Shown: positions 1 to 49,336 of the stretch, one piece after another
How the letters are laid out: each line of letters begins with the position of its first letter
How positions within the stretch are numbered: the stretch's first letter is position 1
Source of the DNA: Escherichia phage FCWL1
Sequence record: PP558327
Strand: one strand, 5' to 3'
DNA length: 49,336 bases
The notes under the pieces: model-generated
Databases searched by the model: none
What the model was told of the DNA's origin: nothing
Seen by the model: the letters and a program-made list of their open reading frames with translations, nothing else
Translations under genes and position numbers: made by a program

Positions 1-104
1 GTTGCATGATGTGCAACTGTTGATGTGATTGTTGCTTGGAATGCAATGATTGTGAGAGGGAGGATCTAGTGTTGCCCGGTTCGCCTGGTAGTCATCTCCA
101 TTTT

Positions 105-119
105 TAGCAAAAAGTGCTA
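105..119. promoter_or_regulatory. 15-bp palindrome TAGCA-AAAAG-TGCTA (operator-like site), just upstream of the 136-164 promoter
   Basis: Inverted repeat TAGCA/TGCTA with 5-bp AT-rich spacer; same palindrome recurs more than 20 times in intergenic DNA. Confidence 0.5.
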
Positions 120-135
120 TCGATTACACTTTACC

Positions 136-164
136 TTGTCACGGATGTAATATTTGTCTAGAAT
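136..164 (+). promoter_or_regulatory. sigma70-like promoter (TTGTCA - 17 bp - TAGAAT)
   Basis: -35-like TTGTCA and -10-like TAGAAT with 17-bp spacer, upstream of first gene block. Confidence 0.4.
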
Positions 165-169
165 CGCAC

Positions 170-370
170 TTGTGACAAAATTACACACTGTGACGCCTCT
201 AAATATACATATAGATATATGTATCTATATAATATATATAGTGTTTTTTTTATTTATATATATAGATAATTATATTGTAATAGTTGTGTATAGTTGTCTT
301 ACATTGTCTAGCGTACTGTTGGCATATTTCTATCTGCATGTTTATATATACAGTACTTTTTTGAGAGCTA
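170..370. repeat. AT-rich control region with short direct repeats (TATATAATATATATAG, AGTTGTCT, TTACACAC); homologous to 29750-30170
   Basis: Exact 17-mer CTATATAATATATATAG shared with 29837-29853; TA-repeat tracts; iteron-like TAGTTGTGTA/TAGTTGTCTT repeats. Confidence 0.55.
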
Positions 371-377
371 TATATTT

Positions 378-893
378 ATGAGCAACACCAATCAGGAATT
401 AAAAATCACCGATATGATTCGACTAACCTGCGATGCAATGTATCGCGACAAAGGCATGAATGAGTTCTCTTTCGTGGCTGATGATATGGCCCTCGAGGCC
501 GCGCGATTCTACTTCCGTGACCAGGAGGTAAGTGATAGCGATCTTGAATCTGCCGCTGCCGGATGGGTGGACCAGAACCAGGGTGAGGTGGAGAAGCGAT
601 TCAAGTCTGCTTTCATTACGCCAATCATTACCCGGCACTTTTGCAAGTATGGCAAGGTGGCAAAGGTGAAGGTAGGCCGGAATGACGCTGCAATCACAAT
701 GATAACGGTTATCGTTACCGACGAAGAGATTCCCGCGAAGAAGCGCCGCAGCCGGAAAAAAGTTAGCCTGGCCGACTGCCTGGATTCGTTTGATGTTGAT
801 GTTGGCAAGCTATCGGATAGCGAGTTAATGGTTCGCGACGTGAATGAGATCGTACGCCAGATGAAAGCACATATCGAAAAGTGCGGGCTGTAA
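378..893 (+). CDS. hypothetical early protein (171 aa)
   Basis: Long ORF, first gene after AT-rich control region; no recognisable motif. Confidence 0.55.
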   Translation: MSNTNQELKITDMIRLTCDAMYRDKGMNEFSFVADDMALEAARFYFRDQEVSDSDLESAAAGWVDQNQGEVEKRFKSAFITPIITRHFCKYGKVAKVKVGRNDAAITMITVIVTDEEIPAKKRRSRKKVSLADCLDSFDVDVGKLSDSELMVRDVNEIVRQMKAHIEKCGL

Positions 894-941
894 GTGATTT
901 GGCATAATTACCTCATCGAAACGAGATTGAGGAAAAACAAA

Positions 942-1127
942 ATGTCACGTCGCATCACTAAAGACCTTAAAGTCCTGAACAAAGAAAACGTAGTTAAAAT
1001 TCTGGTTATATGGGGATACAGCGAAGAATCAGCAAGACAAAAGGTCGAGGCTGGTTATGACCTGGCTATCAAGGCAATGCCTAACGACGACGCTAAAGGT
1101 ATTGCAAATTACGTATCTTTCTTCTAA
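942..1127 (+). CDS. hypothetical small protein (61 aa)
   Basis: ATG at 942 preceded by GAGGAAAAAC RBS and the conserved leader CATCGAAACGAG; track ORF 894 start is upstream of the RBS. Confidence 0.45.
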   Translation: MSRRITKDLKVLNKENVVKILVIWGYSEESARQKVEAGYDLAIKAMPNDDAKGIANYVSFF

Positions 1128-1168
1128 CACGAATTGTTAAAACCTGATCGGGGTATCTTGCTATAGTT
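1125..1168 (+). promoter_or_regulatory. promoter cassette: degenerate palindrome TAACA-CGAAT-TGTTA, GC hairpin, TATAGT
   Basis: Operator-like palindrome, about 22-23 bp spacer containing GGGGTA/TACCCC hairpin, TATAGT hexamer, conserved leader, RBS, ATG 1206. Confidence 0.5.
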
Positions 1169-1205
1169 ACCCCATCGAAACGAGATACCAATCAGAGGAA
1201 TAACC

Positions 1206-1436
1206 ATGTCAATCGTCAAGAACCAGCAAGCCATCGATTCAACCAACAACAACCGCTTTGCTATTTTCATCACTCGCGACAACAAGCGTTTTGCGGTCAA
1301 GGTAGTACCGGGTGGATACAATACATACATGGAAGGTAACGGAAAATGGGTTCGGTGTGACAACCTCTCAAACTTCCTGGTCTGGAATGCAGAACTCCAG
1401 GGATTTGATGATATCAGCACTTTAATTGAGGAGTAA
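1206..1436 (+). CDS. hypothetical protein (76 aa)
   Basis: ORF with strong RBS (CAGAGGAAT) downstream of promoter cassette. Confidence 0.55.
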   Translation: MSIVKNQQAIDSTNNNRFAIFITRDNKRFAVKVVPGGYNTYMEGNGKWVRCDNLSNFLVWNAELQGFDDISTLIEE

Positions 1437-1441
1437 TAATC

Positions 1442-1669
1442 ATGCCACGTTACAGCAACCTAACTCAACTAACCCGCGTCAACGGGCACATGATCCCGGC
1501 TAAATCTACTCACTGCGCGAAAGGCGCAAAGCACGGATTATATTTCAAGTGGCGCGGCCAATGGAACTTCACAGCTGTGAATAATTTCTACATGCGAGTT
1601 CCAGGTGATGACCCGCAATCAGTAGTAGAAAACTCAATCGGTGACAACAAGATCGAGGTACTAAAATGA
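1442..1669 (+). CDS. hypothetical protein (75 aa)
   Basis: ORF tightly packed after 1206-1436; RBS GAGGAG upstream. Confidence 0.5.
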   Translation: MPRYSNLTQLTRVNGHMIPAKSTHCAKGAKHGLYFKWRGQWNFTAVNNFYMRVPGDDPQSVVENSIGDNKIEVLK

Positions 1670-1776
1670 ACTTTAATACAGTAGCGCTATGGTCTGCCGT
1701 CTGGTTCTTCTGCATGGGTCACGTCATGGTCGGCATCGTGGTAATGCTTCTCCTGCGTGCGGGGGCGTTCGAATGA
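1666..1776 (+). CDS. possible small hydrophobic peptide (36 aa, MNFNTVALWSAVWFFCMGHVMVGIVVMLLLRAGAFE)
   Basis: ATGA overlap with preceding stop; single predicted TM segment; below the 60-aa track threshold. Confidence 0.25.
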   Translation: MNFNTVALWSAVWFFCMGHVMVGIVVMLLLRAGAFE

Positions 1777-1946
1777 TGCGTATATTGATTTGCATGATGG
1801 CTGCTGTCGCCCTGACTATCCTGGTAGTGTCCGGCTGCGGCGAGGTCAAAGAGCGATGCCATGAAACCGGGAGCCAGGTTACTACTTTCGTGATGGTTGG
1901 CAACGTATTGCTACCAATCACATCAAATGAAATCACTTGCGAATAG
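1773..1946 (+). CDS. putative small lipoprotein (57 aa)
   Basis: N-terminus MMRILICMMAAVALTILVVSGC has signal-peptide character and a lipobox-like VSGC; overlaps the stop of the 1666 peptide. Confidence 0.35.
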   Translation: MMRILICMMAAVALTILVVSGCGEVKERCHETGSQVTTFVMVGNVLLPITSNEITCE

Positions 1947-1955
1947 GATGTTAAA

Positions 1956-2147
1956 ATGGCTGATTTTATGCACCAAATGATTGCAGTATTCAAATGTAGT
2001 GATGACCAGGAAGTTAAAGAGTGCTTTACCGTTGACAAGCCTTATAACGCATCGCTAACCAGCTTCGGGAACATCTCATTGCTTGATGATAATGGCGACC
2101 CCTGGATATTCGACGAAGACACCGATTGCTTCGAAATTAAAGAATAG
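1956..2147 (+). CDS. hypothetical acidic small protein (63 aa)
   Basis: ORF with upstream GGATG context; acidic C-terminus. Confidence 0.4.
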   Translation: MADFMHQMIAVFKCSDDQEVKECFTVDKPYNASLTSFGNISLLDDNGDPWIFDEDTDCFEIKE

Positions 2148-2187
2148 CACTTTTTGTTAAAAATAAATTCCGGGGTTGCGATATAGT
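2145..2187 (+). promoter_or_regulatory. promoter cassette (TAGCA-CTTTT-TGTTA, hairpin, TATAGT), first of a tandem pair
   Basis: Palindrome, 22-bp spacer with GGGGTT/AACCCC hairpin enclosing TATAGT; followed immediately by a second cassette. Confidence 0.5.
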
Positions 2188-2214
2188 AACCCCATCGACA
2201 ACGAACGAGGACGA

Positions 2215-2258
2215 TAGCCACGAATTGCTAAAACGTCGATGGGGTGATTTGATATAGT
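2215..2258 (+). promoter_or_regulatory. promoter cassette (TAGCCA-CGAAT-TGCTA, hairpin, TATAGT), second of tandem pair
   Basis: Same architecture as 2145-2187; conserved leader CATCGACAACGAAGAGAG then ATG 2291. Confidence 0.5.
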
Positions 2259-2290
2259 TACCTCATCGACAACGAAGAGAGAAAATCTAA

Positions 2291-2779
2291 ATGAAAATCA
2301 AATTAATTTGCACTGGCGGTTACAAGGGATTTACCCGAGATCTGGAAGCGGACCCTATCGTGGTTGATGCGGTGAAGTGTGATTCCAGTACTGGAGGCTA
2401 CCGTGTTAAGGTTGACGATCTGGTAAAAGCTGGCGTGTACGATCTTGATTATGGGCTTTCGGTTAGCCCGGTATTTGGTCCGGCCGACTTCAACGAGAAA
2501 GACGGAACGATGTTCTTTTTTGAGTGGGAAGTGCAAGCGAACGTCAAGCCTCGTAAGGTTCGACTTCTCAACAATGGCGGCTACCCGATGAGACCAGGTT
2601 ATGAGAATCGCACGTTCCCAGTTATTGTGGACTTCACCGAAATCACTAACAAACTGGTCTACGTCAGCAATGAGCATTTCCAGGCTGTAGGATTCACTGG
2701 CGGTATGCATAAAGAAGCGCTGTGCTTCGTTCGAGAAGAAATGCACGGTTACTATTCTGAGTGCGAGTTAGTTTACTAA
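2291..2779 (+). CDS. hypothetical protein (162 aa)
   Basis: ORF downstream of tandem promoter cassettes. Confidence 0.55.
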   Translation: MKIKLICTGGYKGFTRDLEADPIVVDAVKCDSSTGGYRVKVDDLVKAGVYDLDYGLSVSPVFGPADFNEKDGTMFFFEWEVQANVKPRKVRLLNNGGYPMRPGYENRTFPVIVDFTEITNKLVYVSNEHFQAVGFTGGMHKEALCFVREEMHGYYSECELVY

Positions 2780-2820
2780 GAACGAATTGTTAAAAGGGGA
2801 TTTGGCCTGACTGGTATAAT
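2778..2820 (+). promoter_or_regulatory. promoter cassette (half-palindrome CGAAT-TGTTA, hairpin, TATAAT)
   Basis: Right half-site TGTTA conserved, 22-bp spacer, GGGGAT/ATCCCC hairpin around TATAAT. Confidence 0.4.
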
Positions 2821-2850
2821 CCCCGCATAAACCACTAAGAGGAAAGCATC

Positions 2851-3357
2851 ATGTTAAAATTAGAAGACGTAAAATTCCCGATTAAATTTATCAGCCTGGG
2901 TTGCGGTGAAATTACATTCACCAGTGAAGATAAAGGCAAGTTGGCCACTGGTGAGGTGTCTCAGCTTAAGTTGGATTGGTTTATCAATCGGCACAATGAA
3001 GTAAATCCTGAAAACTCAGCCAAGAAGGATTACCATTACATTATTAGTTGTAGTTATGATGCGTACGGAAAGTATGATGGTTGGAAAACTGATCGATCCA
3101 TCTTCCACCCCTCAAAGCCAGAAGTCGAGCCATCGCTACAATGCACTCAGATCGAGAGCATGCCATTGAGCGCTACGCTAAAGGGCGTCCAACTTGATAG
3201 CGAATCCTGGGCCGAGATTACAGCCACACCTAAAACTATTGAGGTACATGATGATGTGGTGATTCTCCTGTTGCATTACGGCAGCTTTAAGCACAAAACG
3301 GTATCAGGTGAAATCAGCATTAAGCGCGGAACGCTTGTACGATATGAGGTGAAATAA
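2851..3357 (+). CDS. hypothetical protein (168 aa)
   Basis: ORF with RBS AAGAGGAAAG. Confidence 0.55.
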   Translation: MLKLEDVKFPIKFISLGCGEITFTSEDKGKLATGEVSQLKLDWFINRHNEVNPENSAKKDYHYIISCSYDAYGKYDGWKTDRSIFHPSKPEVEPSLQCTQIESMPLSATLKGVQLDSESWAEITATPKTIEVHDDVVILLLHYGSFKHKTVSGEISIKRGTLVRYEVK

Positions 3358-3506
3358 TGGCTGCGTGGGTCTTGATTATCTTGATGAGTACCGGTCCGGA
3401 TCACGTATACATGGAAAGTCAGCAATCATGCAACAAGGCTCGGGAGGTGATTTCAGAGAACAAGCCGTTCGGATACGAAGTAAAAACGATGTGCGTTAAA
3501 CGATAG
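3357..3506 (+). CDS. possible small protein (49 aa)
   Basis: TAATG overlap with upstream stop; hydrophobic N-terminus MAAWVLIILMS; stop codon overlaps palindrome at 3504. Confidence 0.25.
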   Translation: MAAWVLIILMSTGPDHVYMESQQSCNKAREVISENKPFGYEVKTMCVKR

Positions 3507-3546
3507 CACGAATTGCTAAACCTTCCGCAAGGCCATTTGATATAGT
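3504..3546 (+). promoter_or_regulatory. promoter cassette (TAGCA-CGAAT-TGCTA, hairpin, TATAGT)
   Basis: Perfect palindrome, 22-bp spacer with AAGGCC/GGCCTT hairpin, TATAGT, leader with CCAATCAGAGGAAT RBS. Confidence 0.55.
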
Positions 3547-3586
3547 GGCCTTATTGAAGCAGAGCGACCAATCAGAGGAATCGGCT

Positions 3587-3886
3587 ATGAAAATCAGATT
3601 AACCAGTAGCTACTTTAACCGTGAATCTTTCAATCAGTACATAATCACAGACGGAATGAATACAGGCATCGTCCTTGATGTATCCCACAACATTGGCGAC
3701 GTTATGTTTGTATCAGCAACTGAGCTTGCAAAGTACGCAAAGCCAGAACATCGCCACCTGGCAGAGCCGCACTTGAGCGATGGAAAGGTTACAGATTACG
3801 CATTCACCAAAGGTGAGCATGAAATCGTGAGATCTGGACCTTTCAGATTCTGGAACAAACTTAAATCAGGGGAGTTATTCAAATGA
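3587..3886 (+). CDS. hypothetical protein (99 aa)
   Basis: ATG at 3587 after RBS CAGAGGAAT; track start 3545 lies inside promoter hairpin. Confidence 0.5.
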   Translation: MKIRLTSSYFNRESFNQYIITDGMNTGIVLDVSHNIGDVMFVSATELAKYAKPEHRHLAEPHLSDGKVTDYAFTKGEHEIVRSGPFRFWNKLKSGELFK

Positions 3887-4170
3887 GCAAAACTCATAAG
3901 TTAAAAATCGCCCCTGTACATTTCATTGGTGTAATGAACGGAACCAAAACGGCAGAGTTCCGCATCAATGACCGAAACTTCCAATCTGGCGATATCCTGG
4001 AGCTATGCGAGTTCGATCGAGATGAGTTTACCGGGTGGGAAGTTCACGCCAGGGTATCCGATGTTACCGATGTGACGCCATACATCAATCGCGGGTATGA
4101 CGAGCAAGAATGCGACTTCACGCAATACGTGATGTTATCAATCAAGCCTTACAGGAAGGTTAGACCATGA
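3883..4170 (+). CDS. small ASCH/PUA-like domain protein (DUF3850-like), tentative
   Basis: 95-aa protein MSKTHKLKIAPVHFIGVMNGTKTAEFRINDRNFQSGDILELCEF resembles the short ASCH-like phage family; by-eye only. Confidence 0.4.
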   Translation: MSKTHKLKIAPVHFIGVMNGTKTAEFRINDRNFQSGDILELCEFDRDEFTGWEVHARVSDVTDVTPYINRGYDEQECDFTQYVMLSIKPYRKVRP

Positions 4171-4805
4171 AATTTGAATGTGTGCTTAGTAACGGATCTG
4201 GATTTAAGTACGGCAAAATCTACGAAGGCGCTCGCGTCAATTGCAACAGCTTCGTTATCACGGATGAGCGCGGTAGAAATGTTAACGTTGTCCGGCGTCA
4301 CGAATACCAGGAAATTTTCCTGCCGTACGGCAATAGTTCAAAATACATCTTCCATCGAATCGTTGATGGTGTTAAATTTAAAGACGTAATCGAAGCAATC
4401 AACCAACTTCATAATAAAGAGGTAAAATTTATGAAATTCGAATGTATCAGCGATAACACCAAAAAATTTACTGTTGGCAAAATTTACGATGTTCCCTCTG
4501 AGCACGCTAAGCACACGGCTGTAATTACCGACGACACGGGCCGCCACCGCATTGCAACCGTAACGCACAACGGTGAAGGTCTTCGCTGGAATAGCGGCGG
4601 CACTAAGTTCGCAACGTTCGGCAAGAAGCGCAAGCGCACTTTCTGCGTCAAGGGCAATGTTGCGGCGAACAAGACCCACAACGACAAGGCGTCACAAGTT
4701 GACCGCAAGCCAGCATTGAAGTTTGAAGAGAAAGCGGATTTATCCGGCCTGGCTGTTGCGCTTGTTCTCCTGGTAGCTTCGATTTCGCTGATGTTCATCA
4801 TGTAA
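4167..4805 (+). CDS. membrane-anchored protein with two tandem copies of a small repeat domain (KFEC...GKIY...ITDxxG)
   Basis: Internal duplication MKFECVLSNGSGFKYGKIYEG / MKFECISDNTKKFTVGKIYDV; C-terminal hydrophobic anchor LSGLAVALVLLVASISLMFIM. Confidence 0.55.
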   Translation: MKFECVLSNGSGFKYGKIYEGARVNCNSFVITDERGRNVNVVRRHEYQEIFLPYGNSSKYIFHRIVDGVKFKDVIEAINQLHNKEVKFMKFECISDNTKKFTVGKIYDVPSEHAKHTAVITDDTGRHRIATVTHNGEGLRWNSGGTKFATFGKKRKRTFCVKGNVAANKTHNDKASQVDRKPALKFEEKADLSGLAVALVLLVASISLMFIM

Positions 4806-4953
4806 TTTTAACGGGGAATCGGATCTGAACGGTTCCCCTTTCTTTTGGAGAAAACACTATGCCAGACTTTTCTAACTGGAATAACGAGCCGCCATCATTT
4901 CAGGAGTTGCTATTTTGCCTCCTGGCCCTGACATTATCTCTTAAGGGTGTTTT

Positions 4954-5172
4954 ATGGCTACTATCATAACCGCAGAAGATGCGGCGCGTGACGCAGTGGA
5001 AGGAATGCGCCCAAATACCTCCAGAATCGCCCACTACTACAAGTTTGAGGTGTCGGCAGTGCAATTGGTCCACGAAATTTTAAGGCTCCCACAAGTCGAT
5101 TCAGCGCGAGTAGTGACGTGCTTAAAAAATTATTTTTGCATCACTATTAAAACGAATAGCACGAATTGCTAA
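4954..5172 (+). CDS. hypothetical protein (72 aa), weak
   Basis: ORF without clear RBS; ends just before promoter cassette at 5157. Confidence 0.3.
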   Translation: MATIITAEDAARDAVEGMRPNTSRIAHYYKFEVSAVQLVHEILRLPQVDSARVVTCLKNYFCITIKTNSTNC

Positions 5173-5199
5173 AACTTGCTCAAGGGTATTTGATAGAAT
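5157..5199 (+). promoter_or_regulatory. promoter cassette (TAGCA-CGAAT-TGCTA, hairpin, TAGAAT)
   Basis: Perfect palindrome, 22-bp spacer, AAGGG/CCCTT hairpin, TAGAAT, CCAATCAGAGGAAT RBS. Confidence 0.55.
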
Positions 5200-5239
5200 G
5201 CCCTTCGTTGAGTTAAGCAACCAATCAGAGGAATAAATC

Positions 5240-5851
5240 ATGGATAAAATTACCATTTGGGGCCAGACTGTCAACCTGTTTCTAGGTACTCGCCGTGTGG
5301 CAATCTTTGACTTCGACGGAACGCTGAGTGACGGCTCAAAACGTCTTCACCTGCTACCGACAAAAGATTTGCACTTGACTGAAAGCTGGTCTGAGTTTAA
5401 CCGCGCGGCAATATTTGATAACCCAATCCAAAGCACGATCGACGTAATGAACTCCATGTATGCCGCTGGTTATCATGTGATAATTTTAACCGGGAGAAGC
5501 GATGAGGTGCGTTACGCATCTGAGTTATGGCTTAAGCATCACGGCGCAAGATATGATTACTTAGTCATGAGGCCGCATACCGACAACCGCAAAGACACGG
5601 TAATGAAAGAAGAGGCGGTGCGCGCGATCGGCGTTGATAACATTCTGGCAGCTTGGGATGACTCACCGCAAATTATTCCATTATTCCGATCGCTTGGAAT
5701 AACCACGTATGCCGTAGTTGACTATGGCGATAACGTTCACGATCATTTAAAATCTCACGGGGTGGATGAGGTTTGCAATCATGAACCATCTGAGCCGCTA
5801 CCGCCATTTGGCGATAAAATATGCATTAAGTGCAAGGAGTTATTGAAGTGA
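5240..5851 (+). CDS. HAD-superfamily phosphatase (polynucleotide 3'-phosphatase / nucleotidase-like)
   Basis: HAD motif I FDFDGTLSDG (DxDGT); 203 aa; adjacent to kinase gene. Confidence 0.6.
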   Translation: MDKITIWGQTVNLFLGTRRVAIFDFDGTLSDGSKRLHLLPTKDLHLTESWSEFNRAAIFDNPIQSTIDVMNSMYAAGYHVIILTGRSDEVRYASELWLKHHGARYDYLVMRPHTDNRKDTVMKEEAVRAIGVDNILAAWDDSPQIIPLFRSLGITTYAVVDYGDNVHDHLKSHGVDEVCNHEPSEPLPPFGDKICIKCKELLK

Positions 5852-5958
5852 ACCTGTACGAATTTATTGCAGCACATCCTGTATTGACGGTTATCATCCT
5901 GTTAATCATCAATCACACTATCATCAATGTGGCAAAATTATTTTTAGGGAGATACTAA
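5848..5958 (+). CDS. possible small membrane peptide (36 aa)
   Basis: GTG start 8 nt after strong AAGGAG SD, GTGA overlap with phosphatase stop; hydrophobic core PVLTVIILLIINHTIINV. Confidence 0.3.
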   Translation: MNLYEFIAAHPVLTVIILLIINHTIINVAKLFLGRY

Positions 5959-5959
5959 C

Positions 5960-6532
5960 ATGAAAACAGCTATCATTTTAAACGGCGCACCTGGAGCGGG
6001 AAAAGACACTATCGGATGCATCCTTGCTGACACTTACGATCACGTAGCCTTGCGCAGCTTCAAAGCGCCAATGTTTGAGATTGCCAGGGCAATCCTGGGT
6101 GAAGCTAACTACGAGTATTTCATGTTCTTGTATGAGGACCGTCGATATAAAGAAGAGCCAGCATCAATCCTGAACGGTAAAAGCCCGCGCCAGTTTATGA
6201 TCTGGATTAGCGAGGAAGTCATCAAGCCGCAGTTCGGAAATCGCTTCTTCGGTATGCGAGCGGAAAGCAAGGTGAAAGAGTCGCACTCCCTTTCGGTATT
6301 TACTGATGGTGGATTCAAAGACGAAATCTTGCAGATGATTGAAGGTGATATCCAGGTCAAGCTATGTCGAATACATCGCAACGGTTGCAGCTTTGATAAC
6401 GACAGCCGCGACTATATCTATCTTGACGACATGATCGGGGTTAACGGTTATCAGGAATGTGACTTCTTTTCTGTCGAAGGTCATCCAGAAATTACCGCTC
6501 AGCACATAGCCGCCACGTTCATCAATAAATAG
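5960..6532 (+). CDS. P-loop nucleotide kinase (dNMP kinase-like)
   Basis: Walker A GAPGAGKDT at N-terminus; NGKSP motif; 190 aa. Confidence 0.55.
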   Translation: MKTAIILNGAPGAGKDTIGCILADTYDHVALRSFKAPMFEIARAILGEANYEYFMFLYEDRRYKEEPASILNGKSPRQFMIWISEEVIKPQFGNRFFGMRAESKVKESHSLSVFTDGGFKDEILQMIEGDIQVKLCRIHRNGCSFDNDSRDYIYLDDMIGVNGYQECDFFSVEGHPEITAQHIAATFINK

Positions 6533-6742
6533 ATGACGGTATCAACTGATAAGTTTTTCACTTGCACTAAAACTTCTGAAGTATTCGAACTGGTTCATAC
6601 TGATAATGGTGATTTCATGCATGACGGTTGCGACGTTTTCATTGAAGTGAAAGAAAGCGACTATGACGACGGAGTTTATTACAGCCCGGCAGTTAACACG
6701 CAGTTTTTTACCCCGATCGAGGAAGATGGAGAAGAGGCATGA
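6533..6742 (+). CDS. hypothetical acidic protein (69 aa)
   Basis: ORF abutting kinase stop. Confidence 0.4.
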   Translation: MTVSTDKFFTCTKTSEVFELVHTDNGDFMHDGCDVFIEVKESDYDDGVYYSPAVNTQFFTPIEEDGEEA

Positions 6743-7098
6743 TTACGATTAACCTGTCAGAGAAGCAAGCTCGTGAAATCCTGGACACGATCGGCGACCA
6801 GTTACACATCAAGGGCGCTACCGCCGAACTTCTTAACCAGATCGAAAGGCAGCTTACCCCAGCATCAACGAATCAAGCTGAGTTCGCAGCATGGAAGAGT
6901 GAACGCATCTTGCCAAATATCATCAAGGCATGGAAGCGCAAGCATAAAAAAGAAATCAACGTTGAGGATTTGTTTACCGACGAATTAAGCCCTTCAAAGG
7001 TTGCTCAATATCAGTTGCGATACATGGAATCAGTTTGCAATCAGGTTTTAGGTGTTAATTTTCATTTTGGAGAGGTAAATAATGTTCGGATTAAGTGA
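6739..7098 (+). CDS. hypothetical protein (119 aa)
   Basis: ATGA overlap with upstream gene. Confidence 0.5.
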   Translation: MITINLSEKQAREILDTIGDQLHIKGATAELLNQIERQLTPASTNQAEFAAWKSERILPNIIKAWKRKHKKEINVEDLFTDELSPSKVAQYQLRYMESVCNQVLGVNFHFGEVNNVRIK

Positions 7099-7312
7099 AG
7101 CGGAATGGAACGTGGTAAAGCGCGCGGCGAAGGAATTAAATAAATTCGTCAGTGGCATGAAGAAAGAAGATCGGAAAAACGACAAGATCATGATTGACGT
7201 TATTTCTACTCACCACAAAAAGGTCGAATTACTCATCGATCGCTACAAATTTGTCTGGACTGCCGGGTATATTGCCGGGCGCGTAGGTAACAAAGAAGGG
7301 GATTACGAATAA
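7082..7312 (+). CDS. hypothetical protein (76 aa)
   Basis: ORF with RBS GGAGAGG. Confidence 0.45.
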   Translation: MFGLSEAEWNVVKRAAKELNKFVSGMKKEDRKNDKIMIDVISTHHKKVELLIDRYKFVWTAGYIAGRVGNKEGDYE

Positions 7313-7515
7313 TGGCTAATTTACCGAAGAAAGGAGATCAGGTTCGATGCATCACTTCACGTAATGGCGATGCTTTCTCAGCTGGGTGCTTGTATGACGT
7401 TGAAAAAGTCAGTAAAGCAAAGAGGCTCGTATATGTGTACGGCGACGATGGAAACCTGCATGAGATTAATTACCCGCAGGATATGACTAAGGGTCAATTT
7501 GAAATTAATGATTGA
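7312..7515 (+). CDS. small protein of the dispersed KxxC...Y(G)DDG repeat-domain family
   Basis: VRCITSRNGDAFSAGCLYDV...YVYGDDGNLH matches pattern seen at 4167, 41137 and 45012. Confidence 0.45.
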   Translation: MANLPKKGDQVRCITSRNGDAFSAGCLYDVEKVSKAKRLVYVYGDDGNLHEINYPQDMTKGQFEIND

Positions 7516-7677
7516 CCTACGTCCCTGAGCGGTGATAGTATTAATCCCGTAGACAAACTAGGCGCAATGAAGCGCAACGCGTGAGACGATTCTCACACTT
7601 CCAGCTAACAAGCTCGGTTGCATAGTGGTTAAGCAACGCCGCAGACCCGTAAGCGGCAACAATTCAAGAGGATTGCA

Positions 7678-7842
7678 TGATGCAAAACACCAAAGACGAA
7701 TCAGTAAAAATTGAAATTAAAGTAACTCGCAACGGTGAAACCACTCGTTATAAAAAACGATTAAATCCGGGAGAGGCTGTTATTGGTCGAATTGCTGGCG
7801 TTATGATTAAGGCGCAGGAAGATGAAGCGATTCAAGGTTAAA
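7678..7842 (+). CDS. possible small protein (54 aa)
   Basis: ATG preceded by AAGAGGATTGC RBS; below track length threshold. Confidence 0.3.
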
Positions 7843-8008
7843 TTAATTATTCGAAAGATGGGGATGTTTTGCCAGTCGTGCAAACAATCTTTCGAAACAG
7901 AATTATCTGCAACCAGTCAGGCAGAAGCCATCACGAAAGCAAAAAAACTTTCCGGCGCTAACCTTGACACTCACAAAATAAATATTGAATTAATCAAGGA
8001 GATTTAAC

Positions 8009-8236
8009 ATGACAATTTTTTTATTGATTATCGCTGGTGTCATTATTTTTGGTGCTGGTTTGTTTGCTGGCTTCGCACTTGTGGCGGCAGCAATTGCGAT
8101 GGACGCGAAGGATAAAACTGGTGTATGGCTGACCTACTCACCTAAGAAGGACCAATGGGAGATGACTGGCGACCTTGCTCACTGCTACTCTAAAGCTCAG
8201 ACCCACCCTAAAGGAATTAAGCGACTATTGTCGTGA
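8009..8236 (+). CDS. small membrane protein (75 aa)
   Basis: N-terminal TM helix IFLLIIAGVIIFGAGLFAGFALVAAAIA; RBS AAGGAG. Confidence 0.45.
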   Translation: MTIFLLIIAGVIIFGAGLFAGFALVAAAIAMDAKDKTGVWLTYSPKKDQWEMTGDLAHCYSKAQTHPKGIKRLLS

Positions 8237-8246
8237 TAAACACTAA

Positions 8247-8267
8247 CCCGCTTCGGCGGGTTTTTTT
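8247..8267 (+). terminator. intrinsic terminator (CCCGC-TTCG-GCGGG + T7)
   Basis: GC stem with UUCG tetraloop followed by T-tract. Confidence 0.6.
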
Positions 8268-8287
8268 ATGCCTGCAATATGGTAAAA

Positions 8288-8302
8288 TAGCACTAAATGT
8301 TA
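8288..8302. promoter_or_regulatory. palindrome TAGCA-CTAAA-TGTTA immediately upstream of terminase small subunit RBS
   Basis: Operator-like palindrome between terminator and RBS. Confidence 0.4.
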
Positions 8303-8320
8303 AACAAAGAGGATGGATTT

Positions 8321-8845
8321 ATGAGTGAACATAAAAACGCTCCCGTTGTTCAGGGAGGTAATTTCAAAGAGCTATACAAGAAAAAGTTCGGCACTGTTCT
8401 TGCTAAGAATCGGGCAATGACGCCTGAGCAACTATTCGATCTGTCAGTTAAGTATTTCGAATGGGCTGAAGACAATGCGATCAAGGCTTCTGAGTCTGCC
8501 AGCTTTCAGGGTGGCGTTTATGAATCGCTAGTTCATAAGCCGCGCGTCTTCACCTGGACCGGATACCGACTATTCATCGGTGCAAGCGAGGCCGCAATCA
8601 TTAAGTGGAAGCGAGAGGAAGAATACAGTGAGGTTATGGAGTTTGTGGAATCGGTAATCAACGAGCAAAAATTCCAGCTTGCCGCCAACGGTGTTATTAA
8701 CGCCTCATTTATCGGTAAGGATCTCGGAATCGACAAGCCAGCCTCAATCAATATCGAAAACTCGTCAGCTTCCGCATCGACCGCTGTCGCCACTACTGAG
8801 GACGCAATGAAAGAGGCTGTAAACAGTATTCTTGACATGCTTTAA
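8321..8845 (+). CDS. terminase small subunit
   Basis: 174-aa protein directly upstream of terminase large subunit; RBS AAAGAGG; helical N-terminal region typical of small terminases. Confidence 0.55.
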   Translation: MSEHKNAPVVQGGNFKELYKKKFGTVLAKNRAMTPEQLFDLSVKYFEWAEDNAIKASESASFQGGVYESLVHKPRVFTWTGYRLFIGASEAAIIKWKREEEYSEVMEFVESVINEQKFQLAANGVINASFIGKDLGIDKPASINIENSSASASTAVATTEDAMKEAVNSILDML

Positions 8846-8883
8846 CGTTACGGGCGCGCAAGCGCCCATACAGGAGAATTGAT

Positions 8884-10452
8884 ATGATTCAATGGGAAGA
8901 ACTCGACGCAACTCAGAAGTTGGCGATCAAAAAAATGAGCGAGGCCAATTTCGAAAAAATGATTCGGATCTGGTTTCAGCTTATGCAGGCTCAGCAGTTC
9001 CAGCCTAACTGGCATCACCTTTACCTATGTCACGAAGTGGAGGAAATTATTGCAGGCCGACGCGGTAACACTATCTTTAACGTCACGCCAGGCTCCGGTA
9101 AAACTGAGGTGTTCTCAATTCACCTTCCGGTGTACGCAATGCTCAAGTGTAAAAAGGTGAGAAACCTTAACGTGTCGTTTGCCGACAGCTTAGTTAAGCG
9201 TAACAGTAAGCGTGTCCGTGAGATTATCAGCAGCAACGAATTTCAAGAGCTATGGCCTTGCAAGTTCGGTACATCGAAAGACGAGGAGATGCAGGTTCTT
9301 AATGAAGACGGAAAGGTTTGGTTTGAGCTAATCTCCGCAGCGGCTGGTGGTCGTATTACTGGTTCGCGTGGTGGGTACATGATGCCAGGATTCTCAGGTA
9401 TGGTAATGCTCGACGATATCGACAAGCCTGATGATATGTTCTCAAAGGTTAAGCGTGAGCGTACGCACATGCTATTGAAAAACACCATTCGATCCCGTCG
9501 TATGCATAACGAAACGCCAATTATCGCAATTCAGCAGCGACTACATGCTCAGGATTCAACCTGGTTCATGATGAATGGCGGGATGGGTATTGAGTTTGAC
9601 CAAATCTCAATCCCGGCGCTGGTGACGGAAGAATACGGAAAGACACTTCCTGATTGGTTGCAGCCTTACTTTGAGCGTGATGTTTTATCGTCTGAGTATG
9701 TAGAATTGGATGGCGTTAAGCATTACTCTTTTTGGCCCAGCAAGGAAAGCGTTCACGACCTGTTAGCCTTGCGAGAAGCTGATCAGTACACCTTTGACTC
9801 TCAGTATCAGCAGAAGCCGATCGCGCTTGGTGGCTCCGTGTTTAACTCGGAGTGGTGGACCTATTACGGCAGCAGCCTTGACGCTGACGAGCCAGATCCT
9901 GGTAAATATGATTACCGTTTTATCACAGCAGATACCGCTCAGAAGACGGGTGAGCTAAACGACTACACGGTCTTTTGTTTATGGGGTAAGAAAAACGATA
10001 AGGTTTACTTTATCGACGGCATTCGCGGCAAGTGGGAAGCGCCTGATATGGAGAAACAATTTACCGCCTTTGTGAATCAGGCATGGAGGCACAATAAATC
10101 AATGGGCGTGCTTCGCAAAATCTACGTGGAAGATAAAGCGAGCGGAACGGGCTTGATTCAGAACTTAAGGAAAAAGACCCCGATCTCAATTACACCATTG
10201 CAACGTAACAAAGATAAAGTTACCCGAGCGATGGATGCGCAGCCAGTTATTAAGGCCGGGCGTGTAGTTCTTCCAGAAGAGCACCCTATGCTTGCGGAAA
10301 TCATCGCAGAGCATAGCGCTTTCACATATGATGACACACATCCGCATGATGACATTGTCGATAACTTCATGGATGCGGCGAACATTGAATTGCTGACTAT
10401 TGACGATCCTATTGAGCGAATGAAGCGACTTGCCGGGATGGTTAAGCGGTAA
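8884..10452 (+). CDS. terminase large subunit
   Basis: 522 aa; ATPase Walker A-like VTPGSGKTE, Walker B MVMLDDIDKPDD; C-terminal nuclease-like acidic residues; position before portal. Confidence 0.85.
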   Translation: MIQWEELDATQKLAIKKMSEANFEKMIRIWFQLMQAQQFQPNWHHLYLCHEVEEIIAGRRGNTIFNVTPGSGKTEVFSIHLPVYAMLKCKKVRNLNVSFADSLVKRNSKRVREIISSNEFQELWPCKFGTSKDEEMQVLNEDGKVWFELISAAAGGRITGSRGGYMMPGFSGMVMLDDIDKPDDMFSKVKRERTHMLLKNTIRSRRMHNETPIIAIQQRLHAQDSTWFMMNGGMGIEFDQISIPALVTEEYGKTLPDWLQPYFERDVLSSEYVELDGVKHYSFWPSKESVHDLLALREADQYTFDSQYQQKPIALGGSVFNSEWWTYYGSSLDADEPDPGKYDYRFITADTAQKTGELNDYTVFCLWGKKNDKVYFIDGIRGKWEAPDMEKQFTAFVNQAWRHNKSMGVLRKIYVEDKASGTGLIQNLRKKTPISITPLQRNKDKVTRAMDAQPVIKAGRVVLPEEHPMLAEIIAEHSAFTYDDTHPHDDIVDNFMDAANIELLTIDDPIERMKRLAGMVKR

Positions 10453-10470
10453 TAAATGAGATATAATCAA

Positions 10471-10494
10471 GGCTGTCAATTGACGGCCTTTTTT
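10471..10494 (+). terminator. hairpin + T-tract between terminase and portal
   Basis: GGCTGTCAATTGACGGCC hairpin followed by TTTTTT. Confidence 0.45.
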
Positions 10495-10506
10495 ATTGGA
10501 GGAAAC

Positions 10507-11790
10507 ATGAAAATTGTTAAACATGATGGATATAACGATATCTTTAACGGCGGCGCGGACGGTTCACCAAAGCCATTTTTTATGTCAGACGCATCATATC
10601 ACGTAGGATCTTTCTATAACGATAACGCAACAGCGAAGCGAATTGTAGATGTGATCCCGGAAGAAATGGTGACGGCTGGATTTAAAATTTCAGGCGTTAA
10701 GGATGAAAAAGAGTTCAAATCTCTGTGGGATAGTTACAAAATTGATCCTAGCTTGGTTGATGCTCTTTGCTGGGCGCGCTTATACGGTGGGGCGGCTATT
10801 GTAGCAATCATTAATGACAACAGAATGCTAACCAGTCCAGTTAAGCCTGGGGCTAAACTTGAAGGTGTGCGTGTTTACGATAGGTTCGCAATTACAATCG
10901 AAAAAAGAGTAACCAATGCGCGATCGCCTCGCTATGGTGAGCCTGAGATCTATAAGGTGTCACCTGGTGACAATATTCAACCTTACTTAATCCACCACAC
11001 AAGAATTTTCATTGCTGATGGTGAGAGAGTTACCCCTCAGATGAGGAAGCAGAATCAGGGGTGGGGTGCTTCAGTTTTGAATAAGTCACTGATTGATGCA
11101 ATCTGCGACTACGACTATTGCGAATCACTTGCGACTCAGATCCTTCGGCGTAAGCAACAGGCGGTATGGAAGGTCAAAGGTCTTGCCGAAATGTGCGATG
11201 ATGACGATGCTCAGTATGCGGCGCGTCTGCGACTTGCTCAGGTTGATGATAACTCCGGCGTAGGCCGCGCGATCGGTATCGATGCTGAGACGGAAGAATA
11301 CGATGTTCTAAACTCTGATATCAGCGGAGTACCTGAGTTCTTATCAAGCAAGATGGATCGTATTGTTTCCCTTTCCGGGATTCATGAGATTATCATCAAA
11401 AATAAGAACGTAGGCGGCGTATCAGCGAGCCAAAACACGGCGCTTGAGACTTTCTATAAGTTGGTAGATCGTAAGCGTGAGGAAGATTACAGGCCGCTTC
11501 TTGAGTTCTTGCTGCCGTTCATTGTTGACGAGCAAGAGTGGTCGATCGAGTTCGAGCCTTTATCTGTTCCGAGCAAGAAAGAGGAATCAGAGATCACGAA
11601 GAATAACGTTGAGTCGGTTACGAAAGCTATCACTGAGCAAATCATCGATCTGGAAGAGGCTCGCGATACGTTGCGCTCTATCGCCCCTGAGTTTAAGCTA
11701 AAGGACGGTAATAACATCAACATTCGCGAACCGGAAGAGCCAACCGAACCGGAGCCGGGATTAGGGGAGAAGTTAGAAGATGAAAATTAA
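10507..11790 (+). CDS. portal protein
   Basis: 427 aa, immediately downstream of terminase; acidic C-terminus; RBS GGAGGA. Confidence 0.8.
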   Translation: MKIVKHDGYNDIFNGGADGSPKPFFMSDASYHVGSFYNDNATAKRIVDVIPEEMVTAGFKISGVKDEKEFKSLWDSYKIDPSLVDALCWARLYGGAAIVAIINDNRMLTSPVKPGAKLEGVRVYDRFAITIEKRVTNARSPRYGEPEIYKVSPGDNIQPYLIHHTRIFIADGERVTPQMRKQNQGWGASVLNKSLIDAICDYDYCESLATQILRRKQQAVWKVKGLAEMCDDDDAQYAARLRLAQVDDNSGVGRAIGIDAETEEYDVLNSDISGVPEFLSSKMDRIVSLSGIHEIIIKNKNVGGVSASQNTALETFYKLVDRKREEDYRPLLEFLLPFIVDEQEWSIEFEPLSVPSKKEESEITKNNVESVTKAITEQIIDLEEARDTLRSIAPEFKLKDGNNINIREPEEPTEPEPGLGEKLEDEN

Positions 11791-12541
11791 TGGCGTTGCT
11801 ACTCAGTGGCGCTATCCTGAAATGAGCGAGCGCGCAATGTCGCGCTCCCTACAGGATGTAGCAGCCAAACTAACTGAAAAAATGCGTGACGAATTAAAGC
11901 CTATGAAATTTGATGCTACCGACGAAGAGATAGATCAGGCAGAAAGGTCATTGCTTGATTACGTTGAATCGCTCATCTCGCCGATTATAGGTTCTCTATC
12001 ATCCGTTGCGCTCACGATCTATAAATTCAACTCTAAGCAGTGGCTGCGCATCGCTCGCAATGCTGGAGGTAAGAAGAATCAAGCCGTGATGCTACTTGCC
12101 CTGATTGGTCCTACCGCTGACGAAAGCTGGTACTCAGGACAATATAATCTGTGGCGATCGCAGGTTACTACTTCTATCAGGAAATTTGCCGCCAACATGG
12201 TTACTGATTTCACTGATAAACTTCGTGCGGCATCCGGTCAGGGTAAAAGCAAGGATTTTGTTGTTGAACTTGCTAAGGAACGATTTGGTATTTACCGGAA
12301 CTGGGCCAAAAATAGAGCGTCGGGAATTGTCGGAACATGGAACAGTAGACTGATGCGGCAGCGTGTAAAAGACGCTGGTGTATCTTACTATTTCTGGCGC
12401 GGGGTGATGGATTTACGCGAACGTGAAAAACATGTAAGATGGGAAGGTAAGCGCATAGCGGTAGATTCCGATCACGTATTCCCGGGTGAAGAATACAACT
12501 GCCGTTGTTGGGCTGTTCCAGACTTTTCCACAGGAGATTAA
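11780..12541 (+). CDS. head morphogenesis protein (SPP1 gp7 / Mu F-like)
   Basis: C-terminal motif DSDHVFPGEEYNCRCWAVP typical of this family; position after portal. Confidence 0.75.
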   Translation: MKINGVATQWRYPEMSERAMSRSLQDVAAKLTEKMRDELKPMKFDATDEEIDQAERSLLDYVESLISPIIGSLSSVALTIYKFNSKQWLRIARNAGGKKNQAVMLLALIGPTADESWYSGQYNLWRSQVTTSIRKFAANMVTDFTDKLRAASGQGKSKDFVVELAKERFGIYRNWAKNRASGIVGTWNSRLMRQRVKDAGVSYYFWRGVMDLREREKHVRWEGKRIAVDSDHVFPGEEYNCRCWAVPDFSTGD

Positions 12542-12543
12542 AA

Positions 12544-13656
12544 ATGAAGGCAAAGCAAAGATTCGATTCGGTAAAAATCAAGGCACACTTTGATGATAAT
12601 GGTTTTTTGGTTGATCGCCCCATCGTGGCGAGAATTGGTGCTCAGGTTTACAAGACTCCACACGGCGATCGCGTTGAGTTCCGTCCGGCGTCCGAAGTTT
12701 TCAAGCAAGATTCATTGCAAAGTTTTGCAGGCAAGCCGATTACAGTAGGTCACGTAACGGTAACTCCCCAAAATGCTAAGGATGTTGTTGTCGGATCGTG
12801 TGCTGGCGCTGGTATTGCTTCAGGGGTTGGCGTTGAAGTTCCTTTGAGTATTTACAGCGACTACGCGATCAGCAAAGCTAAAGCGAAGGAGGCCGGGGAA
12901 TTATCTGTAGGGTATACGTCGGTAGATATTGATAAGCCCGGCTGGGGTTCAAATGAGACTGGAGAATATATCTTCGAAGAGGATATGAAACAGGACGAAG
13001 CGCCGCCTGAAGGTTGGGTGAAATTCGACGCGGTACAGACTAATATCAAGGTCAACCATATTGCCCTAGTTTTTAAAGGTCGTGCGGGAATTGCTAAATT
13101 AAATCTTGATGCCGAACAGGAGTTCCCGTATGATAATAACGTTCAATTAACTAACGAGGACAAGCAAATGAAAAAAATTAAGATCGACTCAGTTGATGTG
13201 GAAGTAACCGAAGACGTTGCGAACCATATCGAAAAATTAACCGCTCAGATTGCCACCATTCAGGGGAAAGCTGATGGCTTCGAAGCTGAGCGCGATGCGC
13301 TGAAGGTTAAGGTTGACTCTCTGCCGGAACTTGTGAAGGCCGAGGTAGAGAAGCAAAAAGCCGATGCCGCCGCACGCGCAGAAGTTACCGCAGTAGCAGA
13401 AACCGCAGGCGTCAAACATGATGGTCTTGATATCAAAGACGTCAAGATTGCCGTAGTTAAAGCCATGCTTGATAAAGATGTTAGTGAAAAATCTGATGCA
13501 TATATCGACGCTATGTTTGATGTTGCTAAAGATTCTGATATCATGGCTATTCAGCGTAAAGCAGTAAAAGGCGACTCTATCGAAGGCGGTAAGCCGGAAG
13601 AGAAAAACGACGCCGCGCCTGTTACGCCAAATTCACGTTTAAGCAAAGTAATGTAA
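12544..13656 (+). CDS. scaffolding protein (possibly with N-terminal protease-like domain)
   Basis: Coiled-coil-rich C-terminal half (AQIATIQGKADGFEAERDALKVKVD...), position before capsid genes. Confidence 0.55.
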   Translation: MKAKQRFDSVKIKAHFDDNGFLVDRPIVARIGAQVYKTPHGDRVEFRPASEVFKQDSLQSFAGKPITVGHVTVTPQNAKDVVVGSCAGAGIASGVGVEVPLSIYSDYAISKAKAKEAGELSVGYTSVDIDKPGWGSNETGEYIFEEDMKQDEAPPEGWVKFDAVQTNIKVNHIALVFKGRAGIAKLNLDAEQEFPYDNNVQLTNEDKQMKKIKIDSVDVEVTEDVANHIEKLTAQIATIQGKADGFEAERDALKVKVDSLPELVKAEVEKQKADAAARAEVTAVAETAGVKHDGLDIKDVKIAVVKAMLDKDVSEKSDAYIDAMFDVAKDSDIMAIQRKAVKGDSIEGGKPEEKNDAAPVTPNSRLSKVM

Positions 13657-13667
13657 GGGGAAATATC

Positions 13668-14144
13668 ATGGCACAAATTAATGCATCTTATCAGCGAGAT
13701 ATGGCGATTGCGCTTCCGGGTATGGTTGCGGATACTTCAAAGTACAATATTGACGGCGCTTGTGTCGTTAATGAAGGTGATGTTCTTGTTGGCGCTGCCG
13801 TACAAGTTGTTCAAGCTCAGGCGGTTGATGGTCATAAGTTGGTTAAGGCTCTTACTACCGGAACCACTCCTTACGGCGTGGCAATCCGATCTCACTGGCA
13901 GACTGTTAACGCTCAAAATCAGATGATTTACGAAGATGGCGGCGCTATCAACGTGATGACTTCAGGCCGAGTATGGATGCTTTCCAAATCCACCGAAGCA
14001 CCAACTTTCGGCTCTGCCGTTAAACTTGATGTTGATGGTCAGGAAAAATCTGATGGCACGATCGAAACAACCTGGACCTACGCTGGCGGTTGGACTAAAT
14101 ACAAAGATATTCAGCTTGTTGAGGTTCAGTTGCATCAACTGTAA
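13668..14144 (+). CDS. capsid decoration-like protein (paralog A)
   Basis: Shares N-terminal core (TSxYNIDGACV...AVQVV...TPYG.A.RS...SHGRVW) with 14207-14974. Confidence 0.45.
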   Translation: MAQINASYQRDMAIALPGMVADTSKYNIDGACVVNEGDVLVGAAVQVVQAQAVDGHKLVKALTTGTTPYGVAIRSHWQTVNAQNQMIYEDGGAINVMTSGRVWMLSKSTEAPTFGSAVKLDVDGQEKSDGTIETTWTYAGGWTKYKDIQLVEVQLHQL

Positions 14145-14158
14145 TTAGCGTTTAATAT

Positions 14159-14192
14159 GGGGACTATCTTTTTTTTGGATAGTCCTTTTTTT
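14159..14192 (+). terminator. intrinsic terminator
   Basis: GGACTATC...GATAGTCC hairpin followed by T7; RBS of next gene abuts T-tract. Confidence 0.6.
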
Positions 14193-14206
14193 ATGGAGAA
14201 ATCATT

Positions 14207-14974
14207 ATGGCTTACGAAAATTTGTTCTTGCGCCCCGCGTGTCCGGGAAATATTTCTGATACTTCAACCTACAATATTGATGGAGCTTGTGTGGCTCAAG
14301 GTGACATTGGGTTCGGCTCAGCGGTTCAGGTTGTAGGCATCGTTGACGGTGTAAAAGTTGTGGCGGCGCTTCCTGATGGTGGAACTCCTTACGGTATCGC
14401 TTTCCGTTCCCAATATGAACACCTGAGCGGTAAAATCCTTGACGGTGAAGTGTGCAACGTCGTTTCTCACGGTCGCGTATGGACTCTTACTTCTCTTGGT
14501 GAGGCTCCCAGCTTGTTCTCAAAGTTACAGTTTGGGTCTGGTGGAGTTGTTACTGGTGGATCTGGTTCCGCAGGTTGGACATTTGCGGGTGGCTTTGTTA
14601 AGCATGAAGATGGCTACATCATTGAGGTTCAGGTGAAACAAAATGCTTTCATCGCTCCACCGCCACCGCCCCCTGTCGTTCTTGTTGAATCTGCTACAAT
14701 CGCCACTGACAAGGAAAGCCCTCAACCAAACAATGTTACGATCCAGTGTGTAGCTAATGCTCTTCCGGATAATGCAACCGATAAGACTGGTAAATGGTCA
14801 ATCGACGCTACCAATATCGCCACTGTCGATCCGGACTCAGGTCTTGTAACTCCTGTTGGTGGAGAGGTAGTCGGTGATTTCAATATTACCTGGACGGCTA
14901 ACGATGCCAGCAAGACGACGGCAACTATTGCTTATCGCGTAGAAGCAGTGCCAACGCCAGAGGTTGATGCATAA
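14207..14974 (+). CDS. capsid decoration-like protein (paralog B) with poly-Pro linker and C-terminal Ig-like domain
   Basis: N-terminal homology to 13668 product; APPPPPPVVL linker; C-terminal beta-rich domain resembling bacterial Ig-like (Big_2-type) folds. Confidence 0.45.
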   Translation: MAYENLFLRPACPGNISDTSTYNIDGACVAQGDIGFGSAVQVVGIVDGVKVVAALPDGGTPYGIAFRSQYEHLSGKILDGEVCNVVSHGRVWTLTSLGEAPSLFSKLQFGSGGVVTGGSGSAGWTFAGGFVKHEDGYIIEVQVKQNAFIAPPPPPPVVLVESATIATDKESPQPNNVTIQCVANALPDNATDKTGKWSIDATNIATVDPDSGLVTPVGGEVVGDFNITWTANDASKTTATIAYRVEAVPTPEVDA

Positions 14975-14995
14975 CATAAAAACACTTTGACGCTT

Positions 14996-15010
14996 TAACA
15001 AAAAGTGCTA
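14996..15010. promoter_or_regulatory. palindrome TAACA-AAAAG-TGCTA overlapping TTGACG...TATTAT promoter-like elements
   Basis: Operator-like palindrome lies in spacer/-10 of a putative promoter upstream of capsid gene. Confidence 0.35.
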
Positions 15011-15018
15011 TTATTGAA

Positions 15019-15044
15019 GCCGTGAACATAATCACGGCTTTTTT
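15019..15044 (+). terminator. intrinsic terminator
   Basis: GCCGTGA...TCACGGC hairpin + T6. Confidence 0.55.
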
Positions 15045-15065
15045 ATTAACTACGGAGAAGTAATA

Positions 15066-16025
15066 ATGACTACTAAAAAATTTGATGAAGCAGATAAAAG
15101 CAATGTTGAAATGTATCTGATCCAGGCTGGCGTAAAACAGGATGCAGCCGCAACGATGGGTATCTGGACCGCTCAGGAACTACACCGCATCAAGAGTCAG
15201 TCCTATGAAGAAGACTACCCGGTCGGCTCCGCTCTACGAGTATTCCCGGTTACAACCGAACTCTCTCCGACCGACAAGACGTTTGAGTACATGACCTTTG
15301 ATAAGGTTGGTACTGCTCAGATTATCGCTGACTATACCGATGACCTGCCTCTGGTTGATGCACTTGGTACTTCTGAATTTGGTAAGGTGTTCCGTTTGGG
15401 TAACGCGTATCTGATCTCAATCGACGAAATCAAAGCAGGTCAGGCAACTGGTCGCCCACTGTCAACCCGTAAGGCGAGCGCGTGCCAGTTGGCGCATGAT
15501 CAGCTTGTTAACCGCCTGGTGTTCAAAGGTTCCGCACCGCACAAGATTGTGTCCGTGTTTAACCATCCGAACATCACTAAAATTACCTCCGGTAAGTGGA
15601 TTGATGCATCTACTATGAAGCCGGAAACTGCGGAAGCTGAGCTAACTCAAGCGATCGAAACCATCGAGACGATTACTCGGGGTCAGCACCGCGCAACCAA
15701 CATCCTGATCCCGCCTTCCATGCGTAAGGTTTTGGCGATTCGTATGCCTGAGACAACCATGTCTTATCTGGACTATTTTAAGTCTCAGAACTCCGGTATC
15801 GAAATCGACTCTATCGCAGAGCTTGAGGATATTGACGGCGCAGGCACCAAAGGCGTACTGGTGTACGAAAAGAATCCGATGAACATGTCCATCGAGATCC
15901 CGGAAGCATTTAATATGCTGCCAGCACAACCGAAAGACTTGCACTTTAAAGTGCCTTGCACTTCTAAGTGTACTGGTCTTACAATTTATCGCCCGATGAC
16001 TATTGTCTTAATCACTGGCGTGTAA
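15066..16025 (+). CDS. major capsid protein
   Basis: 319 aa; position after scaffold/decoration genes; followed by a strong terminator. Confidence 0.75.
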   Translation: MTTKKFDEADKSNVEMYLIQAGVKQDAAATMGIWTAQELHRIKSQSYEEDYPVGSALRVFPVTTELSPTDKTFEYMTFDKVGTAQIIADYTDDLPLVDALGTSEFGKVFRLGNAYLISIDEIKAGQATGRPLSTRKASACQLAHDQLVNRLVFKGSAPHKIVSVFNHPNITKITSGKWIDASTMKPETAEAELTQAIETIETITRGQHRATNILIPPSMRKVLAIRMPETTMSYLDYFKSQNSGIEIDSIAELEDIDGAGTKGVLVYEKNPMNMSIEIPEAFNMLPAQPKDLHFKVPCTSKCTGLTIYRPMTIVLITGV

Positions 16026-16032
16026 TATTATA

Positions 16033-16059
16033 GGGGCTAACTTAGTTAGTCCCTTTTTT
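16033..16059 (+). terminator. intrinsic terminator after major capsid gene
   Basis: GGGGCTAAC...GTTAGTCCC hairpin + T6. Confidence 0.6.
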
Positions 16060-16074
16060 ATTGGAGAAATCAAA

Positions 16075-16362
16075 ATGGCTAAAGAAAAAACTGTTGTTAT
16101 CGTAAACGTTGGTGTAGCTCTTCAGATGTTCCGTCTTGAAGATGGTTCCTTTGCTAAAGTTCTTCCAGATGAAGAGGTCACGCTTCCGGCGTCCGTTCTT
16201 GATTTGCCTGGCCTGCGTTGCTTAATTGCTCGCGAAGAAATCGAAGTTAAAGACGACAGTGCAACCAACCGCAAAATCCGCGCTGAAATGGCAAAGATCA
16301 CTAAGCCAGATCCGTGGGATAGCAAAAGCGTTAAAGAGCTTGAGGACGGCGGCGAATATTAA
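16075..16362 (+). CDS. hypothetical virion-associated protein (95 aa)
   Basis: ORF between two terminators, RBS GGAGA. Confidence 0.45.
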   Translation: MAKEKTVVIVNVGVALQMFRLEDGSFAKVLPDEEVTLPASVLDLPGLRCLIAREEIEVKDDSATNRKIRAEMAKITKPDPWDSKSVKELEDGGEY

Positions 16363-16368
16363 TCATCA

Positions 16369-16393
16369 AGGCGCTCATGTAGCGCCTTTTTTT
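16369..16393 (+). terminator. intrinsic terminator
   Basis: AGGCGCT...AGCGCCT hairpin + T7. Confidence 0.6.
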
Positions 16394-16405
16394 ATGGGGG
16401 TAATT

Positions 16406-16816
16406 ATGAATCAAGAAACTTTAATTGCAGCTGTTGAGCAAATGCGAAAGCTGGTTCCGGCACTTCGTAAGGTTCCAGACGAAACGCTTTATGCGTGGGT
16501 AGAAATGGCTGAGCTTTTTGTATGCCAGAAGACCTTTAAAGACGCATACGTCAAAGCGATCGCTCTTTATGCATTACACCTTGCTTTCCTTGATGGGGCG
16601 CTAAAAGGTGAAGATGAGGATCTGGAATCGTACTCACGCCGCGTTACGTCATTCTCACTGAGCGGTGAATTTAGCCAGACTTTCGGAGAGGTTACGAAGA
16701 ACCAGTCAGGGAACATGATGCTTTCTACGCCGTGGGGTAAGATGTTCGAACAGCTTAAAGCGAGACGCCGTGGTAGATTCGCATTAATGACAGGACTCCG
16801 TGGAGGATGCCACTAA
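16406..16816 (+). CDS. head-tail connector / head completion protein
   Basis: 136-aa ORF in connector region; ATG at 16406 directly after terminator. Confidence 0.45.
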   Translation: MNQETLIAAVEQMRKLVPALRKVPDETLYAWVEMAELFVCQKTFKDAYVKAIALYALHLAFLDGALKGEDEDLESYSRRVTSFSLSGEFSQTFGEVTKNQSGNMMLSTPWGKMFEQLKARRRGRFALMTGLRGGCH

Positions 16817-17187
16817 TGAACTACTCACAGATTGAAAGAATGGCTCGCAAAGGCGTGGCTTTCTTCACCGATCCGTCAAGACCTATGAACCTGATAAAAC
16901 AAGGTGAATACGGATATGATGAAAACGGATTCGAGATCCCACCGATGGAACAGGTTATTCCAATATCCGGCGCGACGAGAAGACCGAACGCGCGTGAGAT
17001 TGACGGGGAAACTATCCGCGCCTCAGATATTTTGGGGATCTTCAATAATGATCATGAAATAAACGAAGGTGACTATATAGAGATTGATGGCATTCGTCAT
17101 GTTGTCGTTGATGCTCGCCCGGTTCAGGCGTCACTGGAACCAGTTGCCTATCGTCCAGTGTTGCGGAGGGTATCAGTCGGTGGCTAA
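16807..17187 (+). CDS. head-tail adaptor protein
   Basis: Position in neck gene cluster; overlapping start with upstream gene. Confidence 0.45.
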   Translation: MPLMNYSQIERMARKGVAFFTDPSRPMNLIKQGEYGYDENGFEIPPMEQVIPISGATRRPNAREIDGETIRASDILGIFNNDHEINEGDYIEIDGIRHVVVDARPVQASLEPVAYRPVLRRVSVGG

Positions 17188-17623
17188 TTATCAGATTCGT
17201 AGATTTCAAGGCGAGATTGATGCGTGGATTAAGGCAGCTGAAAGCACGTTAGAACATGCCATTGAGATATTCGTAAGGGATGTTCACGACGCTCTTGTTA
17301 GCCGCTCCCCTGTTGATACAGGTCGATTCAAGGGTAACTGGCAGATAACTTTTAACGAAATCCCTAACCACGCATTAAACCGATACGATAAAACTGGCAG
17401 TGTCGTAAGAGGTGAGGAGCAGGCCAAAACTTATGGCATGTTCAGCCGTGGCGGCGCGATAACATCAGTTCACTTTTCAAACATGTTGATTTATGCAAAC
17501 GCTCTTGAGTACGGTCATTCACAGCAAGCACCGAGCGGAGTTGTCGGTCTTGTGGCATTAAGGCTGAGATCATATATGGCTGACGCAATCAAGCAGGCAA
17601 GGAGACAGCAAAATGCACTATGA
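17180..17623 (+). CDS. neck / tail completion protein
   Basis: GTG start at 17180 with GGAGGG SD 8 nt upstream; overlaps upstream stop. Confidence 0.45.
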   Translation: MANYQIRRFQGEIDAWIKAAESTLEHAIEIFVRDVHDALVSRSPVDTGRFKGNWQITFNEIPNHALNRYDKTGSVVRGEEQAKTYGMFSRGGAITSVHFSNMLIYANALEYGHSQQAPSGVVGLVALRLRSYMADAIKQARRQQNAL

Positions 17624-18011
17624 GTTATCAGCGGCGGCGCGAGCCGCTTTTCTATCAAAGTACAGAGACTTTCCTCACTACATGGAAAACAGAAATTTCA
17701 CACCTCCTAAGGATGGCGGCATGTGGCTGAGGTTCAACTACATTGAGGGGGATACGCTTTATCTATCCATTGACAGAAAGTGTAAATCTTACATCGCAAT
17801 CGTTCAGATCGGCGTAGTGTTCCCTCCAGGCTCCGGCGTTGACGAAGCAAGATTGAAGGCAAAAGAGATTGCTGATTTTTTCAAAGATGGTAAAATGCTT
17901 AACGTTGGTTATATTTTCGAGGGTGCAATCGTGCATCAAATTGTTAAACATGAAAGCGGGTGGATGATTCCGGTTCGCTTTACAGTACGAGTAGACACAA
18001 AGGAGACTTAA
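17613..18011 (+). CDS. tail terminator-like protein
   Basis: 132-aa ORF immediately upstream of major tail protein gene. Confidence 0.4.
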   Translation: MHYELSAAARAAFLSKYRDFPHYMENRNFTPPKDGGMWLRFNYIEGDTLYLSIDRKCKSYIAIVQIGVVFPPGSGVDEARLKAKEIADFFKDGKMLNVGYIFEGAIVHQIVKHESGWMIPVRFTVRVDTKET

Positions 18012-18012
18012 T

Positions 18013-18681
18013 ATGCACTTACCAAATGGCGCGCAAATTTTCGTGGAAACCTCTCGCGGAGAAGAGATAGAGGCGACCGCTGTCACTAACGAAAAAAATC
18101 CTGTTGCTACAGTTGCATCTAAGGGCGACTTAGCAAAAGGCGATTACGTTATTGTAACTCAGTCAACCTGGGCCAAGATGGTCAGTCGAGTGCTAATTGT
18201 TACTGACGCTCAGGAAACAAGCATCACTCTTGCTGGGATTGACACCTCTGATACTCTTGTTTTCCCGGCTGGCGGTACGATGAGCTTTGCAAAAATTACT
18301 GGCTGGACTGAGATTCCTTGCGTACAGGAGATTGGTCAGGACGGCGGCGAGCAGCAGTATTATACTTATCAGTGCTTGTCAGACGATAAAGAACAGCAGA
18401 TCCCAACGTTTAAATCTGCGATCTCGCTAACGTACACTTTCGCGCACGAATTTGATAACCCGATCTACCAGATTCTGCGCAAGCTGGATTCGTCTGGTCA
18501 GGTAACAGCGGTTCGAATGTACGTTCCGAAAGCGAGCGAAATGCGTATGTGGGCTGGCATCTTGTCGTTTAACGATATCCCATCCACGCAGGTTAACGAA
18601 ATGGAAACGGTGGAACTCGCCGTATCCCTGAAAGGTGACTTTACTTTCATTTCCTCCACTCTGGCATCGCCTGGTGCTTAA
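18013..18681 (+). CDS. major tail protein
   Basis: 222 aa, immediately upstream of G/GT chaperone pair and tape measure (lambda V position). Confidence 0.6.
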   Translation: MHLPNGAQIFVETSRGEEIEATAVTNEKNPVATVASKGDLAKGDYVIVTQSTWAKMVSRVLIVTDAQETSITLAGIDTSDTLVFPAGGTMSFAKITGWTEIPCVQEIGQDGGEQQYYTYQCLSDDKEQQIPTFKSAISLTYTFAHEFDNPIYQILRKLDSSGQVTAVRMYVPKASEMRMWAGILSFNDIPSTQVNEMETVELAVSLKGDFTFISSTLASPGA

Positions 18682-18693
18682 ATCCTATCCATA

Positions 18694-18720
18694 GGGGGCT
18701 TGCGCCCCCTTGTTCATTTC
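18694..18720 (+). terminator. hairpin (GGGGGC-TTGC-GCCCCC) with weak T-rich tail
   Basis: GC-rich stem-loop after major tail gene. Confidence 0.4.
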
Positions 18721-18757
18721 TGTAAAATCATCCTATCAACTTTATTCGATTAACTTT

Positions 18758-18772
18758 TAACAAAAAGTGCTA
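18758..18772. promoter_or_regulatory. palindrome TAACA-AAAAG-TGCTA upstream of tail chaperone gene
   Basis: Operator-like palindrome followed by CCAATCAGGAGAAA RBS. Confidence 0.4.
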
Positions 18773-18794
18773 TCAACCAATCAGGAGAAACATC

Positions 18795-19112
18795 ATGGCT
18801 AAATTCAATTTCGTGTTGGGCCAACTTCCAGACTTCAAACTTCCGGTGACATTCACCATGCCAAACGGCGAGGATGCGACTATTATTTTTACAGTACGCC
18901 ACCTTTCCAGTAAAGAAGTGCAAGATATGTATGCGAAGCAGGGCGAAATGAATGATAGCGATTTCATCACTAAGATCGCGTCAGGCTGGAATCTGGAAGA
19001 AGAATTTAACGAAGAGAATGCGCGTAAACTGGTACAGTATTATCCTTCCGCAGCATACAATCTGACGGCAACTTACATCAAGGCGCTCGCCGGACACCGC
19101 GCAAAAAACTAA
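18795..19112 (+). CDS. tail assembly chaperone (G-like)
   Basis: 105-aa ORF between major tail and tape measure genes; ends at slippery A_AAA_AAC. Confidence 0.6.
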   Translation: MAKFNFVLGQLPDFKLPVTFTMPNGEDATIIFTVRHLSSKEVQDMYAKQGEMNDSDFITKIASGWNLEEEFNEENARKLVQYYPSAAYNLTATYIKALAGHRAKN

Positions 19113-19429
19113 AAAGGGCGGTTTATCTGTTATATCAGAAACCGCCGACAGAAGAGCAATTGCGATCGGTTGGTCTTAGTCTTTCTGACTATGAAGGCGA
19201 GGAACCGGAAACGATAATCGGCGATGCTGAAATGGTGAAGGCGTGGAATGTTTTTACGTCAATGCTCACTCAGTGGAGAAGTTCAGGCGCTGGAGCTTAT
19301 GGTCTTGACTATAATGTTTTGCCTATGTTGTTCAAAATCTATAAAATAGAAGATGAAGAACTGGCATTGCAGGACGTTAGGATCATGGAAGCGAAAGCGC
19401 TTGAAATGATTGCTAAGCAAAACAACTAA
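18795..19429 (+). CDS. tail assembly chaperone GT-like fusion via programmed -1 frameshift
   Basis: Slippery heptamer A_AAA_AAC at 19103-19109 just before the G stop; -1 frame is open from 19109 to 19429. Confidence 0.55.
19103..19109 (+). other. -1 ribosomal frameshift slippery heptamer A AAA AAC
   Basis: X_XXY_YYZ heptamer in frame with G-like ORF, 1 codon before its stop. Confidence 0.55.
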
Positions 19430-19450
19430 GCCGCCGTTTGGCGGTTTTTT
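19430..19450 (+). terminator. intrinsic terminator before tape measure gene
   Basis: CCGCC-GTTTG-GCGG hairpin + T6. Confidence 0.5.
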
Positions 19451-19467
19451 CGTATATAGGGGGTTAT

Positions 19468-22341
19468 ATGGTTGATAAGGTAGCAGGTCTGTCGCTTGAC
19501 GTTGATGTGTCAACAGTGCAGCGCGCCGTCAAGTCACTGAAAGAGTTTTCAAAGGCCAACGACCAGGCCGCTGATTCTATGGGTTCTTTAATCAATGAGT
19601 CAGAGGTTGCAAAACAGAAGGCCAAAGAACACGCTGAACAACTCAGGCGTCAGAGAAAAGAGTATGAGGCCGTGGAGAAGGCAATCGATCCTACAGTATC
19701 AAAAATGGAAAGGTTGAAGATTGCATCTCAGCAGCTTGATAAACTCTGGCAGCAGGGAGTCGTTCCAGATGAGACATTTTTCCGTTTGGGTGAAATGCTG
19801 GATCTGCAAAACGCAAAACTTGCTCTCAGCCGGGCTATGCTTACGGAAGAAGGTCAGGCGGCATTGCAGGAAGCGAAAGCAAAAGAGCAGGCGGCAGCAC
19901 GAAGCAAGGCGTTCATGGATGCCCTGAATGGTCAAGTTAACGCGATCGGCAAGACTCATGCTGAATTGATGGAACTGAAAGCGGCTGAGCTTGGTTTATC
20001 GAAAGAAGCAGCACCACTAATCGCAAAACTTAAAGATCAAGGCCGGGCTATGAATGCAGCAGGTATTAGCGCCGGGGAATACAGGCAGGCAATGCGAATG
20101 CTTCCTGCACAGATTACCGACGTCGTTACATCTCTTGCATCCGGCATGCCAGTTTGGATGGTTGCCATCCAGCAAGGCGGTCAAATCAAGGACTCGTTCG
20201 GCGGGATCAGTAATACGTTTAAAGTGTTGCTGAGTTATATTAATCCAGTCACAGCAGGGGTTGGCGTTCTCGTTGGCTCGTTAGGTCTTCTGGCGAAAGC
20301 TGGTTATGACTCTTACAAGTCAATAACTGATATTCAGAATGCGCTTATTGAGACTGGCGGTTATGCAGGTGTTACGGCTGAAGAGCTTGATTCAGTGTCT
20401 AAAAAGATCGCACAGACAAGCAACTCAACCATTGGGAGTATTCGCGATATTGTAACGGAGTTGGCGAGTTCTGGTAAGTACACCCGCGAGCAGATCCAGA
20501 ACATCACTAAGGCTACCGCAGAGTGGTCAGCGTCAACAGGAAAATCAGCAAGCCAAATTATTTCTGAGTTCGACAAAATCGCAAGCGATCCGGTAAAAGG
20601 CCTGAAGAAGTTAAACGAGCAATATAATTTCCTTGAAAAAGGGCAACTTACCTATATCGATACATTAAGCCGGACGAAAGGAGAAACTGAGGCAGTATCA
20701 GAGGCTACCAAACTATTCGCAGACGTAATGGAAAAGCGAATGAAGTCGATCGCGGATAACGCTACTCCTCTGGAAAAGATGTGGAGCGATATTAAACAAT
20801 GGGCTTCGGACGCGTGGGGATGGGTTGGTGATCATACACTCGGGGCGCTAAACCTGATTGTCGACGTTGTTCAGGGTACAGTGATTCAGGTTAAAATGAT
20901 TCTTGCGAAGGGTGATGAGTACATCTCAAACTTTATCGCCTCAGCCATAAAGGCAACTCAGTCACTACCTGGAATGAGTGATTTCGGCGCTGATGTGCTG
21001 AAGGAGCAGGAGAACATCGTAAAAAGTTCTCGCGACAACTACGACCAGTTGGCTTCAGAGCTTGATGCTATTAACGCTCGCGTAGAAAAAGGCGAGATGG
21101 GATACGTTGAAGCGATGAAGCAGCGTCGAACTCTTGAAAAGCAGTACAGTGAGGAAACTAGGGAGGCAATAAGGAAAGAAGCAGAAGAGATCGAGAAGCG
21201 AAACCGAGAAAGAAATAAGCAGTCGAAAATTGTACGCTCACCGACAGAGCAATTCGACAAGGAGTTAATTTCACTCAAGGCTCAACTTAAGGTATTGCAG
21301 GAGCATAAGGAGATCGGTCAAAAACTTTCCGCGCAGAGAAAGGCGCTGTTTACTACCGAGGCTACGATTGCTGTTCTTCGTGAAGCCAGCTCTAAGCGTC
21401 AGTTGTCTGCGGAAGAAAAAGCGTTGCTGGCAAGTCAGGAGAGAGTTATTGAGCTTGCGAAACAGAAGGCCGAGATTGGCGATCAGATTGTTAAGCAACA
21501 ACAGTTGAATGATCTTACCGATAAATCTCTGAAGTTTGTCAATGAGATGACGGCAGCTACAGAACAGCTAAACGCGTCTCGAGGGATGAGCACCCGAGAA
21601 ATGGAAAGGCAAGCTGAGTTGGCTAAGATCACTACTGATTATATTAATGCAGGTGGCAGCGAAGGAGATGAAAAACTCCAGAACATGATCAAGGCACAAA
21701 ATGATTACTATGCTGCGGAAGATGCCAAGCGTTCTGACTGGTTAGCAGGTGCTGAAAGTGCATTTGCAGATTACGGCGATTCTGCAATGGATATGTACGG
21801 CAATGTGTATGATATCGCGTCAAGTTCACTTAACGGAATGAGTGACATGATGACCCAATTCCTGACTACAGGTAAGGCAAATTTTGAGGACTTTGCGAAA
21901 AACATCATTAGCATGATTATTAAGATGATTGCTCAAATGGTAATCTTCAATACGATCTCAGGCATGATGGGCGGTAAGACGTGGAGCTTTGCTGGAGGGG
22001 TGTCGCCTGGTGCTTCTGCGGTATCACAGGCAACTCCTACGCCTGCCGTCTCTGGTTTTAGGTCTTTATCTTCAGGCGTCGCTGTTACCTCGCTTGCTGC
22101 CGCTGCGGGTAGTGTTGCAACATCTGGATTTAACGCATCTAAATCCGCACCGAAGGCAGTGAACCAATCAGCAGGCGGGACGGTCGTTGATGTTAGGGGT
22201 ATGGAGGTTAAAGTTGACAACGGTTCAGATCCGAGAGGAATTTCTCAGGGCGTAGAAATGATGTTCAAAAAAATGATTCGAGAGTCTTGTTCACAGGGCG
22301 GAGAGGTTTACAATTACATTCAGGAAAAAACAGGAGGCTAA
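19468..22341 (+). CDS. tail tape measure protein
   Basis: 957 aa, coiled-coil-rich, hydrophobic central segments, Gly/Ala-rich C-terminus; downstream of G/GT. Confidence 0.85.
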
Positions 22342-22343
22342 TA

Positions 22344-22697
22344 ATGGCGACACTTGACACTTTCAGTTGGTGTACGCAGGTTCAAGGGGGCGGCGGCTCC
22401 CTTACCACTACCAACAATGACAGATCCATACAGTTTGGAAACGGCCACATGCAGCTTGCATCTTCTGGATTTAACACCACGCGACGCGAGTATTCAGTTG
22501 TCTATGCTGGGGAAGATTTCATGGCTGTTTACGACTTCTGTGATTCTCACCGCATTAAACCTTTCGCATGGACGCCGCCGGACGGGAAGATCGGAATATG
22601 GGTTGTTAAGCCTAACAGCCTGGGCGCGAAGCCAGTATCACGCGACGTGATGGAAATTAATGTCACGTTTATGGAGCAGTTTACATCTATGGAATAG
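22344..22697 (+). CDS. minor tail protein (lambda M-like)
   Basis: 117 aa immediately after tape measure; RBS AGGAGG. Confidence 0.65.
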   Translation: MATLDTFSWCTQVQGGGGSLTTTNNDRSIQFGNGHMQLASSGFNTTRREYSVVYAGEDFMAVYDFCDSHRIKPFAWTPPDGKIGIWVVKPNSLGAKPVSRDVMEINVTFMEQFTSME

Positions 22698-22713
22698 CAC
22701 TTCATGACAAAAG

Positions 22714-22735
22714 CCCGCCTTGCGCGGGTTTTTTT
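22714..22735 (+). terminator. terminator hairpin CCCGCCTTGCGCGGG + T7, followed by extended -10 TGTAGAAT
   Basis: Same hairpin sequence as at 24893. Confidence 0.6.
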
Positions 22736-22776
22736 GTAGCTGTAGAATGGTTGCAACTAAACAAGAGGAAAAGACA

Positions 22777-23559
22777 ATGAGCGAAAACAAAAAACTTTAT
22801 GATGAAGAAAGCGGGAAGAGCCTGTTTCACAACTGCCTTCAATCACTATACCCTGGAGAGATAATCACTCTGATTGAAGTTGATGGCAGCAAGTTCGGCG
22901 CTCAGGTGTACCGTTTCCACGGGGAAAATATCCAGTACACTCCAGAAGAAATCATGCAGGCACAGCAAACCGGAACGCTACCGCCGAAAGAAATCACCTT
23001 CCGTGGCGAGCAATACGGCGCGCGACCTTTCGGTATATCCGGGATCTCGTTCGACAGTTCCGGCAAGGCCACAAAGCCACAATTAACGGTGGCAAACATC
23101 GATAGTCGCGTATCTGCGATGATTCGTGCATATAACGGACTAATGCAAGCTAAGGTGACTATCTGGATCACTCAAAAGGACTTAATTCAACATAACGGCT
23201 CAATCGCTGACGGAGCTTACCGAAAACTGGTATACTATATCGAACGCCCGAGCTATGTCGATAAGAGTGTCGCCAGGTTCGATCTAACGTCTCCTTATGA
23301 TATGGATGGAATCATGATACCGTCACGACTAACTCAAAGCGTTTGCTATTGGGCGCAGAGGGGATGGTATAAAACCGGGAAGGGGTGCGGATACAACGGG
23401 CAAAATGGTTACTTCGATAAAGACAATAATCCGGTAGACGATCCTTCGCTGGATTTTTGCCCGGGAACGGTAACGGCCTGCCGCCTGAGATTCGGCGCAA
23501 ACAATGAATTGGATTTTGGCGGTTGCGCAGTCGCTTCACTACAGAGGAAAAATCAATGA
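22777..23559 (+). CDS. minor tail protein (lambda L-like)
   Basis: 260 aa; conserved Cys cluster near C-terminus (DFCPGTVTACRLRFGAN); synteny M-L-K-I-J. Confidence 0.7.
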   Translation: MSENKKLYDEESGKSLFHNCLQSLYPGEIITLIEVDGSKFGAQVYRFHGENIQYTPEEIMQAQQTGTLPPKEITFRGEQYGARPFGISGISFDSSGKATKPQLTVANIDSRVSAMIRAYNGLMQAKVTIWITQKDLIQHNGSIADGAYRKLVYYIERPSYVDKSVARFDLTSPYDMDGIMIPSRLTQSVCYWAQRGWYKTGKGCGYNGQNGYFDKDNNPVDDPSLDFCPGTVTACRLRFGANNELDFGGCAVASLQRKNQ

Positions 23560-24290
23560 TTAGTGCAAAAATTAAACTTGAAATTATGACTCACGCTCAA
23601 GAAGAATATCCTCGCGAATGCTGTGGGGTAGTCACCCAAAAGGGCCGCGTACAAAAATACCATCGCGTTGATAATGTACACCGCGATCCCGAGAATCATT
23701 TCATGATGGATGCTGTACAATACGCTTGCATTGAGGACGATGCGGAATCAACAACAATAGCAATTGTTCACAGCCACACAGGAGACGGGGCTACAACTCT
23801 ACCAAGCGCTCACGATACGTGCATGTGCAACGAGATGGAAGTTACCTGGATTATTGTTAGCGTGCCGGAAGGGGATATGCGATTTGTGAAGCCGGAGAAA
23901 TTGCCTCTGATTGGTCGTCCGTGGTCATTAGGATCATTCGACTGTTACGGTCTTGTTATGGCGTGGCACAAAGAGCACGGCGTAGAATTGCGCGATCGCC
24001 GATTGAATTTTGAATGGTGGAAACCTGAGTACGGAATTAATCTCTATCAGGATTATTACAAGCAGGATGGCTTCGTTGAGATTCCAGATCAGAATAATCC
24101 GTCATTCGGTGATATGGTAATCATGCAGATAGGGCAAAACGTTCCGGTATGGAACCATGCAGGGATTTACCTGGGAGATAATCAGATCTTGCATCATGCC
24201 TTCGGCAAGCTATCTCGTCGTGATATTTATTCCGGATGGTATCAGGATCATACTGTTTTAATCGTTCGCCATAAGGATCTTAAATTATGA
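23556..24290 (+). CDS. tail assembly protein (lambda K-like; JAB/MPN + NlpC/P60 domains)
   Basis: HSHTGDG (JAMM-like) motif and Cys/His peptidase-like C-terminal region; ATGA overlap with L-like gene. Confidence 0.7.
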   Translation: MISAKIKLEIMTHAQEEYPRECCGVVTQKGRVQKYHRVDNVHRDPENHFMMDAVQYACIEDDAESTTIAIVHSHTGDGATTLPSAHDTCMCNEMEVTWIIVSVPEGDMRFVKPEKLPLIGRPWSLGSFDCYGLVMAWHKEHGVELRDRRLNFEWWKPEYGINLYQDYYKQDGFVEIPDQNNPSFGDMVIMQIGQNVPVWNHAGIYLGDNQILHHAFGKLSRRDIYSGWYQDHTVLIVRHKDLKL

Positions 24291-24886
24291 ATGATGTAAA
24301 AGTAATTAAATTGTCAGGTTCACTTGGGAGACGCTTCGGCGTCTTTCACCGTTACGCTGTTGACTCTTACCCGGAAGCCATACGGGCGCTATCCAGTCAG
24401 GTGGACGGATTTAAAGAATACATGCAAAGCGAGGTAGGATCTCGTAGCAAGTTTTCAATATTTGTGGATGGCGTTAACGTGGGACACCATGAAGAGGAAA
24501 AATTCAAGTGCGCGAAAGAGATAAGAATCGTACCGATCCCTACTGGCTCTAAGACAGGAGGTCTATTTCAGGTTGTATTGGGCGCGGCAATAATGGTTGC
24601 AGCATTCTATACTGGCGGCGCGTCTCTGGCTTTAATGGGCACAATGTCCTCTTCTCTGTTTATGATGGGCGGCGCTATGGTGTTGGGTGGAGTGATGCAG
24701 ATGATTTCACCGCAGCCGGGAGGCGCAAACTTTGAAGTTCAATCAAGCAAGAATAAACCTTCTTACGCGTTCGGCGGTGCTGTCAATACGACGGCGGCTG
24801 GATACCCTCTCCCGGTCCCGTATGGATATCGCGCCGGAGGTGGCGCAACTTTCTCAGCAGGTTCTTATGCCGAGGATATGAGTTAA
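24287..24886 (+). CDS. tail assembly protein (lambda I-like)
   Basis: 199 aa with hydrophobic Gly/Ala-rich segment GLFQVVLGAAIMVAAFYTGGASLALMG; position between K-like and J-like. Confidence 0.65.
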   Translation: MNDVKVIKLSGSLGRRFGVFHRYAVDSYPEAIRALSSQVDGFKEYMQSEVGSRSKFSIFVDGVNVGHHEEEKFKCAKEIRIVPIPTGSKTGGLFQVVLGAAIMVAAFYTGGASLALMGTMSSSLFMMGGAMVLGGVMQMISPQPGGANFEVQSSKNKPSYAFGGAVNTTAAGYPLPVPYGYRAGGGATFSAGSYAEDMS

Positions 24887-24892
24887 AATTAA

Positions 24893-24927
24893 CCCGCCTT
24901 GCGCGGGTTTTTTTTCGCCTGTATAAT
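24893..24927 (+). terminator. terminator hairpin CCCGCCTTGCGCGGG + T8 followed by extended -10 TGTATAAT
   Basis: Hairpin identical to 22714; TGn-TATAAT immediately downstream. Confidence 0.6.
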
Positions 24928-24963
24928 GAGTCCACCGATAAATAGCACAAAAAGGTAAACATC

Positions 24964-27900
24964 ATGATTCAAAAAGTGATAAGTGGATCTAAAGGCGGCT
25001 CGCCTAAGCCTCATAATCCAGTTGAGATGGAAGACAATCTAATCTCAATCAACAAAATCAAGATCCTGTTAGCTGTATCTGATGGTGAAATTGACGAAAC
25101 ATTCAGCCTGAAGCAGTTGATGTTTAACTCAGTCCCGGTGCAAAACGAGGATGGATCGTTCAACTTCGAAGGGGTAAAGGCTGAGTTCAGGCCGGGAACT
25201 CAGACGCAGGAATACATCAAGGGCATGGAGGATAGTTCCAGCGAGGTAACTGTAAATCGTGAGGTTACTACCGATAACCCATACACGATCTCAGTGACCA
25301 ATAAAACACTATCGGCAATACGCATCAAAATGTTCATGCCTCGCGGCGTACGAATTGAAAGTAACGGTGATAAAAATGGCGTAAGAGTTGAGTATGAGGT
25401 GCAACAAGCTGTTGATGGCGGTTCGTTTGAGACTGTTCTTACTGACGTAATTGAAGGCAAAACAATGTCAGGTTACGACAGAAGTCGACGTGTAAACCTG
25501 CCTAGCTTTAACAACCAGGTAATATTCAGAGTTGTTCGAAAGACTCCAGACTCTAACGACTCTAACGTTGTTGATGCGATCCAGGTAAAGAGCTATGCCG
25601 AGGTGATTGATGCCAAATTCCGTTACCCTCTGACAGGTCTTCTTTTCGTCGAGTTCGACTCGAAGATGTTCCCAAACCAGTTACCTACGATCTCAATTCG
25701 TAAGCGCTGGAAGATTGTAAGCGTTCCGTCGAACTACGACCCAGAATCGCGAACATACAACGGCAATTGGGATGGCACTTTCAAAAAAGCATGGACGAAC
25801 AATCCGGCGTGGGTTCTTTATGACCTGATGATTAATCAGCGTTACGGCTTGGATCAGAAAGAGCTTGGTATCGCTGTCGATAAATGGGCGCTCTACGAGG
25901 CTGCGCAATATTGCGATCAGATGGTTCCTGATGGGAAGGGCGGGACGGAACCTCGATACCTTTGCGACGTGATAATCCAGTCTCAGACTGACGCTTACAA
26001 GGTTATTCGAGATATTTGCTCAATCTTTCGAGGTATGAGCTTTTGGAATGGCGAAAGCATTTCGGTAATCATCGATAGGCCGCGTGAGCCTGCGTACATC
26101 TTCACTAACGACAACGTGGTTAATGGTGACTTCTCCTACACGTTTGCAAGCGAAAAGAGCATGTACACGACGTGTAATGTGATGTTTGACGACGAGCAAA
26201 ACATGTATCAGCAGGACGTTGAGCCAGTATTCGATCGTGAGGCTACTCTACGGTTCGGGAACAACGTAACGAGCATTACAGCGATCGGCTGCACACGTCG
26301 AAGCGAGGCCAACCGACGCGGGAGATGGATTCTGAAAACTAACCTCCGCAGCACTACGGTAAACTTCGCTACCGGACTTGAGGGTATGATTCCGACAATC
26401 GGAGATGTTGTGGCAATAGCTGATAACTTCTGGTCAAGTAACTTGACGATGAACCTATCAGGGCGCTTGCTCGAAGTATCCGGTAGTCAGATTTTCTTGC
26501 CGCTCCGGGTGGATGCACGCGCGGGTGACTTTATTATCGTAAATAAGCCAGATGGCAAGCCCGTGAAGCGCACAATATCAAGTGTTAGTGCGGATGGTAA
26601 GACTATAGAGGTTAACATTGGCTTTGGCTTTCCTGTGAAGCCTAACACGGTATTCGCTATCGACCGCACCGACATTGCGTTACAGCAGTACGTCGTGACA
26701 AAAATCGATAAGGGCGATGATGATGAGGAATTTACCTACAAAATAACGGCGGTGGAGTACGATCCTAACAAGTACGATGAGATTGATTACGGAGTTAATA
26801 TCGACGACCGACCGACGAGCATCGTTGAACCAGATCAGATCCCTAGACCGGAAAACGTGCAAGTGTCCTCAGAGTCACGAATCGTCCAGGGGATGAGCGT
26901 AGAAACGATGATTGTTAGCTGGGATAAAGTGCCGTACGCAGTTTTCTATGACGTCCAGTGGCGAAAGGATAACGGCAACTGGCAAAATGTACCGCAGACA
27001 GCAAACAAAGAGGTATACGTTGAAGGTATTTACGCTGGCAACTATCAGGTTCGCGTTCGCTCCGTAGCTGGTTCCGGTACGACTTCAGGATGGTCAAATG
27101 TCGTAGCTGCGACGCTGACGGGCAAACAAGGTGAGCCGGGTGGACCGATTAACCTTACAGCTACGGATGATGTTGTTTTTGGTATCCGTACAAAATGGGG
27201 GTTCTCTGATGGTTCTGGAGATACGGCCTATACAGAGTTGCAACAGTCACCAGATGGAACAGTGGATAACGCAAGTTTGCTTTCTTTGATTCCGTACCCG
27301 CAGCATGAGTATTATCACTCACCGATGCCTGGAGGGAATATTGTTTGGTATCGTGTAAGGACGGTTGATAGGATCGGTAACGTGTCTCAGTGGACTGATT
27401 TTGTCAGAGGTATGGCATCAACAAACGTTGACGATATCATTGGGGAGATTTCTGTCGATATCGAAAACTCGCCGGGTTACGAGTGGCTTGTTGATAACGC
27501 AACCGACAACGCGGCGCAGAACGCAGCTAACGCAGAGGCAGCAATAGAAAACGCGCTCGCCAATGACAAAGACGCGATCTACATGAAGAAGGAGAACGGA
27601 AAACGAAAAGCTGAGTACACGAAATCACTGAAACTTATTGCTGATGAGACGCAGGCGCGAGTGACGGCGATCGAGCAATTGAAGGCAAGTTTTGGCGATC
27701 AGATTAGCGCTAGCAACAGCGAATTGCGTGAAGTTATCGCAACTGAGACTGGAGCGCTATCGCGTGAAATTGACCAACTCAGGGCAGAGATTGGTGATGA
27801 TATCCAGGCAAGTTTGACCGATATCAGAGAGGCTATAGCAAACGAGACTGAGGCGAGAACGCAAGCTGACTTGTCGTTAAGCGCGAGGCTTGGGAATAAT

Positions 27901-28383
27901 GAGGCAGCACTTTCTCAAAAACTTGATTCGTGGAGCAATGCAGATTCGACTGGTGCAATGTACGGCGTCAAGCTCGGTCTGAAGTATAACGGCCAAGAAT
28001 ACAGTGCAGGCATGGCTATGTCTCTGATTGGTTCCGGAGCTGCGGTTAAGGCGCAGATTTTGTTTGAGGCATCACGATTTGCCATCATGAATGGAATGAA
28101 TGGTCAGACTCAGTACCCATTCGTTGTTGAGAATGGCCAGGTTATTTTAAGTAGCGCGATTATCAAGAACGGATTCATCACGAATGCGATGATTGGTAAT
28201 GTTATTCAATCGAATAACTATGTCGTTAACAAGGCTGGCTGGATACTTGACAAGGGTGGAACATTAGAAAACTACGGAAGTGACGCTGAGGGTGCAATGA
28301 AGCAAACTAATACCACAATATCTGTTAGGGATGCGAGTGGTCGCCTGAGGGTTCAGATTGGCAGGTTGACTGGTTCATGGTAA
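24964..28383 (+). CDS. central tail fibre / host specificity protein (lambda J-like)
   Basis: 1139 aa; conserved J-family segment NPAWVLYDLMINQRYGLDQ...; fibronectin-like repeats; coiled-coil C-terminal region. Confidence 0.85.
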   Translation: MIQKVISGSKGGSPKPHNPVEMEDNLISINKIKILLAVSDGEIDETFSLKQLMFNSVPVQNEDGSFNFEGVKAEFRPGTQTQEYIKGMEDSSSEVTVNREVTTDNPYTISVTNKTLSAIRIKMFMPRGVRIESNGDKNGVRVEYEVQQAVDGGSFETVLTDVIEGKTMSGYDRSRRVNLPSFNNQVIFRVVRKTPDSNDSNVVDAIQVKSYAEVIDAKFRYPLTGLLFVEFDSKMFPNQLPTISIRKRWKIVSVPSNYDPESRTYNGNWDGTFKKAWTNNPAWVLYDLMINQRYGLDQKELGIAVDKWALYEAAQYCDQMVPDGKGGTEPRYLCDVIIQSQTDAYKVIRDICSIFRGMSFWNGESISVIIDRPREPAYIFTNDNVVNGDFSYTFASEKSMYTTCNVMFDDEQNMYQQDVEPVFDREATLRFGNNVTSITAIGCTRRSEANRRGRWILKTNLRSTTVNFATGLEGMIPTIGDVVAIADNFWSSNLTMNLSGRLLEVSGSQIFLPLRVDARAGDFIIVNKPDGKPVKRTISSVSADGKTIEVNIGFGFPVKPNTVFAIDRTDIALQQYVVTKIDKGDDDEEFTYKITAVEYDPNKYDEIDYGVNIDDRPTSIVEPDQIPRPENVQVSSESRIVQGMSVETMIVSWDKVPYAVFYDVQWRKDNGNWQNVPQTANKEVYVEGIYAGNYQVRVRSVAGSGTTSGWSNVVAATLTGKQGEPGGPINLTATDDVVFGIRTKWGFSDGSGDTAYTELQQSPDGTVDNASLLSLIPYPQHEYYHSPMPGGNIVWYRVRTVDRIGNVSQWTDFVRGMASTNVDDIIGEISVDIENSPGYEWLVDNATDNAAQNAANAEAAIENALANDKDAIYMKKENGKRKAEYTKSLKLIADETQARVTAIEQLKASFGDQISASNSELREVIATETGALSREIDQLRAEIGDDIQASLTDIREAIANETEARTQADLSLSARLGNNEAALSQKLDSWSNADSTGAMYGVKLGLKYNGQEYSAGMAMSLIGSGAAVKAQILFEASRFAIMNGMNGQTQYPFVVENGQVILSSAIIKNGFITNAMIGNVIQSNNYVVNKAGWILDKGGTLENYGSDAEGAMKQTNTTISVRDASGRLRVQIGRLTGSW

Positions 28384-28389
28384 TATCAA

Positions 28390-28415
28390 GGGCATCGAGA
28401 GATGCTCTTTTCTTT
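28390..28415 (+). terminator. hairpin (GCATC-GAGA-GATGC) + T-rich tract
   Basis: Stem-loop with GNRA-type loop and TCTTTTCTTTT; RBS of next gene abuts. Confidence 0.45.
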
Positions 28416-28428
28416 TGGAGGATTTATT

Positions 28429-28734
28429 ATGGCGTACGGTATATCAACTTGGGACGCAAATGGCGTTTATAATAACTATGGAATTAAGCCTGTTACGGTT
28501 GTTGGTTGGAACTTTTTGTCAGCAGGACAGAATTCAGCATCGTTCAGCTATCAAGTTCCTCCTGGTATGCATGTGAACTACGTTATAAGCCTTGACAATG
28601 GCGCCATTAGTGGGCCTGGCAGGAAAATTATTGCTAGCGGTAATACGATAACAGTAACGCCAACAAACTCACCCGGGCCAAACGTGTACCCATCATCAAA
28701 CTGTTACTTAATAGCATATCTGGAGAATGATTAA
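28429..28734 (+). CDS. tail-associated protein (paralog pair member 1)
   Basis: N-terminus MAYGISTWDANGVYN resembles that of next gene (MSYGAFIDVNGNPFI). Confidence 0.45.
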   Translation: MAYGISTWDANGVYNNYGIKPVTVVGWNFLSAGQNSASFSYQVPPGMHVNYVISLDNGAISGPGRKIIASGNTITVTPTNSPGPNVYPSSNCYLIAYLEND

Positions 28735-29423
28735 TGTCATACGGTGCTTTTATAGATGTAAACGGAAACCCATTCATAACCCCGTTATCCACGCCATTCG
28801 CCTTATATGAGAGAGGGGAAATTCAATCAGTAAATGTTAGTGGTTCACAGGTTGCGGAGAGATATGTTCGGATACCTACAGGTGTTCCGGTTATAGCTTT
28901 TTGCAAAACAACAAACACGCAGCAGGGGACCGCGCTTTCAGCCTTTACTTTCAGAAGCGGACCCAATGTTGGAACTGTTTATATAAGGGGGACAAATCCA
29001 GCAAACCAATCATACACGCTAACATACTACATATTTGCCATATTTGAGCAGTCACTACCGAGCTGGGGTATGGCAATATGGGATTCGTCAGGAAAGCTAG
29101 TGCTGACAAATGAGACAAAAGTCCTTAGTGATTTGGTTACAATCGGCACTCCTGGATACGCTGGAGGTGGATTAAACATAGACACAACACTCAGCGGAAG
29201 CTACGCAGTTGTTCCAACTATACTTGGCAACTATCAAATTGTTATTGGCAGGCTGCCAACTGGGCAACCCATAATAGGAAACTCAACAGCAGGCAGCTCA
29301 TGCAGATACAACGGGAGCACAACGAGAATAAATGCAGCAGCAACCACTGCGGCAGGTCGGATATTGAACACCACGAATAATGGAAATATTATAACAGCAA
29401 TAAAAACGGCAGCATACGACTAA
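28734..29423 (+). CDS. tail-associated protein (paralog pair member 2)
   Basis: 229 aa, Gly/Thr/Asn-rich, last gene of tail module. Confidence 0.45.
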   Translation: MSYGAFIDVNGNPFITPLSTPFALYERGEIQSVNVSGSQVAERYVRIPTGVPVIAFCKTTNTQQGTALSAFTFRSGPNVGTVYIRGTNPANQSYTLTYYIFAIFEQSLPSWGMAIWDSSGKLVLTNETKVLSDLVTIGTPGYAGGGLNIDTTLSGSYAVVPTILGNYQIVIGRLPTGQPIIGNSTAGSSCRYNGSTTRINAAATTAAGRILNTTNNGNIITAIKTAAYD

Positions 29424-29446
29424 GCCCCTTTCGGGGCTTTTCTTTT
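29422..29446. terminator. terminator hairpin (AAGCCCC-TTTC-GGGGCTT) between convergent genes
   Basis: GC stem with T-tract downstream on + strand; sits between tail module end and antisense lipoprotein gene. Confidence 0.6.
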
Positions 29447-29672
29447 ACATCGAGCAATCGTGAGACTTGAAGTTATTCTCTGATACGTAATGGAATGAGA
29501 ATGGATACCCAGCACGTAACAGCATCTCATCACCGCGCATCTTTGATCCAAAAACGGAAACCGAGTACTCTGCGTCACCTGATTCATAAATCGCAGTACA
29601 AGTGCGCTCAGGCATCGATGAGCAACCAGTCAGGATGAATGCCGCAGCAATAATGGTGATTAATTTTTTCAT
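29445..29672 (-). CDS. outer-membrane lipoprotein, Cor/Llp-like superinfection-exclusion candidate
   Basis: Only minus-strand gene; N-terminus MKKLITIIAAAFILTGCSS is a lipoprotein signal with lipobox LTGC; GAGGA SD; own sigma70-like promoter; adjacent to receptor-binding tail genes. Confidence 0.5.
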   Translation of the reverse strand: MKKLITIIAAAFILTGCSSMPERTCTAIYESGDAEYSVSVFGSKMRGDEMLLRAGYPFSFHYVSENNFKSHDCSM

Positions 29673-29701
29673 TTGCATGTCCTCGTCGTTAGTGTGATTG
29701 C

Positions 29702-29730
29702 ATTGTATGTCGCATTTACTTTTATTGCAA
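29702..29730 (-). promoter_or_regulatory. sigma70-like promoter for antisense lipoprotein gene (TTGCAA - 17 bp - TACAAT on minus strand)
   Basis: -35/-10 hexamers with 17-bp spacer read on minus strand, about 25 nt upstream of start codon. Confidence 0.45.
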
Positions 29731-29749
29731 TAGCGCAATTACAATTTTT

Positions 29750-30170
29750 TTTCGTGTAACGGGTGTCTATTTTTGTAACTGGAGATGGTGTTACAAAATC
29801 TACCCAATCCGAACGCAGGTAGATATGATAAAAACTCTATATAATATATATAGATAGATAATATTTAATTTTAGCTTTATATATATAATTATTGTTGTGT
29901 AACAGTTGTCTATCGTGTAACTGGTGATTTGATTGATTCGTCAAATTTCTATCATATATGTTCAAAATTTAATCAATATGGATTCTACTTGTAGCTATCC
30001 CTGTATTTCTAAGAAAAAGCGGTTACAAGTATTACACAGTAGACATCACATAAAAATAGACTTAAGCCATTGATTCCGTTAATGCTGGTTGTAACTTGAG
30101 CGATATAGACACGCTATTACACACCAATTACATGTATCCGATTGACTAAACGCTGTTAATGGCTATAATG
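29750..30170. repeat. AT-rich control region with flanking ~28-bp direct repeats (GTGTAAC-N3-TGTCTAT-N-GTAACTGG), candidate origin/early promoter region
   Basis: Direct repeats at ~29753-29782 and ~29896-29924 bracket an AT core containing CTATATAATATATATAG (identical to 225-241); TTACACAC/ATAGACA motifs. Confidence 0.5.
30142..30169 (+). promoter_or_regulatory. sigma70-like promoter (TTGACT - 16 bp - TATAAT) for recombination operon
   Basis: Near-consensus hexamers about 30 nt upstream of exonuclease gene. Confidence 0.5.
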
Positions 30171-30200
30171 GATTCATCGTAAACGAGGGAGATAAACGCA

Positions 30201-31265
30201 ATGTTCCAGGTGTTCACATCAAGTCAGCTTTCTAATGACGAGTATCATAGCAACGAAGGTTGGGCGGCAGAGTATGTAAGCGGTTCTAGCCTTGCAGAAA
30301 TTTATCAGACTTGCCCGGCTAACTGGAGATTCAAGAAGAATGAGACAACGAAGGCGCTGGAGTTTGGTACTCAGTCGCATACCAACTTTGAGAGCCGAGA
30401 TCTGTTTACTGCAACGTATGCACGTTGTCCGGCTCCGTCAGAGTTCAAGGATCTGATTACGTCACAAGCCGCACTGGCTGCAAAATTAAAATCTTTCGGC
30501 CTGAAAGGTACATCCGGTAAGCAGTACCCGGACCTCATCAAGATGATGGTTGATTGCGGTGAAGAGCTAAACGTCCAATATCTGATCGAGTTGATTGCGG
30601 AAGCAGAGGCGCGCTCTGAAGGAAAGAAATTGGTTGACGCTGACAAATACGACGCTTGCATGAAGATGAGAGCAATCCTTGAACAAAATCCTGATCACGA
30701 AGCGTGCATCAACAGTGAAACGGCGCAGCGTGAGATTTCAATCTTCGGTGAGATATCCGGCGTCAAGGTTAAGGTTCGACTTGACCATCTGGACTACAAA
30801 GAGAATGTTCCAGGTCGTGTCCTGACTGGTTATGATGAGAATGGAGATCCGGTATTCGAAGATGTTATTTTCCCTGAAGCACTGATTATCACTGACTTCA
30901 AAACAACAATGAGCGCCAACCCGTTAGAGTTCCCGAGACTGGCATACAATCACGGGTATTATCTGAAAATGGCCTTGCAGCATGATCTGCTACGACGCGC
31001 AATCCAGGCTGGCGCTTTTGAAGGCAACTTCCCGGAAGATATCCCGATCGTAGTTCGATTGCTGGCTCAGGAGAAAAAAGAGCCTTACATCGCACTTGCT
31101 TACCGTATGACTATGGAGCAAATCAGGATCGGTCGTAGCCAGTATGTTAGCGTAGTCCACACTTACAAGGCTTGCTCTGAAATGGATGTTTGGCCTGGGT
31201 ACGCTGGCGACGCAAGCGAGATTGAACTTGAAACGCCATCATGGGTGCGTTACCAAAATAAGTAA
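30201..31265 (+). CDS. PD-(D/E)XK exonuclease (RecE/lambda Exo-like recombination exonuclease)
   Basis: Motifs RLDHLDY...IITDFKTT (D...D/ExK); first gene of operon with ERF and SSB. Confidence 0.6.
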   Translation: MFQVFTSSQLSNDEYHSNEGWAAEYVSGSSLAEIYQTCPANWRFKKNETTKALEFGTQSHTNFESRDLFTATYARCPAPSEFKDLITSQAALAAKLKSFGLKGTSGKQYPDLIKMMVDCGEELNVQYLIELIAEAEARSEGKKLVDADKYDACMKMRAILEQNPDHEACINSETAQREISIFGEISGVKVKVRLDHLDYKENVPGRVLTGYDENGDPVFEDVIFPEALIITDFKTTMSANPLEFPRLAYNHGYYLKMALQHDLLRRAIQAGAFEGNFPEDIPIVVRLLAQEKKEPYIALAYRMTMEQIRIGRSQYVSVVHTYKACSEMDVWPGYAGDASEIELETPSWVRYQNK

Positions 31266-31339
31266 ACGGCACAAATAGCTAAACAAATAATTAATGAGGT
31301 GTTATAATGCACCTCATACACCAATCAGGAGAAGTTAAG

Positions 31340-31987
31340 ATGCAATTATCACCAGAAACAAACGAAATTCTTCCCGCACTGTTCAATGCTCGCAACAAAT
31401 TTGCTAAAGCAAAGAAGGACGCAAAAAACAATCACCTGAAAAATTCATACGCAACCCTTGATGCAATGATGGCGGCCGTTAGCCCGGCGCTCACCGATAA
31501 CGATATTATGATCCTGCAATCAATGCTGGACACCAGCACGGAAACAACCTTCCATCTTGAAACGATGCTGATTCACAAATCCGGGCAATGGGCCAAGTTC
31601 TTCATGATGATGCCTATTGCAAAGCGCGATCCTCAAGGTGTAGGCTCAGCGATGACGTATGCGCGGCGTTACTCATTAGCCGCAGCGCTGGGGATTAGCC
31701 AGAGTGATGACGATGCTCAGCTTGCAGTGAAATCTGTCAAGGACTGGAAAAAAGAACTTGATGCGTGTGAAGATATCGAATCACTGAAAGAGGTATGGGC
31801 TAACGCTTACCGCCAGACGGACACGGCAAGCAAGTCAATCATTCAGGATCACTACAACGCACTTAAGGCTAAGTTTGAGATCGGTAAAGCTCGTGGTATT
31901 CGCCCGGCGCAACCGGAGCAGAAAAAACAGGTTGAAGCAACGAGCGCGAAGCCTGTACAATCTCAATCAATCACCAACTTCGAATAA
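31340..31987 (+). CDS. erf: ERF-family single-strand annealing protein
   Basis: Conserved ERF signature ...GSAMTYARRYSLAAALGI...; RBS AGGAGAAG. Confidence 0.7.
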   Translation: MQLSPETNEILPALFNARNKFAKAKKDAKNNHLKNSYATLDAMMAAVSPALTDNDIMILQSMLDTSTETTFHLETMLIHKSGQWAKFFMMMPIAKRDPQGVGSAMTYARRYSLAAALGISQSDDDAQLAVKSVKDWKKELDACEDIESLKEVWANAYRQTDTASKSIIQDHYNALKAKFEIGKARGIRPAQPEQKKQVEATSAKPVQSQSITNFE

Positions 31988-32033
31988 TCATCAGGACGGC
32001 TTCGGTCGCCCATAAATTTTAGGAGAGAAAATC

Positions 32034-32447
32034 ATGCATATTATCACTGGAGAGATCCGAAAAGAACCTAAGATTCTTGAACGTAACGGCGGGAATACTT
32101 ATATAATCGAACTGGCAGAGAGCTACAAGCCTCGAGATGGAGATCGAGAATACACCAACTACACATTCTTTTTTAGCGACGGTGGAAAGCCTGGCCTTGC
32201 TGACTGGTATCGTGAAGCATTCCAGGTTGGTCGCGTCGTATCAGTATCATGCGAGACGTTGAAGATCTCATCCCGTGAACACAATGGAACGGTTTACAAT
32301 TCATTGCAGGCCGCTGACTTCCCGAAGTTGGTATTTAGTCAACGAGGACAAAGCAATCAACAACGAGCACCGCAGCAACAACAGCGAACGCAATCACAGC
32401 CACAGCCAAATCCTCAATCAACTTTCGATGATGATATCCCGTTCTAA
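32034..32447 (+). CDS. ssb: single-stranded DNA-binding protein
   Basis: OB-fold-sized N-domain, Gln/Pro-rich linker, C-terminal acidic tip DDDIPF identical to bacterial SSB tails. Confidence 0.8.
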   Translation: MHIITGEIRKEPKILERNGGNTYIIELAESYKPRDGDREYTNYTFFFSDGGKPGLADWYREAFQVGRVVSVSCETLKISSREHNGTVYNSLQAADFPKLVFSQRGQSNQQRAPQQQQRTQSQPQPNPQSTFDDDIPF

Positions 32448-32453
32448 CAAAAA

Positions 32454-32474
32454 TCCCCGCAATGCGGGGATTTT
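32454..32474 (+). terminator. intrinsic terminator after ssb
   Basis: TCCCCGC-AAT-GCGGGGA hairpin + T4. Confidence 0.5.
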
Positions 32475-32475
32475 A

Positions 32476-33981
32476 ATGGCTTTATATCGACGCGGTACTG
32501 CATCAATGGATGCAGACGGAACGGTTCACGGAACCGATACAAAATGGAAAGACCAGCTTGCTCTTATTCGCGTAGGTGCAACTATCGTGTTCCTTGAGCA
32601 ACCAATTAAGCTAGCTGTGATTAGCGATATCGTTAGTGATACAGAATTAAAGGCTATCTCTACTGATGGTCAGACTGCCGATGACGGTAAGTATGTGATC
32701 CTACTTAATGACTCTCTAACCGTTAACGGATTAGCTCAAAACGTCGCCGAGACTCTTCGATACTATCAAAGCAAAGAGACTGAGATTGCGGCAGCTATAG
32801 ACCTGATAAATCAGCTTGATATGAATAAACTTGAGCAAATAGTTGCTGATGTGAATCAGGCGAAATCTGATTCTCAAGCTGCGCAAAATCAGGCTGAATT
32901 AGCGCGTGACGATGCGGTAAGCTCAAAAGATGCGGCTGCGGTAAGTGCTCAAGAAGCAAAAGACGCAGCTAACAGCATCAATGCTGAAAATCTTTTAACT
33001 AAGGATGGCAATTTAGCTGGTCTTGAGGATAAAAAAGAGTCAAGAAAAAATATTGGGTTAGGTGAAAATGATGCTGTTAACTTTCTTGCTATTAACACCA
33101 CTGGCGCTATAGGTGCAGGAAGGAATTCATGGGACGGTTCTAGCTGGGGTAGTCAGTCCATATTGTCATCATTGATGATTATGTCACCTGATGGAATATC
33201 TACGCCAGGTATTTACGTCAGAAAAGAACGTAGCGATAATGGTTATGCTGGGGCTTTATTATTTTATGAGGGGGCAAACTACTTCGAGACTAACAATAGA
33301 TTCAGAGCTAATCAGTTTTTATGCCAGAAAACATCTATGGGTTACAACCAGATGTGGTCTGCTTCATGCTTCCAGGGTAATGCTTACACCGCTGATAGTG
33401 GTGCTGAAAACTATCAATCACTTATTGCTGGATCGTGTGGCACCAGAGGTCAGGGATACGTTGGCGGCGTAGCATTTGGCATGATGACTACGGGTAATCC
33501 TGAATGGCCCAGGGCACAAATATCAGTAGGCACTCAAGATAGGGATGGAGCAGGCAATATTGGTCTGCAAATGCATTTCAGGTTTATGGCTTCAGGGCAA
33601 ATATCTTACGCTGGACCGCAAGGGGCTGGAAGTTTCCAACAGGTTCCGGCATCTGACAGAAATATAAAGCACGGCATAAAGGATGATGAATCAAGCATTG
33701 CATACAACAACATAAAATCAATGAGATTTAGGAACTTTATATTTAACGATGATGAGCAAGAAAGGGTAAGGAGAGGTGTTATAGCTCAGGAGATAGAAGA
33801 GATCGACAATCTATATGTTAAGAGAAGGGTGTATGAGAGCCACGAGCTAAACGGGCCAAAAGTTGAAAGGCTTGAGCTTGATACAACTCCTTTATTGCTT
33901 GACACTATGAGAGCTTTACAGGATACAATAAAGAAAGTTGAAGAGTTACAAGAAGAGATAAAAATGTTGAAGTCCAAATGA
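32476..33981 (+). CDS. side tail fibre with C-terminal intramolecular chaperone (peptidase S74-like) domain
   Basis: C-terminal ASDRNIKHGIKD...IAQEIEEI... coiled-coil matches auto-cleaving chaperone domains of tail fibres/endosialidases; start placed after terminator (track ORF 32275 over-extended across ssb). Confidence 0.65.
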   Translation: MALYRRGTASMDADGTVHGTDTKWKDQLALIRVGATIVFLEQPIKLAVISDIVSDTELKAISTDGQTADDGKYVILLNDSLTVNGLAQNVAETLRYYQSKETEIAAAIDLINQLDMNKLEQIVADVNQAKSDSQAAQNQAELARDDAVSSKDAAAVSAQEAKDAANSINAENLLTKDGNLAGLEDKKESRKNIGLGENDAVNFLAINTTGAIGAGRNSWDGSSWGSQSILSSLMIMSPDGISTPGIYVRKERSDNGYAGALLFYEGANYFETNNRFRANQFLCQKTSMGYNQMWSASCFQGNAYTADSGAENYQSLIAGSCGTRGQGYVGGVAFGMMTTGNPEWPRAQISVGTQDRDGAGNIGLQMHFRFMASGQISYAGPQGAGSFQQVPASDRNIKHGIKDDESSIAYNNIKSMRFRNFIFNDDEQERVRRGVIAQEIEEIDNLYVKRRVYESHELNGPKVERLELDTTPLLLDTMRALQDTIKKVEELQEEIKMLKSK

Positions 33982-34002
33982 AATATAAACTCCTTAAGTA
34001 AA

Positions 34003-34017
34003 TAGCACGAATTGCTA
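34003..34017. promoter_or_regulatory. palindrome TAGCA-CGAAT-TGCTA upstream of primase gene
   Basis: Perfect operator-like palindrome just downstream of tail fibre stop. Confidence 0.45.
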
Positions 34018-34081
34018 AACACAGATTTTATCATCGCGCCACGAGTCTTGCAACGGGCAATAAAAAACCGCCCGAAGGCGG

Positions 34082-35002
34082 ATGATGTTTCAGAAAGAGG
34101 ACGTTTTGCCGTACATGAAGGGGTTATGGCGCGAGGCTTTCCAATCAATCTGCGGATTGCCGAATGATGTTTTTAATAAGAAACACCAACCTTGCCCTAA
34201 CTGCGGGGGTAAGGACCGCTTTCGCTGGACTGATAACCTTAACACTCCGGGCGACGGCGGTGCGATCTGCAACTCATGCGGTAACGACTCTGGAGTCGGT
34301 TGGTTGATTAAATTAACTGGTATGCCGTACAGCGAATGTATAAATATCCTGGGAAGATTTCTCGGCAAGGTTCCGCAGGAATACATTGTCAAGGTCAACA
34401 AAAAAGCGCGAAGAACTCCGGTAGCTGGCGTCAATGTTATGATGGCAGAACACGAGGCAGTGATGAAAGTTATGGAGCGCACAGAGAAGCGCATAAACAC
34501 ACCTCTAAGCATGTTTGAGTCGCTACCTACTGAATCATTCGACGTTGGCGTAAAACGTCGAGAGGATGGCGGCGAGAGTGTATTTCACACCATACCATGT
34601 CAACTTGTACACGAGGACGGTCTTGATGAAGAGTTTTGCAATATTTTGATTATTGATGAGGAGGGTAGGGAGTCATTTTATGCAAAGAAATACACAAGTT
34701 GCTCGGTTGCCGTGACTGGTAAAACTGAAAAAGCGATCTACTTATGCCTTAATTGGATTGATGCTCAGCATATTGCATTTCACACAAAGCAAGAGGTATG
34801 GGCCTGCTTCACTCCTGAAAATCTAGAAATGGTTGCGTACAGATACAAGGGAGATCGGGAGGTAAGGGTGGCGTGCGAACCATCTGATAAAGAAACTTTA
34901 TACATGGCAGACGACAGACAATTAAAAATAATCATCCCGAATCAGGGAGGATACCGCTCAGGAATGCAAGCTAAGTTATTCTCAGCAAGTGATCTACTAT
35001 AA
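34082..35002 (+). CDS. primase-type zinc-ribbon protein (putative DNA primase)
   Basis: CPNCGGKDRFRW...GDGGAICNSCG Zn-ribbon typical of phage primase N-termini; start codon uncertain (hairpin directly upstream, no SD). Confidence 0.5.
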   Translation: MMFQKEDVLPYMKGLWREAFQSICGLPNDVFNKKHQPCPNCGGKDRFRWTDNLNTPGDGGAICNSCGNDSGVGWLIKLTGMPYSECINILGRFLGKVPQEYIVKVNKKARRTPVAGVNVMMAEHEAVMKVMERTEKRINTPLSMFESLPTESFDVGVKRREDGGESVFHTIPCQLVHEDGLDEEFCNILIIDEEGRESFYAKKYTSCSVAVTGKTEKAIYLCLNWIDAQHIAFHTKQEVWACFTPENLEMVAYRYKGDREVRVACEPSDKETLYMADDRQLKIIIPNQGGYRSGMQAKLFSASDLL

Positions 35003-35051
35003 AAATTCTTCGTTCACTTCCAGATCTCCAAAATAAAAAACGCGTAGAAGG

Positions 35052-35531
35052 ATGTTAACCCGCTACGCGTCGTTTGTTATGAGTATTCAACGTATCGCAG
35101 AGTCAACTGGTGAAATCGATAAACGTCACATCAATGGTAACAACGGAACACGACGCGGTAAAGATAAAAAGCCTCGACAGCGCTGCGGCTTCTATATTCA
35201 TAAAGAAGAAACACGCGCCGGATTGCGAGCGCGACTTGATGCGCTTATCGAATATTATGGTGGCCCTGCGGCCTGCGCAAAAGCTCTAAAGGTTAGCAAT
35301 CAGACGGTGCAAGGCTGGAAAGAACGCAACATGATTTCGTGGCAAGGTGCTGAAGCTGCGCATCGTGCTTACCGACGACAGGGGTGTAAAGGATTTCGTG
35401 CCGCATGGTTGCGATTCGACCTGAAGTTTGACGGTAACGGCAAGTGCCTTGAGAAGCGATGCAAGAACAAGAAATTTATGCGCGTCGTGAAGAAGGAAGA
35501 TATCGGGACGACCAATAGCATTTTTAGTTAA
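35052..35531 (+). CDS. HTH DNA-binding protein (Cro/YdaS-like), candidate regulator
   Basis: Segment YGGPAACAKALKVSNQTVQGWKERNMISWQGAEAA matches Cro/YdaS-type helix-turn-helix pattern; start uncertain. Confidence 0.4.
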   Translation: MLTRYASFVMSIQRIAESTGEIDKRHINGNNGTRRGKDKKPRQRCGFYIHKEETRAGLRARLDALIEYYGGPAACAKALKVSNQTVQGWKERNMISWQGAEAAHRAYRRQGCKGFRAAWLRFDLKFDGNGKCLEKRCKNKKFMRVVKKEDIGTTNSIFS

Positions 35532-35543
35532 CTTAATTCTCCT

Positions 35544-35586
35544 ATAGCACTTTTTGCTAAAAACGTTTACTGTATGCCGTGTATTA
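35544..35586 (+). promoter_or_regulatory. promoter cassette (TAGCA-CTTTT-TGCTA, 9-bp hairpin, TATTAT)
   Basis: Perfect palindrome, 22-bp spacer, AACGTTTAC/GTAAACGTT hairpin enclosing TATTAT; upstream of helicase. Confidence 0.5.
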
Positions 35587-35624
35587 TAGCGTAAACGTTA
35601 CAACGATTCAAAGGATTAATAGAC

Positions 35625-37643
35625 GTGACAATGAACATTAAAAAGCAGATTGCATTACTTGGCGAGGACTATATAAAGCGAACTCAGGAGCGATTCACTG
35701 TCGGTGAGGTTGTTCCTTATCCGTACCAGGTTGTTGCTTATGCTGAGATCGCGAAACGCCTATCAAATTACGAGCATCCATTCTTTGTTAAAGCGTCAGT
35801 ATCTGCTGGTAAGACCATCATTTTTGCTATGGTTGCAAAGCAGTGTCAGAAAATGGGCTTAAAAATGCTCGTTCTGGCTCGCCAGGGTGAGATTGTCGAT
35901 CAGGATAGCGAGGAGATTGACAACTTTGGGGTAACTAACTCCATATTCTCAGCCTCATTAGGTATTAAGTCCTGCTATTTTCCTATCGTGGTAGGCTCAG
36001 AGGGTACTGTTGCAAATGGCCTCGACAATGAGCTTGCTGATTTCGTCCCGCATGTAATTGGGATCGACGAATGTCACCAGGTGGATTGGGAAGACCTTGC
36101 GCAAGCCATTGAGGGCAAGGAAACAATGGAACAAATGAGGGGCGAGAAGGGAAAAATCATCATGGATGGAGATATTCCCCTGATTGGTAATGATGGAAAA
36201 CCTTTGCTTGGGACTAAGCGCAGTCAGTACACAATCGTAATCATGGAAATGATGCGGCGCTGTAAAAAGGTTCACGGTCACGATCTCAGAATATTTGGTA
36301 TGACTGGATCTGAATTTCGTGGCGTAGTTCCTATTCTGGTAGAGAATCCGAAAGCATTGGGATTCTGGCGTGAGCGAGTAACTGATATCGACACAAACTA
36401 TCTGATTGAGTTCGGTTCTGTTGTGCCGACAATATTCGGTTCAACAGACGGAGTTCATTACGATCTGGATAAGTTCAAGGCGTCGAGCGAGGACGGAGTG
36501 CAGGACTTTACAGAGAAAGACATGAAGGCTATGGAAGATGAGATCCTTCATGATAAATCTCTTACTCAGCGAATCATGCAAATGGTTGCCAAAAAGGCTG
36601 AAGAGCGTAACGCGGTACTGATTACATGTGCTGGTGTGCGCCACTGCAAAGAGGCAGCGGCAGCACTTCCTCCGGGAAGCACCTATGCAATTATTACTGG
36701 CGACACAGACAACAAAACGCGCAAGAAGATTCTGGACGATGTAAGGGCCGGAAAAATTAAATACACCTTTCAGGTAATGGCGCTCACTACTGGTGTTAAC
36801 GTTCCAAATTGGGATTTCAGTGTCATACTCCGCAAAATAGGGTCGCTCACACTGTTGATTCAACTTTTGGGTAGGGGTATGCGTCTGCTTAAATCCTGGC
36901 AGGTTGCTGAGGGAATGGTTAAGCAGGACCATCTGGTATGGGATTTCGCAGGTACGATGGATGAGTTGGGCCAGCTTTATTTCGATCCGATACTTGAGCA
37001 GGCGCAATTCCAAAAGCGTTTTGAAAACGGCAAAGATCCGAAAACATGTCCGAAATGCGGTTGCGTAAATAGCTTCTATGCTCGACGATGCGTTAATGTC
37101 ATTGATGGTGAACGTTGTGATCATTTCTGGACTTCTCAGGTTTGTGAGGACCAGGTTGACGAGCGCACCGGAAAAATCCTTGTTAAAGGATGCGGCGCAG
37201 AGAATGACGTTGTGGCCAGAGTCTGTCGTTGCTGTGATGTTTCGCTTGTCGATCCTAACCTGAAGTTATCCGGTAAGGCGTACACTAAGAATGACTGGTA
37301 TGAAGTAAAGAATTTTGAGGTTACGCTAACCAAAAACCAGAAAGGCATAATATACAAATACACTCTTATTAACGATGATGGTGATGAGTTCAAGGCGTAT
37401 GAAAAATTCTTCCCCGAGTCTGACTCTAAGATTTGCGGTACGCTATGGAAAACTAAAGGTGTATTGCCACACGTATCGGATCCTAAAATGCGCCGATACT
37501 TTATCGGAATGAAGAACGCCATCAAGATTTTGCAATACTCACATCATATTGCTCACCCGGTGCGCGTAACTCATCGTCGCAACCAGAAGAAAGAAGATAT
37601 TATCTCACGAAAAGACTTTGGTATGGAGGATATCCCGGAATGA
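35625..37643 (+). CDS. SF2 DNA helicase with C-terminal Zn-ribbon region
   Basis: Walker A SVSAGKT, DECH box (IGIDECHQV), C-terminal CxxC clusters. Confidence 0.75.
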   Translation: MTMNIKKQIALLGEDYIKRTQERFTVGEVVPYPYQVVAYAEIAKRLSNYEHPFFVKASVSAGKTIIFAMVAKQCQKMGLKMLVLARQGEIVDQDSEEIDNFGVTNSIFSASLGIKSCYFPIVVGSEGTVANGLDNELADFVPHVIGIDECHQVDWEDLAQAIEGKETMEQMRGEKGKIIMDGDIPLIGNDGKPLLGTKRSQYTIVIMEMMRRCKKVHGHDLRIFGMTGSEFRGVVPILVENPKALGFWRERVTDIDTNYLIEFGSVVPTIFGSTDGVHYDLDKFKASSEDGVQDFTEKDMKAMEDEILHDKSLTQRIMQMVAKKAEERNAVLITCAGVRHCKEAAAALPPGSTYAIITGDTDNKTRKKILDDVRAGKIKYTFQVMALTTGVNVPNWDFSVILRKIGSLTLLIQLLGRGMRLLKSWQVAEGMVKQDHLVWDFAGTMDELGQLYFDPILEQAQFQKRFENGKDPKTCPKCGCVNSFYARRCVNVIDGERCDHFWTSQVCEDQVDERTGKILVKGCGAENDVVARVCRCCDVSLVDPNLKLSGKAYTKNDWYEVKNFEVTLTKNQKGIIYKYTLINDDGDEFKAYEKFFPESDSKICGTLWKTKGVLPHVSDPKMRRYFIGMKNAIKILQYSHHIAHPVRVTHRRNQKKEDIISRKDFGMEDIPE

Positions 37644-38056
37644 TTACAGACAAAGGTGATTATTTAGAATTTTACGAGAGAGATCCAAGCGACACTCGAA
37701 AGGAGGACGCTCATCAGGTGGATTGTGTATCCTGGCTGAAATACAATTTTCCTCACCTTCTATTTTGGCACACTGTCAATGAAGGTGAAAAAACAATCAC
37801 ATCGGCGCTCAGGGATGAGCAGGCCGGATTACTTAAAGGCGTGTCAGACTTCGTTATCCTGATTGGTGTTAACTCACGATACCCGTTTGCAGCAATCGAA
37901 CTTAAGCGGGTTAATAAGTCAGGCAAAGGAAAGGCGTCACCAGTCAGCGACAAGCAAAGGGAATTTCTCCAAAAGGTCCGGGAGCGTGGCGGCTTCTCTG
38001 CCGTCGCATACGGATTCGGGCAATTCAAGATCGCAATTTACGAAATGATGAAATAG
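37640..38056 (+). CDS. VRR-NUC domain nuclease
   Basis: PD-(D/E)XK-type motif GVSDFVILIG...AAIELKR; ATGA overlap with helicase. Confidence 0.65.
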   Translation: MITDKGDYLEFYERDPSDTRKEDAHQVDCVSWLKYNFPHLLFWHTVNEGEKTITSALRDEQAGLLKGVSDFVILIGVNSRYPFAAIELKRVNKSGKGKASPVSDKQREFLQKVRERGGFSAVAYGFGQFKIAIYEMMK

Positions 38057-38099
38057 CACTTTTTGTTAAAACTGCCGGGATGGAATCTGGCATTATTAT
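38054..38099 (+). promoter_or_regulatory. promoter cassette (TAGCA-CTTTT-TGTTA, hairpin, -10-like ATTATT/TATTAT)
   Basis: Palindrome overlaps VRR-NUC stop; GCC hairpin; leader AAAACGAGAGGAAT. Confidence 0.45.
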
Positions 38100-38123
38100 C
38101 TCACCAAAACGAGAGGAATAAAA

Positions 38124-38837
38124 ATGAAAGACTTTAATGATATCGAAACTATCGACTTTGCAGAAACTGGTTGCTCATTCACTCGCGAAGCAATAGCATC
38201 AGGCGGTTATTATCAGGCATTGAAAACGCCAACCTGCAAAGAGATTTCAGGGCGTCGATACAAGGGGACAAATACCCCTGACGCTGTTCGTGATTTATGG
38301 TCAACCCCGCGCGAGGTTATCGCATACCTTGAGGGTCGTTACGGAAAATATGATCTAGACGCTGCGGCAAGCGAAGAAAATAAAGTTTGCGAGAAGTTTT
38401 ATTCCCAGGAAACAAACTGCTTAAAACGTTGGTGGGGTAAAAATAAGCACGTATGGTTAAATCCTCCTTATAGTCGACCTGATATATTCGTCAAGAAGGC
38501 GATCGAGCAAATGGAGCACAACAATCAGATTGATATTCTGTTGCCTGCCGATAATTCCACAGCGTGGTTTACTGAGGCGAGACAGAACGCGGCTGAGATT
38601 ATCTGGATTGAAGCTGACTTGACTGAAGATATCGACGGTAACGAGTACGCCAGATCTGGTCGCCTGGCTTTCATATCCGGTGAAACTGGAAAGGCGGTTG
38701 ACGGCAATAACAAGGGTTCGGTAATTTTCATAATGCGCGAACTTAAAGAGGGTGAGACACAGCAAACTCACTATATCCCAATCACAAGCATTTGCCCTTC
38801 GGTGAAAAACAAGCGCGCAAAAGTGAGGAAAGTATGA
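38124..38837 (+). CDS. dam: DNA N6-adenine methyltransferase (phage Dam family)
   Basis: Catalytic NPPY motif (VWLNPPYSRPDIF) and conserved LWSTPREV N-terminal motif. Confidence 0.75.
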   Translation: MKDFNDIETIDFAETGCSFTREAIASGGYYQALKTPTCKEISGRRYKGTNTPDAVRDLWSTPREVIAYLEGRYGKYDLDAAASEENKVCEKFYSQETNCLKRWWGKNKHVWLNPPYSRPDIFVKKAIEQMEHNNQIDILLPADNSTAWFTEARQNAAEIIWIEADLTEDIDGNEYARSGRLAFISGETGKAVDGNNKGSVIFIMRELKEGETQQTHYIPITSICPSVKNKRAKVRKV

Positions 38838-39085
38838 TGAACGAGAAAATGATTCCGGTTAAGTTAACTGATCAAGGTTTATGGCTGCTTTATCGAGCTA
38901 CCTGCTGCGAAATCATGGAACAAAACGGATTGACGCAGGATGTTATTGGTTGCGATCTGTGGGAGTTCACTAGCTCTCTTGATATGTCTTTCGATGAGAT
39001 AAAAAATGAATACATAGAGAATTGGCCTTCAATCATACAGAGAGACGTAGAGGAACTTAAAGCTGATATGATCGTTCAGCACTAA
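38834..39085 (+). CDS. hypothetical protein (83 aa)
   Basis: ATGA overlap with dam stop; RBS GAGGAAAG. Confidence 0.45.
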   Translation: MMNEKMIPVKLTDQGLWLLYRATCCEIMEQNGLTQDVIGCDLWEFTSSLDMSFDEIKNEYIENWPSIIQRDVEELKADMIVQH

Positions 39086-39119
39086 TTGCTAAAACTACCC
39101 GGCGAAAGTCGGGTATAGT
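39077..39119 (+). promoter_or_regulatory. promoter cassette (CAGCA-CTAAT-TGCTA, hairpin, TATAGT)
   Basis: 22-bp spacer with CCCGGCGAAAGTCGGG hairpin; leader CATCGAGACGAAATGAGGAAT. Confidence 0.5.
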
Positions 39120-39151
39120 TATTTCATCGAGACGAAATGAGGAATCAAAAG

Positions 39152-39361
39152 ATGGCACGCATTAACGCAAACTTTTTCAATATCGCTCAACAGTCCGCAA
39201 AAATGGCTGTTCATATCACTGACAAGAAAGGCGGCAACTTTGATTGGGATATTGCTATGAACTTCCTTAAAATGGCTTATTACCTCTGCTCAGTCAAAGA
39301 TGTTGAGTGTTTTATTGAAAGCGTGGAGAAACCAACCAATGCTGATAAAAAAACAAGGTAA
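39152..39361 (+). CDS. hypothetical protein (69 aa)
   Basis: ATG after RBS in conserved leader. Confidence 0.4.
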   Translation: MARINANFFNIAQQSAKMAVHITDKKGGNFDWDIAMNFLKMAYYLCSVKDVECFIESVEKPTNADKKTR

Positions 39362-39611
39362 ACGAGAGGTTTGGGATCACGCGAAGGAGTGCGGAATCTC
39401 AGACGATATAGCACTAATAGCAAAATATTTCGATATAAAGGATGTTAGCATCATCTCAAACGGAAAGATTTCATTTATGGAAGATATGCCGAGAAAAATG
39501 CATAGAGTGCCAGCCACCCCATCACTTGAATTTTATCGTGAAGAAGGAAAGAGAATTGAGCGAGAACGAAAAACAGCAAAGAACAACAAGTCTTCCAGGC
39601 TTAAACATTAA
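39339..39611 (+). CDS. hypothetical protein (90 aa)
   Basis: Overlapping ORF; weak RBS. Confidence 0.3.
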   Translation: MLIKKQGKREVWDHAKECGISDDIALIAKYFDIKDVSIISNGKISFMEDMPRKMHRVPATPSLEFYREEGKRIERERKTAKNNKSSRLKH

Positions 39612-39843
39612 CGCAGAAGATTATCAGACTATCTGGATCGGAGAAAAGCAGGTTAAGAAAATCCCTTTCTCTGATTGGTTGCCTCCTGACTTCGTTAATG
39701 TGCTTTGCACCATCGGTATGGAACAGGAGTTGCATATAGGTTATTACTCACCAGGTAGAAACAGCATAATGCTTGAGGTTGATGGGAAACTTGTTGAGTT
39801 TAAATCTTCAGATCTCGGATTCTGGTTAAAGGCTGTGGCATGA
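39442..39843 (+). CDS. hypothetical protein (start uncertain)
   Basis: ORF overlapping previous; true start possibly internal. Confidence 0.3.
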   Translation: MLASSQTERFHLWKICREKCIECQPPHHLNFIVKKERELSENEKQQRTTSLPGLNINAEDYQTIWIGEKQVKKIPFSDWLPPDFVNVLCTIGMEQELHIGYYSPGRNSIMLEVDGKLVEFKSSDLGFWLKAVA

Positions 39844-39921
39844 ATCTTTATTTTGCTGTAGTATTAACACCGCTAATTTCATTTTTAGTAATGTATTTCA
39901 TTATCATGTAAGGATTAAAAT

Positions 39922-41073
39922 ATGTCACAAGCTAAAATCACTACCGAACAACTTGTCGAAGAGCGCATGAACGGCCTAACACTTCGCGAGATCGCGGAAA
40001 AGTACGGTATGCACATTCGAACTGTTGAAGCTCGCCACGCAAAGTTGGCAAAAGAAGGTCACTTCCACGGTAACGAGCATGTTGCTAAGAACGTACCGGA
40101 AGGATTCATGGTAAAAGGCACATCAACGATGATTCGCGGCGATGGGACCGAGGTGGTGCGCTGGGTTAAGACCGATCAGGACCGTGAGAAGATTGCAGCA
40201 ATGATGGAAGCGGCGCGTATTGCATTCTGTGAAGATCTGCCGCGAGCAAAGCCAACTGAGCTACTAACCTCACAAGGGCTTACTACAGCGATGGGTAAGC
40301 TGGCACTCTATCCGGTATTCGATCTTCATATTGGCGCGCTTGCTCATAAGCATGAATGCGGAGAGAACTATTCTACCGATGTAGCGGAAAAAGTGCTGAG
40401 TGACTTCTTTAATTACGCGATCGATATTGCTCCGAACGCAGAGAAGGCTGTTCTGTTAATCGGCGGTGACTTCCTGCACTCTGACGGACTTGATGCAGTT
40501 ACTCCGGCAAGCGGTCACGTTCTTGATCAGGATTCACGATATGCTAAATTGGTGCATGTAGCGATTCGATCGGTGCGACGAGCTATAGACAAAATGCTGA
40601 CGAAACACAAAGAGGTCGAAGTTCAGGTTATCGAAGGAAACCACGACCAGGCCGGGATGATTTGGTTACGCGCAGCAATGGCAGCATACTATGAAGACGA
40701 GCCGCGAGTATTCGTTGACGTCAGTCCTATGATTCTGCATAAGACTCGTTGGGGAAATACCTTGTTGGGATACACTCACGGGCACACTATGAAAAAGGCA
40801 GACACGCGACTTGCAGCGATGGCAGCAGATTTCCGATCGGATTTCGGCGAGAGCAAGTATGTGTATACTCATAGCGGGCACTGGCATCACCAGACAATCA
40901 CTGAGCACTCGCTAGGTATTGATGAAGTACACGGTCAGTTAGGCGCGAAAGATGCATACGCAGCACGCGGAGGGTGGCGCTCATATCGCCAGGCGGCGGT
41001 AATTGTTTACGATAAGCAGTTTGGTGAAATCGGTCGATTCATCTATCGTCCAGAAATGACAGGATCGCACTAA
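39922..41073 (+). CDS. N-terminal HTH fused to calcineurin-like metallophosphoesterase
   Basis: HTH-like LTLREIAEKYGMHIRTVEARHAKL; phosphoesterase motifs DLHIG, GGDFLHSD, GNHD, GHTM, GHWHH. Confidence 0.6.
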   Translation: MSQAKITTEQLVEERMNGLTLREIAEKYGMHIRTVEARHAKLAKEGHFHGNEHVAKNVPEGFMVKGTSTMIRGDGTEVVRWVKTDQDREKIAAMMEAARIAFCEDLPRAKPTELLTSQGLTTAMGKLALYPVFDLHIGALAHKHECGENYSTDVAEKVLSDFFNYAIDIAPNAEKAVLLIGGDFLHSDGLDAVTPASGHVLDQDSRYAKLVHVAIRSVRRAIDKMLTKHKEVEVQVIEGNHDQAGMIWLRAAMAAYYEDEPRVFVDVSPMILHKTRWGNTLLGYTHGHTMKKADTRLAAMAADFRSDFGESKYVYTHSGHWHHQTITEHSLGIDEVHGQLGAKDAYAARGGWRSYRQAAVIVYDKQFGEIGRFIYRPEMTGSH

Positions 41074-41107
41074 TTGATAAAAACGCCCGAAGGGATTCGG
41101 GTATAGT
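41065..41107 (+). promoter_or_regulatory. promoter cassette (degenerate palindrome, hairpin, TATAGT)
   Basis: 22-bp spacer with CCCGAAGGGATTCGGG hairpin; leader CATCGAAAACAAAGAGGAT. Confidence 0.45.
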
Positions 41108-41136
41108 AACCACATCGAAAACAAAGAGGATATATC

Positions 41137-41313
41137 ATGAAGCGAGTTAAGTGCATCCGAAATGACTCCAAAACACTTCCATTCCGCGTAAATCAGATCT
41201 ATAGTGTTGGTTATGATTTCGGTGGGGGATTATTTGAGATTTACGACGGGCGAGGTTCAGCAATTCAGGCTCCTCTGAACGGTAGCTATCTGGAATTTAT
41301 TGCGATAGATTAA
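41137..41313 (+). CDS. small protein (58 aa) of the dispersed KxxC repeat-domain family
   Basis: MKRVKCIRNDSKTLPFRVNQIYSVGYDFGGGLFEIYDGRG; below track threshold; preceded by promoter cassette and RBS. Confidence 0.4.
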   Translation: MKRVKCIRNDSKTLPFRVNQIYSVGYDFGGGLFEIYDGRGSAIQAPLNGSYLEFIAID

Positions 41314-41335
41314 CAATATCATTCATCACCTTACA

Positions 41336-41365
41336 GGCTGGCATGATTTACATGCTAGCCTTTTT
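41336..41365 (+). terminator. intrinsic terminator
   Basis: About 10-bp stem GGCTGGCATG/CATGCTAGCC + T5. Confidence 0.55.
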
Positions 41366-41431
41366 GCGTTGTATCAAGTAAATTTGAAGGTTAAAATCGA
41401 CTCACTTGTTCAAAAAATATATGGTGAGATT

Positions 41432-41647
41432 ATGAAAGAATTTTTAACAGCAGCTACGTCAAGCACGGGCGGTGCTTCATTAGTCGGGGCCGCTACCGGG
41501 CAACTTTATATTGCTGGCGCTACATTCATTTGCTTTCTGCTTTTTGGTGCCTGGGGTGCATACTGGAAGTATCGTGATAGTAAGGCAATTCAGGAAGCGT
41601 TAAACGATGGCGATCTAAATAAGGCGCTTAAGATCAGGGGGAGATAA
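41432..41647 (+). CDS. holin (pinholin-like, two weakly hydrophobic TMDs)
   Basis: 71 aa; Gly/Ala/Ser-rich TMD1 ([15 protein letters not shown]) and hydrophobic TMD2 ([19 protein letters not shown]); immediately upstream of endolysin with overlapping stop/start. Confidence 0.55.
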
Positions 41648-42135
41648 TGAGCTTAAAAAATAACGTTATAGGCGCATCGATCGGGGCTGCTTTGACGTTG
41701 ACACCCACCCTACTGGAACGAATCGAAGGTATAGAATACGAGGTGTATTACGATATAGCCGGAGTCCCTACCGTATGCAGCGGAATAACCGGGCCGGACG
41801 TCATACCTGGTAAGAAATACACTAAGCGAGAATGCGATGCATTGCTGATAAAACATATCGGCGTCGCTCAGCGATACGTTGACAAAAAGGTGAATGTTGA
41901 TATTCCGGTAACGATGCGCGCGTCACTGTACAGCTTCACTTTCAACGTTGGAACTGGCGCGTTCGGATCTTCTACAATGCTTAAGCTAATAAATCAGAGT
42001 AAGCACAAGGAAGCGTGCAATCAGTTATGGCGATGGGTATACTACTACAACCCAAAAACCAAAAAGCGAGAAGTGTCTAGAGGACTCAAGAACCGACGCG
42101 CTGAAGAATACGCGTATTGCGTTAAGGAATTATGA
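41647..42135 (+). CDS. SAR endolysin (T4-lysozyme-like muramidase, GH24)
   Basis: N-terminal Gly/Ala-rich signal-anchor-release segment [19 protein letters not shown]; catalytic E-8x-D-5x-T pattern ([16 protein letters not shown]). Confidence 0.75.
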
Positions 42136-42536
42136 TGAAACTGAAGAAAACGTGCATTGCGATTACAGTGGCTGTTGGTGTTATTTCTCTATCCGGTTGC
42201 TCTACGGCATCTGCCCTGAGCGGTTTAATCGGATCTAAACCGGAAGTTACAGCACAAATCGGAGAGGAGAACACAAAGCAATTAGCAGGAGTAACCGCAA
42301 AATCCGAAGATAAGCGAGATGTTAAAGTTGAGAAGTCCAATGTAGGAAAGATTGACTCTTCCTTGAAGAAGTCAATTGAAGTGTCAACCATTAAGGCTAA
42401 CACGGTTAACGCTGAAAGCATCACAATAACAAAGCCAGAAAACTGGTACGATGCAATTGTAGGATGGACTCTCGTTTTCATTGGCCTATTGCTGGTTTAT
42501 TTTTCAATTCGTAAGGACGAAAAAAAAGGAGGCTAA
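42132..42536 (+). CDS. unimolecular spanin (OM lipoprotein signal + C-terminal IM transmembrane helix)
   Basis: Lipobox LSGC near N-terminus and C-terminal [21 protein letters not shown], as in the phage T1-type u-spanin; ATGA overlap with endolysin. Confidence 0.7.
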
Positions 42537-42551
42537 GCCTCCTTTTCTTTT
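42520..42551 (+). terminator. terminator hairpin (AGGAGG...CCTCCT) + T-tract after lysis cassette
   Basis: Stem-loop containing spanin stop codon, followed by TTTTCTTTT. Confidence 0.5.
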
Positions 42552-42595
42552 GCGACAAGGAGGGGGAGTTACTCCTTCACGTAAAAAGGTACAAA

Positions 42596-42638
42596 TAGCA
42601 CTTTTTGTTAAAACACCCGATCTCGCATCGGGTATATT
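42596..42638 (+). promoter_or_regulatory. promoter cassette (TAGCA-CTTTT-TGTTA, hairpin, TATATT)
   Basis: 22-bp spacer with CCCGATCTCGCATCGGG hairpin; leader CATCGAAACGAAACG. Confidence 0.5.
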
Positions 42639-42672
42639 TGTTTCATCGAAACGAAACGACCTGAAGGAAAAC

Positions 42673-42891
42673 ATCACGGCTAACAAATTTTTAGTAGTTC
42701 GCGTTTACAATCACTCAAACGGTACTAGCAGTGAGATTCCTACTCTTTACAGTAAAGCTGATGGGTGGACCGAAGAATCAGCGGTAGCTAACGAGAAGAA
42801 GGTTGCTGAGATGTACGGTGACACTTGCGAGTTTGAAGTTCGAGAATATGCAAAACTCACTAACGAGAGTTACATGTGGGCAGATGCATAA
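42673..42891 (+). CDS. hypothetical protein with apparent non-AUG start (ATC/ACG) or start-codon mutation
   Basis: Conserved cassette and GAAGGA SD present but the codon at the expected start position is ATC-ACG; ORF open to 42891. Confidence 0.3.
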   Translation: MTANKFLVVRVYNHSNGTSSEIPTLYSKADGWTEESAVANEKKVAEMYGDTCEFEVREYAKLTNESYMWADA

Positions 42892-42927
42892 AGATTATGC
42901 TCGCTTTCGTTACTGGCCCTCATTGAA

Positions 42928-43362
42928 GTGAGTAACAGACTCAACAACCCTTGCATGCTGCTTCTTCTAGATCTGTTCATATTCTGCGAAGGTTACGACA
43001 AATACACTCGACAGCACATAGCGAAATTTATATACGCCCACAAGGAAAGTGAGCGATTTGCTAAGGCTGCTGGAATGACTCGCCGTGAATTTACAAGCGC
43101 GCTATCTAAGGAGTTTTGCGCTCGTTGCGTGACTGAGGGTTACTTAGATCGCAAGGATGGAGTTTACTGGTGCAAGGGAAAGATTAAGCGCCCGGTAATG
43201 ATGAAGCTGATGTGTATTGATGGCTACAACAATCGGTATACGTGGGAAATGATGCACATTGGAGAGATGAGTGATGAAGATTTGTTTGGCGAACGTAGAA
43301 ACATTGATAGATCGGAACGTCGAATTGTGCGCAAGGCTCCAGCTTACGAAAGAAGAATTTGA
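42928..43362 (+). CDS. hypothetical protein (144 aa)
   Basis: GTG-initiated ORF; basic C-terminus. Confidence 0.4.
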   Translation: MSNRLNNPCMLLLLDLFIFCEGYDKYTRQHIAKFIYAHKESERFAKAAGMTRREFTSALSKEFCARCVTEGYLDRKDGVYWCKGKIKRPVMMKLMCIDGYNNRYTWEMMHIGEMSDEDLFGERRNIDRSERRIVRKAPAYERRI

Positions 43363-44935
43363 ATCAATGTTTAATATTAAGCCAAAACTGAATTACCAAC
43401 AGATTATTGAGATCGCCAATAGCACTGGAGTTAATCCGGTGGCGATCGCAATTCGTGAAAACAGCTATGGTGACTCAGTTTCATTTTGGCAAGATCCGAT
43501 CGATATCAATAGCGGCAACGATAAGTTCCCTCTGATTTCGTTAGGTGGCGATAACCTGGTATTCGAATATGCAAAAGCAAAAGCTGAATCAGTCCAGTTC
43601 CCGGTTTCATCCGCGTATGCTCATTTTATAGGTTGCATCTCAGCCGCGATGCTCGGGAAGTTTTGGGTGCAATATCACGGAGAGGAACAGCCGACCGCGC
43701 TTTACATGGTAATCAGCCAGCCACCATCAACAGGTAAGTCCGCGATTAACTCAGCGGCGATTACACCTATGCGTGCGGAGATTCAGCGACTGAATGAAGA
43801 GCGCAAAAAGGAACGTATTCGTTTAACCAGTCAGCTACGCCAGGTTGAGAAGGAAATCAAGAATGATCCTAAAGGAAACACGACTGCGGCACTATGCGAG
43901 GACAAAGAAAAACTGGAAGAGAAGATCAAAAAGATGGCTGATATTGTTTTTGCTGTATCAGATCCTACACCTGAAGGTCTTGCGAAAGTAGCCGCTGTTC
44001 AGGGCCACTTTTCCGTAATTTCTGATGAGGCAACGGCAATCAATACATTGCTCGGTCTTACGTATGGAGGTTCAGATAAGAAATCTAACAGTGAGCTTAT
44101 TCTTAAGGCGTGGGATAAAAACCATATGGAGGTCGCTCGCTCCAATCAGGACAACAACTTGTCTCTTTGCCCGGTTGGCTCGATCTGCGTAATTGCGCAG
44201 GATGAAACAATCAAAGGTATCATGGACGCAGGCCAACGAGGTATCGGTGTATCTGAGCGCTTCCTGTTAGTTCGCGAGGAACCGCTTTTAGGTACTCGTA
44301 TTCTTTGTGATGAAAATGGTGATGCATTGTATAAAGAAGTCGATCGAGGACTGGTTAGCAAATATTACAGACTCGTTCACAACATCATGAAGGAGGAAAA
44401 CGTTGTTCTCTCTGTAAGCCGTAATGCTATGCGTGAATTAAACCTTGCGCGTCAGGCGATGGAACCGGATTTCGCCGCAGGTGGGAAATACTCTCACTCA
44501 ATGCTACGCGGTCATCTCGGCAAGTTCGATAAGCACGCCTTGCGTATTGCTTCAGTTCTCCACACGATCAAGAATTGGGAGGGTGAATCACCGAACCGTT
44601 CCAACCGTGAGATTGACCTTGAAACAATGCAGGAAGCAATCATGATCTTCAATGAGCTTTCCAGGACTTATCTGTCGTCTGCCAGCGCTGCCGGGTATGC
44701 TGGTGATGAGGCTGAATCTCGTAAGCTGATTGATGTTATCACTGAGATCGCGAAGAAAAACAAAGGCCGCGCACCTATTCATAGCATCGTTGCAAAGTGC
44801 CGGAACGTTACGCCTTTCAACGGTCAACAGAAAGTATCTGAGCGAATCGATAGTCTTCTTATCACGCTCGAAGAGATGAACTACACTTGCCGGATTGATG
44901 ATATTGTTTTCATTAATCCTCGGCTGATGGGTTAA
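43271..44935 (+). CDS. large protein with deviant P-loop (QPPSTGKS), possible NTPase
   Basis: 554 aa; Walker A-like STGKS and hydrophobic-Asp Walker B-like IVFAVSD; start may be the internal ATG near 43367. Confidence 0.4.
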   Translation: MMKICLANVETLIDRNVELCARLQLTKEEFESMFNIKPKLNYQQIIEIANSTGVNPVAIAIRENSYGDSVSFWQDPIDINSGNDKFPLISLGGDNLVFEYAKAKAESVQFPVSSAYAHFIGCISAAMLGKFWVQYHGEEQPTALYMVISQPPSTGKSAINSAAITPMRAEIQRLNEERKKERIRLTSQLRQVEKEIKNDPKGNTTAALCEDKEKLEEKIKKMADIVFAVSDPTPEGLAKVAAVQGHFSVISDEATAINTLLGLTYGGSDKKSNSELILKAWDKNHMEVARSNQDNNLSLCPVGSICVIAQDETIKGIMDAGQRGIGVSERFLLVREEPLLGTRILCDENGDALYKEVDRGLVSKYYRLVHNIMKEENVVLSVSRNAMRELNLARQAMEPDFAAGGKYSHSMLRGHLGKFDKHALRIASVLHTIKNWEGESPNRSNREIDLETMQEAIMIFNELSRTYLSSASAAGYAGDEAESRKLIDVITEIAKKNKGRAPIHSIVAKCRNVTPFNGQQKVSERIDSLLITLEEMNYTCRIDDIVFINPRLMG

Positions 44936-44992
44936 CACAATAAACTCCTTGGTTGACGGTGTAAATGATACACCGCCAATGGTACACGCGTT

Positions 44993-45007
44993 TTGCAAAA
45001 AGTGCTA
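44993..45007. promoter_or_regulatory. palindrome TTGCA-AAAAG-TGCTA abutting start codon of 45012 gene
   Basis: Operator-like site ends 4 nt before ATG; no canonical SD. Confidence 0.4.
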
Positions 45008-45011
45008 TTGG

Positions 45012-45428
45012 ATGAAATCCATCAAACTTAAATGTACTTCCGCAGATAAAATCACAGGATTTGAAGTAAACAACCTGTACAAAGGTCGTGAGCGCTATGA
45101 TGGCACTCGCGAAGTAAAATTAAAATGCGGAAAGTATTTAAAACTTGAAAAGCATGATGAATTACAGATTCACGGATCTGATGAAATCTTCTTCGCGAAG
45201 TTCGCTGAGTTGAAAACAAAGACGCTCAAGTGCACCGGGCTTGACCATCGTAATCCGATGAAAAAATCATTCAAACTTGGCAAGCGTTACCAGGTGGAAA
45301 GCGGTCGCGCTCTCGGCGGCGTAGCTGGTTATATTTTTGATGAGGATGGTTGTCGTTGGACATTGTTTCGCGAAGAGATCGGTTTTAGCATAGCTGACGG
45401 CACAACCTTTGAGGCCAAATACTTATAA
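45012..45428 (+). CDS. protein with two copies of the KxxC repeat domain
   Basis: IKLKCTSADKITGFEVNNLYKG and KTLKCTGLD...KLGKRYQV...YIFDEDG match the 4167/7312/41137 pattern. Confidence 0.45.
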   Translation: MKSIKLKCTSADKITGFEVNNLYKGRERYDGTREVKLKCGKYLKLEKHDELQIHGSDEIFFAKFAELKTKTLKCTGLDHRNPMKKSFKLGKRYQVESGRALGGVAGYIFDEDGCRWTLFREEIGFSIADGTTFEAKYL

Positions 45429-45492
45429 TGCGTTAGCTCCTGATTGGTTATCTTGAATAAGGTCACTTTATCAAATGACCTTACGGCAATAT

Positions 45493-45507
45493 TAACAAAT
45501 CGTGCTA
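45493..45507. promoter_or_regulatory. palindrome TAACA-AATCG-TGCTA abutting ATG 45509
   Basis: Operator-like site ends 1 nt before start codon. Confidence 0.4.
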
Positions 45508-45508
45508 T

Positions 45509-45721
45509 ATGGAACAGGATAATTTCTGGACTCGTTATTTTGCAGCGCTCGATGCCGGGCTTGGTGCGGAATGGTGTATCAAGGTTGCATATAAAGAAAT
45601 TACGCTTGACGACGCGCTAGGGAATATGGATATGGACGCAGAAAGTGAATATAATCCCGACTTCGATATGCCAGGCGATGATACTGGTGATAATGACGAC
45701 GACGATTATATTCCCTGGTAA
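45509..45721 (+). CDS. small highly acidic protein with SSB-tail-like C-terminus (DDDDYIPW)
   Basis: 70 aa, about 30% Asp/Glu; C-terminal DDDDYIPW resembles SSB tip DDDIPF. Confidence 0.45.
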   Translation: MEQDNFWTRYFAALDAGLGAEWCIKVAYKEITLDDALGNMDMDAESEYNPDFDMPGDDTGDNDDDDYIPW

Positions 45722-45724
45722 TAA

Positions 45725-45949
45725 ATGAGCATTAAAGTTGAGAATATCATCAAGCATCTTAACGCAAAAGGCCGTGTAGTTATCAAGATGGATAAGTCTT
45801 CCGGTTTTATTTCAATGACGGTAACTAAGACGCGTAACGGAAATAGCGTTATCGGAAGTGTACCGGGATCTCGACTGATAAATGCAACAGATGCGGATGT
45901 TCGCGCAACGCTTGAGGATAACTCGATTTACATTAATTCATGGAGCTAA
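45725..45949 (+). CDS. hypothetical protein (74 aa)
   Basis: ORF 3 nt after previous stop. Confidence 0.4.
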   Translation: MSIKVENIIKHLNAKGRVVIKMDKSSGFISMTVTKTRNGNSVIGSVPGSRLINATDADVRATLEDNSIYINSWS

Positions 45950-46011
45950 TTTTAATTCCTTTGTTTTGTTTGGTGTGTGAGTAATATACCTTACTCACTA
46001 TTTATTGTCTT

Positions 46012-46026
46012 TAGCAATTAGTGCTA
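46012..46026. promoter_or_regulatory. palindrome TAGCA-ATTAG-TGCTA abutting ATG 46027
   Basis: Perfect half-sites; preceded by 8-bp hairpin GTGAGTAA/TTACTCAC. Confidence 0.4.
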
Positions 46027-46347
46027 ATGAACCACACTTATAAAATCACAACGAAGTCACCGAAGATTAACGGAAGCACGGTTGCGGCGCTTAATAACGC
46101 GGCAGCAATCCACGAAAAAAACATCATGGAGCGCGTGAAGGCGGCAGTAGGCCGATTCTATGGAATCAACGCCGACATTGCTGACAGCAAGCGACTGTTC
46201 AAATACGTGCCAGGTCATCCATATAGCCGGATGATTGATATTAAGCATGATAAAGAACTGGTTCGAATAGGTTCGCTTAGCATTGACGAGTTTGACCATA
46301 GCATTAACCTTGTGACGGCGTATCAAACCTGGGACGGTAAAAAATGA
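46027..46347 (+). CDS. hypothetical protein (106 aa)
   Basis: ATG immediately after palindrome. Confidence 0.4.
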   Translation: MNHTYKITTKSPKINGSTVAALNNAAAIHEKNIMERVKAAVGRFYGINADIADSKRLFKYVPGHPYSRMIDIKHDKELVRIGSLSIDEFDHSINLVTAYQTWDGKK

Positions 46348-46503
46348 TTTATATTCACACTTTCTATACTGGCAAATTTAACAGCGTAAAAAATGTTCGC
46401 GTTTACGATAGTCACCAAAAAGCAATGATGCAGAAAGTAGTTCTAGGTGGAACAATCAAGGAGTGCCAAGTAATTTCCGAGTACTGATATTCCCCCTAAC
46501 CAG

Positions 46504-46875
46504 ATGCTTAAACAATTCGTAGACCTGGACTTCTCAGCAAGCACAGCAATCCAGACTGACGAGAAAGAGAACGTAGCGATCGAGAACATTGCGCGCAAGA
46601 TTTACAACAAGCAAGAGAAGGCAGTGAGAGCCGCTCTAAGCGCTTATTACGGTGTAAGTGATGCAATGGAGTGCGTGAACCGAGTAACGCGCGTGGCGGA
46701 CCATTCTGGCGCGTCTCGTTTCGTAGATAACGATACTGGAGAGATGATAATCCAGCTTAACAATCCATCAATGCGCACTGAACTTGGCAATATTGCATTG
46801 TGGGGTGTGGCTAACTACTCAATCACCGTCAACTCCTGCATTGCGGGTCGCGTCAAGGAGGCATTATATGAGTGA
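46504..46875 (+). CDS. hypothetical protein (123 aa)
   Basis: ORF; weak resemblance to 46027 product. Confidence 0.4.
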   Translation: MLKQFVDLDFSASTAIQTDEKENVAIENIARKIYNKQEKAVRAALSAYYGVSDAMECVNRVTRVADHSGASRFVDNDTGEMIIQLNNPSMRTELGNIALWGVANYSITVNSCIAGRVKEALYE

Positions 46876-47068
46876 TAATATTTACCGCGTGGTTGCGATC
46901 TCACGCAGGACGCAAAAGAGCGTAGTTGCCTACATGGGAAATGGCGCAATTGAGGCAACAGACGCATTCGAGCTACTGAAGAATAACGAAGGATTTATGA
47001 ACACGTTCCGCGTTAGACTTGAGCGTCTTGAACCTGTTATCATTGATGAAGCGAGAAAGCTATCCTGA
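46868..47068 (+). CDS. hypothetical protein (66 aa)
   Basis: ATG overlapping upstream stop. Confidence 0.35.
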   Translation: MSDNIYRVVAISRRTQKSVVAYMGNGAIEATDAFELLKNNEGFMNTFRVRLERLEPVIIDEARKLS

Positions 47069-47127
47069 GGTGATTGCCTCGTTTTCTGTTGATGGGAGAA
47101 CTATAGCAGCCCTCCCGCATTTTCGTT

Positions 47128-47142
47128 TAGCAAAAAGTGCTA
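47128..47142. promoter_or_regulatory. palindrome TAGCA-AAAAG-TGCTA abutting ATG 47144
   Basis: Same sequence as site at 105-119. Confidence 0.4.
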
Positions 47143-47143
47143 T

Positions 47144-47329
47144 ATGAAAACAAAATTAGTTCATAAATCAGAAATCAAGATCGGCGATACCGTGATTCAC
47201 AACGGAGAGCTTAAAACTGTTGGCAAGGAGTCAATAACCAACGATGAATTTATGGGTCTGTTATTGTTCGGGGACTCCTATCGACTTGGTTACAAAATGG
47301 TTGAGCTTGTTGAAGATGTAAAATTCTAA
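47144..47329 (+). CDS. hypothetical protein (61 aa)
   Basis: ATG 1 nt after palindrome. Confidence 0.4.
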   Translation: MKTKLVHKSEIKIGDTVIHNGELKTVGKESITNDEFMGLLLFGDSYRLGYKMVELVEDVKF

Positions 47330-47357
47330 TTACTGGCCTGTTAAACCGATCGAGTTT

Positions 47358-47372
47358 TAACAAAAAATGCTA
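47358..47372. promoter_or_regulatory. palindrome TAACA-AAAAA-TGCTA containing ATG 47367
   Basis: Start codon lies inside the palindrome. Confidence 0.35.
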
Positions 47373-47726
47373 TCAGCAATCGCTTTGAAAAATCCACGAG
47401 GATATAAGGAACGTATCAGCTTCGTTTTGGCAGACTTGCCGCCCAGCTTGTTTTGCTGTGCAGAGTACCCGTCAGGCAGGCTTACAGGTTTTCTCTCGGG
47501 CATGACAAAATCGATGGAACCAAAATTTGAATGTGCCGTGCAATGCATTAGCGTTAGCACCGACAGCTTCACGAATCAATCAGTGTATGAGATCTACCTT
47601 ATTGATGGTGGGTACTTCGCTACTGACAATCAGCAAAATCAGATCGGCGTTTTCCGCTCAATGAATGGATGGGATCGCTTCCTGACCAATAACGGGCAGA
47701 CGGTATTCAAAGAGGTAACGAAATGA
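47367..47726 (+). CDS. hypothetical protein (119 aa)
   Basis: ORF; overlaps downstream gene by ATGA. Confidence 0.4.
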   Translation: MLSAIALKNPRGYKERISFVLADLPPSLFCCAEYPSGRLTGFLSGMTKSMEPKFECAVQCISVSTDSFTNQSVYEIYLIDGGYFATDNQQNQIGVFRSMNGWDRFLTNNGQTVFKEVTK

Positions 47727-48271
47727 AATTAATCTGGTCGCTATTTGACGGTTCCGGTCTTGCAGGTCATGAACTGGCTAAGCAAGGTCATAAGGTGATG
47801 TGCTTCAACTTTGACGGAGCCGATCACGGAGATTACGAAAAGTACAATGCCAGAGTGGAGCATCCGAACATTGAGTATGTGAACGTGTTCATTGATGAAA
47901 CGTTCGAACGTGATGCTATCGCTGGCGTGTATGGCAAGCCGGATTTCATTATGGCTTTCCCGCCGTGCACTGACCTGGCTGTTAGTGGTGCGCGACACTT
48001 TGCCAGCAAGCGTGAACGCGATCCGTTATTCCAGGAGAAGGCTGTCGCTAGTGCCCGGATTGCTGCGAACATTGGAGATAGCCTGGGCGTGACTTACATC
48101 ATTGAGAATCCGGTGAGCGCCCTGTCGTCTGCGTGGAGAAAACCAAATCACTCCTTCAATCCCTGGGAGTATGGCGGCTATCTTCCTGAGAATGACTCAC
48201 ACCCCTGGTTCCCGATGTATATTGCGCCGCGAGATGCTTACCCGAAGAAAACTTGTCTTTGGGACCTCTGA
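47723..48271 (+). CDS. truncated DNA cytosine-5 methyltransferase-like protein (182 aa)
   Basis: C5-MTase-like motif I LFDGSGLAG (FxGxG), motif IV-like FPPCTDLAVSG (PC), motif VI-like IIENP (ENV); too short to contain a target-recognition domain. Confidence 0.45.
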   Translation: MKLIWSLFDGSGLAGHELAKQGHKVMCFNFDGADHGDYEKYNARVEHPNIEYVNVFIDETFERDAIAGVYGKPDFIMAFPPCTDLAVSGARHFASKRERDPLFQEKAVASARIAANIGDSLGVTYIIENPVSALSSAWRKPNHSFNPWEYGGYLPENDSHPWFPMYIAPRDAYPKKTCLWDL

Positions 48272-48289
48272 TGCGTGATTCCTCTGATT

Positions 48290-48430
48290 GCTATAGTGAC
48301 TCTAGACAGCTAGACAAATGTTACACGGCTTAAAATTGGCTCGCAGGCATTGACAGCTCTACATCGCAATGTCACAATGGCAATTGTTGACACATTATGA
48401 CACCATTTACACACGAATAGACAAAGAGGG
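48290..48430. promoter_or_regulatory. third control region: tandem TTGACA promoter-like elements, imperfect palindrome TGTCACAATGGCAATTGTTGACA, TTACACAC/ATAGACA motifs
   Basis: TTGACA-17bp-CACAAT and second TTGACA; motifs shared with the 170-370 and 29750-30170 regions. Confidence 0.4.
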
Positions 48431-48451
48431 TATATTCGCTGATAGGTGAAA

Positions 48452-48494
48452 TAGCACTTTTTGTTAAAGCCCGGTCGAGCGGATCGGGTATTAT
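48452..48494 (+). promoter_or_regulatory. promoter cassette (TAGCA-CTTTT-TGTTA, hairpin, TATTAT)
   Basis: 22-bp spacer with CCCGGTCGAGCGGATCGGG hairpin; RBS CAGAGGAAT; gene at 48527. Confidence 0.5.
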
Positions 48495-48526
48495 CTTCTC
48501 ATTGACACGATACAGAGGAATCGAAG

Positions 48527-48721
48527 ATGGAAACGCAAATTGACGTAGTGGTTGTTCAGCGAGACTCAACTCATGAAAAGGGTCTGTTCAAGAAAGGAAC
48601 CGAAATCACGATCGACCTTGAGGATATGGTTGCGTATCACTCTGGCCTCACTTGGAACGTGGTGCGCGTAGGCAGCGACTACAAACTCAAAGGCTTTAAC
48701 ACTTACTTTGCGGAGGTTTAA
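48527..48721 (+). CDS. hypothetical protein (64 aa)
   Basis: ORF after promoter cassette. Confidence 0.45.
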   Translation: METQIDVVVVQRDSTHEKGLFKKGTEITIDLEDMVAYHSGLTWNVVRVGSDYKLKGFNTYFAEV

Positions 48722-48723
48722 TT

Positions 48724-49194
48724 ATGGCGACAATTACCGTATTTCTTGCTAAAGATGAGCTTGATGGCGAAATGTCATTCTTCGCGTTTGAGCATAAAAC
48801 CGGCTCGCACTGGCACACTTACAGCCATTACACGGTTATCTCAATCGAAGCGTACGACGGCGAACTGCTCACTGATAAACTGAGTAATTTCATTGAAGCC
48901 GTTAAAGCTAGCGGCGGCTGCGAGTGGAAGGAAGATCACGAAGTTATGCGAATGTTTGAGATGGTCAATCCGGTTCGCCTTGAGTCGTTCGAGCTTGATG
49001 CTAATGTGACTATCAAGGTGAGAAAGTCGGGTGAGTTATTGCCAGGGATGCGTGTACTGACTGGTTACTCTGGCCGTAAGGTGTGGCGCACTGTATCCAA
49101 GATTCGCCAGCGCTCGGCAACATGCTATAGCGTATTCTTTGATGATGGTTGGAATATGATGTCCGGTAGTGAGGTAAAGTATCTCACCAAATAG
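48724..49194 (+). CDS. hypothetical protein (156 aa)
   Basis: ORF 3 nt after previous stop. Confidence 0.5.
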   Translation: MATITVFLAKDELDGEMSFFAFEHKTGSHWHTYSHYTVISIEAYDGELLTDKLSNFIEAVKASGGCEWKEDHEVMRMFEMVNPVRLESFELDANVTIKVRKSGELLPGMRVLTGYSGRKVWRTVSKIRQRSATCYSVFFDDGWNMMSGSEVKYLTK

Positions 49195-49235
49195 GTTGAT
49201 GAGGTGAATCATACCCGATCGGCAGGACTGATGTG

Positions 49236-49250
49236 TGGCAAAAAATGCTA
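49236..49250. promoter_or_regulatory. palindrome-like site TGGCA-AAAAA-TGCTA near window end
   Basis: Matches dispersed operator-like motif; may belong to the control region continuing at window start if genome is circularly permuted. Confidence 0.3.
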
Positions 49251-49336
49251 TTCCAATAGTTGCTCATTATTCCACCAGCAATGGAATATCTGGAATAATT
49301 GCGATCCCGATTGATCTAGAATGATGAAATGTGATT

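Follow-up and report, generated by a model that had tools for sequence, protein, structure and literature searches.

The 49,336 nucleotides of Escherichia phage FCWL1 DNA analyzed here (record PP558327; hereafter the window) contain at least 19 promoter cassettes, distributed over both strands, in which an 18-bp box stands where a −35 hexamer would be. Since this box has the sequence, orientation, and spacing of the host marbox, the phages that carry it may use a host stress regulator, and we give an even chance to the reading, drawn from sequence comparison, that the cassettes are activator-dependent class II σ70 promoters driven by host MarA, SoxS, or Rob. The repeat itself has already been published; new are the marbox match, the orientation, the N20 spacing of micF, the asymmetry, and the invariance across genomes.

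Anatomy and distribution of the cassettes

The window is DNA of a T1-like phage, approximately 100% identical to phiD2-2, and its order has been artificially rearranged: each minus-strand CDS was flipped in place and some blocks were moved. Cassettes were found at block junctions within the rearranged window. The palindrome TAGCA-N5-TGCTA occurs 7 times in the window (0.04 expected) and its relaxed form, TARCA-N5-TGYTA, 17 times (0.21 expected). All 12 copies listed in the initial annotation are real; each has the 18-bp box ATAGCACnnnTTGyTAAA and, 20 nt past this 18-mer (22 nt from the palindrome end), a −10-like hexamer. The total is larger than 12, as we also found six minus-strand cassettes (one of them truncated), one weak plus-strand cassette and, additionally, six boxes without a −10.

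On the plus strand, the cassette at 1124..1167 runs from its box to a TATAGT −10 flanked by the arms GGGGTA/TACCCC. Perfect boxes, together with arms that flank the −10, are present at 2144..2187 (ATAGCACTTTTTGTTAAA, N20, TATAGT) and 3503..3546 (TGaTATAGT; arms AAGGCCA/TGGCCTT), and the cassette upstream of the polynucleotide kinase gene (5156..5199) has its −10, TAGAAT, in the loop of a long imperfect hairpin. The cassette at 2214..2258 was moved with its block from its natural place upstream of GP35 (record 14762), which created ATAGCCAC at the junction. The TAACA variant at 1125 and the TAGCCAC at 2215 were rejected as true variants because they stem from artificial junctions, which at 1124..1167 alter the first 4 nt of the box; the natural genome has ATAGCAC in both. 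At 2777..2820 the box is degenerate (TAAGAACGAATTGTTAAA, N20, TATAAT), with a perfect 15-mer in the T1 orthologue. The helicase cassette (35544..35587) holds a perfect 15-bp palindrome and overlaps the divergent pir promoter. Terminator-like hairpins were called in the dam cassette (38053..38096; spacer hairpin, with CATTATTAT), at 39076..39119 (hairpin CCCGGCgaaaGTCGGG, ending at the −10 TATAGT), at 48451..48494 (spacer hairpin, −10 TATTAT) and, on the minus strand, in cassette ATCGCACTAATTGATAAA at 41064..41107 (hairpin CCCGAAgggaTTCGGG). The weak cassette (39408..39451) has a box with two mismatches and the −10 TAGCAT, and that at 42595..42638 lies within a flipped, probably misannotated CDS block and is naturally on the minus strand.

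Of the minus-strand cassettes, that at 44965..45008 naturally serves as promoter for the second helicase gene; that gene was flipped, whereas the intergenic DNA was not. The others lie at 45465..45508 (TGaTAAAGT), 45984..46027 (−10 TATATT at 21 nt), 47100..47143 (perfect box, TGcTATAGT), and 49208..49251 (box with three mismatches, −10 TATGAT); the box of the split cassette, 47356..47373, was halved by artificial removal of the adjoining CDS.

As the initial annotation had held, these promoters lack a −35 at the σ70 distance: a σ70 scan requiring a −35 at 16 to 18 nt called 0 of the 12 listed sites. The box points with transcription, and its center falls at about −41, which upholds the claimed class II activator position; the start site probably lies at a conserved CA, 7 nt past the hexamer. 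The claim of a conserved leader held in part: past the hexamer, C is conserved at +6 (60/93 cassettes) and A at +7 (74/93), as is an A-rich leader of approximately 25 nt, but the exact string CATCGAAACGA occurs in only 7/93. In the natural genome, nearly all marbox matches are co-oriented with the downstream gene and lie 70 to 80 nt ahead of its start codon, and the module, approximately 75 bp long, starts at the upstream gene's stop codon or overlaps it. That this promoter class drives phage nonstructural genes was likewise borne out.

Related arrangements are known from other phages. The PeSL cassettes of T4-type phages and the RNase III hairpins between T7 early genes are repeated modules of promoter and stem-loop between small early genes. 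The cassettes described here share with them the short repeated intergenic module, which could be a recombination point, but they belong to unrelated phages and have another sequence and another type of promoter. T4 middle promoters (MotA box plus AsiA, "sigma appropriation") are likewise numerous and have an activator box instead of the −35; this MotA box contains TGCT and is centered at −30. Here, too, a putative activator box with TGCT stands in the −35 place, but it is centered at −41, and this phage encodes no MotA or AsiA homologue.

Likeness of the box to the marbox

The published marbox consensus, GCANNWWNTGNNAAA (PMC12052159), has 18 perfect matches in the window, compared with 0.90 expected, and 20 in the natural record. 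The class II prototype is E. coli micF, where the activator binds at about −41 (PMC8811837), and its sequence reads GCACTGAATGTCAAA-N20-TAGAAT. Among the phage perfect boxes with a −10, the hexamer was found at exactly N20 in 73 of 87. Agreement extends to an older consensus, AYnGCACnnWnnRYYAAAY (PMC3709825), which the phage boxes fit at unforced positions, that is, those not fixed by the search pattern (A1 in 67/73, Y2 in 70/73, C7 in 68/73, Y14 in 70/73, and Y15 in 69/73). When the phage 18-mer consensus was used as a probe, its best hit was the known marbox both in marO (2 mismatches) and in micF (3 mismatches); in rob-creA, a known MarA target region, the best hit has 3 mismatches. Class II marbox promoters have a canonical −10 but no −35 (PMC10268841), so that the likeness to the mar/sox/rob class II system (micF; MarA, SoxS, Rob, RamA) comprises consensus, forward orientation, 20 nt from the 15-mer to the −10, no −35, and a canonical −10. 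The phage promoters differ in several respects: they belong to a virulent phage that has approximately 20 of them in 49 kb; their box varies far less than host marboxes do, with the ATA prefix, T8, and T12 all conserved; and a hairpin wraps the spacer or the −10. The host factors are here candidate binders.

Across seven Drexlerviridae genomes of different genera, the box does not change. The cassette was found only on T1-like contigs of 41 to 53 kb, the same distribution as Pir. The same cassette is present in records labeled as Vibrio and Campylobacter phages; these host labels are doubtful, one record being marked UNVERIFIED, with 44% GC. The 21-nt direct repeat of TLS, aaATAGCACnnnTTGnTAAAA, is the same element in the same orientation, approximately 76 nt from start codons, and the 2024 re-annotation of TLS noted it also in T1, Rtp, and Rogue1, leaving its function open among stoperator, enhancer site, and UP element (PMC11447400). 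The initial statement that no named system matched therefore needs correction. The TLS paper made no link to a −10, hairpins, or the marbox (PMC11447400), whereas the present analysis does.

Six boxes (at 103, 8287, 14994, 18756, 34002, and 47356) have no −10. The reverse box at 103..120 (minus strand) has a class I, mar-like arrangement, with its center at about −61 of a σ70-type promoter with a real −35 (TTGTCA-17-TAGAAT, 136..164, plus strand), compared with −62 for the box center in mar; this class I copy (window 103-164) was seen only in the two Tunavirus genomes. Another reverse box, 14994-15011, fills the spacer of the late promoter that precedes the major capsid gene (TTGACG-16-TATTAT, 14987..15014, plus strand), whose core, TAACAAAAAGTGCTATTAT, is identical at 16 of 19 positions to that of the E. 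coli rob promoter, CAGCAAAAAATGCTATTAT; rob is reportedly repressed via a marbox between its hexamers, as Schneiders and Levy are said to have found in 2006. The box at 34002..34019 (plus strand) lies over the start site of a minus-strand promoter (TTGCAA-17-TAAAAT, 34053..34025) that naturally drives the side tail fiber gene. That at 8287..8304 (plus strand) is immediately ahead of the small terminase start and overlapped by TGgTAAAAT (8283-8288), and the reverse box at 18756..18773 (minus strand) lies past the terminator of the major tail gene, ahead of the next gene.

Boxes over late-promoter start sites or spacers and in the pir leader would also suit a mainly silencing role, that of a "stoperator" as in mycobacteriophage L5, with a repressor at more than 20 oriented sites blocking initiation and elongation throughout the genome, as might happen in the carrier or lysogen-like state reported for T1. 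The TLS authors proposed a stoperator (PMC11447400), and T1 is reported to have a stable carrier state (PMC6737242), but we consider this role unlikely, because the exact 20-nt spacing and the lack of a −35 mark an activator site rather than a roadblock. The cassette promoters would then fire only via extended −10 elements, which are present in 38/93 cassettes, and no repressor candidate but Pir is conserved; an Orf65-type regulator is absent from FCWL1.

Pir as a candidate box-binding protein

Of the two helix-turn-helix (HTH) candidates named in the initial annotation, that at 35052-35531 is homologous to T1 Pir, whose role as a phage transcription regulator has been shown by experiment (PMC6737242). 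It is a Cro-like HTH protein (35079..35531), on the plus strand in the window, flipped from its natural minus strand. The other, 39922-41073, is not a regulator; it has no Pfam hit at E ≤ 0.01, and its T1 homologue is annotated as an SbcD-like exonuclease.

As the main alternative to a host activator, though tentatively, the box could be the operator of Pir (T1 Orf23), a Cro/C2-like protein that would bind TAGCA-N5-TGCTA, centered at −42, as a dimer. Pir would be made first from its own canonical σ70 promoter (TTGAAT-17-TATAAT, 35583..35611, minus strand), then switch on the approximately 20 cassette promoters, acting like lambda cI at OR2 of PRM, and repress itself via the copy at about +22 of its transcript; lambda cI, too, is a dimeric HTH protein that serves as class II activator and autoregulator. 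In reporter assays, Pir raises the activity of the dam cassette and lowers that of the pir promoter (PMC6737242). A structure model of Pir (pLDDT 82) resembles Cro proteins at a TM of approximately 0.72, with a weak P22_Cro Pfam hit, and the 5-N5-5 palindrome in the box, with half-site centers spaced 10 bp, is suited to an HTH dimer. The −35 and −10 of the pir promoter are conserved in five genomes, with the box at +21 to +24, and Pir and the box co-occur in every Drexlerviridae genome examined.

Against a Pir operator stands the way in which the box is conserved. G4 C5 A6, G13, and A16 to A18 are invariant, as is the left AGCA, whereas the right "half-site" tolerates changes at T12, Y14, and T15; this asymmetric mismatch pattern is marbox-like, not dyad-like. 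The flanks are unlike each other (A/ATA versus AAA(A)), and the sites are strictly oriented relative to transcription. While the box stays constant, the Pir recognition helix varies between genera (SNQTVQGW, NLKTVWGW, TPQAVEEW, SIQVVQQW, and CVRLTNAY); lambda operators, in contrast, are dyad-symmetric and diverge with their repressors. The hol and recE promoters also respond to Pir, yet the fragments used as reporters contain no box, and the dam cassette works without Pir (PMC6737242). A Pir operator would, moreover, make it a coincidence that the box is an exact marbox with the spacing of micF. The asymmetry, the identity with the host marbox, and the invariance despite a diverging Pir helix likewise argue against the dedicated dimeric regulator originally proposed.

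Hairpins and a possible course of activation

The hairpins described in the initial annotation are real, with a mean z of −2.9 and z < −2 in 68% of 98 cassettes from six genomes, but they are not always inside the 22 bp. Their helix axes fall into two sharp classes: in one the helix lies within the spacer and ends at −13, and in the other the arms stand on either side of the −10 hexamer. Approximately half resemble intrinsic terminators with the −10 as T-tract, a pattern scan called four spacer hairpins terminator-like, and terminator annotations of the T1 and KP36 records overlap cassettes.

That such a hairpin itself makes the promoter (as a cruciform or N4-like), or that the box serves RNA polymerase, unaided, as an UP element or unusual −35, seems very improbable. 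An UP element was mentioned by the TLS authors (PMC11447400), the flanks are A/T rich, and TTGCTA/TTGTTA resembles TTGACA; however, TTGYTA lies 22 bp from the hexamer, beyond the σ70 range, the invariant GCA, G13, and GAA-type centers are not UP-like, and the A-tract occupies −35 to −33 instead of lying upstream of −38. The statistically real hairpins occupy two positions with variable sequence, and an extruded spacer hairpin would cut the gap to approximately 6 bp. The phage encodes no RNA polymerase or sigma factor, which, with the terminator likeness, also speaks against the hairpin-dependent or cruciform promoter suggested at first. The hairpins would rather function outside promoter recognition: as they straddle the promoter, the whole hairpin would exist only in read-through RNA from upstream. 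A spacer hairpin, its T-rich tail being the −10, may be an intrinsic, often bidirectional, terminator or insulator, and candidate roles for −10-flanking arms are processing, pausing, or DNA-level effects.

The cassettes are best read as the early or middle promoters of the T1-like phage, ordered as 18-bp box, 20 nt, −10, probable CA start site, short A-rich leader, Shine-Dalgarno sequence, and ATG. In the proposed course, a monomeric member of the MarA/SoxS/Rob family (RamA in Klebsiella) would bind the box and recruit host RNA polymerase, replacing −35 recognition, with constitutive Rob the most plausible activator in unstressed cells. Reverse boxes overlap core elements of σ70 late promoters (capsid, side fiber, and terminase), and the same factor may hold these down early. 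Several points count against activation by these host proteins: MarA and SoxS are scarce without stress, and much of Rob is kept inactive; the box is uniform and palindromic, the phage encodes the HTH protein Pir, whose distribution the cassette shares, and Vibrio- and Campylobacter-labeled records carry it. Class II activation can also be modest, approximately twofold for RamA at micF (PMC8811837). In favor count the absence of any phage-encoded MarA/Rob-like protein, along with that of a sigma factor and RNA polymerase, and the activity of the T1 dam promoter, itself a cassette, in phage-free cells and cell extract (PMC6737242). If host activation is true, infection by T1-like phages may begin with the help of a borrowed regulator of antibiotic resistance.

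Cassette architecture in the window and in related phages

The window derives from a T1-like siphophage (Drexlerviridae, genus Tunavirus) and is, block by block, ~99.9 to 100% identical to Escherichia phage phiD2-2 (OR861627.1). BLAST comparison with this reference revealed that each annotated minus-strand CDS has been reverse-complemented in place, precisely from start to stop, and that the intergenic DNA between the flipped CDSs retains its original orientation. Transposed CDS or intergenic units include GP16, the GP20-21 block and the GP34/35 intergenic spacer, and examples of an arrangement unnatural with respect to both phiD2-2 and T1 are found at 32476-33981, 34082-35002, 35079-35531, 42549-48271, 894-1127, 2214-2294 and 48287-49336. 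Since T1 and its relatives have a natural two-strand layout, the single-strand gene layout of the window is artificial. As a result of the CDS flips, cassettes that naturally serve minus-strand genes remain on that strand and are separated from those genes; promoter-gene relations are thus broken, and the tandem pair at 2145/2215 has no counterpart in the natural genome. The rearrangement also placed junction artefacts within two boxes, namely TAACA (1125), a variant listed in the initial annotation, and TAGCCAC (2215); the natural sequence has the stop codon TAG of the upstream gene within A-TAG-CAC.

The palindrome described in the initial annotation is strongly overrepresented in the window, with 7 copies of the strict form (0.04 expected) and 17 of the relaxed form (0.21 expected). 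All 12 cassettes recognized at that stage carry the box (the 18-bp ATAGCACnnnTTGyTAAA, numbered 1 to 18), a fixed gap and a -10-like hexamer, and a -35/-10 scan detected no -35 element at 16 to 18 nt in any of them. The count of at least 12 was correct but too low: the window contains 13 plus-strand and 5 complete minus-strand cassettes, 1 truncated cassette and 5 boxes without a -10, and the natural record (the phage in unrearranged order) has 20 perfect boxes. When we searched seven genomes (phiD2-2, T1, TLS, Rtp, Klebsiella KP36, Cronobacter ESP2949-1 and "Vibrio" Vc1), allowing three mismatches and requiring a -10, we obtained 93 cassettes, compared with fewer than one in shuffled sequence. 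A -10 lies within 12 to 30 nt of 87 of the 107 perfect boxes, and in 73 of these 87 it follows the 15-mer after exactly 20 nt, equivalent to 22 nt from the palindrome end; the spacing is rigid.

The phage cassette reads GCACGAATTGCTAAA-N20-TATAGT, with a -10 spectrum of TATAGT, TATTAT, CATAAT and similar hexamers and with conservation of C at +6 and of A at +7. We predict from this sequence that transcription starts at the conserved CA, 7 nt past the hexamer, which would centre the box at ~-41, overlapping the place of a -35. TTGYTA within the box was rejected as a -35, given its 22-bp gap to the hexamer and the failure of a standard scan to find a -35/-10 pair at the cassettes; extrusion of the hairpin was likewise rejected as a means of shortening the spacer, since only ~6 bp would remain.

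In the natural record, the box at each cassette lies on the strand of the downstream gene, and the same holds in the six other genomes. The TAG of ATAGCAC is often the stop codon of the upstream gene (natural record 9426-9428, 10447-10449, 11734-11736, 14760-14762, 46356-46358 and 47385-47387), and the boxes of other genomes immediately follow a TAA or TGA stop. The cassette takes up the whole intergenic space of ~75 bp. The hexamer is separated from the start codon by a median of 31 nt, and the leader has an A content of 43%; its proposed sequence conservation did not hold up, as the exact CATCGAAACGA occurs in only 7 of the 93 cassettes. The annotated GenBank CDS 42549-42892 (record 1515-1856) encloses a complete cassette with box, hairpin, -10 and leader; it is probably misannotated, and the real gene start should fall downstream of the cassette.

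Whether the cassette extends beyond Drexlerviridae was examined in IMG/VR: at least 120 stretches carry it, and all 120 of those listed lie on contigs of 41 to 53 kb. The same cassettes are shared by Drexlerviridae records with nonenterobacterial host labels, Vibrio phage Vc1 and Campylobacter phage A16a. Both host labels are doubtful, that of A16a because its record is flagged UNVERIFIED and has 44% GC.

The cassette is a true and strongly nonrandom feature, and the repeat itself has been published: a 2024 reannotation of phage TLS described a 21-nt direct repeat, aaATAGCACnnnTTGnTAAAA, also found in T1, Rtp and Rogue1 (PMC11447400). The cassette box agrees with that description, being codirectional with the genes and ~76 nt before start codons. 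The TLS authors reported only three sigma70-like promoters and suggested that the repeats might be stoperators, enhancer sites or UP elements (PMC11447400). The curated T1 record has almost no annotated promoters, and the cassettes are not annotated as such. Our literature searches found no T1 transcript mapping, no paper tying the repeat to a known regulator, and no link between T1-like phages and the marbox, Rob, MarA or SoxS. What is new here is the recognition of the repeat as a complete promoter module, its two hairpin geometries, and its detailed identity with class II and class I marbox promoters of the host.

Hairpins between and around the promoter elements

The hairpins noted initially are real. 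Across 98 cassettes from six genomes, folding of the stretch between the box end and +20 gave a mean z of -2.9 relative to shuffles, with a best helix score of 18.9 compared with 12.4 in shuffled sequence. Paired substitutions were seen between orthologous cassettes, as in the pnk cassette, where T1 has CTTGCTCAAGGGC / GCCCTT..TGAG..AGCAA and TLS has CTAAATCAGGGGC / GTCCCTAGTTTAG. The claim that the hairpin always occupies the 22-bp spacer applies to one of two geometries: in ~26 cassettes a GC-rich hairpin lies entirely within the spacer and ends at -13, but in ~30 the arms flank the hexamer and the -10 lies in the loop.

Spacer hairpins have the A-run of the box on their 5' side and the T-rich -10 on their 3' side. 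A pattern scan called four of the window's five spacer hairpins terminator-like on the plus strand (38073-38092, 39096-39115, 42615-42633 and 48469-48489) and the fifth on the minus strand (41101-41086), and several spacer hairpins are annotated as rho-independent terminators in the T1 and KP36 records. Hairpins with flanking arms do not have this terminator form, except at the pir-primase junction, where all genomes have a strong terminator of flanking-type geometry with a full T-run. In both geometries, the promoter's own start lies within or past the 3' arm, and the whole hairpin is present in upstream read-through RNA only. We infer that the hairpins insulate transcription units by termination, and perhaps processing, and have no role in promoter recognition. 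A promoter of the N4 type, read by a phage RNA polymerase through a hairpin, was rejected: among 55 nonstructural proteins we found no RNA polymerase or sigma factor, there are two hairpin geometries, and the stems are variable.

Separately from the cassettes, a strong terminator (AGGCTGGCATGATTTACATGCTAGCCTTTTT, 41335-41361) lies between the small gene that follows the cassette at 41064 and the holin gene. A sigma70-like promoter is located 3' of it; the T1 holin promoter responds to the phage regulator Pir though it has no box.

Correspondence of the box to the host marbox

The initial annotation could not match the cassette to a named system. The box is, however, a perfect match to the published definition of the marbox, the site of the host stress regulators MarA, SoxS and Rob, 5'-GCANNWWNTGNNAAA-3' (PMC12052159). 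The window contains 18 perfect matches to GCANNWWNTGNNAAA where 0.90 are expected, and the six fully scanned genomes have 8 to 20 each, compared with 0.8 to 1.6 in shuffles. Positions not forced by the search also follow the older consensus AYnGCACnnWnnRYYAAAY (PMC3709825): A1 in 67/73, Y2 in 70/73, C7 in 68/73, Y14 in 70/73 and Y15 in 69/73.

In class II marbox promoters, a forward box near -41 overlaps the -35, and a normal -10 is present with no recognizable -35 (PMC12052159, PMC10268841, PMC8811837). The cassettes share all of these properties, namely box sequence, forward orientation, a predicted position at ~-41 and a canonical -10 without a -35. In the K-12 genome, the E. coli micF promoter reads GCACTGAATGTCAAA-N20-TAGAAT, with the RNA start 8 nt further; the N20 spacing between box and -10 is common to micF and the phage cassettes. 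In a reverse scan with the phage 18-mer, the known marbox was the best match in E. coli marO (2 mismatches) and micF (3 mismatches). For rob-creA, a region that MarA is known to target, the best match had 3 mismatches and may be the mapped marbox. The chance expectation per scanned E. coli region was 8e-4 to 1e-2.

Boxes in other arrangements were also detected. A reverse box at 103-120 is centred ~-61 relative to a promoter with a good -35, TTGTCA-17-TAGAAT (136-164). The arrangement at 103-164, also present in T1, has the class I layout of E. coli mar, where a reverse marbox is centred at -62 of TTGACT-17-TATTAT. A second reverse box fills the spacer of the strong major capsid promoter, TTGACG-16-TATTAT (14987-15014), and both promoter and spacer box are conserved in T1, TLS and Vc1. 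The core of this promoter is identical at 16 of 19 positions to that of E. coli rob, a known MarA target whose marbox, we assume, is situated between the promoter hexamers. The capsid promoter leads directly into a terminator hairpin, AAGCCGTGA...TCACGGCTTTTTT (14987-15050), and its predicted start lies within the 5' arm. Further boxes overlap two other start sites, one belonging to the side tail fibre promoter and the other to a TGn-TAAAAT element that precedes the small terminase gene. Boxes over late promoters are possibly repression sites.

Other repeats occur in the two large noncoding regions, one of which is the divergent early control region and the other of which lies upstream of recE. 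All four perfect copies of the repeat TGTAAY-N3-TGTCTA fall within these two regions; copies lie at 146-160, 276-290, 29755-29769, 29898-29912, 30118-30132 (minus strand) and 48311-48325 (minus strand), one of them overlapping the promoter at 136-164 across its spacer and -10. Possible roles for this repeat are an origin iteron or the true operator of Pir or of a different regulator. Both regions also have palindromic AT-rich repeats (TATATATAGATA and relatives), at 200-275 and 29841-29889, which may mark an origin, pac or DNA-bending region.

Two further promoter systems were considered and rejected. UP elements are A/T-only sequences at about -40 to -60 read by the alpha C-terminal domain, whereas the box has invariant G/C positions and its A-tract falls at -35 to -33. 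A T4 MotA-dependent middle promoter would have its box at -30, not ~-41, and no MotA/AsiA Pfam match was found.

Host factors and Pir as candidate readers of the box

The presence of a 5-N5-5 palindrome in the box had suggested a dimeric regulator, but the distribution of mismatches over the 93 cassettes points the other way. G4, C5, A6, G13 and A16 to A18 are essentially invariant; changes are tolerated at T2, C7, T12 and T15, and position 14 is either C or T. We counted 0 to 2 mismatches at positions A3 to A6, 9 at T2 and 9 to 10 at T12 and T15. Thus, the left half-site is fixed, the right half-site is loose at three of five positions, and the conserved A-run reaches past the palindrome. This is the pattern of the marbox, which consists of two unequal recognition elements, CAC(G/T) and AAA, separated by seven bases (PMC8811837). 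Moreover, the box is strictly directional relative to genes, a property that a true dyad would not need.

A host factor (MarA, SoxS or Rob) acting at the box has, judged from sequence, an even chance of being the activator. No phage-encoded counterpart was detected: phmmer --max searches of all six-frame ORFs, with MarA and Rob of E. coli as queries, returned best E values of 0.8 to 0.9, and no phage protein had a Pfam match to an HTH_18/AraC domain. Of the two HTH proteins proposed initially, the product of 39922-41073 has no Pfam match and its T1 homologue is SbcD-like. The other (35052-35531) is a homologue of the T1 regulator Pir (Orf23), encoded at 35079-35531 and with a Cro-like fold; the function of Pir has been shown in T1 (PMC6737242). 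Its proposed binding to the box as a dimer is disputed by the asymmetry of the box.

It is rather unlikely that a Pir dimer reads the palindrome, activating from -42 and repressing itself. Such a model is coherent in view of the Pir reporter effects, the Cro-like HTH and the box at its own promoter: in T1 reporter assays, Pir activated the hol and dam promoters and repressed its own and the recE promoter (PMC6737242), a structure model (pLDDT 82) predicts one HTH domain of Cro-like type, not the double HTH of MarA, and a box is located at +21 to +24 of the transcript from the canonical promoter of pir itself, which is conserved in five genomes. However, activity of the dam cassette has been observed in cells free of phage and in extracts (PMC6737242), and the Pir-responsive hol and recE reporter fragments lack the box. 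Nothing beyond the box was found as a motif common to the four Pir-responsive T1 promoters, and the box itself is missing from these two fragments. Across six genera the recognition helix of Pir differs but the box is identical, and asymmetric conservation in the 93 cassettes is at odds with a dimer. The full marbox identity would be a coincidence under this model.

Host-factor and Pir control could coexist. At 35544-35611, the helicase cassette points away from the canonical pir promoter, and the two -10s overlap on opposite strands (TATTAT/TATAAT), an arrangement conserved in T1, TLS, Rtp and KP36. This overlap puts the box within the pir leader and provides a built-in toggle between the two transcripts. 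The N-terminal motif of the Pir family, STGEIDKRxINGNNGTRRGKDKKxRKR (residues 1 to 40; 35079-35200), is almost invariant, and its conservation far exceeds that of the HTH recognition helix. The motif is predicted to be disordered (pLDDT about 50) and could make contact with DNA or RNA polymerase.

Returning to the host regulators, we tentatively propose, at somewhat less than even odds, that the whole early programme of T1-like phages (Drexlerviridae) is driven by host Rob/MarA/SoxS, or RamA in Klebsiella. Early genes would be fired by ~20 near-consensus class II marboxes, and late promoters would be coupled to the same factor by a single class I copy and by several reverse boxes that overlap core elements. 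Replication would generate thousands of new boxes that could titrate a limited activator, turning early promoters down and releasing late promoters.

T1 is one of the original seven T phages, and its transcription programme has never been worked out. The marbox identity offers a specific and cheaply testable hypothesis on how T1-like transcription starts, and a class II marbox reading would explain how some 50 early genes are expressed without a phage polymerase or sigma factor. If Pir is instead the reader, the cassettes define the Pir regulon and a lambda-cI-like activation in a virulent phage. If the host-factor reading is true, infection efficiency would depend on the state of the mar/sox/rob/ram regulon, and better hosts would be MarA- or RamA-overproducing resistant mutants and cells under bile salts, salicylate or oxidants. 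Involvement of host factors would tie phage susceptibility to the regulon behind clinical multidrug resistance, with a bearing on phage-antibiotic synergy and on therapy that uses Webervirus phages of Klebsiella and Tunavirus phages of E. coli.

Follow-up and report, generated by a model that had tools for sequence, protein, structure and literature searches.

An evenly spaced bipartite DNA word on both strands of T1-like phage genomes, with some copies in ribosome-binding sites

Five genes in the window (the whole 49,336-nucleotide stretch of Escherichia phage FCWL1 DNA that was analysed, record PP558327) are preceded on the + strand by ACCAATCAG, which is followed each time by AGGAA or GAGAA, with the ATG 10-11 nt past the motif (Table 1). 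An earlier note had described a recurrent ribosome-binding module ahead of these genes (about 1190, 3570, 5218, 18779 and 31322), and all five instances hold. The window is phiD2-2 with coding sequences (CDSs) artificially flipped; the natural genome has seven such copies, and the two extra ones, at 45440(-) and a one-mismatch copy at 48284-48292(-), owe their separation from their genes solely to the flipping of those CDSs in the window. The terminal AG of the motif opens the Shine-Dalgarno sequence (AGGAG or AGAGG) in five to seven genes, an arrangement that holds in several subfamilies. Because of this overlap and the fixed distance to the ATG, the motif belongs to those five to seven ribosome-binding sites.

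The claimed recurrence above plain expectation is borne out against shuffled sequence: CCAATCAG occurs 16 times in the whole window versus 1.43 expected, a count reached in none of 100 shuffles, and the 14-mer with up to two mismatches occurs 13 times versus 0.37. Nine further exact copies of ACCAATCAG lie within genes, mostly antisense. CCAATCAG represents one version of a bipartite word in the DNA, ACC-NN-TCAG with purines after it. This word, ACC-N2-TCAG(R), has 52 copies in the window where 3.8 are expected (about 13-fold enrichment), divided roughly equally between the strands; 42 are inside genes, in every reading frame, and about half of all copies are antisense to genes. Unbiased scans rank it first among dyads, every fixed base is required for enrichment, only the 2-nt gap is enriched, with N1 and N3 spacers at background, and a purine is at +1 in 42 of the 52 sites. 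No earlier description of the word was found in the literature searched.

Table 1. Copies of the ACC-NN-TCAG word and related sites in the window
Sequence	Positions	Strand	Context
ACCAATCAG	387..395	+	CDS 378-893, sense, frame 0
ACCAATCAG	1187..1195	+	RBS-type; 10 nt to ATG 1206 (76-aa ORF); kept in T1
ACCAGTCAG	2807..2815	-	intergenic, overlaps -10-like box CTGACTGGTATAAT; kept in T1
ACCAATCAG	3567..3575	+	RBS-type; 11 nt to ATG 3587; kept in T1
ACCTTTCAG	3838..3846	+	CDS 3587-3886, sense, frame 2
ACCGTTCAG	4825..4833	-	intergenic, loop of terminator-like hairpin 4813-4838
ACCAATCAG	5220..5228	+	RBS-type; 11 nt to ATG 5240 (polynucleotide kinase); kept in T1
ACCGTTCAG	6170..6178	-	CDS 5960-6532, antisense, frame 0; kept in T1
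ACCGCTCAG	6494..6502	+	CDS 5960-6532, sense, frame 0; kept in T1
ACCTGTCAG	6752..6760	+	CDS 6739-7098, sense, frame 1
ACCGCTCAG	7525..7533	-	intergenic; kept in T1
ACCAGTCAG	7912..7920	+	CDS 7822-8007, sense
ACCAATCAG	9650..9658	-	large terminase gene, antisense; kept in Tempevirinae
ACCGCTCAG	9934..9942	+	large terminase gene, sense
ACCCCTCAG	11032..11040	+	portal gene, sense; absent in T1
ACCAATCAG	12101..12109	-	CDS 11780-12541, antisense
ACCGCTCAG	13240..13248	+	CDS 12544-13656, sense; absent in T1
ACCATTCAG	13255..13263	+	CDS 12544-13656, sense; 15 nt after site 13240..13248
ACCGCTCAG	14423..14431	-	CDS 14207-14974, antisense
ACCGCTCAG	15168..15176	+	major head gene, sense
ACCGCTCAG	16658..16666	-	CDS 16226-16816, antisense; kept in Tempevirinae
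ACCAGTCAG	16701..16709	+	CDS 16226-16816, sense
ACCTTTCAG	18628..18636	-	major tail gene, antisense; kept in Tempevirinae
ACCAATCAG	18776..18784	+	RBS-type; 10 nt to ATG 18795 (tail chaperone-like gene); also in Webervirus
ACCATTCAG	19924..19932	-	tape-measure gene, antisense
ACCAGTCAG	21734..21742	-	tape-measure gene, antisense; kept in Tempevirinae
ACCAATCAG	22163..22171	+	tape-measure gene, sense
ACCAATCAG	23907..23915	-	minor tail gene 23556-24290, antisense
ACCTGTCAG	25630..25638	-	tail gene 24964-28383, antisense; kept in Tempevirinae
ACCTATCAG	26453..26461	+	tail gene 24964-28383, sense; kept in Tempevirinae
ACCAATCAG	28024..28032	-	tail gene 24964-28383, antisense; absent in T1
ACCAGTCAG	29625..29633	+	cor-like region, unannotated in phiD2-2
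ACCTTTCAG	30501..30509	-	exonuclease VIII gene, antisense; kept in Tempevirinae
ACCAGTCAG	30822..30830	-	exonuclease VIII gene, antisense
ACCAATCAG	31320..31328	+	RBS-type; 11 nt to ATG 31340 (Erf-like recombinase)
ACCAGTCAG	32200..32208	-	SSB-like gene 32034-32447, antisense
ACCGCTCAG	34953..34961	+	primase gene, sense; flipped block, opposite strand in nature
ACCAATCAG	36180..36188	-	SNF2-type helicase gene, antisense; kept in Tempevirinae
ACCTTTCAG	36765..36773	+	SNF2-type helicase gene, sense
ACCAATCAG	37859..37867	-	VRR-NUC gene, antisense
ACCAGTCAG	37939..37947	+	VRR-NUC gene, sense; kept in Tempevirinae
ACCAATCAG	39671..39679	-	CDS 39442-39843, antisense
ACCGATCAG	40171..40179	+	exonuclease gene 39922-41073, sense; absent in T1
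ACCGTTCAG	41275..41283	-	CDS 41137-41313, antisense
ACCGCTCAG	42216..42224	-	CDS 42132-42536, antisense
ACCCATCAG	42758..42766	-	flipped block 42549-42892
ACCAGTCAG	43826..43834	+	DUF3987 helicase gene, sense; flipped block
ACCCATCAG	44924..44932	-	DUF3987 helicase gene, antisense; flipped block
ACCAATCAG	45440..45448	-	natural RBS-type; gene now flipped at 45012-45428
ACCCGTCAG	47467..47475	+	ORF 47367-47726
AGCAATCAG	48284..48292	-	RBS-type, 1 mismatch; phiD2-2 has ACCAATCAG before GP18 (flipped CDS ending 48271)
ACCTATCAG	48439..48447	-	intergenic, adjoins 21-nt repeat at 48451
ACCAGTCAG	49057..49065	-	CDS 48724-49194, antisense; relocated block

Spacing was measured in natural related genomes, and its statistics are weaker outside Tunavirus. 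T1-like phages carry about one site per 0.95 kb with both strands pooled; the coefficient of variation (CV) of the gaps is 0.56-0.65 versus 0.97 for random placement, the largest gap is 2057 bp versus about 4200 by chance, and none of 300 control words is as regular. Each strand has its own near-periodic series with a period of about 1.8 kb (per-strand CV of 0.33-0.43 for the primary series), and the dominant series, which reads 5'-CTGANNGGT-3' on the sense strand of the late genes, has more sites, greater regularity and deeper conservation than the other. The phase between the two series is skewed, and close opposed pairs of sites are present. Sites are uniform within genes and their number scales with gene length (about 1 per kb), in a pattern independent of gene boundaries and of the known 21-nt T1 repeat. 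When the RBS-type copies are left out, holes of 5-7 kb open in the lattice; we read these copies as lattice members whose terminal AG and preferred purine flank double as Shine-Dalgarno sequence. The even two-strand layout points to a role at the DNA level, probably in replication, rather than in translation.

The motif is common to Drexlerviridae (T1-like phages), with 47-54 copies in Tunavirus, 29-35 in Tempevirinae and 19-20 in Webervirus and Braunvirinae; lambda, E. coli, Chaseviridae and other controls have 2-12, and no such excess is seen in lambda, in T7-like and other controls, or in E. coli DNA. Sites are retained in T1 in 42 of 46 cases against a background of 63% (P=2e-5), those at 11032, 13240, 28024 and 40171 having no T1 counterpart, and across subfamilies in 10 of 19 against 9% (P=2e-6); the site at 23907..23915(-) has an orthologous copy in all subfamilies sampled. 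The primary series is the better conserved (8/12 versus 2/9 for the other), and re-creation of lost sites nearby was not visible in a comparison of low power. This positional conservation suggests that individual sites are under purifying selection.

Our leading explanation, held tentatively, is that the word is a DNA-level coverage signal, most likely marking where the zinc-ribbon primase and MCM-like helicase of the phage start or are loaded. Its reader, acting on DNA, would be a DNA-transaction machine of the phage, most likely the replisome, for which each strand must offer a site in every 1-2 kb. The preferred start or loading signal would be 5'-(Y)YCTG-ANN-GGT-3' on the template strand. 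Initiation would take place at CTG, the trinucleotide that E. coli DnaG uses, and copying of the pyrimidines upstream of it would yield a primer rich in purines. Okazaki fragments would in that case begin roughly every 1.8 kb, as dictated by the lattice, and close opposed pairs might be start points for both leading strands. The phage primase has a zinc ribbon (PF08273) and is of the T7-gp4/P4-alpha type, the model of the helicase is MCM-like and has a winged-helix topology at its C-terminus, and T1-like phages lack a DNA polymerase (PMC11447400). Counting against priming, neither T7 primase sites nor a Vibrio phage whose primase is 29% identical displays a lattice, and simple lagging-strand priming would not lead one to expect the skewed inter-strand phase; nor, in the low-power comparison above, were lost sites seen to reappear close by.

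The statistics would agree just as well with a coverage signal for a different machine, and it is possible, if somewhat doubtful, that the lattice serves another DNA-tracking or DNA-binding factor, as a Chi-like self signal, a polar roadblock, or the site of an architectural or packaging protein. As a Chi-like signal, the word would attenuate a phage helicase-nuclease (the SNF2/ResIII helicase with VRR-NUC, or exonucleases) during degradation of host DNA. An over-represented, oriented word in both orientations with dense, even coverage has the statistics of Chi, KOPS or USS; the phage has genes for an SNF2/ResIII helicase, a VRR-NUC nuclease and a Cro-like HTH protein; E. coli DNA has the word at background frequency only; and close opposed pairs would be apt for a signal on either side of protected segments. 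What lets T1-like phages destroy host DNA yet leave their own intact is still being asked (PMC11447400), which also favours such a reader. Against it, the word bears no relation to E. coli Chi, itself nearly absent from these genomes, and no orientation switch of the motif was found along the genome. Nor do we know of a precedent for a phage-encoded Chi-like system.

Non-adaptive molecular drive, in which biased recombination, repair or gene conversion spreads a word whose sites have no function, has reportedly been proposed for bacterial uptake sequences, and it appears unlikely here. The signature is that of USS/DUS (even spacing at about 1 per kb in both orientations, and favoured frames that encode common tripeptides, with 28 of the 42 in-gene copies in frame 0 as Leu-X-Gly or Thr-X-Gln), and the phages encode their own recombination system. 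However, positions conserved across subfamilies far above background suggest selection on individual sites, one orientation is dominant, and drive would still require a sequence-specific machine.

The earlier note saw in the conserved CCAATCA a possible translational enhancer or protein/RNA binding site, and of this the membership in five to seven ribosome-binding sites stands but specificity for such sites does not, since 45 of the 52 copies lie elsewhere, half of them antisense. As the main role of the word, an enhancer or an mRNA site for a regulatory protein or RNA is improbable. The constant distance to the ATG and the Shine-Dalgarno overlap recur in Webervirus and Hanrivervirus, and the distance from the -10-like box to the motif varies from 8 to 21 nt, so that it is the start codon that fixes the motif's position. 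However, none of the 35 copies in phage A123 is at a ribosome-binding site, in-gene copies are not consistently followed by a start codon, complementarity of CCAAUCA to 16S rRNA was looked for and not found, no Rfam family was found for the motif, and the even, two-strand, in-gene distribution, which has no translational rationale, makes a purely translational or mRNA-binding role insufficient.

A compositional or codon-usage artefact is scarcely credible: CTG, GGT, ACC and CAG are preferred codons, of which the frame-0 copies are composed (as Leu-X-Gly or Thr-X-Gln), and the codon-aware expectation for in-gene copies (about 9.6) is above the dinucleotide expectation, but such an origin is already contradicted by synonymous-codon shuffling (42 copies reached in 0/300 shuffles), by the out-of-frame copies (14 versus 4.1, each frame and strand class being enriched 3-6 fold), by lambda and E. 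coli, which share the translation system and have 8-10 copies per 50 kb, and by the spacer, spacing and conservation results.

Several known systems resemble the lattice in part. Stoperators of mycobacteriophage L5, a temperate phage that has a repressor, are intergenic and oriented with transcription; the motif is likewise an asymmetric short site with tens of copies per phage genome, but is mostly in-gene, in both orientations, and in virulent phages. L5 stoperators have also been the comparison for the 21-nt Drexlerviridae intergenic repeat aaATAGCACnnnTTGnTAAAA (PMC11447400). The genomes with the motif also contain that repeat, and four RBS-type copies follow it at a distance of about 45 nt, but the two are distinct elements: of 23 promoter-like repeat modules only 4 include the motif, and 45 of the 52 copies are far from any repeat. 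Like Chi (GCTGGTGG) and KOPS, the motif is an oligomer that exceeds its expected frequency, depends on orientation and would be recognised by a translocating enzyme; it differs from them in sequence, in its interleaved orientations without replichore-type skew, and in having no known reader. The USS of Haemophilus and DUS of Neisseria are 9-10-mers at about 1 per kb, even, in both orientations, and mostly in genes in favoured frames, all of which the motif shares, together with an occasional role in intergenic signals; unlike them, it has a dominant orientation and is found in a virulent phage, without uptake machinery, rather than in a competent bacterium. Known zinc-ribbon primases read 3-5 contiguous nucleotides (5'-(G/T)(G/T)GTC-3' for T7 gp4, 5'-CTG-3' for E. 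coli DnaG), whereas the motif specifies seven of nine positions around a 2-nt gap and, unlike T7 primase sites, is enriched 13-fold and evenly spaced. Like primase sites, it is a short, strand-specific word on template DNA, its complement begins with CTG with pyrimidines before it, the per-strand spacing fits Okazaki-fragment size, and the phage has a primase with the same zinc-ribbon domain.

The earlier note described a recurrent ribosome-binding module before the ATG of at least five genes, commoner than expected. All five copies of ACCAATCAG were found with the ATG 10-11 nt downstream, and the enrichment check gave 16 occurrences of CCAATCAG where 1.4 are expected. Another nine exact copies of ACCAATCAG are intragenic, seven in antisense orientation. 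In a k-mer survey the 9-mers with the greatest excess proved to be one family (ACCAATCAG, 15 copies; ACCAGTCAG, 10; ACCGCTCAG, 9), represented here by the bipartite word, or motif, ACC-N2-TCAG. This word occurs 52 times in the window against 3.8 expected (13-fold), with 25 and 27 copies on the two strands, and in unbiased scans of gapped motifs it ranks first, above the known promoter-like repeat. Counts fall to background when any of the seven fixed bases is changed, and they are likewise at background for spacers of 0, 1 and 3-6 nt between ACC and TCAG. The flanks are also constrained: a purine occupies +1 in 42 of 52 copies, the 3' side is purine-rich, and C is avoided at -3. As a separate observation, the one-nucleotide-spacer form ACC-N1-TCAG is modestly above shuffle expectation in total (12 versus 4.0, shuffle maximum 11) and is strongly strand-biased, with 0 copies on the plus and 12 on the minus strand of the window, and 3 and 9 in T1.

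Because 28 of the 42 in-gene copies lie in frame 0, as CTG-ANN-GGT or ACC-NNT-CAG, and are built from preferred codons throughout, synonymous codons were permuted within each gene. The in-gene expectation is then about 9.6, against the 42 observed, and none of 300 permutations reaches the observed total. All frame and strand classes are 3-6 fold enriched, out-of-frame copies included (14 versus 4.1), and the motif occurs 8 times in lambda and 10 times in a 50-kb segment of E. coli. An artefact of codon usage or composition was rejected on the strength of the synonymous and codon-order shuffles, the per-frame tests, the spacer controls and the lambda and E. coli counts. Pairing at the RNA level, between sense ACC..CAG and CUGA..GGU copies, was rejected on the ground that the two members of a neighbouring pair differ in the central dinucleotide.

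The strand and spacing of the sites were analyzed on the natural records phiD2-2, SH2, T1 and IME18, and the window was used for counts and coordinates only, since its layout is not natural. With 99.5-100% identity to Escherichia phage phiD2-2 (OR861627), the window represents the genome of a T1-like coliphage (Drexlerviridae, Tunavirus), rotated so that position 7632 of that record comes first. All CDSs annotated on the minus strand of phiD2-2 are reverse-complemented in place in the window, with exact CDS boundaries and with the spacers in their original orientation, and two small blocks are relocated (see table). As a result, the promoter-like modules and ribosome-binding sites (RBSs) of the flipped genes end up on the wrong strand, 3' of the genes they serve. 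This layout looks like an artefact of data representation rather than biology. A cor-like superinfection-exclusion ORF that lacks an annotation in phiD2-2, though SH2, T1 and IME18 have it annotated, keeps its orientation in the window, a point in favour of the flipping having followed the phiD2-2 annotation.

Spacing of the motif is markedly even. Gaps between the 54 sites of phiD2-2 vary with a CV of 0.60, where random placement gives 0.97, and the widest is 2057 bp, where random placement averages ~4200; SH2, T1 and IME18 show the same even spacing. No control word matched this regularity: across 300 equally abundant words from the same genome the CV averaged 1.00 and was never below 0.71. 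Each strand carries a separate near-periodic series, with a mean gap of 1.8-2.0 kb and a CV of 0.33-0.66. The primary series, which reads CTGANNGGT on the top strand when the terminase gene is placed there, is the more regular (CV 0.33-0.43, with gaps mostly of 1.2-2.5 kb, versus 0.54-0.66 for the secondary series on the opposite strand), outnumbers the secondary series in 8 of 8 genomes, and is the better conserved out to Tempevirinae (8/12 versus 2/9). Sites also alternate between strands (40 runs versus 27 expected), but this follows from there being two regular series: rotating the series of one strand reproduces the alternation, and only a phase skew remains as a separate phenomenon. That skew has the same direction in 7 of 7 genomes, with close pairs about 0.6 kb apart. 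Sites are spread uniformly within genes, and longer genes have proportionally more of them (about 1 per kb), which excludes both a rule of one site per gene and a preferred in-gene position.

The motif is found across the family: genomes of Tunavirus have 47-54 copies, those of Tempevirinae 29-35, those of Webervirus and Braunvirinae 19-20, and genomes from outside it 2-12. Density is smoothly lower with terminase divergence in 25 further IMG/VR loci, 8-15 fold enrichment of the core word ACCA-N-TCAG persists down to Webervirus, and no substitute motif was found in the low-count subfamilies. Individual positions are also retained. T1 keeps 42 of 46 alignable window sites, compared with 63% for comparable words (P=2e-5), and 10 of 19 sites are kept between Tunavirus and Tempevirinae against a background of 9% (P=2e-6). 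The feature underlying the ribosome-binding module is thus a conserved lattice of a DNA word across the family, of which no prior description, either as CCAATCAG or as ACC-N2-TCAG, was found in the full-text literature searched; neither form is mentioned in PMC11447400.

How far, then, does translation account for the word? The earlier note had suggested that CCAATCA, 5' of the Shine-Dalgarno sequence (AGGAG or AGAGG), is a translational enhancer or a protein/RNA binding site. The placement itself stands, and the description of the module was correct, in that the first two bases of the Shine-Dalgarno sequence are the last two of the motif. In the window five sense-strand copies (plus two that the flipping has displaced) occupy a fixed position 10-11 nt before ATG, the natural genome has the motif, Shine-Dalgarno and ATG arrangement at seven genes, and T1, Webervirus and Hanrivervirus show the same motif-start codon arrangement. 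From motif to start codon the distance is constant, whereas from the motif to the -10-like box upstream it ranges over 8-21 nt. The suggested function fares less well, as 45 of the 52 copies are elsewhere than in mRNA 5' leaders, 22 of them antisense in genes; a translational reading covers at most a seventh of the copies. An epsilon-type enhancer that base-pairs with 16S rRNA beyond the anti-Shine-Dalgarno was rejected (best match 7/8 including G-U pairs, at nt 249-256), as was a known RNA element, with 0 Rfam matches at gathering score across the whole window. The RBS-type copies keep the normal lattice distance to their same-strand neighbours, and without them holes of 5-7 kb appear in the series. 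They may be dual-use placements, at points where a purine flank would be needed anyway.

Some of the RBS-type copies have an upstream module that starts with the 21-nt repeat aaATAGCACnnnTTGnTAAAA. This repeat, with a core that is the near-palindrome TAGCA-N5-TGCTA, is known from TLS, T1 and Rtp; PMC11447400 counts its function among the open questions. The motif is not a constant part of it, being carried by only 4 of 23 modules. Some 22 nt separate the TTGnTA of the repeat from the -10-like box, more than a canonical sigma-70 promoter allows, and the modules are not called by a consensus promoter scan. Inverted repeats of 6-10 bp, with a stem sequence that varies between copies, accompany some 15 of the 23 modules and fall into two classes: either the loop holds the -10-like box (TATAGT, TAGAAT or TAAAGT), or a GC-rich hairpin lies just 5' of TATAGT, some of the latter being annotated as terminators in T1. 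A second recurrent start-region module, CCTTTTTTATTGGAGAAATCA...ATG, precedes late genes; it looks like the T-tract of a terminator joined to a Shine-Dalgarno sequence. Words containing GATC are also over-represented in the window (CGATCGC, 26 versus 8.6 expected; TAGGATC, 14 versus 2.6), which fits the Dam methylase encoded by the phage and the reported richness of TLS in GATC.

Positions in the window of the recurrent elements, rearranged blocks and genes discussed in the text
Feature	Position	Strand	Remarks
RBS-type copies of ACCAATCAG	1187, 3567, 5220, 18776, 31320	+	followed by AGGAA or GAGAA; ATG 10-11 nt past the motif
Additional natural RBS-type copies	45440; 48284-48292 (one mismatch)	-	separated from their own genes by flipping
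21-nt Drexlerviridae repeat ATAGCACnnnTTGnTAAA	e.g. 1124, 2144, 3503, 5156, 35544, 38053, 39076, 41064, 42595, 48451	+	23 copies in all, both strands
21-nt Drexlerviridae repeat	e.g. 120, 15011, 18773, 45008, 45508, 46027, 47143, 47373	-	
Inverted repeats (examples)	1141-1178, 3520-3557, 5173-5210, 39093-39130, 42612-42649; 45454-45491 (-)		positions are those of 38-nt stretches downstream of 21-nt repeats
Second start-region module, CCTTTTTTATTGGAGAAATCA...ATG	4836-4872, 10487-10507, 14184-14220, 16052-16088, 28406-28442		before late genes
Rearranged blocks	894-1127, 32476-33981, 34082-35002, 35079-35531, 42549-48271 (many blocks), 48287-49194		relocated: GP16 to 894-1127; GP20-21 and the GP19 upstream region to 48287-49194
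cor-like ORF	29445-29738	-	unflipped
Primase	34082-35002		PF08273

A distribution that is two-stranded, frame-independent, even and positionally conserved argues for a reader that acts on DNA and needs a site every 1-2 kb per strand. T1-like phages lack a DNA polymerase (PMC11447400). The primase of the window has a T7-gp4/P4-alpha zinc-ribbon domain (PF08273, E=8.5e-16), and a SNF2/ResIII helicase and a VRR-NUC nuclease are encoded as well. In T7, this zinc-ribbon domain reads the template sequence. The predicted model of the DUF3987 helicase is confident (pLDDT 89) and MCM-like, with a C-terminal winged-helix topology; among solved structures, no hits to the sequences of the helicase, primase and Cro-like protein were found, and searching by fold turned up no more than a general MCM-like match.

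Read on the complementary strand, the motif opens with CTG, the trinucleotide at which E. coli DnaG starts. A zinc-ribbon primase might recognize 5'-TTCTGATTGGT-3' on the template, with CTG as the starting point, and the pyrimidines before CTG would template a purine-rich primer. The sites are on both strands, with a per-strand period that matches the size of Okazaki fragments. The CTG start, the upstream pyrimidines and this period together favour programmed priming or loading sites as the putative role of the lattice. In a stronger and rather doubtful form of the proposal, the lattice would be the cis-acting code for T1-type replication: the primase, the MCM-like helicase and the host polymerase would start only at the 7-of-9-nt signal, and Okazaki-fragment starts, perhaps along with dispersed origins, would be hard-wired at about 54 positions. 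Close opposed pairs could form many such origins, and the same code might let the phage machinery distinguish its own DNA from that of the host.

Several observations weaken the priming idea. Known primases, to our knowledge, read shorter words (sites of 3-5 contiguous nt with a cryptic 3' base, versus a conserved word that spans 7 of 9 nt with a gap). The primase sites of T7 itself, taken as a positive control, form no lattice, and none accompanies the distantly homologous primase of a Vibrio phage. The phase skew between strands is not predicted by simple lagging-strand priming, and re-creation of lost sites nearby was not detected, a test of low power whose negative outcome also tells against priming. 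Vibrio phage K199, which is unrelated, has an over-represented 8-mer of its own, CGTGTCAT (16 copies versus 1 expected), which is not a lattice but looks operator- or iteron-like, clustered in the two intergenic regions 9526-9856 and 46860-47219.

T1 is one of the classical coliphages. PMC11447400 still lists its replication, its breakdown of host DNA and its intergenic repeats as open questions, and a conserved, even and orientation-aware word throughout the genome is a concrete handle on all three, as it offers a defined sequence at defined positions that can be removed by synonymous recoding. Should the motif program priming or self-recognition, it would represent a new viral mode of organizing replication or of marking its own DNA, and recoding in the engineering of therapeutic T1-like phages could destroy the signal unnoticed.

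Programmed priming is favoured, but the motif statistics are nearly as compatible with a different DNA-binding role or with a phage nuclease that takes the word as a Chi-like signal of self. Like Chi, the motif is an over-represented (13-fold), oriented oligomer with one orientation dominant; the host Chi, GCTGGTGG, is nevertheless a different sequence and is present only 0-1 times per strand. The motif also resembles the uptake sequences USS and DUS in its density of about 1 per kb, its occurrence in both orientations, its even spacing and its favoured reading frames, but its carrier is phiD2-2, a virulent coliphage, and not a naturally competent bacterium with a sequence-specific uptake receptor.

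What the first reader, a model, noticed from the sequence alone, without database searches (positions are those of the whole stretch)
5240..6532. HAD phosphatase plus P-loop kinase gene pair with an SD-driven 36-aa membrane peptide wedged between them
A HAD phosphatase (DxDGT motif FDFDGTLSDG) and a P-loop kinase (GAPGAGKDT; NGKSP) sit side by side. Together they resemble the two halves of polynucleotide kinase/3'-phosphatase (RNA/DNA end healing, known to counter anticodon-nuclease defences) or a dNMP kinase plus nucleotidase pair. No ligase is evident in the window, so end healing would need a host ligase. Between them a GTG-initiated 36-aa hydrophobic ORF (5848-5958) has the strongest SD in the region (AAGGAG).
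Basis: partly seen in the sequence, partly recalled or inferred. Interest (0 to 1): 0.45.

Follow-up and report, generated by a model that had tools for sequence, protein, structure and literature searches.

The report
T1 phage phosphatase–peptide–dNMP kinase cassette
This is the conserved early-gene trio of T1-like phages: a kinase-less Pnkp-type phosphatase, a real 36-residue membrane peptide and a T4-gp1-type dNMP kinase, which fits nucleotide salvage better than RNA/DNA end repair and is largely already annotated.

Summary
The window is a Tunavirus (T1-like) genome, 99.9% identical over the 1.8-kb query to phage phiD2-2.

The HAD protein is a true Pnkp-family phosphatase with all catalytic residues but no kinase domain, so the GenBank label "polynucleotide kinase" is a misnomer. 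The P-loop protein is not a PNK-type kinase. It belongs to the T4 gp1 / phage DNK dNMP-kinase family by PHROG match, sequence motifs and fold. A 46%-identical Drexlerviridae homologue appears to be the DNK reported to trigger the Kongming defence.

The 36-aa ORF is a real gene: it is intact in 55 phage records, has pN/pS 0.08, and its start always overlaps the HAD stop.

The two enzymes are linked. They are adjacent in four phage families and fused, HAD then kinase, in two metagenomic proteins. The HAD family is also related, more weakly, to T5 Dmp, a 5'-deoxynucleotidase.

Best reading: a nucleotide-salvage module for a phage that recycles host DNA. The HAD substrate (3'-phosphate ends or nucleotides versus 5'-dNMPs) remains untested. 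Split-PNKP end healing is unlikely but not excluded.

The parts
5158..5215 (+). Promoter-like repeat just upstream of the cassette. It has the conserved 18-mer AGCACGAATTGCTAAAAC, then a short inverted repeat (AAGGG...CCCTT) that encloses TGATAGAAT.
   Evidence: The window holds 8 copies of the 18-mer at up to 3 mismatches, against 0.06 expected. Six have the same downstream architecture followed by an RBS and ATG. Promoter function is inferred, not shown.
5227..5232 (+). Shine-Dalgarno-like AGAGGA, 7 nt before the HAD ATG.
   Evidence: Read from the sequence.
5240..5851 (+). Stand-alone Pnkp-family HAD (DxDxT) phosphatase, 203 aa. The core is residues 1-177 and carries D24, D26, R35, T84, R86, D119, K123, D140 and D141. 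There is no kinase domain.
5771..5848 (+). Variable C-terminal tail of the HAD protein (residues 178-203) with a CxH...CxxC pattern, possibly a small zinc knuckle.
   Evidence: The pattern occurs in 10 of 48 aligned homologues. It is absent from the T1 protein, which is 176 aa. The model confidence here is modest: about 45 for residues 161-180 and 70-79 for 181-203. Zinc binding is inferred from the pattern only.
5834..5839 (+). AAGGAG Shine-Dalgarno site for the small ORF, lying inside the HAD tail codons.
   Evidence: Read from the sequence. Alleles without the HAD tail lack this site but start the small ORF with an ATGA overlap instead.
5848..5958 (+). Protein-coding gene for a 36-aa hydrophobic peptide (MNLYEFIAAHPVLTVIILLIINHTIINVAKLFLGRY). 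It is translationally coupled to the HAD gene through a GTGA overlap.
   Evidence: The ORF is intact in 55 phage records at 90% or higher amino-acid identity. Across 14 alleles, variable sites fall 6/2/15 by codon position and pN/pS is 0.08. The start is always ATG or GTG and always overlaps the HAD stop. GRAVY is 1.25. It is annotated in LeonhardEuler as bas13_0075. It has no PHROG match, and only a sub-threshold Pfam DUF7859 match at E 0.14.
5947..5951 (+). GGGAG Shine-Dalgarno site of the kinase gene, lying inside the 3' end of the small ORF.
   Evidence: Read from the sequence.
5960..6532 (+). dNMP kinase of the T4 gp1 / phage DNK family, 190 aa. The P-loop is G-A-G-K15-D16-T17. Other invariant residues include R77, S84, E85, K89, D116, G118, F119, E122, D148, S149 and R150.

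Best explanation
The three genes form one co-translated early cassette of T1-like phages, and the cassette serves deoxynucleotide supply.

**Shown**
- The downstream enzyme belongs to the gp1/DNK dNMP-kinase family. Such enzymes convert 5'-dNMPs to dNDPs, which host NDK then converts to dNTPs.
- The upstream enzyme is a catalytically intact Pnkp-clade HAD phosphatase that has no kinase domain.
- The two are a linked pair. Their stop and start codons overlap in many phages, they are adjacent in four phage families, and they are fused (HAD then kinase) in at least one 60-kb phage contig.
- The 36-aa ORF between them is a lineage-restricted gene under purifying selection.

**Inferred**
- T1 degrades the host chromosome and reuses its nucleotides. 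The phosphatase probably removes 3'-phosphates from DNA breakdown products: 3'-phosphorylated ends, 3'-dNMPs or 3',5'-bisphosphates. Those products can then end up as 5'-dNMPs for the kinase.
- Sequential steps of one pathway would explain both the coupling and the fusions without creating a futile cycle.
- The peptide is a small membrane protein of unknown role. It occupies a variable slot that holds an HNH endonuclease in T1 itself.
For: **Kinase family**
- PHROG match.
- Homology to gp1 beyond the P-loop, against P-loop-only similarity to T4 Pnkp.
- A family member gives a sub-threshold Pfam hit to phosphomevalonate kinase.
- Homologues sit in nucleotide-metabolism clusters: next to an NT5C-like gene in a cluster with ThyX and RNR, close to RNR genes, and next to an NT5C-like gene (Pfam) in a cluster with thymidylate synthase and an NTP reductase (annotation).

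**Literature**
- bioRxiv 10.1101/2024.12.20.629578 reports that a phage DNK (R1DNK, catalytic K15) phosphorylates dAMP, dGMP, dCMP and dTMP.
- It also reports that DNKs including that of the Drexlerviridae phage KarlJaspers trigger the Kongming defence.
- The KarlJaspers P-loop protein is 46% identical to the window's protein.
- PMC11447400 and PMC13164509 annotate the pair as PNK plus dNMP kinase. PMC13164509 proposes that the pair enhances nucleotide supply. PMC11447400 states that T1 and TLS degrade host DNA and reuse the nucleotides.

**HAD assignment:**

**Linkage**
- 60 of 80 IMG/VR loci with a kinase homologue carry the HAD gene within 3 kb upstream. In 29 of them the stop and start overlap.
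- The pair also occurs in Kagunavirus and Ahphunavirus and in locus L089.
- Fusion proteins P0222 and P0241 exist. P0222 is found on 3 contigs, one of 60.8 kb.

**Small ORF:**
Against: - No enzyme from this window has been assayed.
- The 3'-phosphatase specificity is inferred from family membership. Yet the same HAD family aligns over its whole core (92% probability) with T5 Dmp, a 5'-dNMP phosphatase. Clade membership therefore does not fix which phosphate is removed.
- Kinase homologues in other phages lie next to DNA or RNA ligases and metallophosphoesterases. That is what an end-healing cassette would look like.
- The assignment of the KarlJaspers DNK to bas06_0076 is my inference. I could not establish what phage Rao1 is.
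- Deleting dnk had no apparent fitness cost in Rao1 under the authors' conditions, so salvage may not be the selected function.
Confidence: 0.55

Rival explanations
1. Dmp-like reading. The HAD protein is a 5'-deoxynucleotidase that works alongside the dNMP kinase. It would trim or sanitise particular dNMPs (for example dAMP, dIMP or dUMP), shape the pools, and possibly blunt DNK-sensing immunity such as Kongming, as T5 Dmp does.
For: - The HAD family aligns with the T5 Dmp family over 146 columns (92% probability, E 6e-7), with every catalytic motif matched.
- The Dmp Pfam family PF26880 is recorded on one Drexlerviridae HAD homologue, P0115.
- In Vequintavirus-type phages the kinase homologue overlaps an NT5C-type deoxynucleotidase gene, so co-expressed kinase and nucleotidase pairs do exist.
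- The Kongming preprint reports that Dmp counters DNK-triggered immunity and that Dmps co-occur with DNKs.
Against: - The HAD family is clearly closer to T4 Pnkp: 97.5% probability, E 9e-12, with a shared D-x-R-K-D-x-V-x-K-E-E motif that Dmp lacks.
- Its structural neighbours are Pnkp1 and T4 Pnkp.
- Translational coupling or fusion of a 5'-dNMPase with a dNMP kinase would set up a futile cycle unless their specificities differ.
- T5 separates the two enzymes in time.
- The preprint says DNK-encoding phages are generally Kongming-sensitive, with T5-like phages as the notable exception.
Confidence: 0.2
2. Split-PNKP reading. The HAD protein removes 3'-phosphates and the P-loop protein phosphorylates 5'-OH ends of broken RNA or DNA. 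A host ligase then reseals the molecule, which would counter nicking or anticodon-nuclease defences.
For: - The HAD protein is a genuine Pnkp-clade phosphatase.
- The HAD-kinase fusions reproduce a bifunctional phosphatase-plus-kinase polypeptide.
- Kinase homologues abut ATP-dependent DNA ligases (L054, L080), a ligase-like gene (L095) and an Rnl2-type RNA ligase (L088). They also follow metallophosphoesterases.
Against: - The kinase shares only the P-loop with T4 Pnkp.
- Its relatives (gp1, adenylate kinases, phosphomevalonate kinase) all phosphorylate a phosphate group, not a hydroxyl.
- By the spacing after the P-loop, no acidic residue sits where T4 Pnk has its general base D35; the window has K35 there (the role of D35 is from my own knowledge).
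- Family members are reported to be active dNMP kinases.
- There is no ligase in the window.
- E. coli RtcB joins 3'-P and 5'-OH ends directly, so healing would not help that route (own knowledge).
Confidence: 0.12
3. The 36-aa ORF is not a gene. It would be an intergenic spacer that carries the kinase's ribosome-binding site and happens to be open.
For: - The ORF is short and has no PHROG match, only a sub-threshold Pfam match.
- The kinase's GGGAG site lies within it.
- T1 itself lacks it.
- In most other Drexlerviridae the HAD and kinase genes overlap directly or are separated by other genes.
Against: - Fifteen of 23 variable sites fall at third codon positions, and pN/pS is 0.08.
- A start codon that overlaps the HAD stop is kept in two different junction contexts, ATGA and GTGA.
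- The ORF is intact in 55 records.
- A diverged amino-acid homologue exists in a phage whose kinase is only 57% identical (L028).
Confidence: 0.05

Closest known systems
T4 polynucleotide kinase-phosphatase (PseT/Pnkp), C-terminal 3'-phosphatase domain; also Pnkp1 of the bacterial Pnkp1-Rnl-Hen1 RNA repair complex (PDB 4xrp)
   Different: The window's polypeptide has no 5'-kinase domain. It carries about 15 extra residues after motif I (RLHLLPTKDLHLTESWSEFN) and, in this phage, a Cys/His tail. Its partner kinase belongs to a different family and is encoded downstream rather than fused at the N-terminus. There is no RNA ligase partner.
T4 gp1 deoxynucleoside monophosphate kinase (PDB 1dek) and the phage DNKs studied as Kongming triggers (bioRxiv 10.1101/2024.12.20.629578)
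   Same: They share the GKD(T) P-loop, the DR and LNGKSP motifs, the best structural match, PHROG 139, and lengths of about 190 to 240 aa. The window's protein is 46% identical to the KarlJaspers protein.
   Different: Identity to gp1 itself is only about 13%. The gp1 'DTRQ' segment is replaced by an invariant 'DGGF..E'. Substrate range is untested for this protein.
T5 Dmp, deoxynucleoside-5'-monophosphatase (Pfam PF26880), an anti-Kongming factor
   Same: It is a HAD phosphatase that aligns across the whole core with all motifs matched, and it is encoded by phages that also carry a DNK.
   Different: The relationship is weaker than that to T4 Pnkp. Dmp lacks the RKDxVxKEE motif. In T5 it is encoded far from dnk and expressed earlier. 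Its substrate is the 5'-phosphate.
Stand-alone DNA 3'-phosphatases of eukaryotes: yeast Tpp1 and plant ZDP, the latter with zinc fingers (own knowledge; not tested here)
   Same: They are Pnkp-type HAD phosphatases without a kinase domain. ZDP combines the phosphatase with zinc fingers, loosely like the Cys/His tail here.
   Different: They are eukaryotic DNA-repair enzymes and are not paired with a dNMP kinase. No sequence comparison was run.

Membership tests
HAD (DxDxT) phosphatase superfamily | Motif I DxDxT, with nucleophile and acid/base aspartates. | tested here: met
   F-D24-F-D26-G-T28 is invariant across 48 homologues and aligns to T4 D165 and D167. The roles of these residues are described in PMC3592404.
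HAD (DxDxT) phosphatase superfamily | Motif II Ser/Thr, motif III Lys and motif IV DD (Mg2+ binding). | tested here: met
   T84, K123 and D140-D141 align to T4 S211, K258 and D277-D278.
Pnkp-type polynucleotide 3'-phosphatase domain (Pfam PF25109) | Score above Pfam's gathering threshold. | tested here: met
   62.4 bits against a cutoff of 27.6. Acid_phosphat_B also scrapes past its own cutoff, at 28.5 against 27.
Pnkp-type polynucleotide 3'-phosphatase domain (Pfam PF25109) | Closest fold is a solved Pnkp phosphatase domain. | tested here: met
Pnkp-type polynucleotide 3'-phosphatase domain (Pfam PF25109) | Equivalents of the T4 essential residues R176, R213 and D254 (the list is from my own knowledge of the Shuman-lab mutagenesis). 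| tested here: met
   R35, R86 and D119 are invariant. This does not discriminate, because the T5 Dmp family keeps the same positions (R33, R88, D136).
Pnkp-type polynucleotide 3'-phosphatase domain (Pfam PF25109) | Hydrolyses 3'-phosphate (or 2',3'-cyclic phosphate) ends of nucleic acids. | not testable with these tools
   This needs an enzyme assay.
Bifunctional polynucleotide kinase-phosphatase (T4 PseT type), the label this gene carries in GenBank | A 5'-OH polynucleotide kinase domain in the same protein. | tested here: not met
   The 203-aa protein aligns only to PseT residues 151-298. It matches phrog_505 only over positions 160-290 of 295.
Bifunctional polynucleotide kinase-phosphatase (T4 PseT type), read as a split enzyme | The neighbouring kinase is homologous to the Pnk kinase domain beyond the P-loop. 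| tested here: not met
Phage dNMP kinase (T4 gp1 / DNK, PHROG 139) | Profile match to the family. | tested here: met
   phrog_139: E 4.7e-46 over residues 1-187. No Pfam or NCBIfam model reaches its cutoff.
Phage dNMP kinase (T4 gp1 / DNK, PHROG 139) | Sequence homology to T4 gp1 beyond the P-loop, and the G-K-D P-loop variant. | tested here: met
   hhalign covers 73 columns at 87% probability, E 3.7e-6, with shared SGKDT/AGKDT, DR and LNGKSP motifs. K15, D16 and T17 are invariant or nearly so. The probability is moderate, not decisive.
Phage dNMP kinase (T4 gp1 / DNK, PHROG 139) | NMP-kinase fold with gp1 as the nearest solved structure. | tested here: met
Phage dNMP kinase (T4 gp1 / DNK, PHROG 139) | ATP-dependent phosphorylation of 5'-dNMPs to dNDPs. 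| not testable with these tools
   The activity is reported for R1DNK, and the Kongming-trigger phenotype is reported for the KarlJaspers DNK. The KarlJaspers P-loop protein is 46% identical to the window's. That it is the DNK tested is my inference.
T5 Dmp 5'-deoxynucleotidase family (PF26880) | Profile-level membership. | tested here: inconclusive
   hhalign of A4 against A5 gives 92% probability and E 6e-7 over 146 columns. This is weaker than the match to T4 Pnkp (97.5%, E 9e-12). PF26880 is not in the local Pfam copy, and is recorded on only one of the 120 listed homologues.
Small phage membrane protein | One hydrophobic span long enough to cross a membrane. | tested here: met
   Residues of about 11-33 form the hydrophobic stretch, and the best 19-residue Kyte-Doolittle window scores 2.2. 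This rests on hydropathy only, and membrane location is not shown.

The most novel reading that the evidence does not exclude
The HAD phosphatase and the dNMP kinase may be a physically coupled two-enzyme unit; they are covalently fused in some phages. One possibility is that the unit channels 3'-phosphorylated DNA breakdown products straight into dNDPs. Another is that the Dmp-related phosphatase acts as a built-in safeguard. It would destroy dAMP or dIMP so that the phage's own DNK does not set off DNK-sensing immunity such as Kongming. The conserved 36-aa peptide might tether or regulate the pair at the membrane.
Probability: 0.2. Interest if true: 0.55.

Novelty: new member of a known kind. 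Interest (0 to 1): 0.3.

Why it matters
- **Annotation.** Hundreds of Drexlerviridae records label this HAD gene 'polynucleotide kinase' or '3'-phosphatase, 5'-polynucleotide kinase', although it has no kinase domain. Any inference about RNA repair or anti-PrrC function drawn from that label is unsafe.
- **Biology.** The kinase belongs to a family now reported to be sensed by a bacterial defence (Kongming). Its constant partner is a phosphatase related both to T4 Pnkp and to the anti-Kongming enzyme T5 Dmp. This gives a specific, testable question: what does the phosphatase do to the nucleotide pool in phages that recycle host DNA?
- **Scope.** None of this overturns current views.

Tried and rejected
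- **PDB sequence searches with the kinase.** Single-sequence and profile searches found only P-loop matches. The family had to be assigned through fold search and hhalign.
- **Pfam and NCBIfam for the kinase.** Nothing reached a cutoff.
- **Retron Eco2 paper.** It looked like a possible link between Drexlerviridae and PNK. It only says Drexlerviridae are not restricted, and it uses T4 PNK as a reagent.
- **Phage Rao1.** I tried to establish what it is and how close R1DNK is to this kinase. It is unclassified in the taxonomy and appeared in none of the BLAST rows listed.
- **NT5C relationship.** The window's HAD family shows no similarity to the NT5C-type neighbour of the Vequintavirus DNK, so the two HAD partners are different subfamilies.
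- **Sigma-70 promoter and terminator scan of 4700-7200.** Hits were no more frequent than in shuffled sequence. No plus-strand terminator falls inside the cassette; the one plus-strand terminator-like site is at 4813-4838, upstream.
- **Fusions as assembly artefacts.** I considered whether the HAD-kinase fusions were frameshift artefacts at the ATGA overlap. This was rejected because two divergent fusions carry 60-110-residue linkers, and one recurs on three contigs.
- **Structure job.** It was rerun without that row.
Full report
**What the window is.** The 1.8-kb region around the finding is 99.9% identical to Escherichia phage phiD2-2. It is 92-99% identical to dozens of other Tunavirus (T1-like, Drexlerviridae) genomes. 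The window is roughly the size of a complete genome of this type. In these genomes the finding lies in the left-hand block of small early genes, upstream of the terminase genes.

**Check of the observation.** The three ORFs are exactly as described.
- The HAD ORF is 5240-5851 (203 aa), with FDFDGTLSDG at residues 23-32.
- The GTG ORF is 5848-5958 (36 aa).
- The P-loop ORF is 5960-6532 (190 aa), with GAPGAGKDT and NGKSP.
- AAGGAG lies at 5834-5839, 8 nt before the GTG.
- The GTG overlaps the HAD stop codon (GTGA).
- The small ORF ends 1 nt before the kinase ATG, and the kinase's GGGAG site lies inside it.
- No ligase was found. tblastn with five ligases gave nothing at E<=1, and none is annotated in the related phage LeonhardEuler.

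**The HAD protein.**
- It matches Pfam HAD_PNKP (PF25109) at 62.4 bits against a cutoff of 27.6, and phrog_415 at 1e-67.
- BLASTP against T4 PseT aligns residues 16-159 with PseT 157-296 at 25% identity and E 1e-8.
- A 48-sequence profile gives 97.5% probability and E 9e-12, including a nearly identical D-x-R-K-D-x-V-x-K-E-E segment.
- The T4 residues D165, D167, S211, K258 and D278 have roles described in PMC3592404. They correspond to D24, D26, T84, K123 and D141.
- R176, R213, D254 and D277 are essential in T4 to my knowledge. They correspond to R35, R86, D119 and D140. All are invariant or nearly so.
- The protein has no kinase domain. It aligns only to the C-terminal half of PseT, and it matches phrog_505 only over positions 160-290 of 295.
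- The widespread GenBank names 'polynucleotide kinase' and '3'-phosphatase, 5'-polynucleotide kinase' are therefore misnomers.
- Residues 178-203 form a tail with a CxH...CxxC pattern. The pattern is found in 10 of 48 homologues and is absent from T1's 176-aa protein.

**The P-loop protein.** No Pfam or NCBIfam model reaches threshold, and PDB sequence searches find only P-loops. Four lines place it in the dNMP-kinase family.
- It matches phrog_139, 'deoxynucleoside monophosphate kinase', at 4.7e-46.
- A 42-sequence profile aligns to T4 gp1 over 73 columns (87% probability). The shared motifs are GKDT, DR and, notably, LNGKSP. Against T4 Pnkp only 25 P-loop columns align.
- Its nearest relatives all transfer phosphate to a phosphate group, not to a hydroxyl. 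By the spacing after the P-loop, the window has K35 where T4 Pnk has its general base D35 (the role of D35 is from my own knowledge).

The family is large: 5,026 representative clusters at E<=1e-3 and 1,428 phage records.

**Literature.**
- Two genome papers on T1-like phages already call the pair PNK and dNMP kinase. PMC13164509 proposes that the pair enhances nucleotide supply. PMC11447400 notes that T1 and TLS degrade the host chromosome and reuse its nucleotides.
- A preprint (bioRxiv 10.1101/2024.12.20.629578) shows that phage dNMP kinases (DNKs) trigger the Kongming defence. R1DNK, with catalytic K15, phosphorylates dAMP, dGMP, dCMP and dTMP.
[quoted passage not shown] T5 Dmp, a 5'-dNMP phosphatase with catalytic D22, counteracts it.
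- KarlJaspers is a Drexlerviridae phage. In the 13.5-kb stretch I examined, its only annotated P-loop NTPase (bas06_0076) is 46% identical over the full length to the window's protein.
- Equating that gene with the tested DNK is my inference. I could not establish what Rao1 is.

**Are the two enzymes linked? Yes.**
- Of 80 IMG/VR loci with a kinase homologue, 60 have the HAD gene within 3 kb upstream on the same strand. In 29 the stop and start overlap, 9 have the 108-nt slot, 3 hold an HNH gene or its remnant, and 19 have 0.7-1.8 kb of other small genes in between.
- The pair recurs outside Drexlerviridae. It occurs in Kagunavirus (metallophosphoesterase, HAD, kinase, all overlapping) and in Ahphunavirus of the Autographiviridae (metallophosphoesterase-like, HAD, kinase). 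It also occurs in a 31-kb contig, L089.
- Two divergent metagenomic proteins fuse an N-terminal HAD_PNKP domain to a C-terminal kinase of this family: P0222 (403 aa) and P0241 (461 aa). P0222 is on three contigs, one of them a 60.8-kb phage contig.
- The domain order in the fusions matches the gene order in the window. It is the reverse of T4 Pnkp.

**What the contexts say about function.** The evidence is mixed.
- *Nucleotide metabolism:* kinase homologues lie next to an NT5C-type deoxynucleotidase in clusters that also hold ThyX or thymidylate synthase and ribonucleotide reductase, close to RNR genes, or next to PhoH.
- *End processing:* other homologues directly precede ATP-dependent DNA ligases (L054/72/77, L080). 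Others follow a ligase-like gene (L095) or an Rnl2-type RNA ligase (L088), or sit beside 5'-3' exonucleases.
- Phage DNA-metabolism modules mix these functions, so adjacency alone does not decide the matter.

**A complication for the HAD substrate.**
- T5 Dmp has no hit in the local Pfam copy and none in the PDB.
- Even so, a profile of its family aligns with the window's HAD family over the whole core: 146 columns, 92% probability, E 6e-7. DxDGT, the following (H)R, T-x-R, the Asp-Lys pair and DD all match.
- The Dmp family PF26880 is also recorded on one Drexlerviridae homologue.
- The 'Pnkp-specific' arginines and aspartate are thus shared with an enzyme that removes 5'-phosphates from mononucleotides. 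Family membership does not fix which phosphate is removed.
- The window's protein is nonetheless clearly closer to T4 Pnkp than to Dmp. It is unrelated to the NT5C-type partner.

**The small ORF.**
- It is intact in 55 phage records, all Escherichia or Shigella Tunavirus, at 90% or higher amino-acid identity.
- Among 14 distinct alleles, variable sites fall 6/2/15 by codon position and pooled pN/pS is 0.08.
- The start is ATG where the HAD gene lacks the tail (ATGA overlap) and mostly GTG where it has the tail (GTGA overlap; one tail allele has ATG). It always overlaps the HAD stop.
- A diverged homologue lies in the same slot of a phage whose kinase is only 57% identical. In that one assembly it is frameshifted.
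- The peptide is hydrophobic (GRAVY 1.25). It has no PHROG match and only a sub-threshold Pfam match.
- In T1 itself the slot, together with the HAD tail, is replaced by a 164-aa HNH endonuclease gene. vB_SsoS_008 carries a remnant of both.
- It is a real, lineage-restricted gene of unknown function.

**Conclusion.**
- The cassette is best read as a nucleotide-salvage module: a dNMP kinase and a Pnkp-clade phosphatase acting in one pathway. The phosphatase most likely removes 3'-phosphates from DNA breakdown products upstream of the kinase. That is a sequential arrangement, which would explain the coupling and the fusions without a futile cycle.
- The family assignments and the linkage are shown. 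The substrate and the pathway are inferred. I put 0.55 on this reading.
- The rivals are a Dmp-like 5'-deoxynucleotidase partner, possibly relevant to Kongming (0.2), and a split end-healing enzyme (0.12).
- The finding is largely already annotated in the literature, so interest is modest.
- The points worth carrying forward are the misnomer, the cross-family HAD-DNK linkage with natural fusions, and the Pnkp-Dmp relationship.

Noticed in passing
window 1126, 2217, 2779, 3505, 5158, 34004, 39078 (+) and 46008 (-): A repeated intergenic 18-mer, AGCACGAATTGCTAAAAC, occurs 8 times against 0.06 expected. In most copies it is followed about 20 nt later by TGnTATAGT, TAGAAT or TATAAT set inside a short inverted repeat, and then by an AGAGGAA RBS and ATG. 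It looks like a phage-specific early promoter or regulatory element. Its translation (…NSTNC*) recurs at ORF ends across Drexlerviridae loci.
   Followed up: partly
window 6532/6533; compare L001 5534-5605 and L002 3554-3625: Relatives (phiD2-2, LeonhardEuler) have a 72-nt spacer after the kinase gene that carries another copy of the repeated element. The window lacks it, so the kinase stop TAG directly abuts the next ATG.
   Followed up: partly
L017 2504-2998 and L021 2504-2998 (T1-type phages); remnant in L044 2780-3004: In T1-type genomes a 164-aa HNH endonuclease gene sits between the HAD and kinase genes. It replaces the 36-aa ORF and the HAD Cys/His tail. This suggests that the slot is a homing-endonuclease insertion site.
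   Followed up: partly
window 5771-5848 (HAD residues 178-203): The C-terminal CxH...CxxC tail, possibly a zinc knuckle, is present in only a subset of homologues and is duplicated in P0137. Its function is unknown.
   Followed up: partly
L002 1689-2177 (LeonhardEuler bas13_0073) and L003 1731-2177; window about 5173-5239: Many Tunaviruses carry an extra 489-nt (or 447-nt) gene just upstream of the HAD gene. It is absent from the window.
   Followed up: no
L054 1792-4520, L080 1694-4832, L171 1389-3555, L172 1482-3645: In unrelated phage families the kinase homologue follows a calcineurin-like metallophosphoesterase. It is joined either by the HAD phosphatase (Kagunavirus, Ahphunavirus) or by an ATP-dependent DNA ligase (L054, L080). 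This may be a recurrent nuclease/phosphoesterase-phosphatase-kinase(-ligase) module.
   Followed up: partly
L176 6001-7212 (P0222); P0241: Natural fusion proteins join an N-terminal HAD_PNKP domain to a C-terminal gp1-type kinase through a 60-110-residue linker. P0222 lies on a 60.8-kb phage contig with RdgC, NinH and Dam-type methyltransferase genes.
   Followed up: partly
L175 124-858 (T5 dmp): T5 Dmp, which has no hit in the local Pfam copy or in the PDB, is a DxDGT HAD phosphatase (D22, D24). At profile level it is related to the Pnkp-type phosphatases.
   Followed up: partly
L028 2890-2995 (same contig as L111): The diverged homologue of the 36-aa ORF in this phage is split across two reading frames. 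This is either a sequencing error or a real frameshift.
   Followed up: no
L030-L049, between the HAD and kinase genes (e.g. L030 2234-2452, L045 2314-2499): Other Drexlerviridae carry a different conserved small membrane protein of about 61-74 aa in the HAD-kinase interval (…LYVCG.FLMRALLKEAD..DKD…W). The interval seems to be a hotspot for small membrane-protein genes.
   Followed up: no

What the first reader, a model, noticed from the sequence alone, without database searches (positions are those of the whole stretch)
22714..24927. Identical terminator hairpin plus extended -10 duplicated on both sides of the L/K/I tail-tip gene block
The hairpin CCCGCCTTGCGCGGG followed by a T-run and then TGTAGAAT or TGTATAAT occurs at 22714-22748 and again at 24893-24927. 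The two copies bracket the L-, K- and I-like genes and precede the J-like fibre gene. A repeated terminator-promoter unit suggests insulated, separately tuned expression of tail-tip proteins, and the identical repeats could mediate recombination or module exchange.
Basis: seen in the sequence. Interest (0 to 1): 0.35.

Follow-up and report, generated by a model that had tools for sequence, protein, structure and literature searches.

The report
Terminator-with-built-in-promoter units in T1-like phage
The two repeated hairpins are the already-annotated transcription terminators that flank the tail-tip genes of a phage T1 relative, and comparison with related phages suggests each also carries an overlapping ordinary host-type promoter, which is a tidy but unsurprising piece of gene regulation.

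Summary
The window is Escherichia phage phiD2-2, a T1-like Tunavirus. CCCGCCTTGCGCGGG plus a T-run occurs exactly twice (22714-22735 and 24893-24915), in the M|L and I|J spacers, each followed by TAGAAT or TATAAT.

Both hairpins are annotated as rho-independent terminators in phage T1 and in relatives. A paper on phage TLS reports that T1's late region was earlier described as terminator-flanked "transcriptons", so the core of the finding is known.

"Extended -10" is wrong. The TG abuts the hexamer, so the sequence is not TGnTATAAT.

Comparison adds one thing. In at least eight Drexlerviridae lineages, the hexamer 17 bp upstream of a conserved TAnAAT sits in the hairpin loop and 3' arm and reads TTG(C/T)GC, or TAG in three lineages. 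T-run length (5-9) is offset by the length of the spacer that follows. Lineages with no -10 at M|L also have no TTG in the loop.

My best reading is an intrinsic terminator with an embedded sigma70 promoter, which insulates the L-K-I and J transcription units. A third unit lies at 18693-18728.

I found no evidence for a special recombination role. All function is inferred, because no transcript data were found.

Verdict: new member of a known kind, with modest interest.

The parts
22344..22697 (+). M-like minor tail gene, the last gene upstream of unit 1
   Evidence: Pfam PF05939 at E 1.8e-24. Corresponds to T1 gene CPTT1_041.
22711..22735 (+). Unit 1 intrinsic terminator. Core stem CCCGC/GCGGG (22714-22728) with loop CTTGC, an A/U extension, and a T7 run at 22729-22735.
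   Evidence: d-score 22.8. The orthologous site is annotated as a terminator in T1 at 22793-22816.
22720..22748 (+). Unit 1 putative sigma70 promoter: -35-like TTGCGC (22720-22725, in the loop and 3' arm), a 17-bp spacer that contains the T-run, and -10 TAGAAT (22743-22748). Inferred start near A22755.
   Evidence: PWM rank 25 of 98,672. Function is inferred from conservation only.
22765..23559 (+). Shine-Dalgarno GAGGA (22765-22769) and the L-like gene (ATG at 22777)
   Evidence: Read. Pfam PF05100. The T1 start is at the equivalent ATG.
23556..24290 (+). K-like gene (JAB + NlpC/P60)
24287..24886 (+). I-like tail assembly gene, the last gene upstream of unit 2
   Evidence: Pfam PF06805.
24891..24915 (+). 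Unit 2 intrinsic terminator. It has the same 15-nt core (24893-24907) and a T8 run at 24908-24915.
   Evidence: d-score 27.8. The orthologous site is annotated as a terminator in T1 at 24972-24994.
24899..24927 (+). Unit 2 putative sigma70 promoter: TTGCGC (24899-24904), a 17-bp spacer, and TATAAT (24922-24927). Inferred start near A24934.
   Evidence: PWM rank 8 of 98,672. The -10 is kept in 67 of 67 distinct relatives that have a terminator.
24942..24960 (+). Conserved ATAGCACAAAAAGGTAAAC box in the J leader. It resembles the direct-repeat (DR) element and includes the ribosome-binding site.
   Evidence: (family D3). Listed as DR8 in TLS Table S1.
24964..28383 (+). J-like tail tip / host-specificity gene
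   Evidence: Pfam PF24801, PF13550 and PF09327.
18693..18728 (+). Third unit of the same design, after the major tail protein gene: AGGGGGCttgcGCCCCCT, a weak T-tract, then TTGCGC-N17-TAAAAT
   Evidence: The unit is kept in CS01 and Stevie.
8245..8291 (+). Weaker fourth relative before the small terminase gene: ACCCGCttcgGCGGGT, T7, TTCGGC-N17-CAATAT, then TGGTAAAAT
   Evidence: (family D9, 69% identity).

Best explanation
Each site is a compact two-in-one regulatory element about 40 bp long.

1. RNA polymerase arriving from upstream transcribes a GC-rich hairpin followed by 7-8 U and terminates, probably partially. This closes the upstream transcript, which is TMP-M at site 1 and L-K-I at site 2.

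2. The same DNA carries a host sigma70 promoter. The TTGCGC that forms the hairpin loop and the start of the 3' arm serves as the -35 hexamer. The T-run lies inside an optimal 17-bp spacer. TAGAAT or TATAAT is the -10 hexamer.

3. New transcripts would start about 7 nt further on, beyond the terminator, so they escape it. They would carry a 22-30 nt leader with the ribosome-binding site of L or J.

The result would be separately dosed transcription units for the low-copy tail-tip proteins.

What is shown: the sequence anatomy, the conservation, the compensated spacing, and the existing terminator annotations. What is inferred: that termination and initiation actually occur, and how efficient each is. 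The identity of the two hairpins reflects a copy or conversion of the I|J-type unit into the M|L spacer in the ancestor of Tunavirinae.
For: Terminator. The hairpin has 5 GC pairs plus an A/U extension and is followed by T7 or T8. My d-scores are 22.8 and 27.8, within the range of the phage's other terminators. Both sites are annotated as rho-independent terminators in T1, SA32RD, Sin4 and TLS, as T46 and T49. The stem sequence differs between lineages but pairing is kept: CCCGC/GCGGG, CCAGC/GCTGG, GCCGC/GCGGC, CCCCGC/GCGGGG, GCGCCC/GGGTGC and GCCTGGGGGC/GCCTCCGGGC.

Promoter.
- At I|J, 67 of 67 distinct relatives with a terminator keep TAnAAT. The hexamer 17 bp upstream is TTGCGC, TTGCGG or TTGTGC in 41 of them, and TAGCCT or TAGTGC in 26.
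- Positions 1, 2, 4, 5 and 6 of the -10 are invariant in 53 distinct sequences, whereas the flanking spacer and leader carry about 0.5-0.7 bit.
- The T-run varies from 5 to 9 T, and the spacer after it varies from 4 to 9 nt in compensation, which keeps the total at 17.
- At M|L, 45 of 53 have the 17-bp spacing.
- Lineages with no -10 at M|L (Veterinaerplatzvirus, Sd1, L050, L051, L071, L074) have the terminator followed directly by a ribosome-binding site, and none has TTG in the loop.
- In the window, TTGCGC-N17-TAnAAT occurs 3 times against 0.04 expected. The other late-region terminators have no TTG in their loops and no -10 after them.
- Several lineages have a true TGnTAnAAT at M|L.
- In atuna, and similarly in Sd1, an inserted HNH gene lies between I and the unit, so the unit stays next to J.
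- An outgroup (Dhillonvirus) has overlapping genes and no spacer at either junction.
Against: - I found no transcript data (5' ends, 3' ends or read-through) for any T1-like phage.
- The -35 matches only 3 of 6 positions (TTG), and only T.G in Webervirus, Veterinaerplatzvirus and Sd1.
- My PWM score alone is not significant. Shuffled sequence gives about 11 sites per strand scoring as well as site 1, against 17 observed.
- Part of the -35 and spacer conservation is forced by the terminator itself (the stem and the T-run). Only the loop TTG, the fixed spacing and the -10 count as independent evidence.
- The sequences are phylogenetically related, so the counts overstate the number of independent events.
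- Published annotations of T1 and TLS list no promoter at these sites.
- Other late-region terminators have no promoter after them, so read-through must suffice there and could suffice here too.
Confidence: 0.6

Rival explanations
1. The sites are terminators or attenuators only. They reduce and end transcription, and may stabilise the 3' ends of upstream mRNAs. L-K-I and J would be expressed by read-through. The conserved TAnAAT would then serve another purpose, such as an AU-rich RNase E entry site or leader element, or would be an inherited remnant.
For: The terminator anatomy and annotations are solid. At least eight other late-region terminators are followed directly by a ribosome-binding site with no promoter, so read-through clearly operates in this operon. 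The single-genome promoter score is not significant. No annotation calls a promoter here.
Against: This reading does not explain three things: five invariant -10 positions amid variable flanks, compensation of T-run length that keeps exactly 17 bp to a loop TTG, or the joint absence of the TTG and the -10 in some lineages.
Confidence: 0.27
2. The identical repeats are recombination substrates or module-boundary sequences that promote exchange of the L-K-I block or of J between phages.
For: The two sites share 22 identical bases in direct orientation, and the phage encodes a RecE/RecT-like pair (T1 annotation). L038 combines one flank haplotype upstream of unit 1 with the other haplotype downstream. 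HNH genes have inserted into the I|J spacer in atuna and Sd1.
Against: Four-gamete incompatibilities occur in 159 of 681 adjacent informative-site intervals across 20.9-26.8 kb, roughly one per 40 bp, with no concentration at the units. M, L, I and J identities to other genera change together, apart from M being uniformly less conserved. Recombination between the two direct repeats would delete L, K and I, which should be lethal. Most genera have non-identical hairpins at the two sites yet keep the units.
Confidence: 0.06
3. The repeat is a chance resemblance between two unrelated GC hairpins.
For: CCCGC...GCGGG stems followed by T-runs are common among enterobacterial terminators (own knowledge, for example the trp attenuator).
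Against: Shuffles give 0.03 expected matches against 2 observed. The similarity also covers the loop, the T-run and CTGTAnAATG, for 31 of 36 positions. Both sites are conserved in relatives.
Confidence: 0.01

Closest known systems
Annotated rho-independent terminators of phage T1 (AY216660.1 / NC_005833.1: 22793-22816 and 24972-24994), and T46 and T49 of phage TLS
   Same: These are orthologous elements at the same M|L and I|J junctions. In T1 the hairpin, T-run and downstream hexamers are identical to those here.
   Different: Those records annotate only the terminator. None lists a promoter overlapping it, and none remarks that the two hairpins are identical.
'Transcripton' model of the T1 late region (Roberts et al. 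2004, as summarised in PMC11447400)
   Same: [quoted passage not shown]
   Different: I could not read the original paper. The TLS authors, using stricter criteria, could not confirm such modules and listed only three promoters, none at these sites. What is specific here is the -35 hexamer inside the terminator loop at a conserved 17-bp spacing.
Phage lambda late operon (genes M-L-K-I-J transcribed from pR' under Q antitermination)
   Same: The tail-tip genes are homologous and in the same order.
   Different: By my own knowledge, lambda has no internal terminators or promoters between these genes. The outgroup tested here, Dhillonvirus JLBYU60, has overlapping genes with no spacers. The units are a Drexlerviridae feature.
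Terminator-then-promoter junctions inside operons, such as the E. coli rpsU-dnaG-rpoD internal terminator and promoters, or T4 gene clusters (own knowledge)
   Same: The logic is the same: partial termination followed by re-initiation decouples expression of downstream genes.
   Different: Here the two signals physically overlap, with the -35 in the hairpin loop and the U-tract in the spacer, and the design is repeated at three or four junctions.

Membership tests
Intrinsic (rho-independent) terminator | GC-rich stem with a 3-8 nt loop | tested here: met
   There are 5 GC pairs plus an A/U extension and a 5-nt loop. Core folding energy is about -8 kcal/mol, or -14 kcal/mol with the extension.
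Intrinsic (rho-independent) terminator | Uninterrupted U-tract directly after the stem | tested here: met
   T7 at 22729-22735 and T8 at 24908-24915. T-scores are 5.0 and 5.2, the highest in the late region.
Intrinsic (rho-independent) terminator | Intergenic position, on the same strand as and downstream of a stop codon | tested here: met
   The core hairpin starts 17 nt after the M stop codon and 7 nt after the I stop codon.
Intrinsic (rho-independent) terminator | Pairing maintained in relatives through compensatory changes | tested here: met
   At least eight different stem sequences all pair. The RNAalifold run was anchored on the promoter register and so is only partly informative; 4 of its 6 pairs show double changes.
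Intrinsic (rho-independent) terminator | RNA 3' ends in vivo or in vitro | not testable with these tools
   No T1-like transcriptome was found in the paper library.
Sigma70 -35/-10 promoter | -10 hexamer TAnnnT close to TATAAT | tested here: met
   TAGAAT matches 5 of 6 positions and TATAAT matches 6 of 6. The hexamer is invariant at five positions in 53 distinct relatives.
Sigma70 -35/-10 promoter | -35 hexamer close to TTGACA | tested here: inconclusive
   TTGCGC matches 3 of 6 positions (the TTG). TTG is kept in most lineages, but three lineages have TAG.
Sigma70 -35/-10 promoter | 16-18 bp spacer | tested here: met
   The spacer is 17 bp at both sites. It is 17 bp in 67 of 67 I|J relatives and 45 of 53 M|L relatives, with compensating length changes.
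Sigma70 -35/-10 promoter | Mapped transcription start | not testable with these tools
   No data are available. The starts near 22755 and 24934 are inferred.
Extended -10 promoter (TGnTATAAT) | TG at -15/-14, one base upstream of the hexamer | tested here: not met
   The TG is adjacent to the hexamer (CTG-TAGAAT, CTG-TATAAT). A TGNTANAAT search misses both sites. Some other genera do have TGnTAnAAT at M|L.
Recombination / module-boundary sequence | Mosaic junctions concentrated at the element | tested here: not met
   Incompatible intervals are spread evenly across the region, and the M/L/I/J identities show no break at either site. The sample is limited to 14 Tunavirus sequences.

The most novel reading that the evidence does not exclude
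Drexlerviridae late operons are built from a conserved bifunctional part about 40 bp long. It is an intrinsic terminator whose loop supplies the -35 hexamer and whose U-tract sits in the 17-bp spacer of a sigma70 promoter. The part is used at three or four fixed junctions: before terS, after the major tail gene, at M|L and at I|J. Each block would therefore be an insulated, separately dosed transcription unit. No annotation or paper I could read records this design.
Probability: 0.5. Interest if true: 0.4.

Novelty: new member of a known kind. Interest (0 to 1): 0.3.

Why it matters
If the embedded promoters are real, T1-like phages do not transcribe their tail genes as one long lambda-style message. 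They would use short insulated units, which would help explain how low-copy tail-tip proteins are dosed without a known antiterminator. It would also correct current annotations of these phages, which list many terminators but almost no late promoters. The 40-bp terminator-plus-promoter unit would be a ready-made insulating part for phage engineering. None of this changes basic concepts of transcription.

Tried and rejected
- Extended -10: rejected after reading the sequence and after a TGNTANAAT search.
- Recombination hot spot: a four-gamete scan of 14 Tunavirus sequences, sliding identity and per-gene identities gave no enrichment at the units.
- Two apparent exceptions are uninformative. 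L049 has a disrupted I|J hairpin but carries several frameshifting indels, so it is probably a low-quality sequence. L048 has a 171-bp deletion next to hairpin 1 that truncates L, so it is probably an assembly artefact or a defective genome.
- Known RNA families: Rfam gave only sub-threshold chance hits.
- Single-genome promoter scoring: my PWM ranks the sites 8th and 25th, but shuffles score similarly, so I do not use it as evidence. The built-in promoter scan does not list either site, because TTGCGC matches only 3 of 6 positions.
- ATAGCAC box just upstream of hairpin 1 (22693-22699): it is not conserved in T1, so I treat it as chance.
- Literature: four searches found no transcriptome or transcription-start mapping for T1-like phages. 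The original T1 genome paper is not held.
- RNAalifold on 14 representative units aligned them on the promoter register rather than the hairpin register, so its pair counts understate the hairpin.

Full report
**Identity of the window.** The region 22000-25600 is 100% identical to Escherichia phage phiD2-2 (OR861627.1, Tunavirus, Drexlerviridae). It is 93% identical to phage T1.

**Observation.** CCCGCCTTGCGCGGG is present at 22714-22728 and 24893-24907. It is followed by T7 and T8 respectively, and then by GTAGC-TGTAGAAT and CGCC-TGTATAAT.
- These are the only two matches in the window, even when 2 mismatches are allowed. Shuffles give 0.03 expected.
- As 36-nt units the two copies are 86% identical.
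- The first lies in the 79-nt M|L spacer and the second in the 77-nt I|J spacer.
The TG touches the hexamer, so neither site is an extended -10 (TGnTATAAT). A TGNTANAAT search does not hit them.

**The hairpins are known terminators.**
- Both fold as 5 GC pairs with a 5-nt loop and A/U extensions and are followed by perfect U-tracts.
- With a d'Aubenton-Carafa-type score, using a formula recalled from memory, they score 22.8 and 27.8. That is inside the 9.6-34 range of the phage's other terminators.
- The identical elements are annotated as rho-independent terminators in both T1 records, in SA32RD and in Sin4. In TLS they are listed as T46 and T49.
[quoted passage not shown] I could not read the original paper.

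**What comparison adds.** I collected the two spacers from 91 loci. They cover Tunavirus, Sertoctavirus, Warwickvirus, Kyungwonvirus, Tlsvirus, Webervirus, Veterinaerplatzvirus, Wilsonroadvirus and unnamed metagenomic lineages.

At I|J:
- Every one of 67 distinct sequences with a terminator keeps TAnAAT: TATAAT in 35, TACAAT in 29 and TAGAAT in 3.
- The hexamer exactly 17 bp upstream reads TTGCGC, TTGCGG or TTGTGC in 41 sequences, and TAGCCT or TAGTGC in 26.
- Hexamer positions 1, 2, 4, 5 and 6 are invariant in 53 distinct sequences. The spacer just upstream and the leader just downstream carry only about 0.5-0.7 bit per position.
- The hairpins themselves differ in stem sequence, stem length (5-11 bp) and loop length (3-6 nt).
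- The T-run varies from 5 to 9 T, and the stretch after it varies from 4 to 9 nt in the opposite direction, so the total stays at 17. Three examples: GGG+T8+CGCCTG, GGCC+T8+GCCCG and CCGGGC+T5+GTCGTG.

At M|L:
- 45 of 53 distinct sequences show the same 17-bp geometry.
- Lineages with no -10 there (Veterinaerplatzvirus, Sd1, L050, L051, L071, L074) have the terminator running straight into a ribosome-binding site.
- The loops in those lineages (tatgc, taca, ttat, gtat, taac, tagc) contain no TTG.

Inside the window the same contrast holds.
- TTGCGC-N17-TAnAAT occurs three times, at 18700, 22720 and 24899, against 0.04 expected.
- The nine other late-region terminators have no TTG in the loop and no -10 after them.
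- The third unit, after the major tail protein gene, is also kept in CS01 and Stevie.
- The outgroup Dhillonvirus has overlapping genes and no spacers at either junction.

**Interpretation.** The simplest reading is an intrinsic terminator with an overlapping sigma70 promoter.
- The -35 hexamer lies in the loop and 3' arm of the hairpin.
- The U-tract lies in the 17-bp spacer.
- The -10 hexamer lies 4-9 nt after the T-run.
- The inferred transcription starts are near A22755 and A24934.

Transcripts from upstream would be terminated. New transcripts would start beyond the terminator and carry only a short leader with the ribosome-binding site. In atuna and Sd1 an HNH homing-endonuclease gene is annotated between I and J. 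In atuna the full unit lies after it, next to J, and Sd1 shows the same hairpin and TAGA directly upstream of J. This placement fits a role for the unit in J expression.

**Limits.**
- No transcript data exist in the paper library.
- The -35 matches only 3 of 6 positions.
- My PWM ranks the sites 8th and 25th of 98,672 positions, but shuffled sequence yields about as many hits, so that score proves nothing.
- Part of the conservation is imposed by the terminator itself.
- The sequences are related, so the counts are not independent events.
- Other terminators in the operon have no promoter after them, so read-through must occur there and could occur here.

**Why the two hairpins are identical.** Outside Tunavirinae the M|L hairpin is of another type (GCCGC-cTTTGt-GCGGC). 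The CCCGC-cTTGc-GCGGG type is widespread at I|J. Only Tunavirus, SRT8 (Sertoctavirus, Tunavirinae) and IME347 carry the I|J type at M|L, together with the CTG that precedes the hexamer. This points to a copy or conversion of the roughly 36-nt I|J unit into the M|L spacer in an ancestor of these phages. It is an inference.

**Recombination idea.** Among 14 Tunavirus sequences, 159 of 681 adjacent informative-site intervals fail the four-gamete test across the whole 6 kb. The units are not special in this respect. Per-gene identities to other genera show no module boundary at either site. Two odd genomes (L048 and L049) look like sequence-quality problems. Recombination between the two direct repeats would delete L, K and I.

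**Verdict.** Its main content, two terminators bracketing L-K-I, is already annotated in T1. The promoter idea is right in spirit but wrong in type. The conserved design with the -35 in the terminator loop is not in the annotations or papers I could read. It is a modest refinement of a known kind of regulation, and it remains untested experimentally.

Noticed in passing
window 1128, 2148, 2219, 3507, 5160, 34002, 35544, 38051, 39080, 41068, 42593, 48449 (+ strand); reverse orientation at 94, 14985, 18747, 44989, 47117, 47347, 49232: There is a large family of ATAGCACnnnTTGnTAAAA(C) repeats. This is the DR consensus reported for TLS with function left open. Where I checked (for example 2219 and 42593), the TTGnTA lies 22 bp from a TATAGT/TATATT-like hexamer rather than 17 bp, and a short GC hairpin fills the gap or encloses the hexamer. 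That is not canonical sigma70 geometry.
   Followed up: partly
window 24942-24960: The J leader carries a DR-like box, ATAGCACAAAAAGGTAAAC, in which the TTG position is replaced by the ribosome-binding site AAGG. The box is conserved across most genera and is listed as DR8 in TLS. Its role in a 5' leader is unexplained.
   Followed up: partly
window 14987-15041: Before the major capsid gene there is a good promoter, TTGACG-N16-(TGC)TATTAT. T1 annotates a promoter at the equivalent position. It is followed within 2 nt by a terminator hairpin at 15016-15041. Transcripts from this promoter would start inside the 5' arm and escape the hairpin. This is the same insulating logic with the order of the two signals reversed.
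   Followed up: no
window 4836, 10487, 14184, 16052, 28409: A second class of late-region terminators has its T-tract running straight into a conserved ribosome-binding site (CCTTTTTTATTGGAGAAA..ATG), with no room for a promoter (families D10/D11).
   Followed up: partly
L029 3810-4424 (phage atuna); L034 3810-4396 (phage Sd1): An HNH homing-endonuclease gene is inserted in the I|J spacer, between I and the terminator-promoter unit. In atuna it brings its own DR-type upstream element. L074 has a 514-nt stretch at M|L and L083 and L085 a 569-nt stretch at I|J, in place of the usual 50-90 nt.
   Followed up: partly
window 22747-22776: The phiD2-2 GenBank record starts the L gene at the ATG inside TAGAATGG (22747), which has no Shine-Dalgarno sequence. 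T1 starts it at the equivalent of 22777, which is preceded by GAGGA. The later start looks correct.
   Followed up: partly
L048 (IMGVR_UViG_2974674285) and L049 (IMGVR_UViG_2974611450): L048 lacks 171 bp from just after hairpin 1 into the L gene. L049 has a disrupted I|J hairpin (CCCGCTCCGCATTCA) along with several frameshifting indels. Both are probably assembly or sequencing artefacts.
   Followed up: partly
window 22680-22708: In T1-type haplotypes the 3' end of M reads TTTACA-N17-TATAAC, and SA32RD annotates it as a promoter just upstream of terminator 1. In phiD2-2 the second hexamer is CATGAC, so this feature is not conserved.
   Followed up: no

What the first reader, a model, noticed from the sequence alone, without database searches (positions are those of the whole stretch)
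29445..29730. Lone antisense lipoprotein gene with its own sigma70 promoter next to receptor-binding genes: Cor/Llp-type superinfection exclusion candidate
This is the only minus-strand gene. It encodes a 75-aa protein with a lipoprotein signal and lipobox (MKKLITIIAAAFILTGCSS). It has its own promoter (TTGCAA - 17 bp - TACAAT, minus strand) and converges on the end of the tail-fibre module across a shared terminator. Small outer-membrane lipoproteins in this position in T1-, phi80- and T5-like phages (Cor, Llp) block the phage's own receptor. Constitutive host-type promoter and opposite orientation fit a moron expressed independently of late transcription.
Basis: partly seen in the sequence, partly recalled or inferred. 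Interest (0 to 1): 0.5.

Follow-up and report, generated by a model that had tools for sequence, protein, structure and literature searches.

The report
Known Cor exclusion lipoprotein of T1-like phage
The small reverse-strand gene is the already known cor gene of T1-like coliphages, a lipoprotein that shuts the phage's own FhuA receptor, and it is the only reverse-strand gene here only because the window has been rearranged.

Summary
Window 29445..29672 (-) encodes a 75-aa prolipoprotein with lipobox LTGC. TTGCAA-17-TACAAT lies upstream and a hairpin separates it from the converging tail-tip cassette.

The protein passes NCBI's curated model for phage exclusion lipoprotein Cor (57.5 bits, cutoff 31) and PHROG 1119 (E 2e-30). 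It is 91% identical to T1 Cor. The DNA is 100% identical to Tunavirus JMPW2, whose RefSeq record annotates it as Cor. The genes upstream are the FhuA-type receptor cassette of T1 (95-98% identical). T5 Llp is a remote relative: same PHROG, hhalign probability 93%, and the best full-length fold match (TM 0.65).

Two corrections follow.

1. "Only minus-strand gene" is an artefact. The window is phage phiD2-2 with every annotated minus-strand CDS flipped in place. cor escaped because that record does not annotate it. In the natural genome about 20 other genes share its strand, though cor is still alone inside a 32-kb plus-strand block.
2. The terminator has a U-tail only on the plus strand.

The promoter is a weak match (9/12), but a -10 hexamer keeps its position across four genera. 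Novelty: already known. Interest: low.

The parts
29445..29672 (-). cor coding sequence: a 75-aa prolipoprotein plus stop. Signal peptide is residues 1-16, the lipidated Cys is residue 17, and the mature domain is residues 17-75.
   Evidence: ORF and translation; NF047972 at 57.5 bits vs cutoff 31; phrog_1119 at E 1.9e-30; 91% identical to T1 Cor; dN/dS 0.10-0.13
29622..29672 (-). Signal peptide and lipobox (MKKLITIIAAAFI-LTGC). Ser at +2 predicts sorting to the outer membrane.
   Evidence: Pfam LPAM_1 over residues 1-18; L14, G16 and C17 are invariant in the alignment with T1, N15 and three other phages
29681..29684 (-). Shine-Dalgarno GAGG, 8 nt upstream of the ATG
   Evidence: Sequence; T1 annotates an RBS at the same place
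29702..29730 (-). Predicted sigma-70 promoter TTGCAA-17-TACAAT. The -10 hexamer ends 29 nt before the ATG.
   Evidence: Scan, 9 of 12; identical in 8 distinct Tunavirus loci; a -10-like hexamer lies 29-31 nt from the ATG in Tunavirus, Hanrivervirus, Sertoctavirus and Dhillonvirus. Not shown experimentally.
29422..29439 (.). Hairpin AAGCCCC-UUUC-GGGGCUU between the converging genes. It is a canonical intrinsic terminator for the plus-strand tail cassette only; its U-tail overlaps the cor stop codon.
   Evidence: Terminator scan scores it on the + strand only; folds of both strands; T1 annotates a rho-independent terminator here
28734..29423 (+). 229-aa gene of the receptor-specificity cassette (T1 orf31 homologue, phrog_425), converging on cor
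   Evidence: 97% identical to T1 orf31 and 52% to N15 gp23; phrog_425 at E 4e-67
28402..28734 (+). Gene of about 101 aa in the same cassette (T1 orf32 homologue, phrog_557)
   Evidence: 98% identical to T1 orf32 and 58% to N15 gp22; phrog_557 at E 3e-31
24964..28383 (+). J-like tail tip protein that heads the cassette
   Evidence: 95% identical to T1 tail fibre/J

Best explanation
This is cor, the superinfection-exclusion ('lytic/lysogenic conversion') lipoprotein of a T1-like coliphage (genus Tunavirus; the nearest natural genome is phiD2-2/JMPW2).

Inferred mechanism:
1. The gene is transcribed from its own promoter in the cor-exo intergenic region, on the strand opposite to the tail genes.
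2. The 75-aa precursor is exported and lipidated at Cys17. Signal peptidase II cleaves it. [quoted passage not shown]
3. The 59-residue mature domain is a small beta fold clamped by a Cys25-Cys73 disulphide. Like its remote homologue T5 Llp, it binds the periplasmic face of FhuA and locks the receptor in a state that phages cannot use.
4. The infected cell, and its debris after lysis, therefore no longer take up or inactivate FhuA-dependent phages, including this phage's own progeny.

Shown here: family membership, lipoprotein signal, conserved Cys pair and AGYPF motif, Llp-like predicted fold, linkage to the FhuA-type RBP cassette, and purifying selection.

Inferred from published work on relatives: FhuA inactivation (phi80, N15, HK022, mEp167 Cor) and periplasmic binding with allostery (T5 Llp crystal structure).

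Not known: promoter activity, timing of expression, and any direct test of a T1-type Cor.
For: Family membership: NF047972 above its curated cutoff and phrog_1119 at E 1.9e-30 over the full length. Orthology: 100% DNA identity to JMPW2/phiD2-2 and 92% to T1, whose CDS CPTT1_048 is annotated 'lysogenic conversion protein Cor'; aa identity is 91% to T1 and 36% to N15 Cor. Invariant L14, G16, C17, M20, C25, A54-G-Y-P-F58 and C73; C1, C9, G39 and P41 of the mature form are invariant across 77 sequences. Receptor cassette: J 95%, orf32 98% and orf31 97% identical to FhuA-dependent T1. The order J / ~100 aa / ~225 aa / cor recurs in Tunavirus, Hanrivervirus, Sertoctavirus, Dhillonvirus and N15. Relation to Llp: the PDB sequence search with the Cor profile finds 8a60_B Llp at E 7e-4; hhalign gives 93% probability and E 3.5e-7 with both Cys aligned; BLASTP gives 33% over 54 aa; Llp falls in phrog_1119; the AF2 model (pLDDT 89.4) has its best TM-score and rmsd against Llp bound to FhuA (TM 0.65, 3.0 A, all 59 columns). 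Literature: Cor of HK022/N15/phi80 inactivates FhuA (PMC3594210, citing Uc-Mass 2004); Llp binds the periplasmic face of FhuA and shares its disulphide with Cor (PMC9586334); the same cassette has been described in T1/KanT1 and associated with FhuA across the BASEL phages (PMC13164509).
Against: I found no experiment on a T1-type Cor in the library; the functional data come from temperate-phage Cor proteins that are only 33-36% identical to this one. No Foldseek hit reaches E <= 1e-3, and Tudor/chromo-like barrels rank above Llp by E-value. The promoter is a weak consensus match, no better than chance on its own. PMC13164509 reports Cor-like proteins in some BtuB-dependent phages, so Cor family membership alone does not fix the target receptor.
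Confidence: 0.9

Rival explanations
1. The molecule is the same, but its selected role differs. Cor in a virulent phage mainly protects released progeny from being inactivated on FhuA in lysed-cell debris and vesicles, as argued for T5 Llp. Excluding competitors would be secondary.
For: T1-like phages are virulent, so there is no lysogen to protect. PMC13164509 and the T5 literature (Decker 1994, cited in PMC9586334) give this rationale. In all 27 distinct virulent T1-like/Dhillonvirus loci examined, cor is kept convergent with the RBP cassette.
Against: Nothing here separates the two benefits, and they are not mutually exclusive.
Confidence: 0.4
2. This Cor blocks a receptor other than FhuA (for example BtuB or LptD), or it needs the two upstream cassette proteins to act.
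For: Cor-like proteins occur in BtuB-dependent phages, and the KanT1 authors speculate that the two upstream proteins take part in exclusion (PMC13164509). An Rtp accessory protein excludes via LptD (bioRxiv 10.64898/2026.04.02.716166).
Against: The whole cassette is 95-98% identical to that of FhuA-dependent T1. Receptor screens assign this cassette family to FhuA and treat the upstream protein as the RBP (PMC8594841; 10.64898/2026.04.02.716166).
Confidence: 0.05
3. It is a lysis lipoprotein (o-spanin-like) or a generic small lipoprotein, not an exclusion factor.
For: There are weak PHROG hits to Rz-like spanins (E 0.02-0.4), confined to the signal peptide.
Against: Those hits cover residues 1-24 only. 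The full-length match is to Cor. The lysis cassette lies elsewhere in the genome: the holin is at record position 334, which maps to window ~41.4 kb.
Confidence: 0.01
4. It is a chance ORF with a fortuitous promoter-like match.
For: Many minus-strand ORFs of 90 aa or more occur by chance in the window. A 9/12 promoter match is common.
Against: dN/dS is 0.10-0.13. There are 86 homologues in the protein database, 417 viral loci and curated family models.
Confidence: 0

Closest known systems
Cor of phage T1 (AAP49969.1, CPTT1_048) and other Tunavirus Cor proteins, e.g. JMPW2 (RefSeq NC_041873.1)
   Same: 91% aa identity to T1, and identical DNA to JMPW2 over window 29300-29900. Same length, start, RBS, promoter hexamers, terminator hairpin and neighbours.
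   Different: Nothing of substance: 7 amino-acid substitutions against T1. The gene is simply missing from the annotation of the nearest genome, OR861627.1.
Cor of temperate phages N15, phi80, HK022 and mEp167 (the experimentally studied members)
   Same: Same family (NF047972). Same lipobox, Cys pair and AGYPF motif. Same cassette with the ~100-aa and ~225-aa genes downstream of J.
   Different: Only 33-36% identical. In temperate phages cor lies downstream of the cassette on the same strand, whereas in T1-like phages it is convergent. It is expressed from a prophage there and necessarily during lytic growth here.
Llp, lytic conversion lipoprotein of phage T5 (PDB 8A60 chain B, 7QJF)
   Same: A small outer-membrane lipoprotein encoded next to the FhuA-binding protein on the opposite strand, with its own promoter. 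Same PHROG. hhalign probability 93% with both Cys aligned. Predicted fold TM 0.65, rmsd 3.0 A.
   Different: About 20-33% identity only. Llp does not hit any Pfam family. Its neighbouring RBP (pb5) is unrelated to the T1-type cassette, and llp is divergent from the RBP gene rather than convergent.

Membership tests
Cor phage exclusion lipoprotein (NCBIfam NF047972 / PHROG 1119) | Full-length match to the curated family model above its cutoff | tested here: met
   NF047972 at 57.5 bits vs cutoff 31, residues 1-74; phrog_1119 at E 1.9e-30, residues 1-74
Cor phage exclusion lipoprotein (NCBIfam NF047972 / PHROG 1119) | Signal peptidase II signal with a lipobox Cys; a non-Asp residue at +2 (outer-membrane sorting) | tested here: met
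   LPAM_1 over residues 1-18; LTGC-SS in the sequence. Lipidation itself cannot be tested here.
Cor phage exclusion lipoprotein (NCBIfam NF047972 / PHROG 1119) | Conserved Cys pair and AGYPF motif in a mature domain of about 60 residues | tested here: met
   C25, C73 and A54-F58 are invariant against T1, N15 and three other phages; they are invariant or nearly so across 77 sequences
Cor phage exclusion lipoprotein (NCBIfam NF047972 / PHROG 1119) | Encoded at the end of the tail-tip J / receptor-specificity cassette | tested here: met
   J, the 110-aa gene and the 229-aa gene lie immediately adjacent; the same layout is seen in 5 lineages
Cor phage exclusion lipoprotein (NCBIfam NF047972 / PHROG 1119) | Expression inactivates FhuA (resistance to T1/phi80/T5 and colicin M; reduced ferrichrome uptake) | not testable with these tools
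   Known for HK022/N15/phi80 Cor (PMC3594210). No experiment on a T1-type Cor was found.
Llp (T5 lytic conversion lipoprotein) | Detectable sequence homology to T5 Llp | tested here: met
   Remote only: BLASTP 33% over 54 aa, E 2e-5 for the single comparison; hhalign 93% probability; Cor profile against PDB sequences finds 8a60_B at E 7e-4; both proteins fall in phrog_1119
Llp (T5 lytic conversion lipoprotein) | Same fold as the solved Llp structure | tested here: inconclusive
   Against 8a60_B the model gives TM 0.65/0.62 and rmsd 3.0 A over all 59 columns, the best TM and rmsd in the list. The Foldseek E-value is 0.15, however, and no hit reaches E <= 1e-3. Two papers report the same similarity (PMC13164509; 10.64898/2026.03.26.714494).
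Llp (T5 lytic conversion lipoprotein) | Paired with a pb5-type receptor-binding protein (oad), transcribed divergently | tested here: not met
   The neighbours here are the T1-type cassette (phrog_557, phrog_425), and cor is convergent with it. The T5 layout is shown.
Llp (T5 lytic conversion lipoprotein) | Binds the periplasmic face of FhuA and remodels the plug and loops | not testable with these tools
   Shown for Llp (PMC9586334). Only predicted by AF3 for KanT1 Cor (PMC13164509).

The most novel reading that the evidence does not exclude
In virulent T1-like phages the fixed convergent layout may act as a timing device. The hairpin terminates only the tail-cassette transcript, so cor transcription would run antisense into the receptor-binding genes. 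Early cor expression and late RBP expression would then interfere with each other by transcriptional collision or antisense RNA. The temperate relatives lack this feature because their cor is co-oriented. The evidence is compatible with this reading but does not test it.
Probability: 0.08. Interest if true: 0.4.

Novelty: already known. Interest (0 to 1): 0.08.

Why it matters
Biologically it adds little. cor at this position in T1-like phages has been annotated since the T1 genome paper (record AY216660 cites PMID 14972552). The FhuA-linked cassette and the Cor-Llp relationship were described in 2021-2026 papers.

Two practical points are worth recording. First, the nearest GenBank genome (OR861627.1) lacks the cor annotation, so cor is still missed by routine gene calling. 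Second, the window is an in-silico rearranged genome, so any inference from strand bias or operon layout in this window is unsafe outside the colinear block 6530..32475.

Tried and rejected
- Pfam holds no Cor family. It gave only the generic lipobox model and a sub-threshold 'Phage_lipoprotein' hit confined to the signal peptide.
- Foldseek against the PDB gave no statistically significant hit. I used TM-score and rmsd, and say so.
- I looked for a conserved -35 across genera and found none. Only the -10 position is conserved.
- I asked whether cor is a local hot spot of divergence against T1. It is not: 89% nt identity, the same as ssb.
- Wietzorrek 2006 (PMC1367250), which first compared these cassettes, is not held in the library. 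A search for phiD2-2 found only an unrelated Argonaute paper.
- The spanin and chance-ORF readings were rejected (see rival explanations).
- I did not use the metagenome or genome-contig scans, the representative-protein search or a second structure prediction, because the answer was already clear.

Full report
**What is in the sequence**

On the minus strand an ATG at 29672 opens a 75-codon frame that ends with TAA at 29447..29445. GAGG lies 8 nt upstream of the ATG. The product begins MKKLITIIAAAFILTGCSS. This is a classical signal-peptidase-II signal: a basic n-region, a hydrophobic core and the lipobox L-T-G-C. Pfam's lipid-attachment model matches residues 1-18. Ser at +2 predicts release to the outer membrane, by the established '+2 rule' of Lol sorting.

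The gene converges on a 229-aa plus-strand gene that ends at 29423. The 21-nt gap between them is filled by a 7-bp GC-rich hairpin.

**Is it more than chance?**

The ORF is real. Against other Tunavirus copies it shows 10-17 synonymous but only 4-8 non-synonymous differences, giving dN/dS of 0.10-0.13. The protein has 86 relatives in the protein collection and 417 confirmed loci in viral contigs.

The promoter match alone is not beyond chance. It scores 9 of 12, and matches of that quality are about as common in shuffled sequence (11 found against 6.2 +/- 2.3 expected in 2.1 kb). Three things support it.
- Necessity: the gene points away from both neighbours, so it needs a promoter within 29673..30200.
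- The hexamers are identical in eight distinct Tunavirus loci.
- A -10-like hexamer sits 29-31 nt from the ATG in four genera whose Cor proteins are only 47-59% identical: TACAAT, TATAGT, TATAAT and AATACT.

The -35 is not conserved across genera. No transcript data were found.

**The terminator**

The hairpin forms in both RNAs. Only the plus-strand RNA carries the U-run (UUUUCUUUU); the cor RNA continues AGUCGUAUGCUG. The scan scores it on the plus strand only. It is therefore the terminator of the tail cassette, as annotated in T1. Whether it stops cor transcripts is open.

**'The only minus-strand gene' is an artefact of the window**

The nearest natural genome is Escherichia phage phiD2-2 (OR861627.1, 49,337 bp; the window is 49,336 bp). 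A full comparison shows >99.9% identity. However, each annotated minus-strand CDS or overlapping CDS cluster (GP05-GP18 and GP69-GP71) is reverse-complemented in place, essentially at its CDS boundaries. The spacers between them keep their original orientation. GP16 and GP20-21 are also moved.

As a result, five of nine flipped genes that I checked have their native Shine-Dalgarno stranded downstream in reverse. The lateral-fibre gene now starts directly after a terminator hairpin. No natural inversion does this.

T1, SH2 and JMPW2 all have the fibre/primase/regulator block on the other strand. cor was left alone because OR861627.1 does not annotate it: there is nothing between 37725 and 38503. 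The cor neighbourhood itself (window 6530..32475) is colinear with the natural genome, so the local anatomy is native. In nature cor is still the single reverse gene inside about 32 kb of plus-strand genes (GP19-GP68).

**What it is**

The DNA of 29300..29900 is 100% identical to phiD2-2 and to JMPW2, whose RefSeq record calls the gene 'Cor superinfection exclusion protein'. It is 92% identical to T1, where the CDS is 'lysogenic conversion protein Cor'.

The protein passes NCBI's curated equivalog model NF047972 'phage exclusion lipoprotein Cor' (57.5 bits, cutoff 31). It matches PHROG 1119 over its full length (E 1.9e-30). It is 91% identical to T1 Cor, 50-59% to Cor of other Drexlerviridae and Dhillonvirus, and 33-36% to Cor of N15, HK140/HK225 and mEp043/mEp213.

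Invariant positions are the lipobox, Met20, Cys25, Cys73 and the motif A-G-Y-P-F.

**Surroundings**

Upstream lie the J-like tail tip protein (95% identical to T1), a ~101-aa protein (98% to T1 orf32; phrog_557) and a 229-aa protein (97% to T1 orf31; phrog_425). The same order recurs in egaa, BrunoManser, KarlBarth and N15.

Published receptor screens identify this locus downstream of gpJ as the receptor-specificity module of small siphoviruses, with an FhuA-specific allele family that includes T1 (PMC8594841; bioRxiv 10.64898/2026.04.02.716166). A 2026 paper describes exactly this 'cor cassette' in T1, KanT1 and phi2013 and its association with FhuA use (PMC13164509).

In all 27 distinct T1-like/Dhillonvirus loci I examined, cor is convergent with the 229-aa gene. 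In the temperate N15/HK-type loci it lies downstream on the same strand.

**Relation to Llp**

- The Cor-family profile finds T5 Llp (8a60_B) as its only PDB sequence hit below E 0.001. That alignment covers the signal peptide and the first third of the mature domain.
- hhalign gives 93% probability over 71 columns, with both cysteines aligned.
- T5 Llp itself scores in PHROG 1119 (E 1e-19).
- An AlphaFold2 model of the mature domain is confident (pLDDT 89.4, four beta strands).
- Foldseek gives no significant E-value against the PDB. Even so, Llp bound to FhuA is the best match by TM-score and rmsd (0.65/0.62, 3.0 A over all 59 columns).

This agrees with two recent reports (PMC13164509; bioRxiv 10.64898/2026.03.26.714494). 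It also agrees with the statement that Llp shares its Cys11-Cys58 disulphide with the Cor family (PMC9586334). Cor and Llp are best regarded as one remote-homology family with two well-separated branches, and this gene is on the Cor branch.

**How it most likely works**

- The first steps follow from the sequence features shown here and from established lipoprotein biogenesis.
- FhuA inactivation by Cor is published for HK022, N15 and phi80 (PMC3594210, citing Uc-Mass 2004).
- Periplasmic binding with allosteric closure of the extracellular loops is shown structurally only for Llp (PMC9586334), and is inferred for Cor.
- In a virulent phage the benefit is probably both exclusion of competitors and protection of progeny from adsorbing to debris (PMC13164509).

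I found no direct test of a T1-type Cor.

**Verdict**

The argument from strand uniqueness rests on an artefact, and the 'shared terminator' is one-sided. Novelty: already known. Interest: low.

Noticed in passing
whole window; flipped blocks e.g. 32476..33981, 34082..35002, 35079..35531, 42549..48271; relocated 894..1127 and 48437..49194: The window is not a natural gene arrangement. It is phage phiD2-2 (OR861627.1) with each annotated minus-strand CDS or overlapping CDS cluster reverse-complemented in place. The spacers are left unflipped and a few genes are moved. Native ribosome-binding sites of the flipped genes are stranded downstream, and a terminator hairpin abuts the ATG at 32476.
   Followed up: yes
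window 29755..30095 (cor-exo intergenic region): Five of the eight plus-strand TGTAAC copies in the 49-kb window lie in this 340-bp stretch, as TGTAAC-N-GG (29755, 29774, 29898, 29916, 30090). All five are conserved in T1, and three of them differ from T1 at the N position. Related inverted copies lie nearby. They are candidate binding sites for a phage regulator or a replication protein.
   Followed up: partly
window 30142..30169 (+): The best sigma-70 match in the region, TTGACT-16-TATAAT (11 of 12), is divergent from cor and lies just upstream of the exonuclease/Erf/SSB genes. It is identical in T1.
   Followed up: partly
OR861627.1 37750..37974 (= window 29448..29672): cor is missing from the annotation of the nearest GenBank genome and is labelled 'hypothetical protein' in several others (ADB-2, LeonhardEuler, CLB_P3, T1 MK213796).
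   Followed up: yes
window 29841..29889: An AT-only stretch with nested TATATATA inverted repeats lies in the middle of the divergent intergenic region and is conserved in T1. Its function is unknown; it could be a bend, an UP-like element or an unwinding element.
   Followed up: no
window 29933..30073 (+): A 46-aa ORF with a TTG start corresponds to the small CDS CPTT1_049 annotated in T1. I gathered no evidence that it is a gene.
   Followed up: no
phage records MG065688, MG065679, MG065637: Records named 'Campylobacter phage' carry T1-like cor genes (56-85% aa identity). They look like coliphage contaminants or mislabelled records.
   Followed up: no
L010 2501..2734 (T5 llp); NC_028840.1 slur09: T5 Llp scores in the PHROG named for Cor, and a T5-like Llp homologue is annotated as 'Cor' in RefSeq. 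Database names therefore already merge the two branches.
   Followed up: yes
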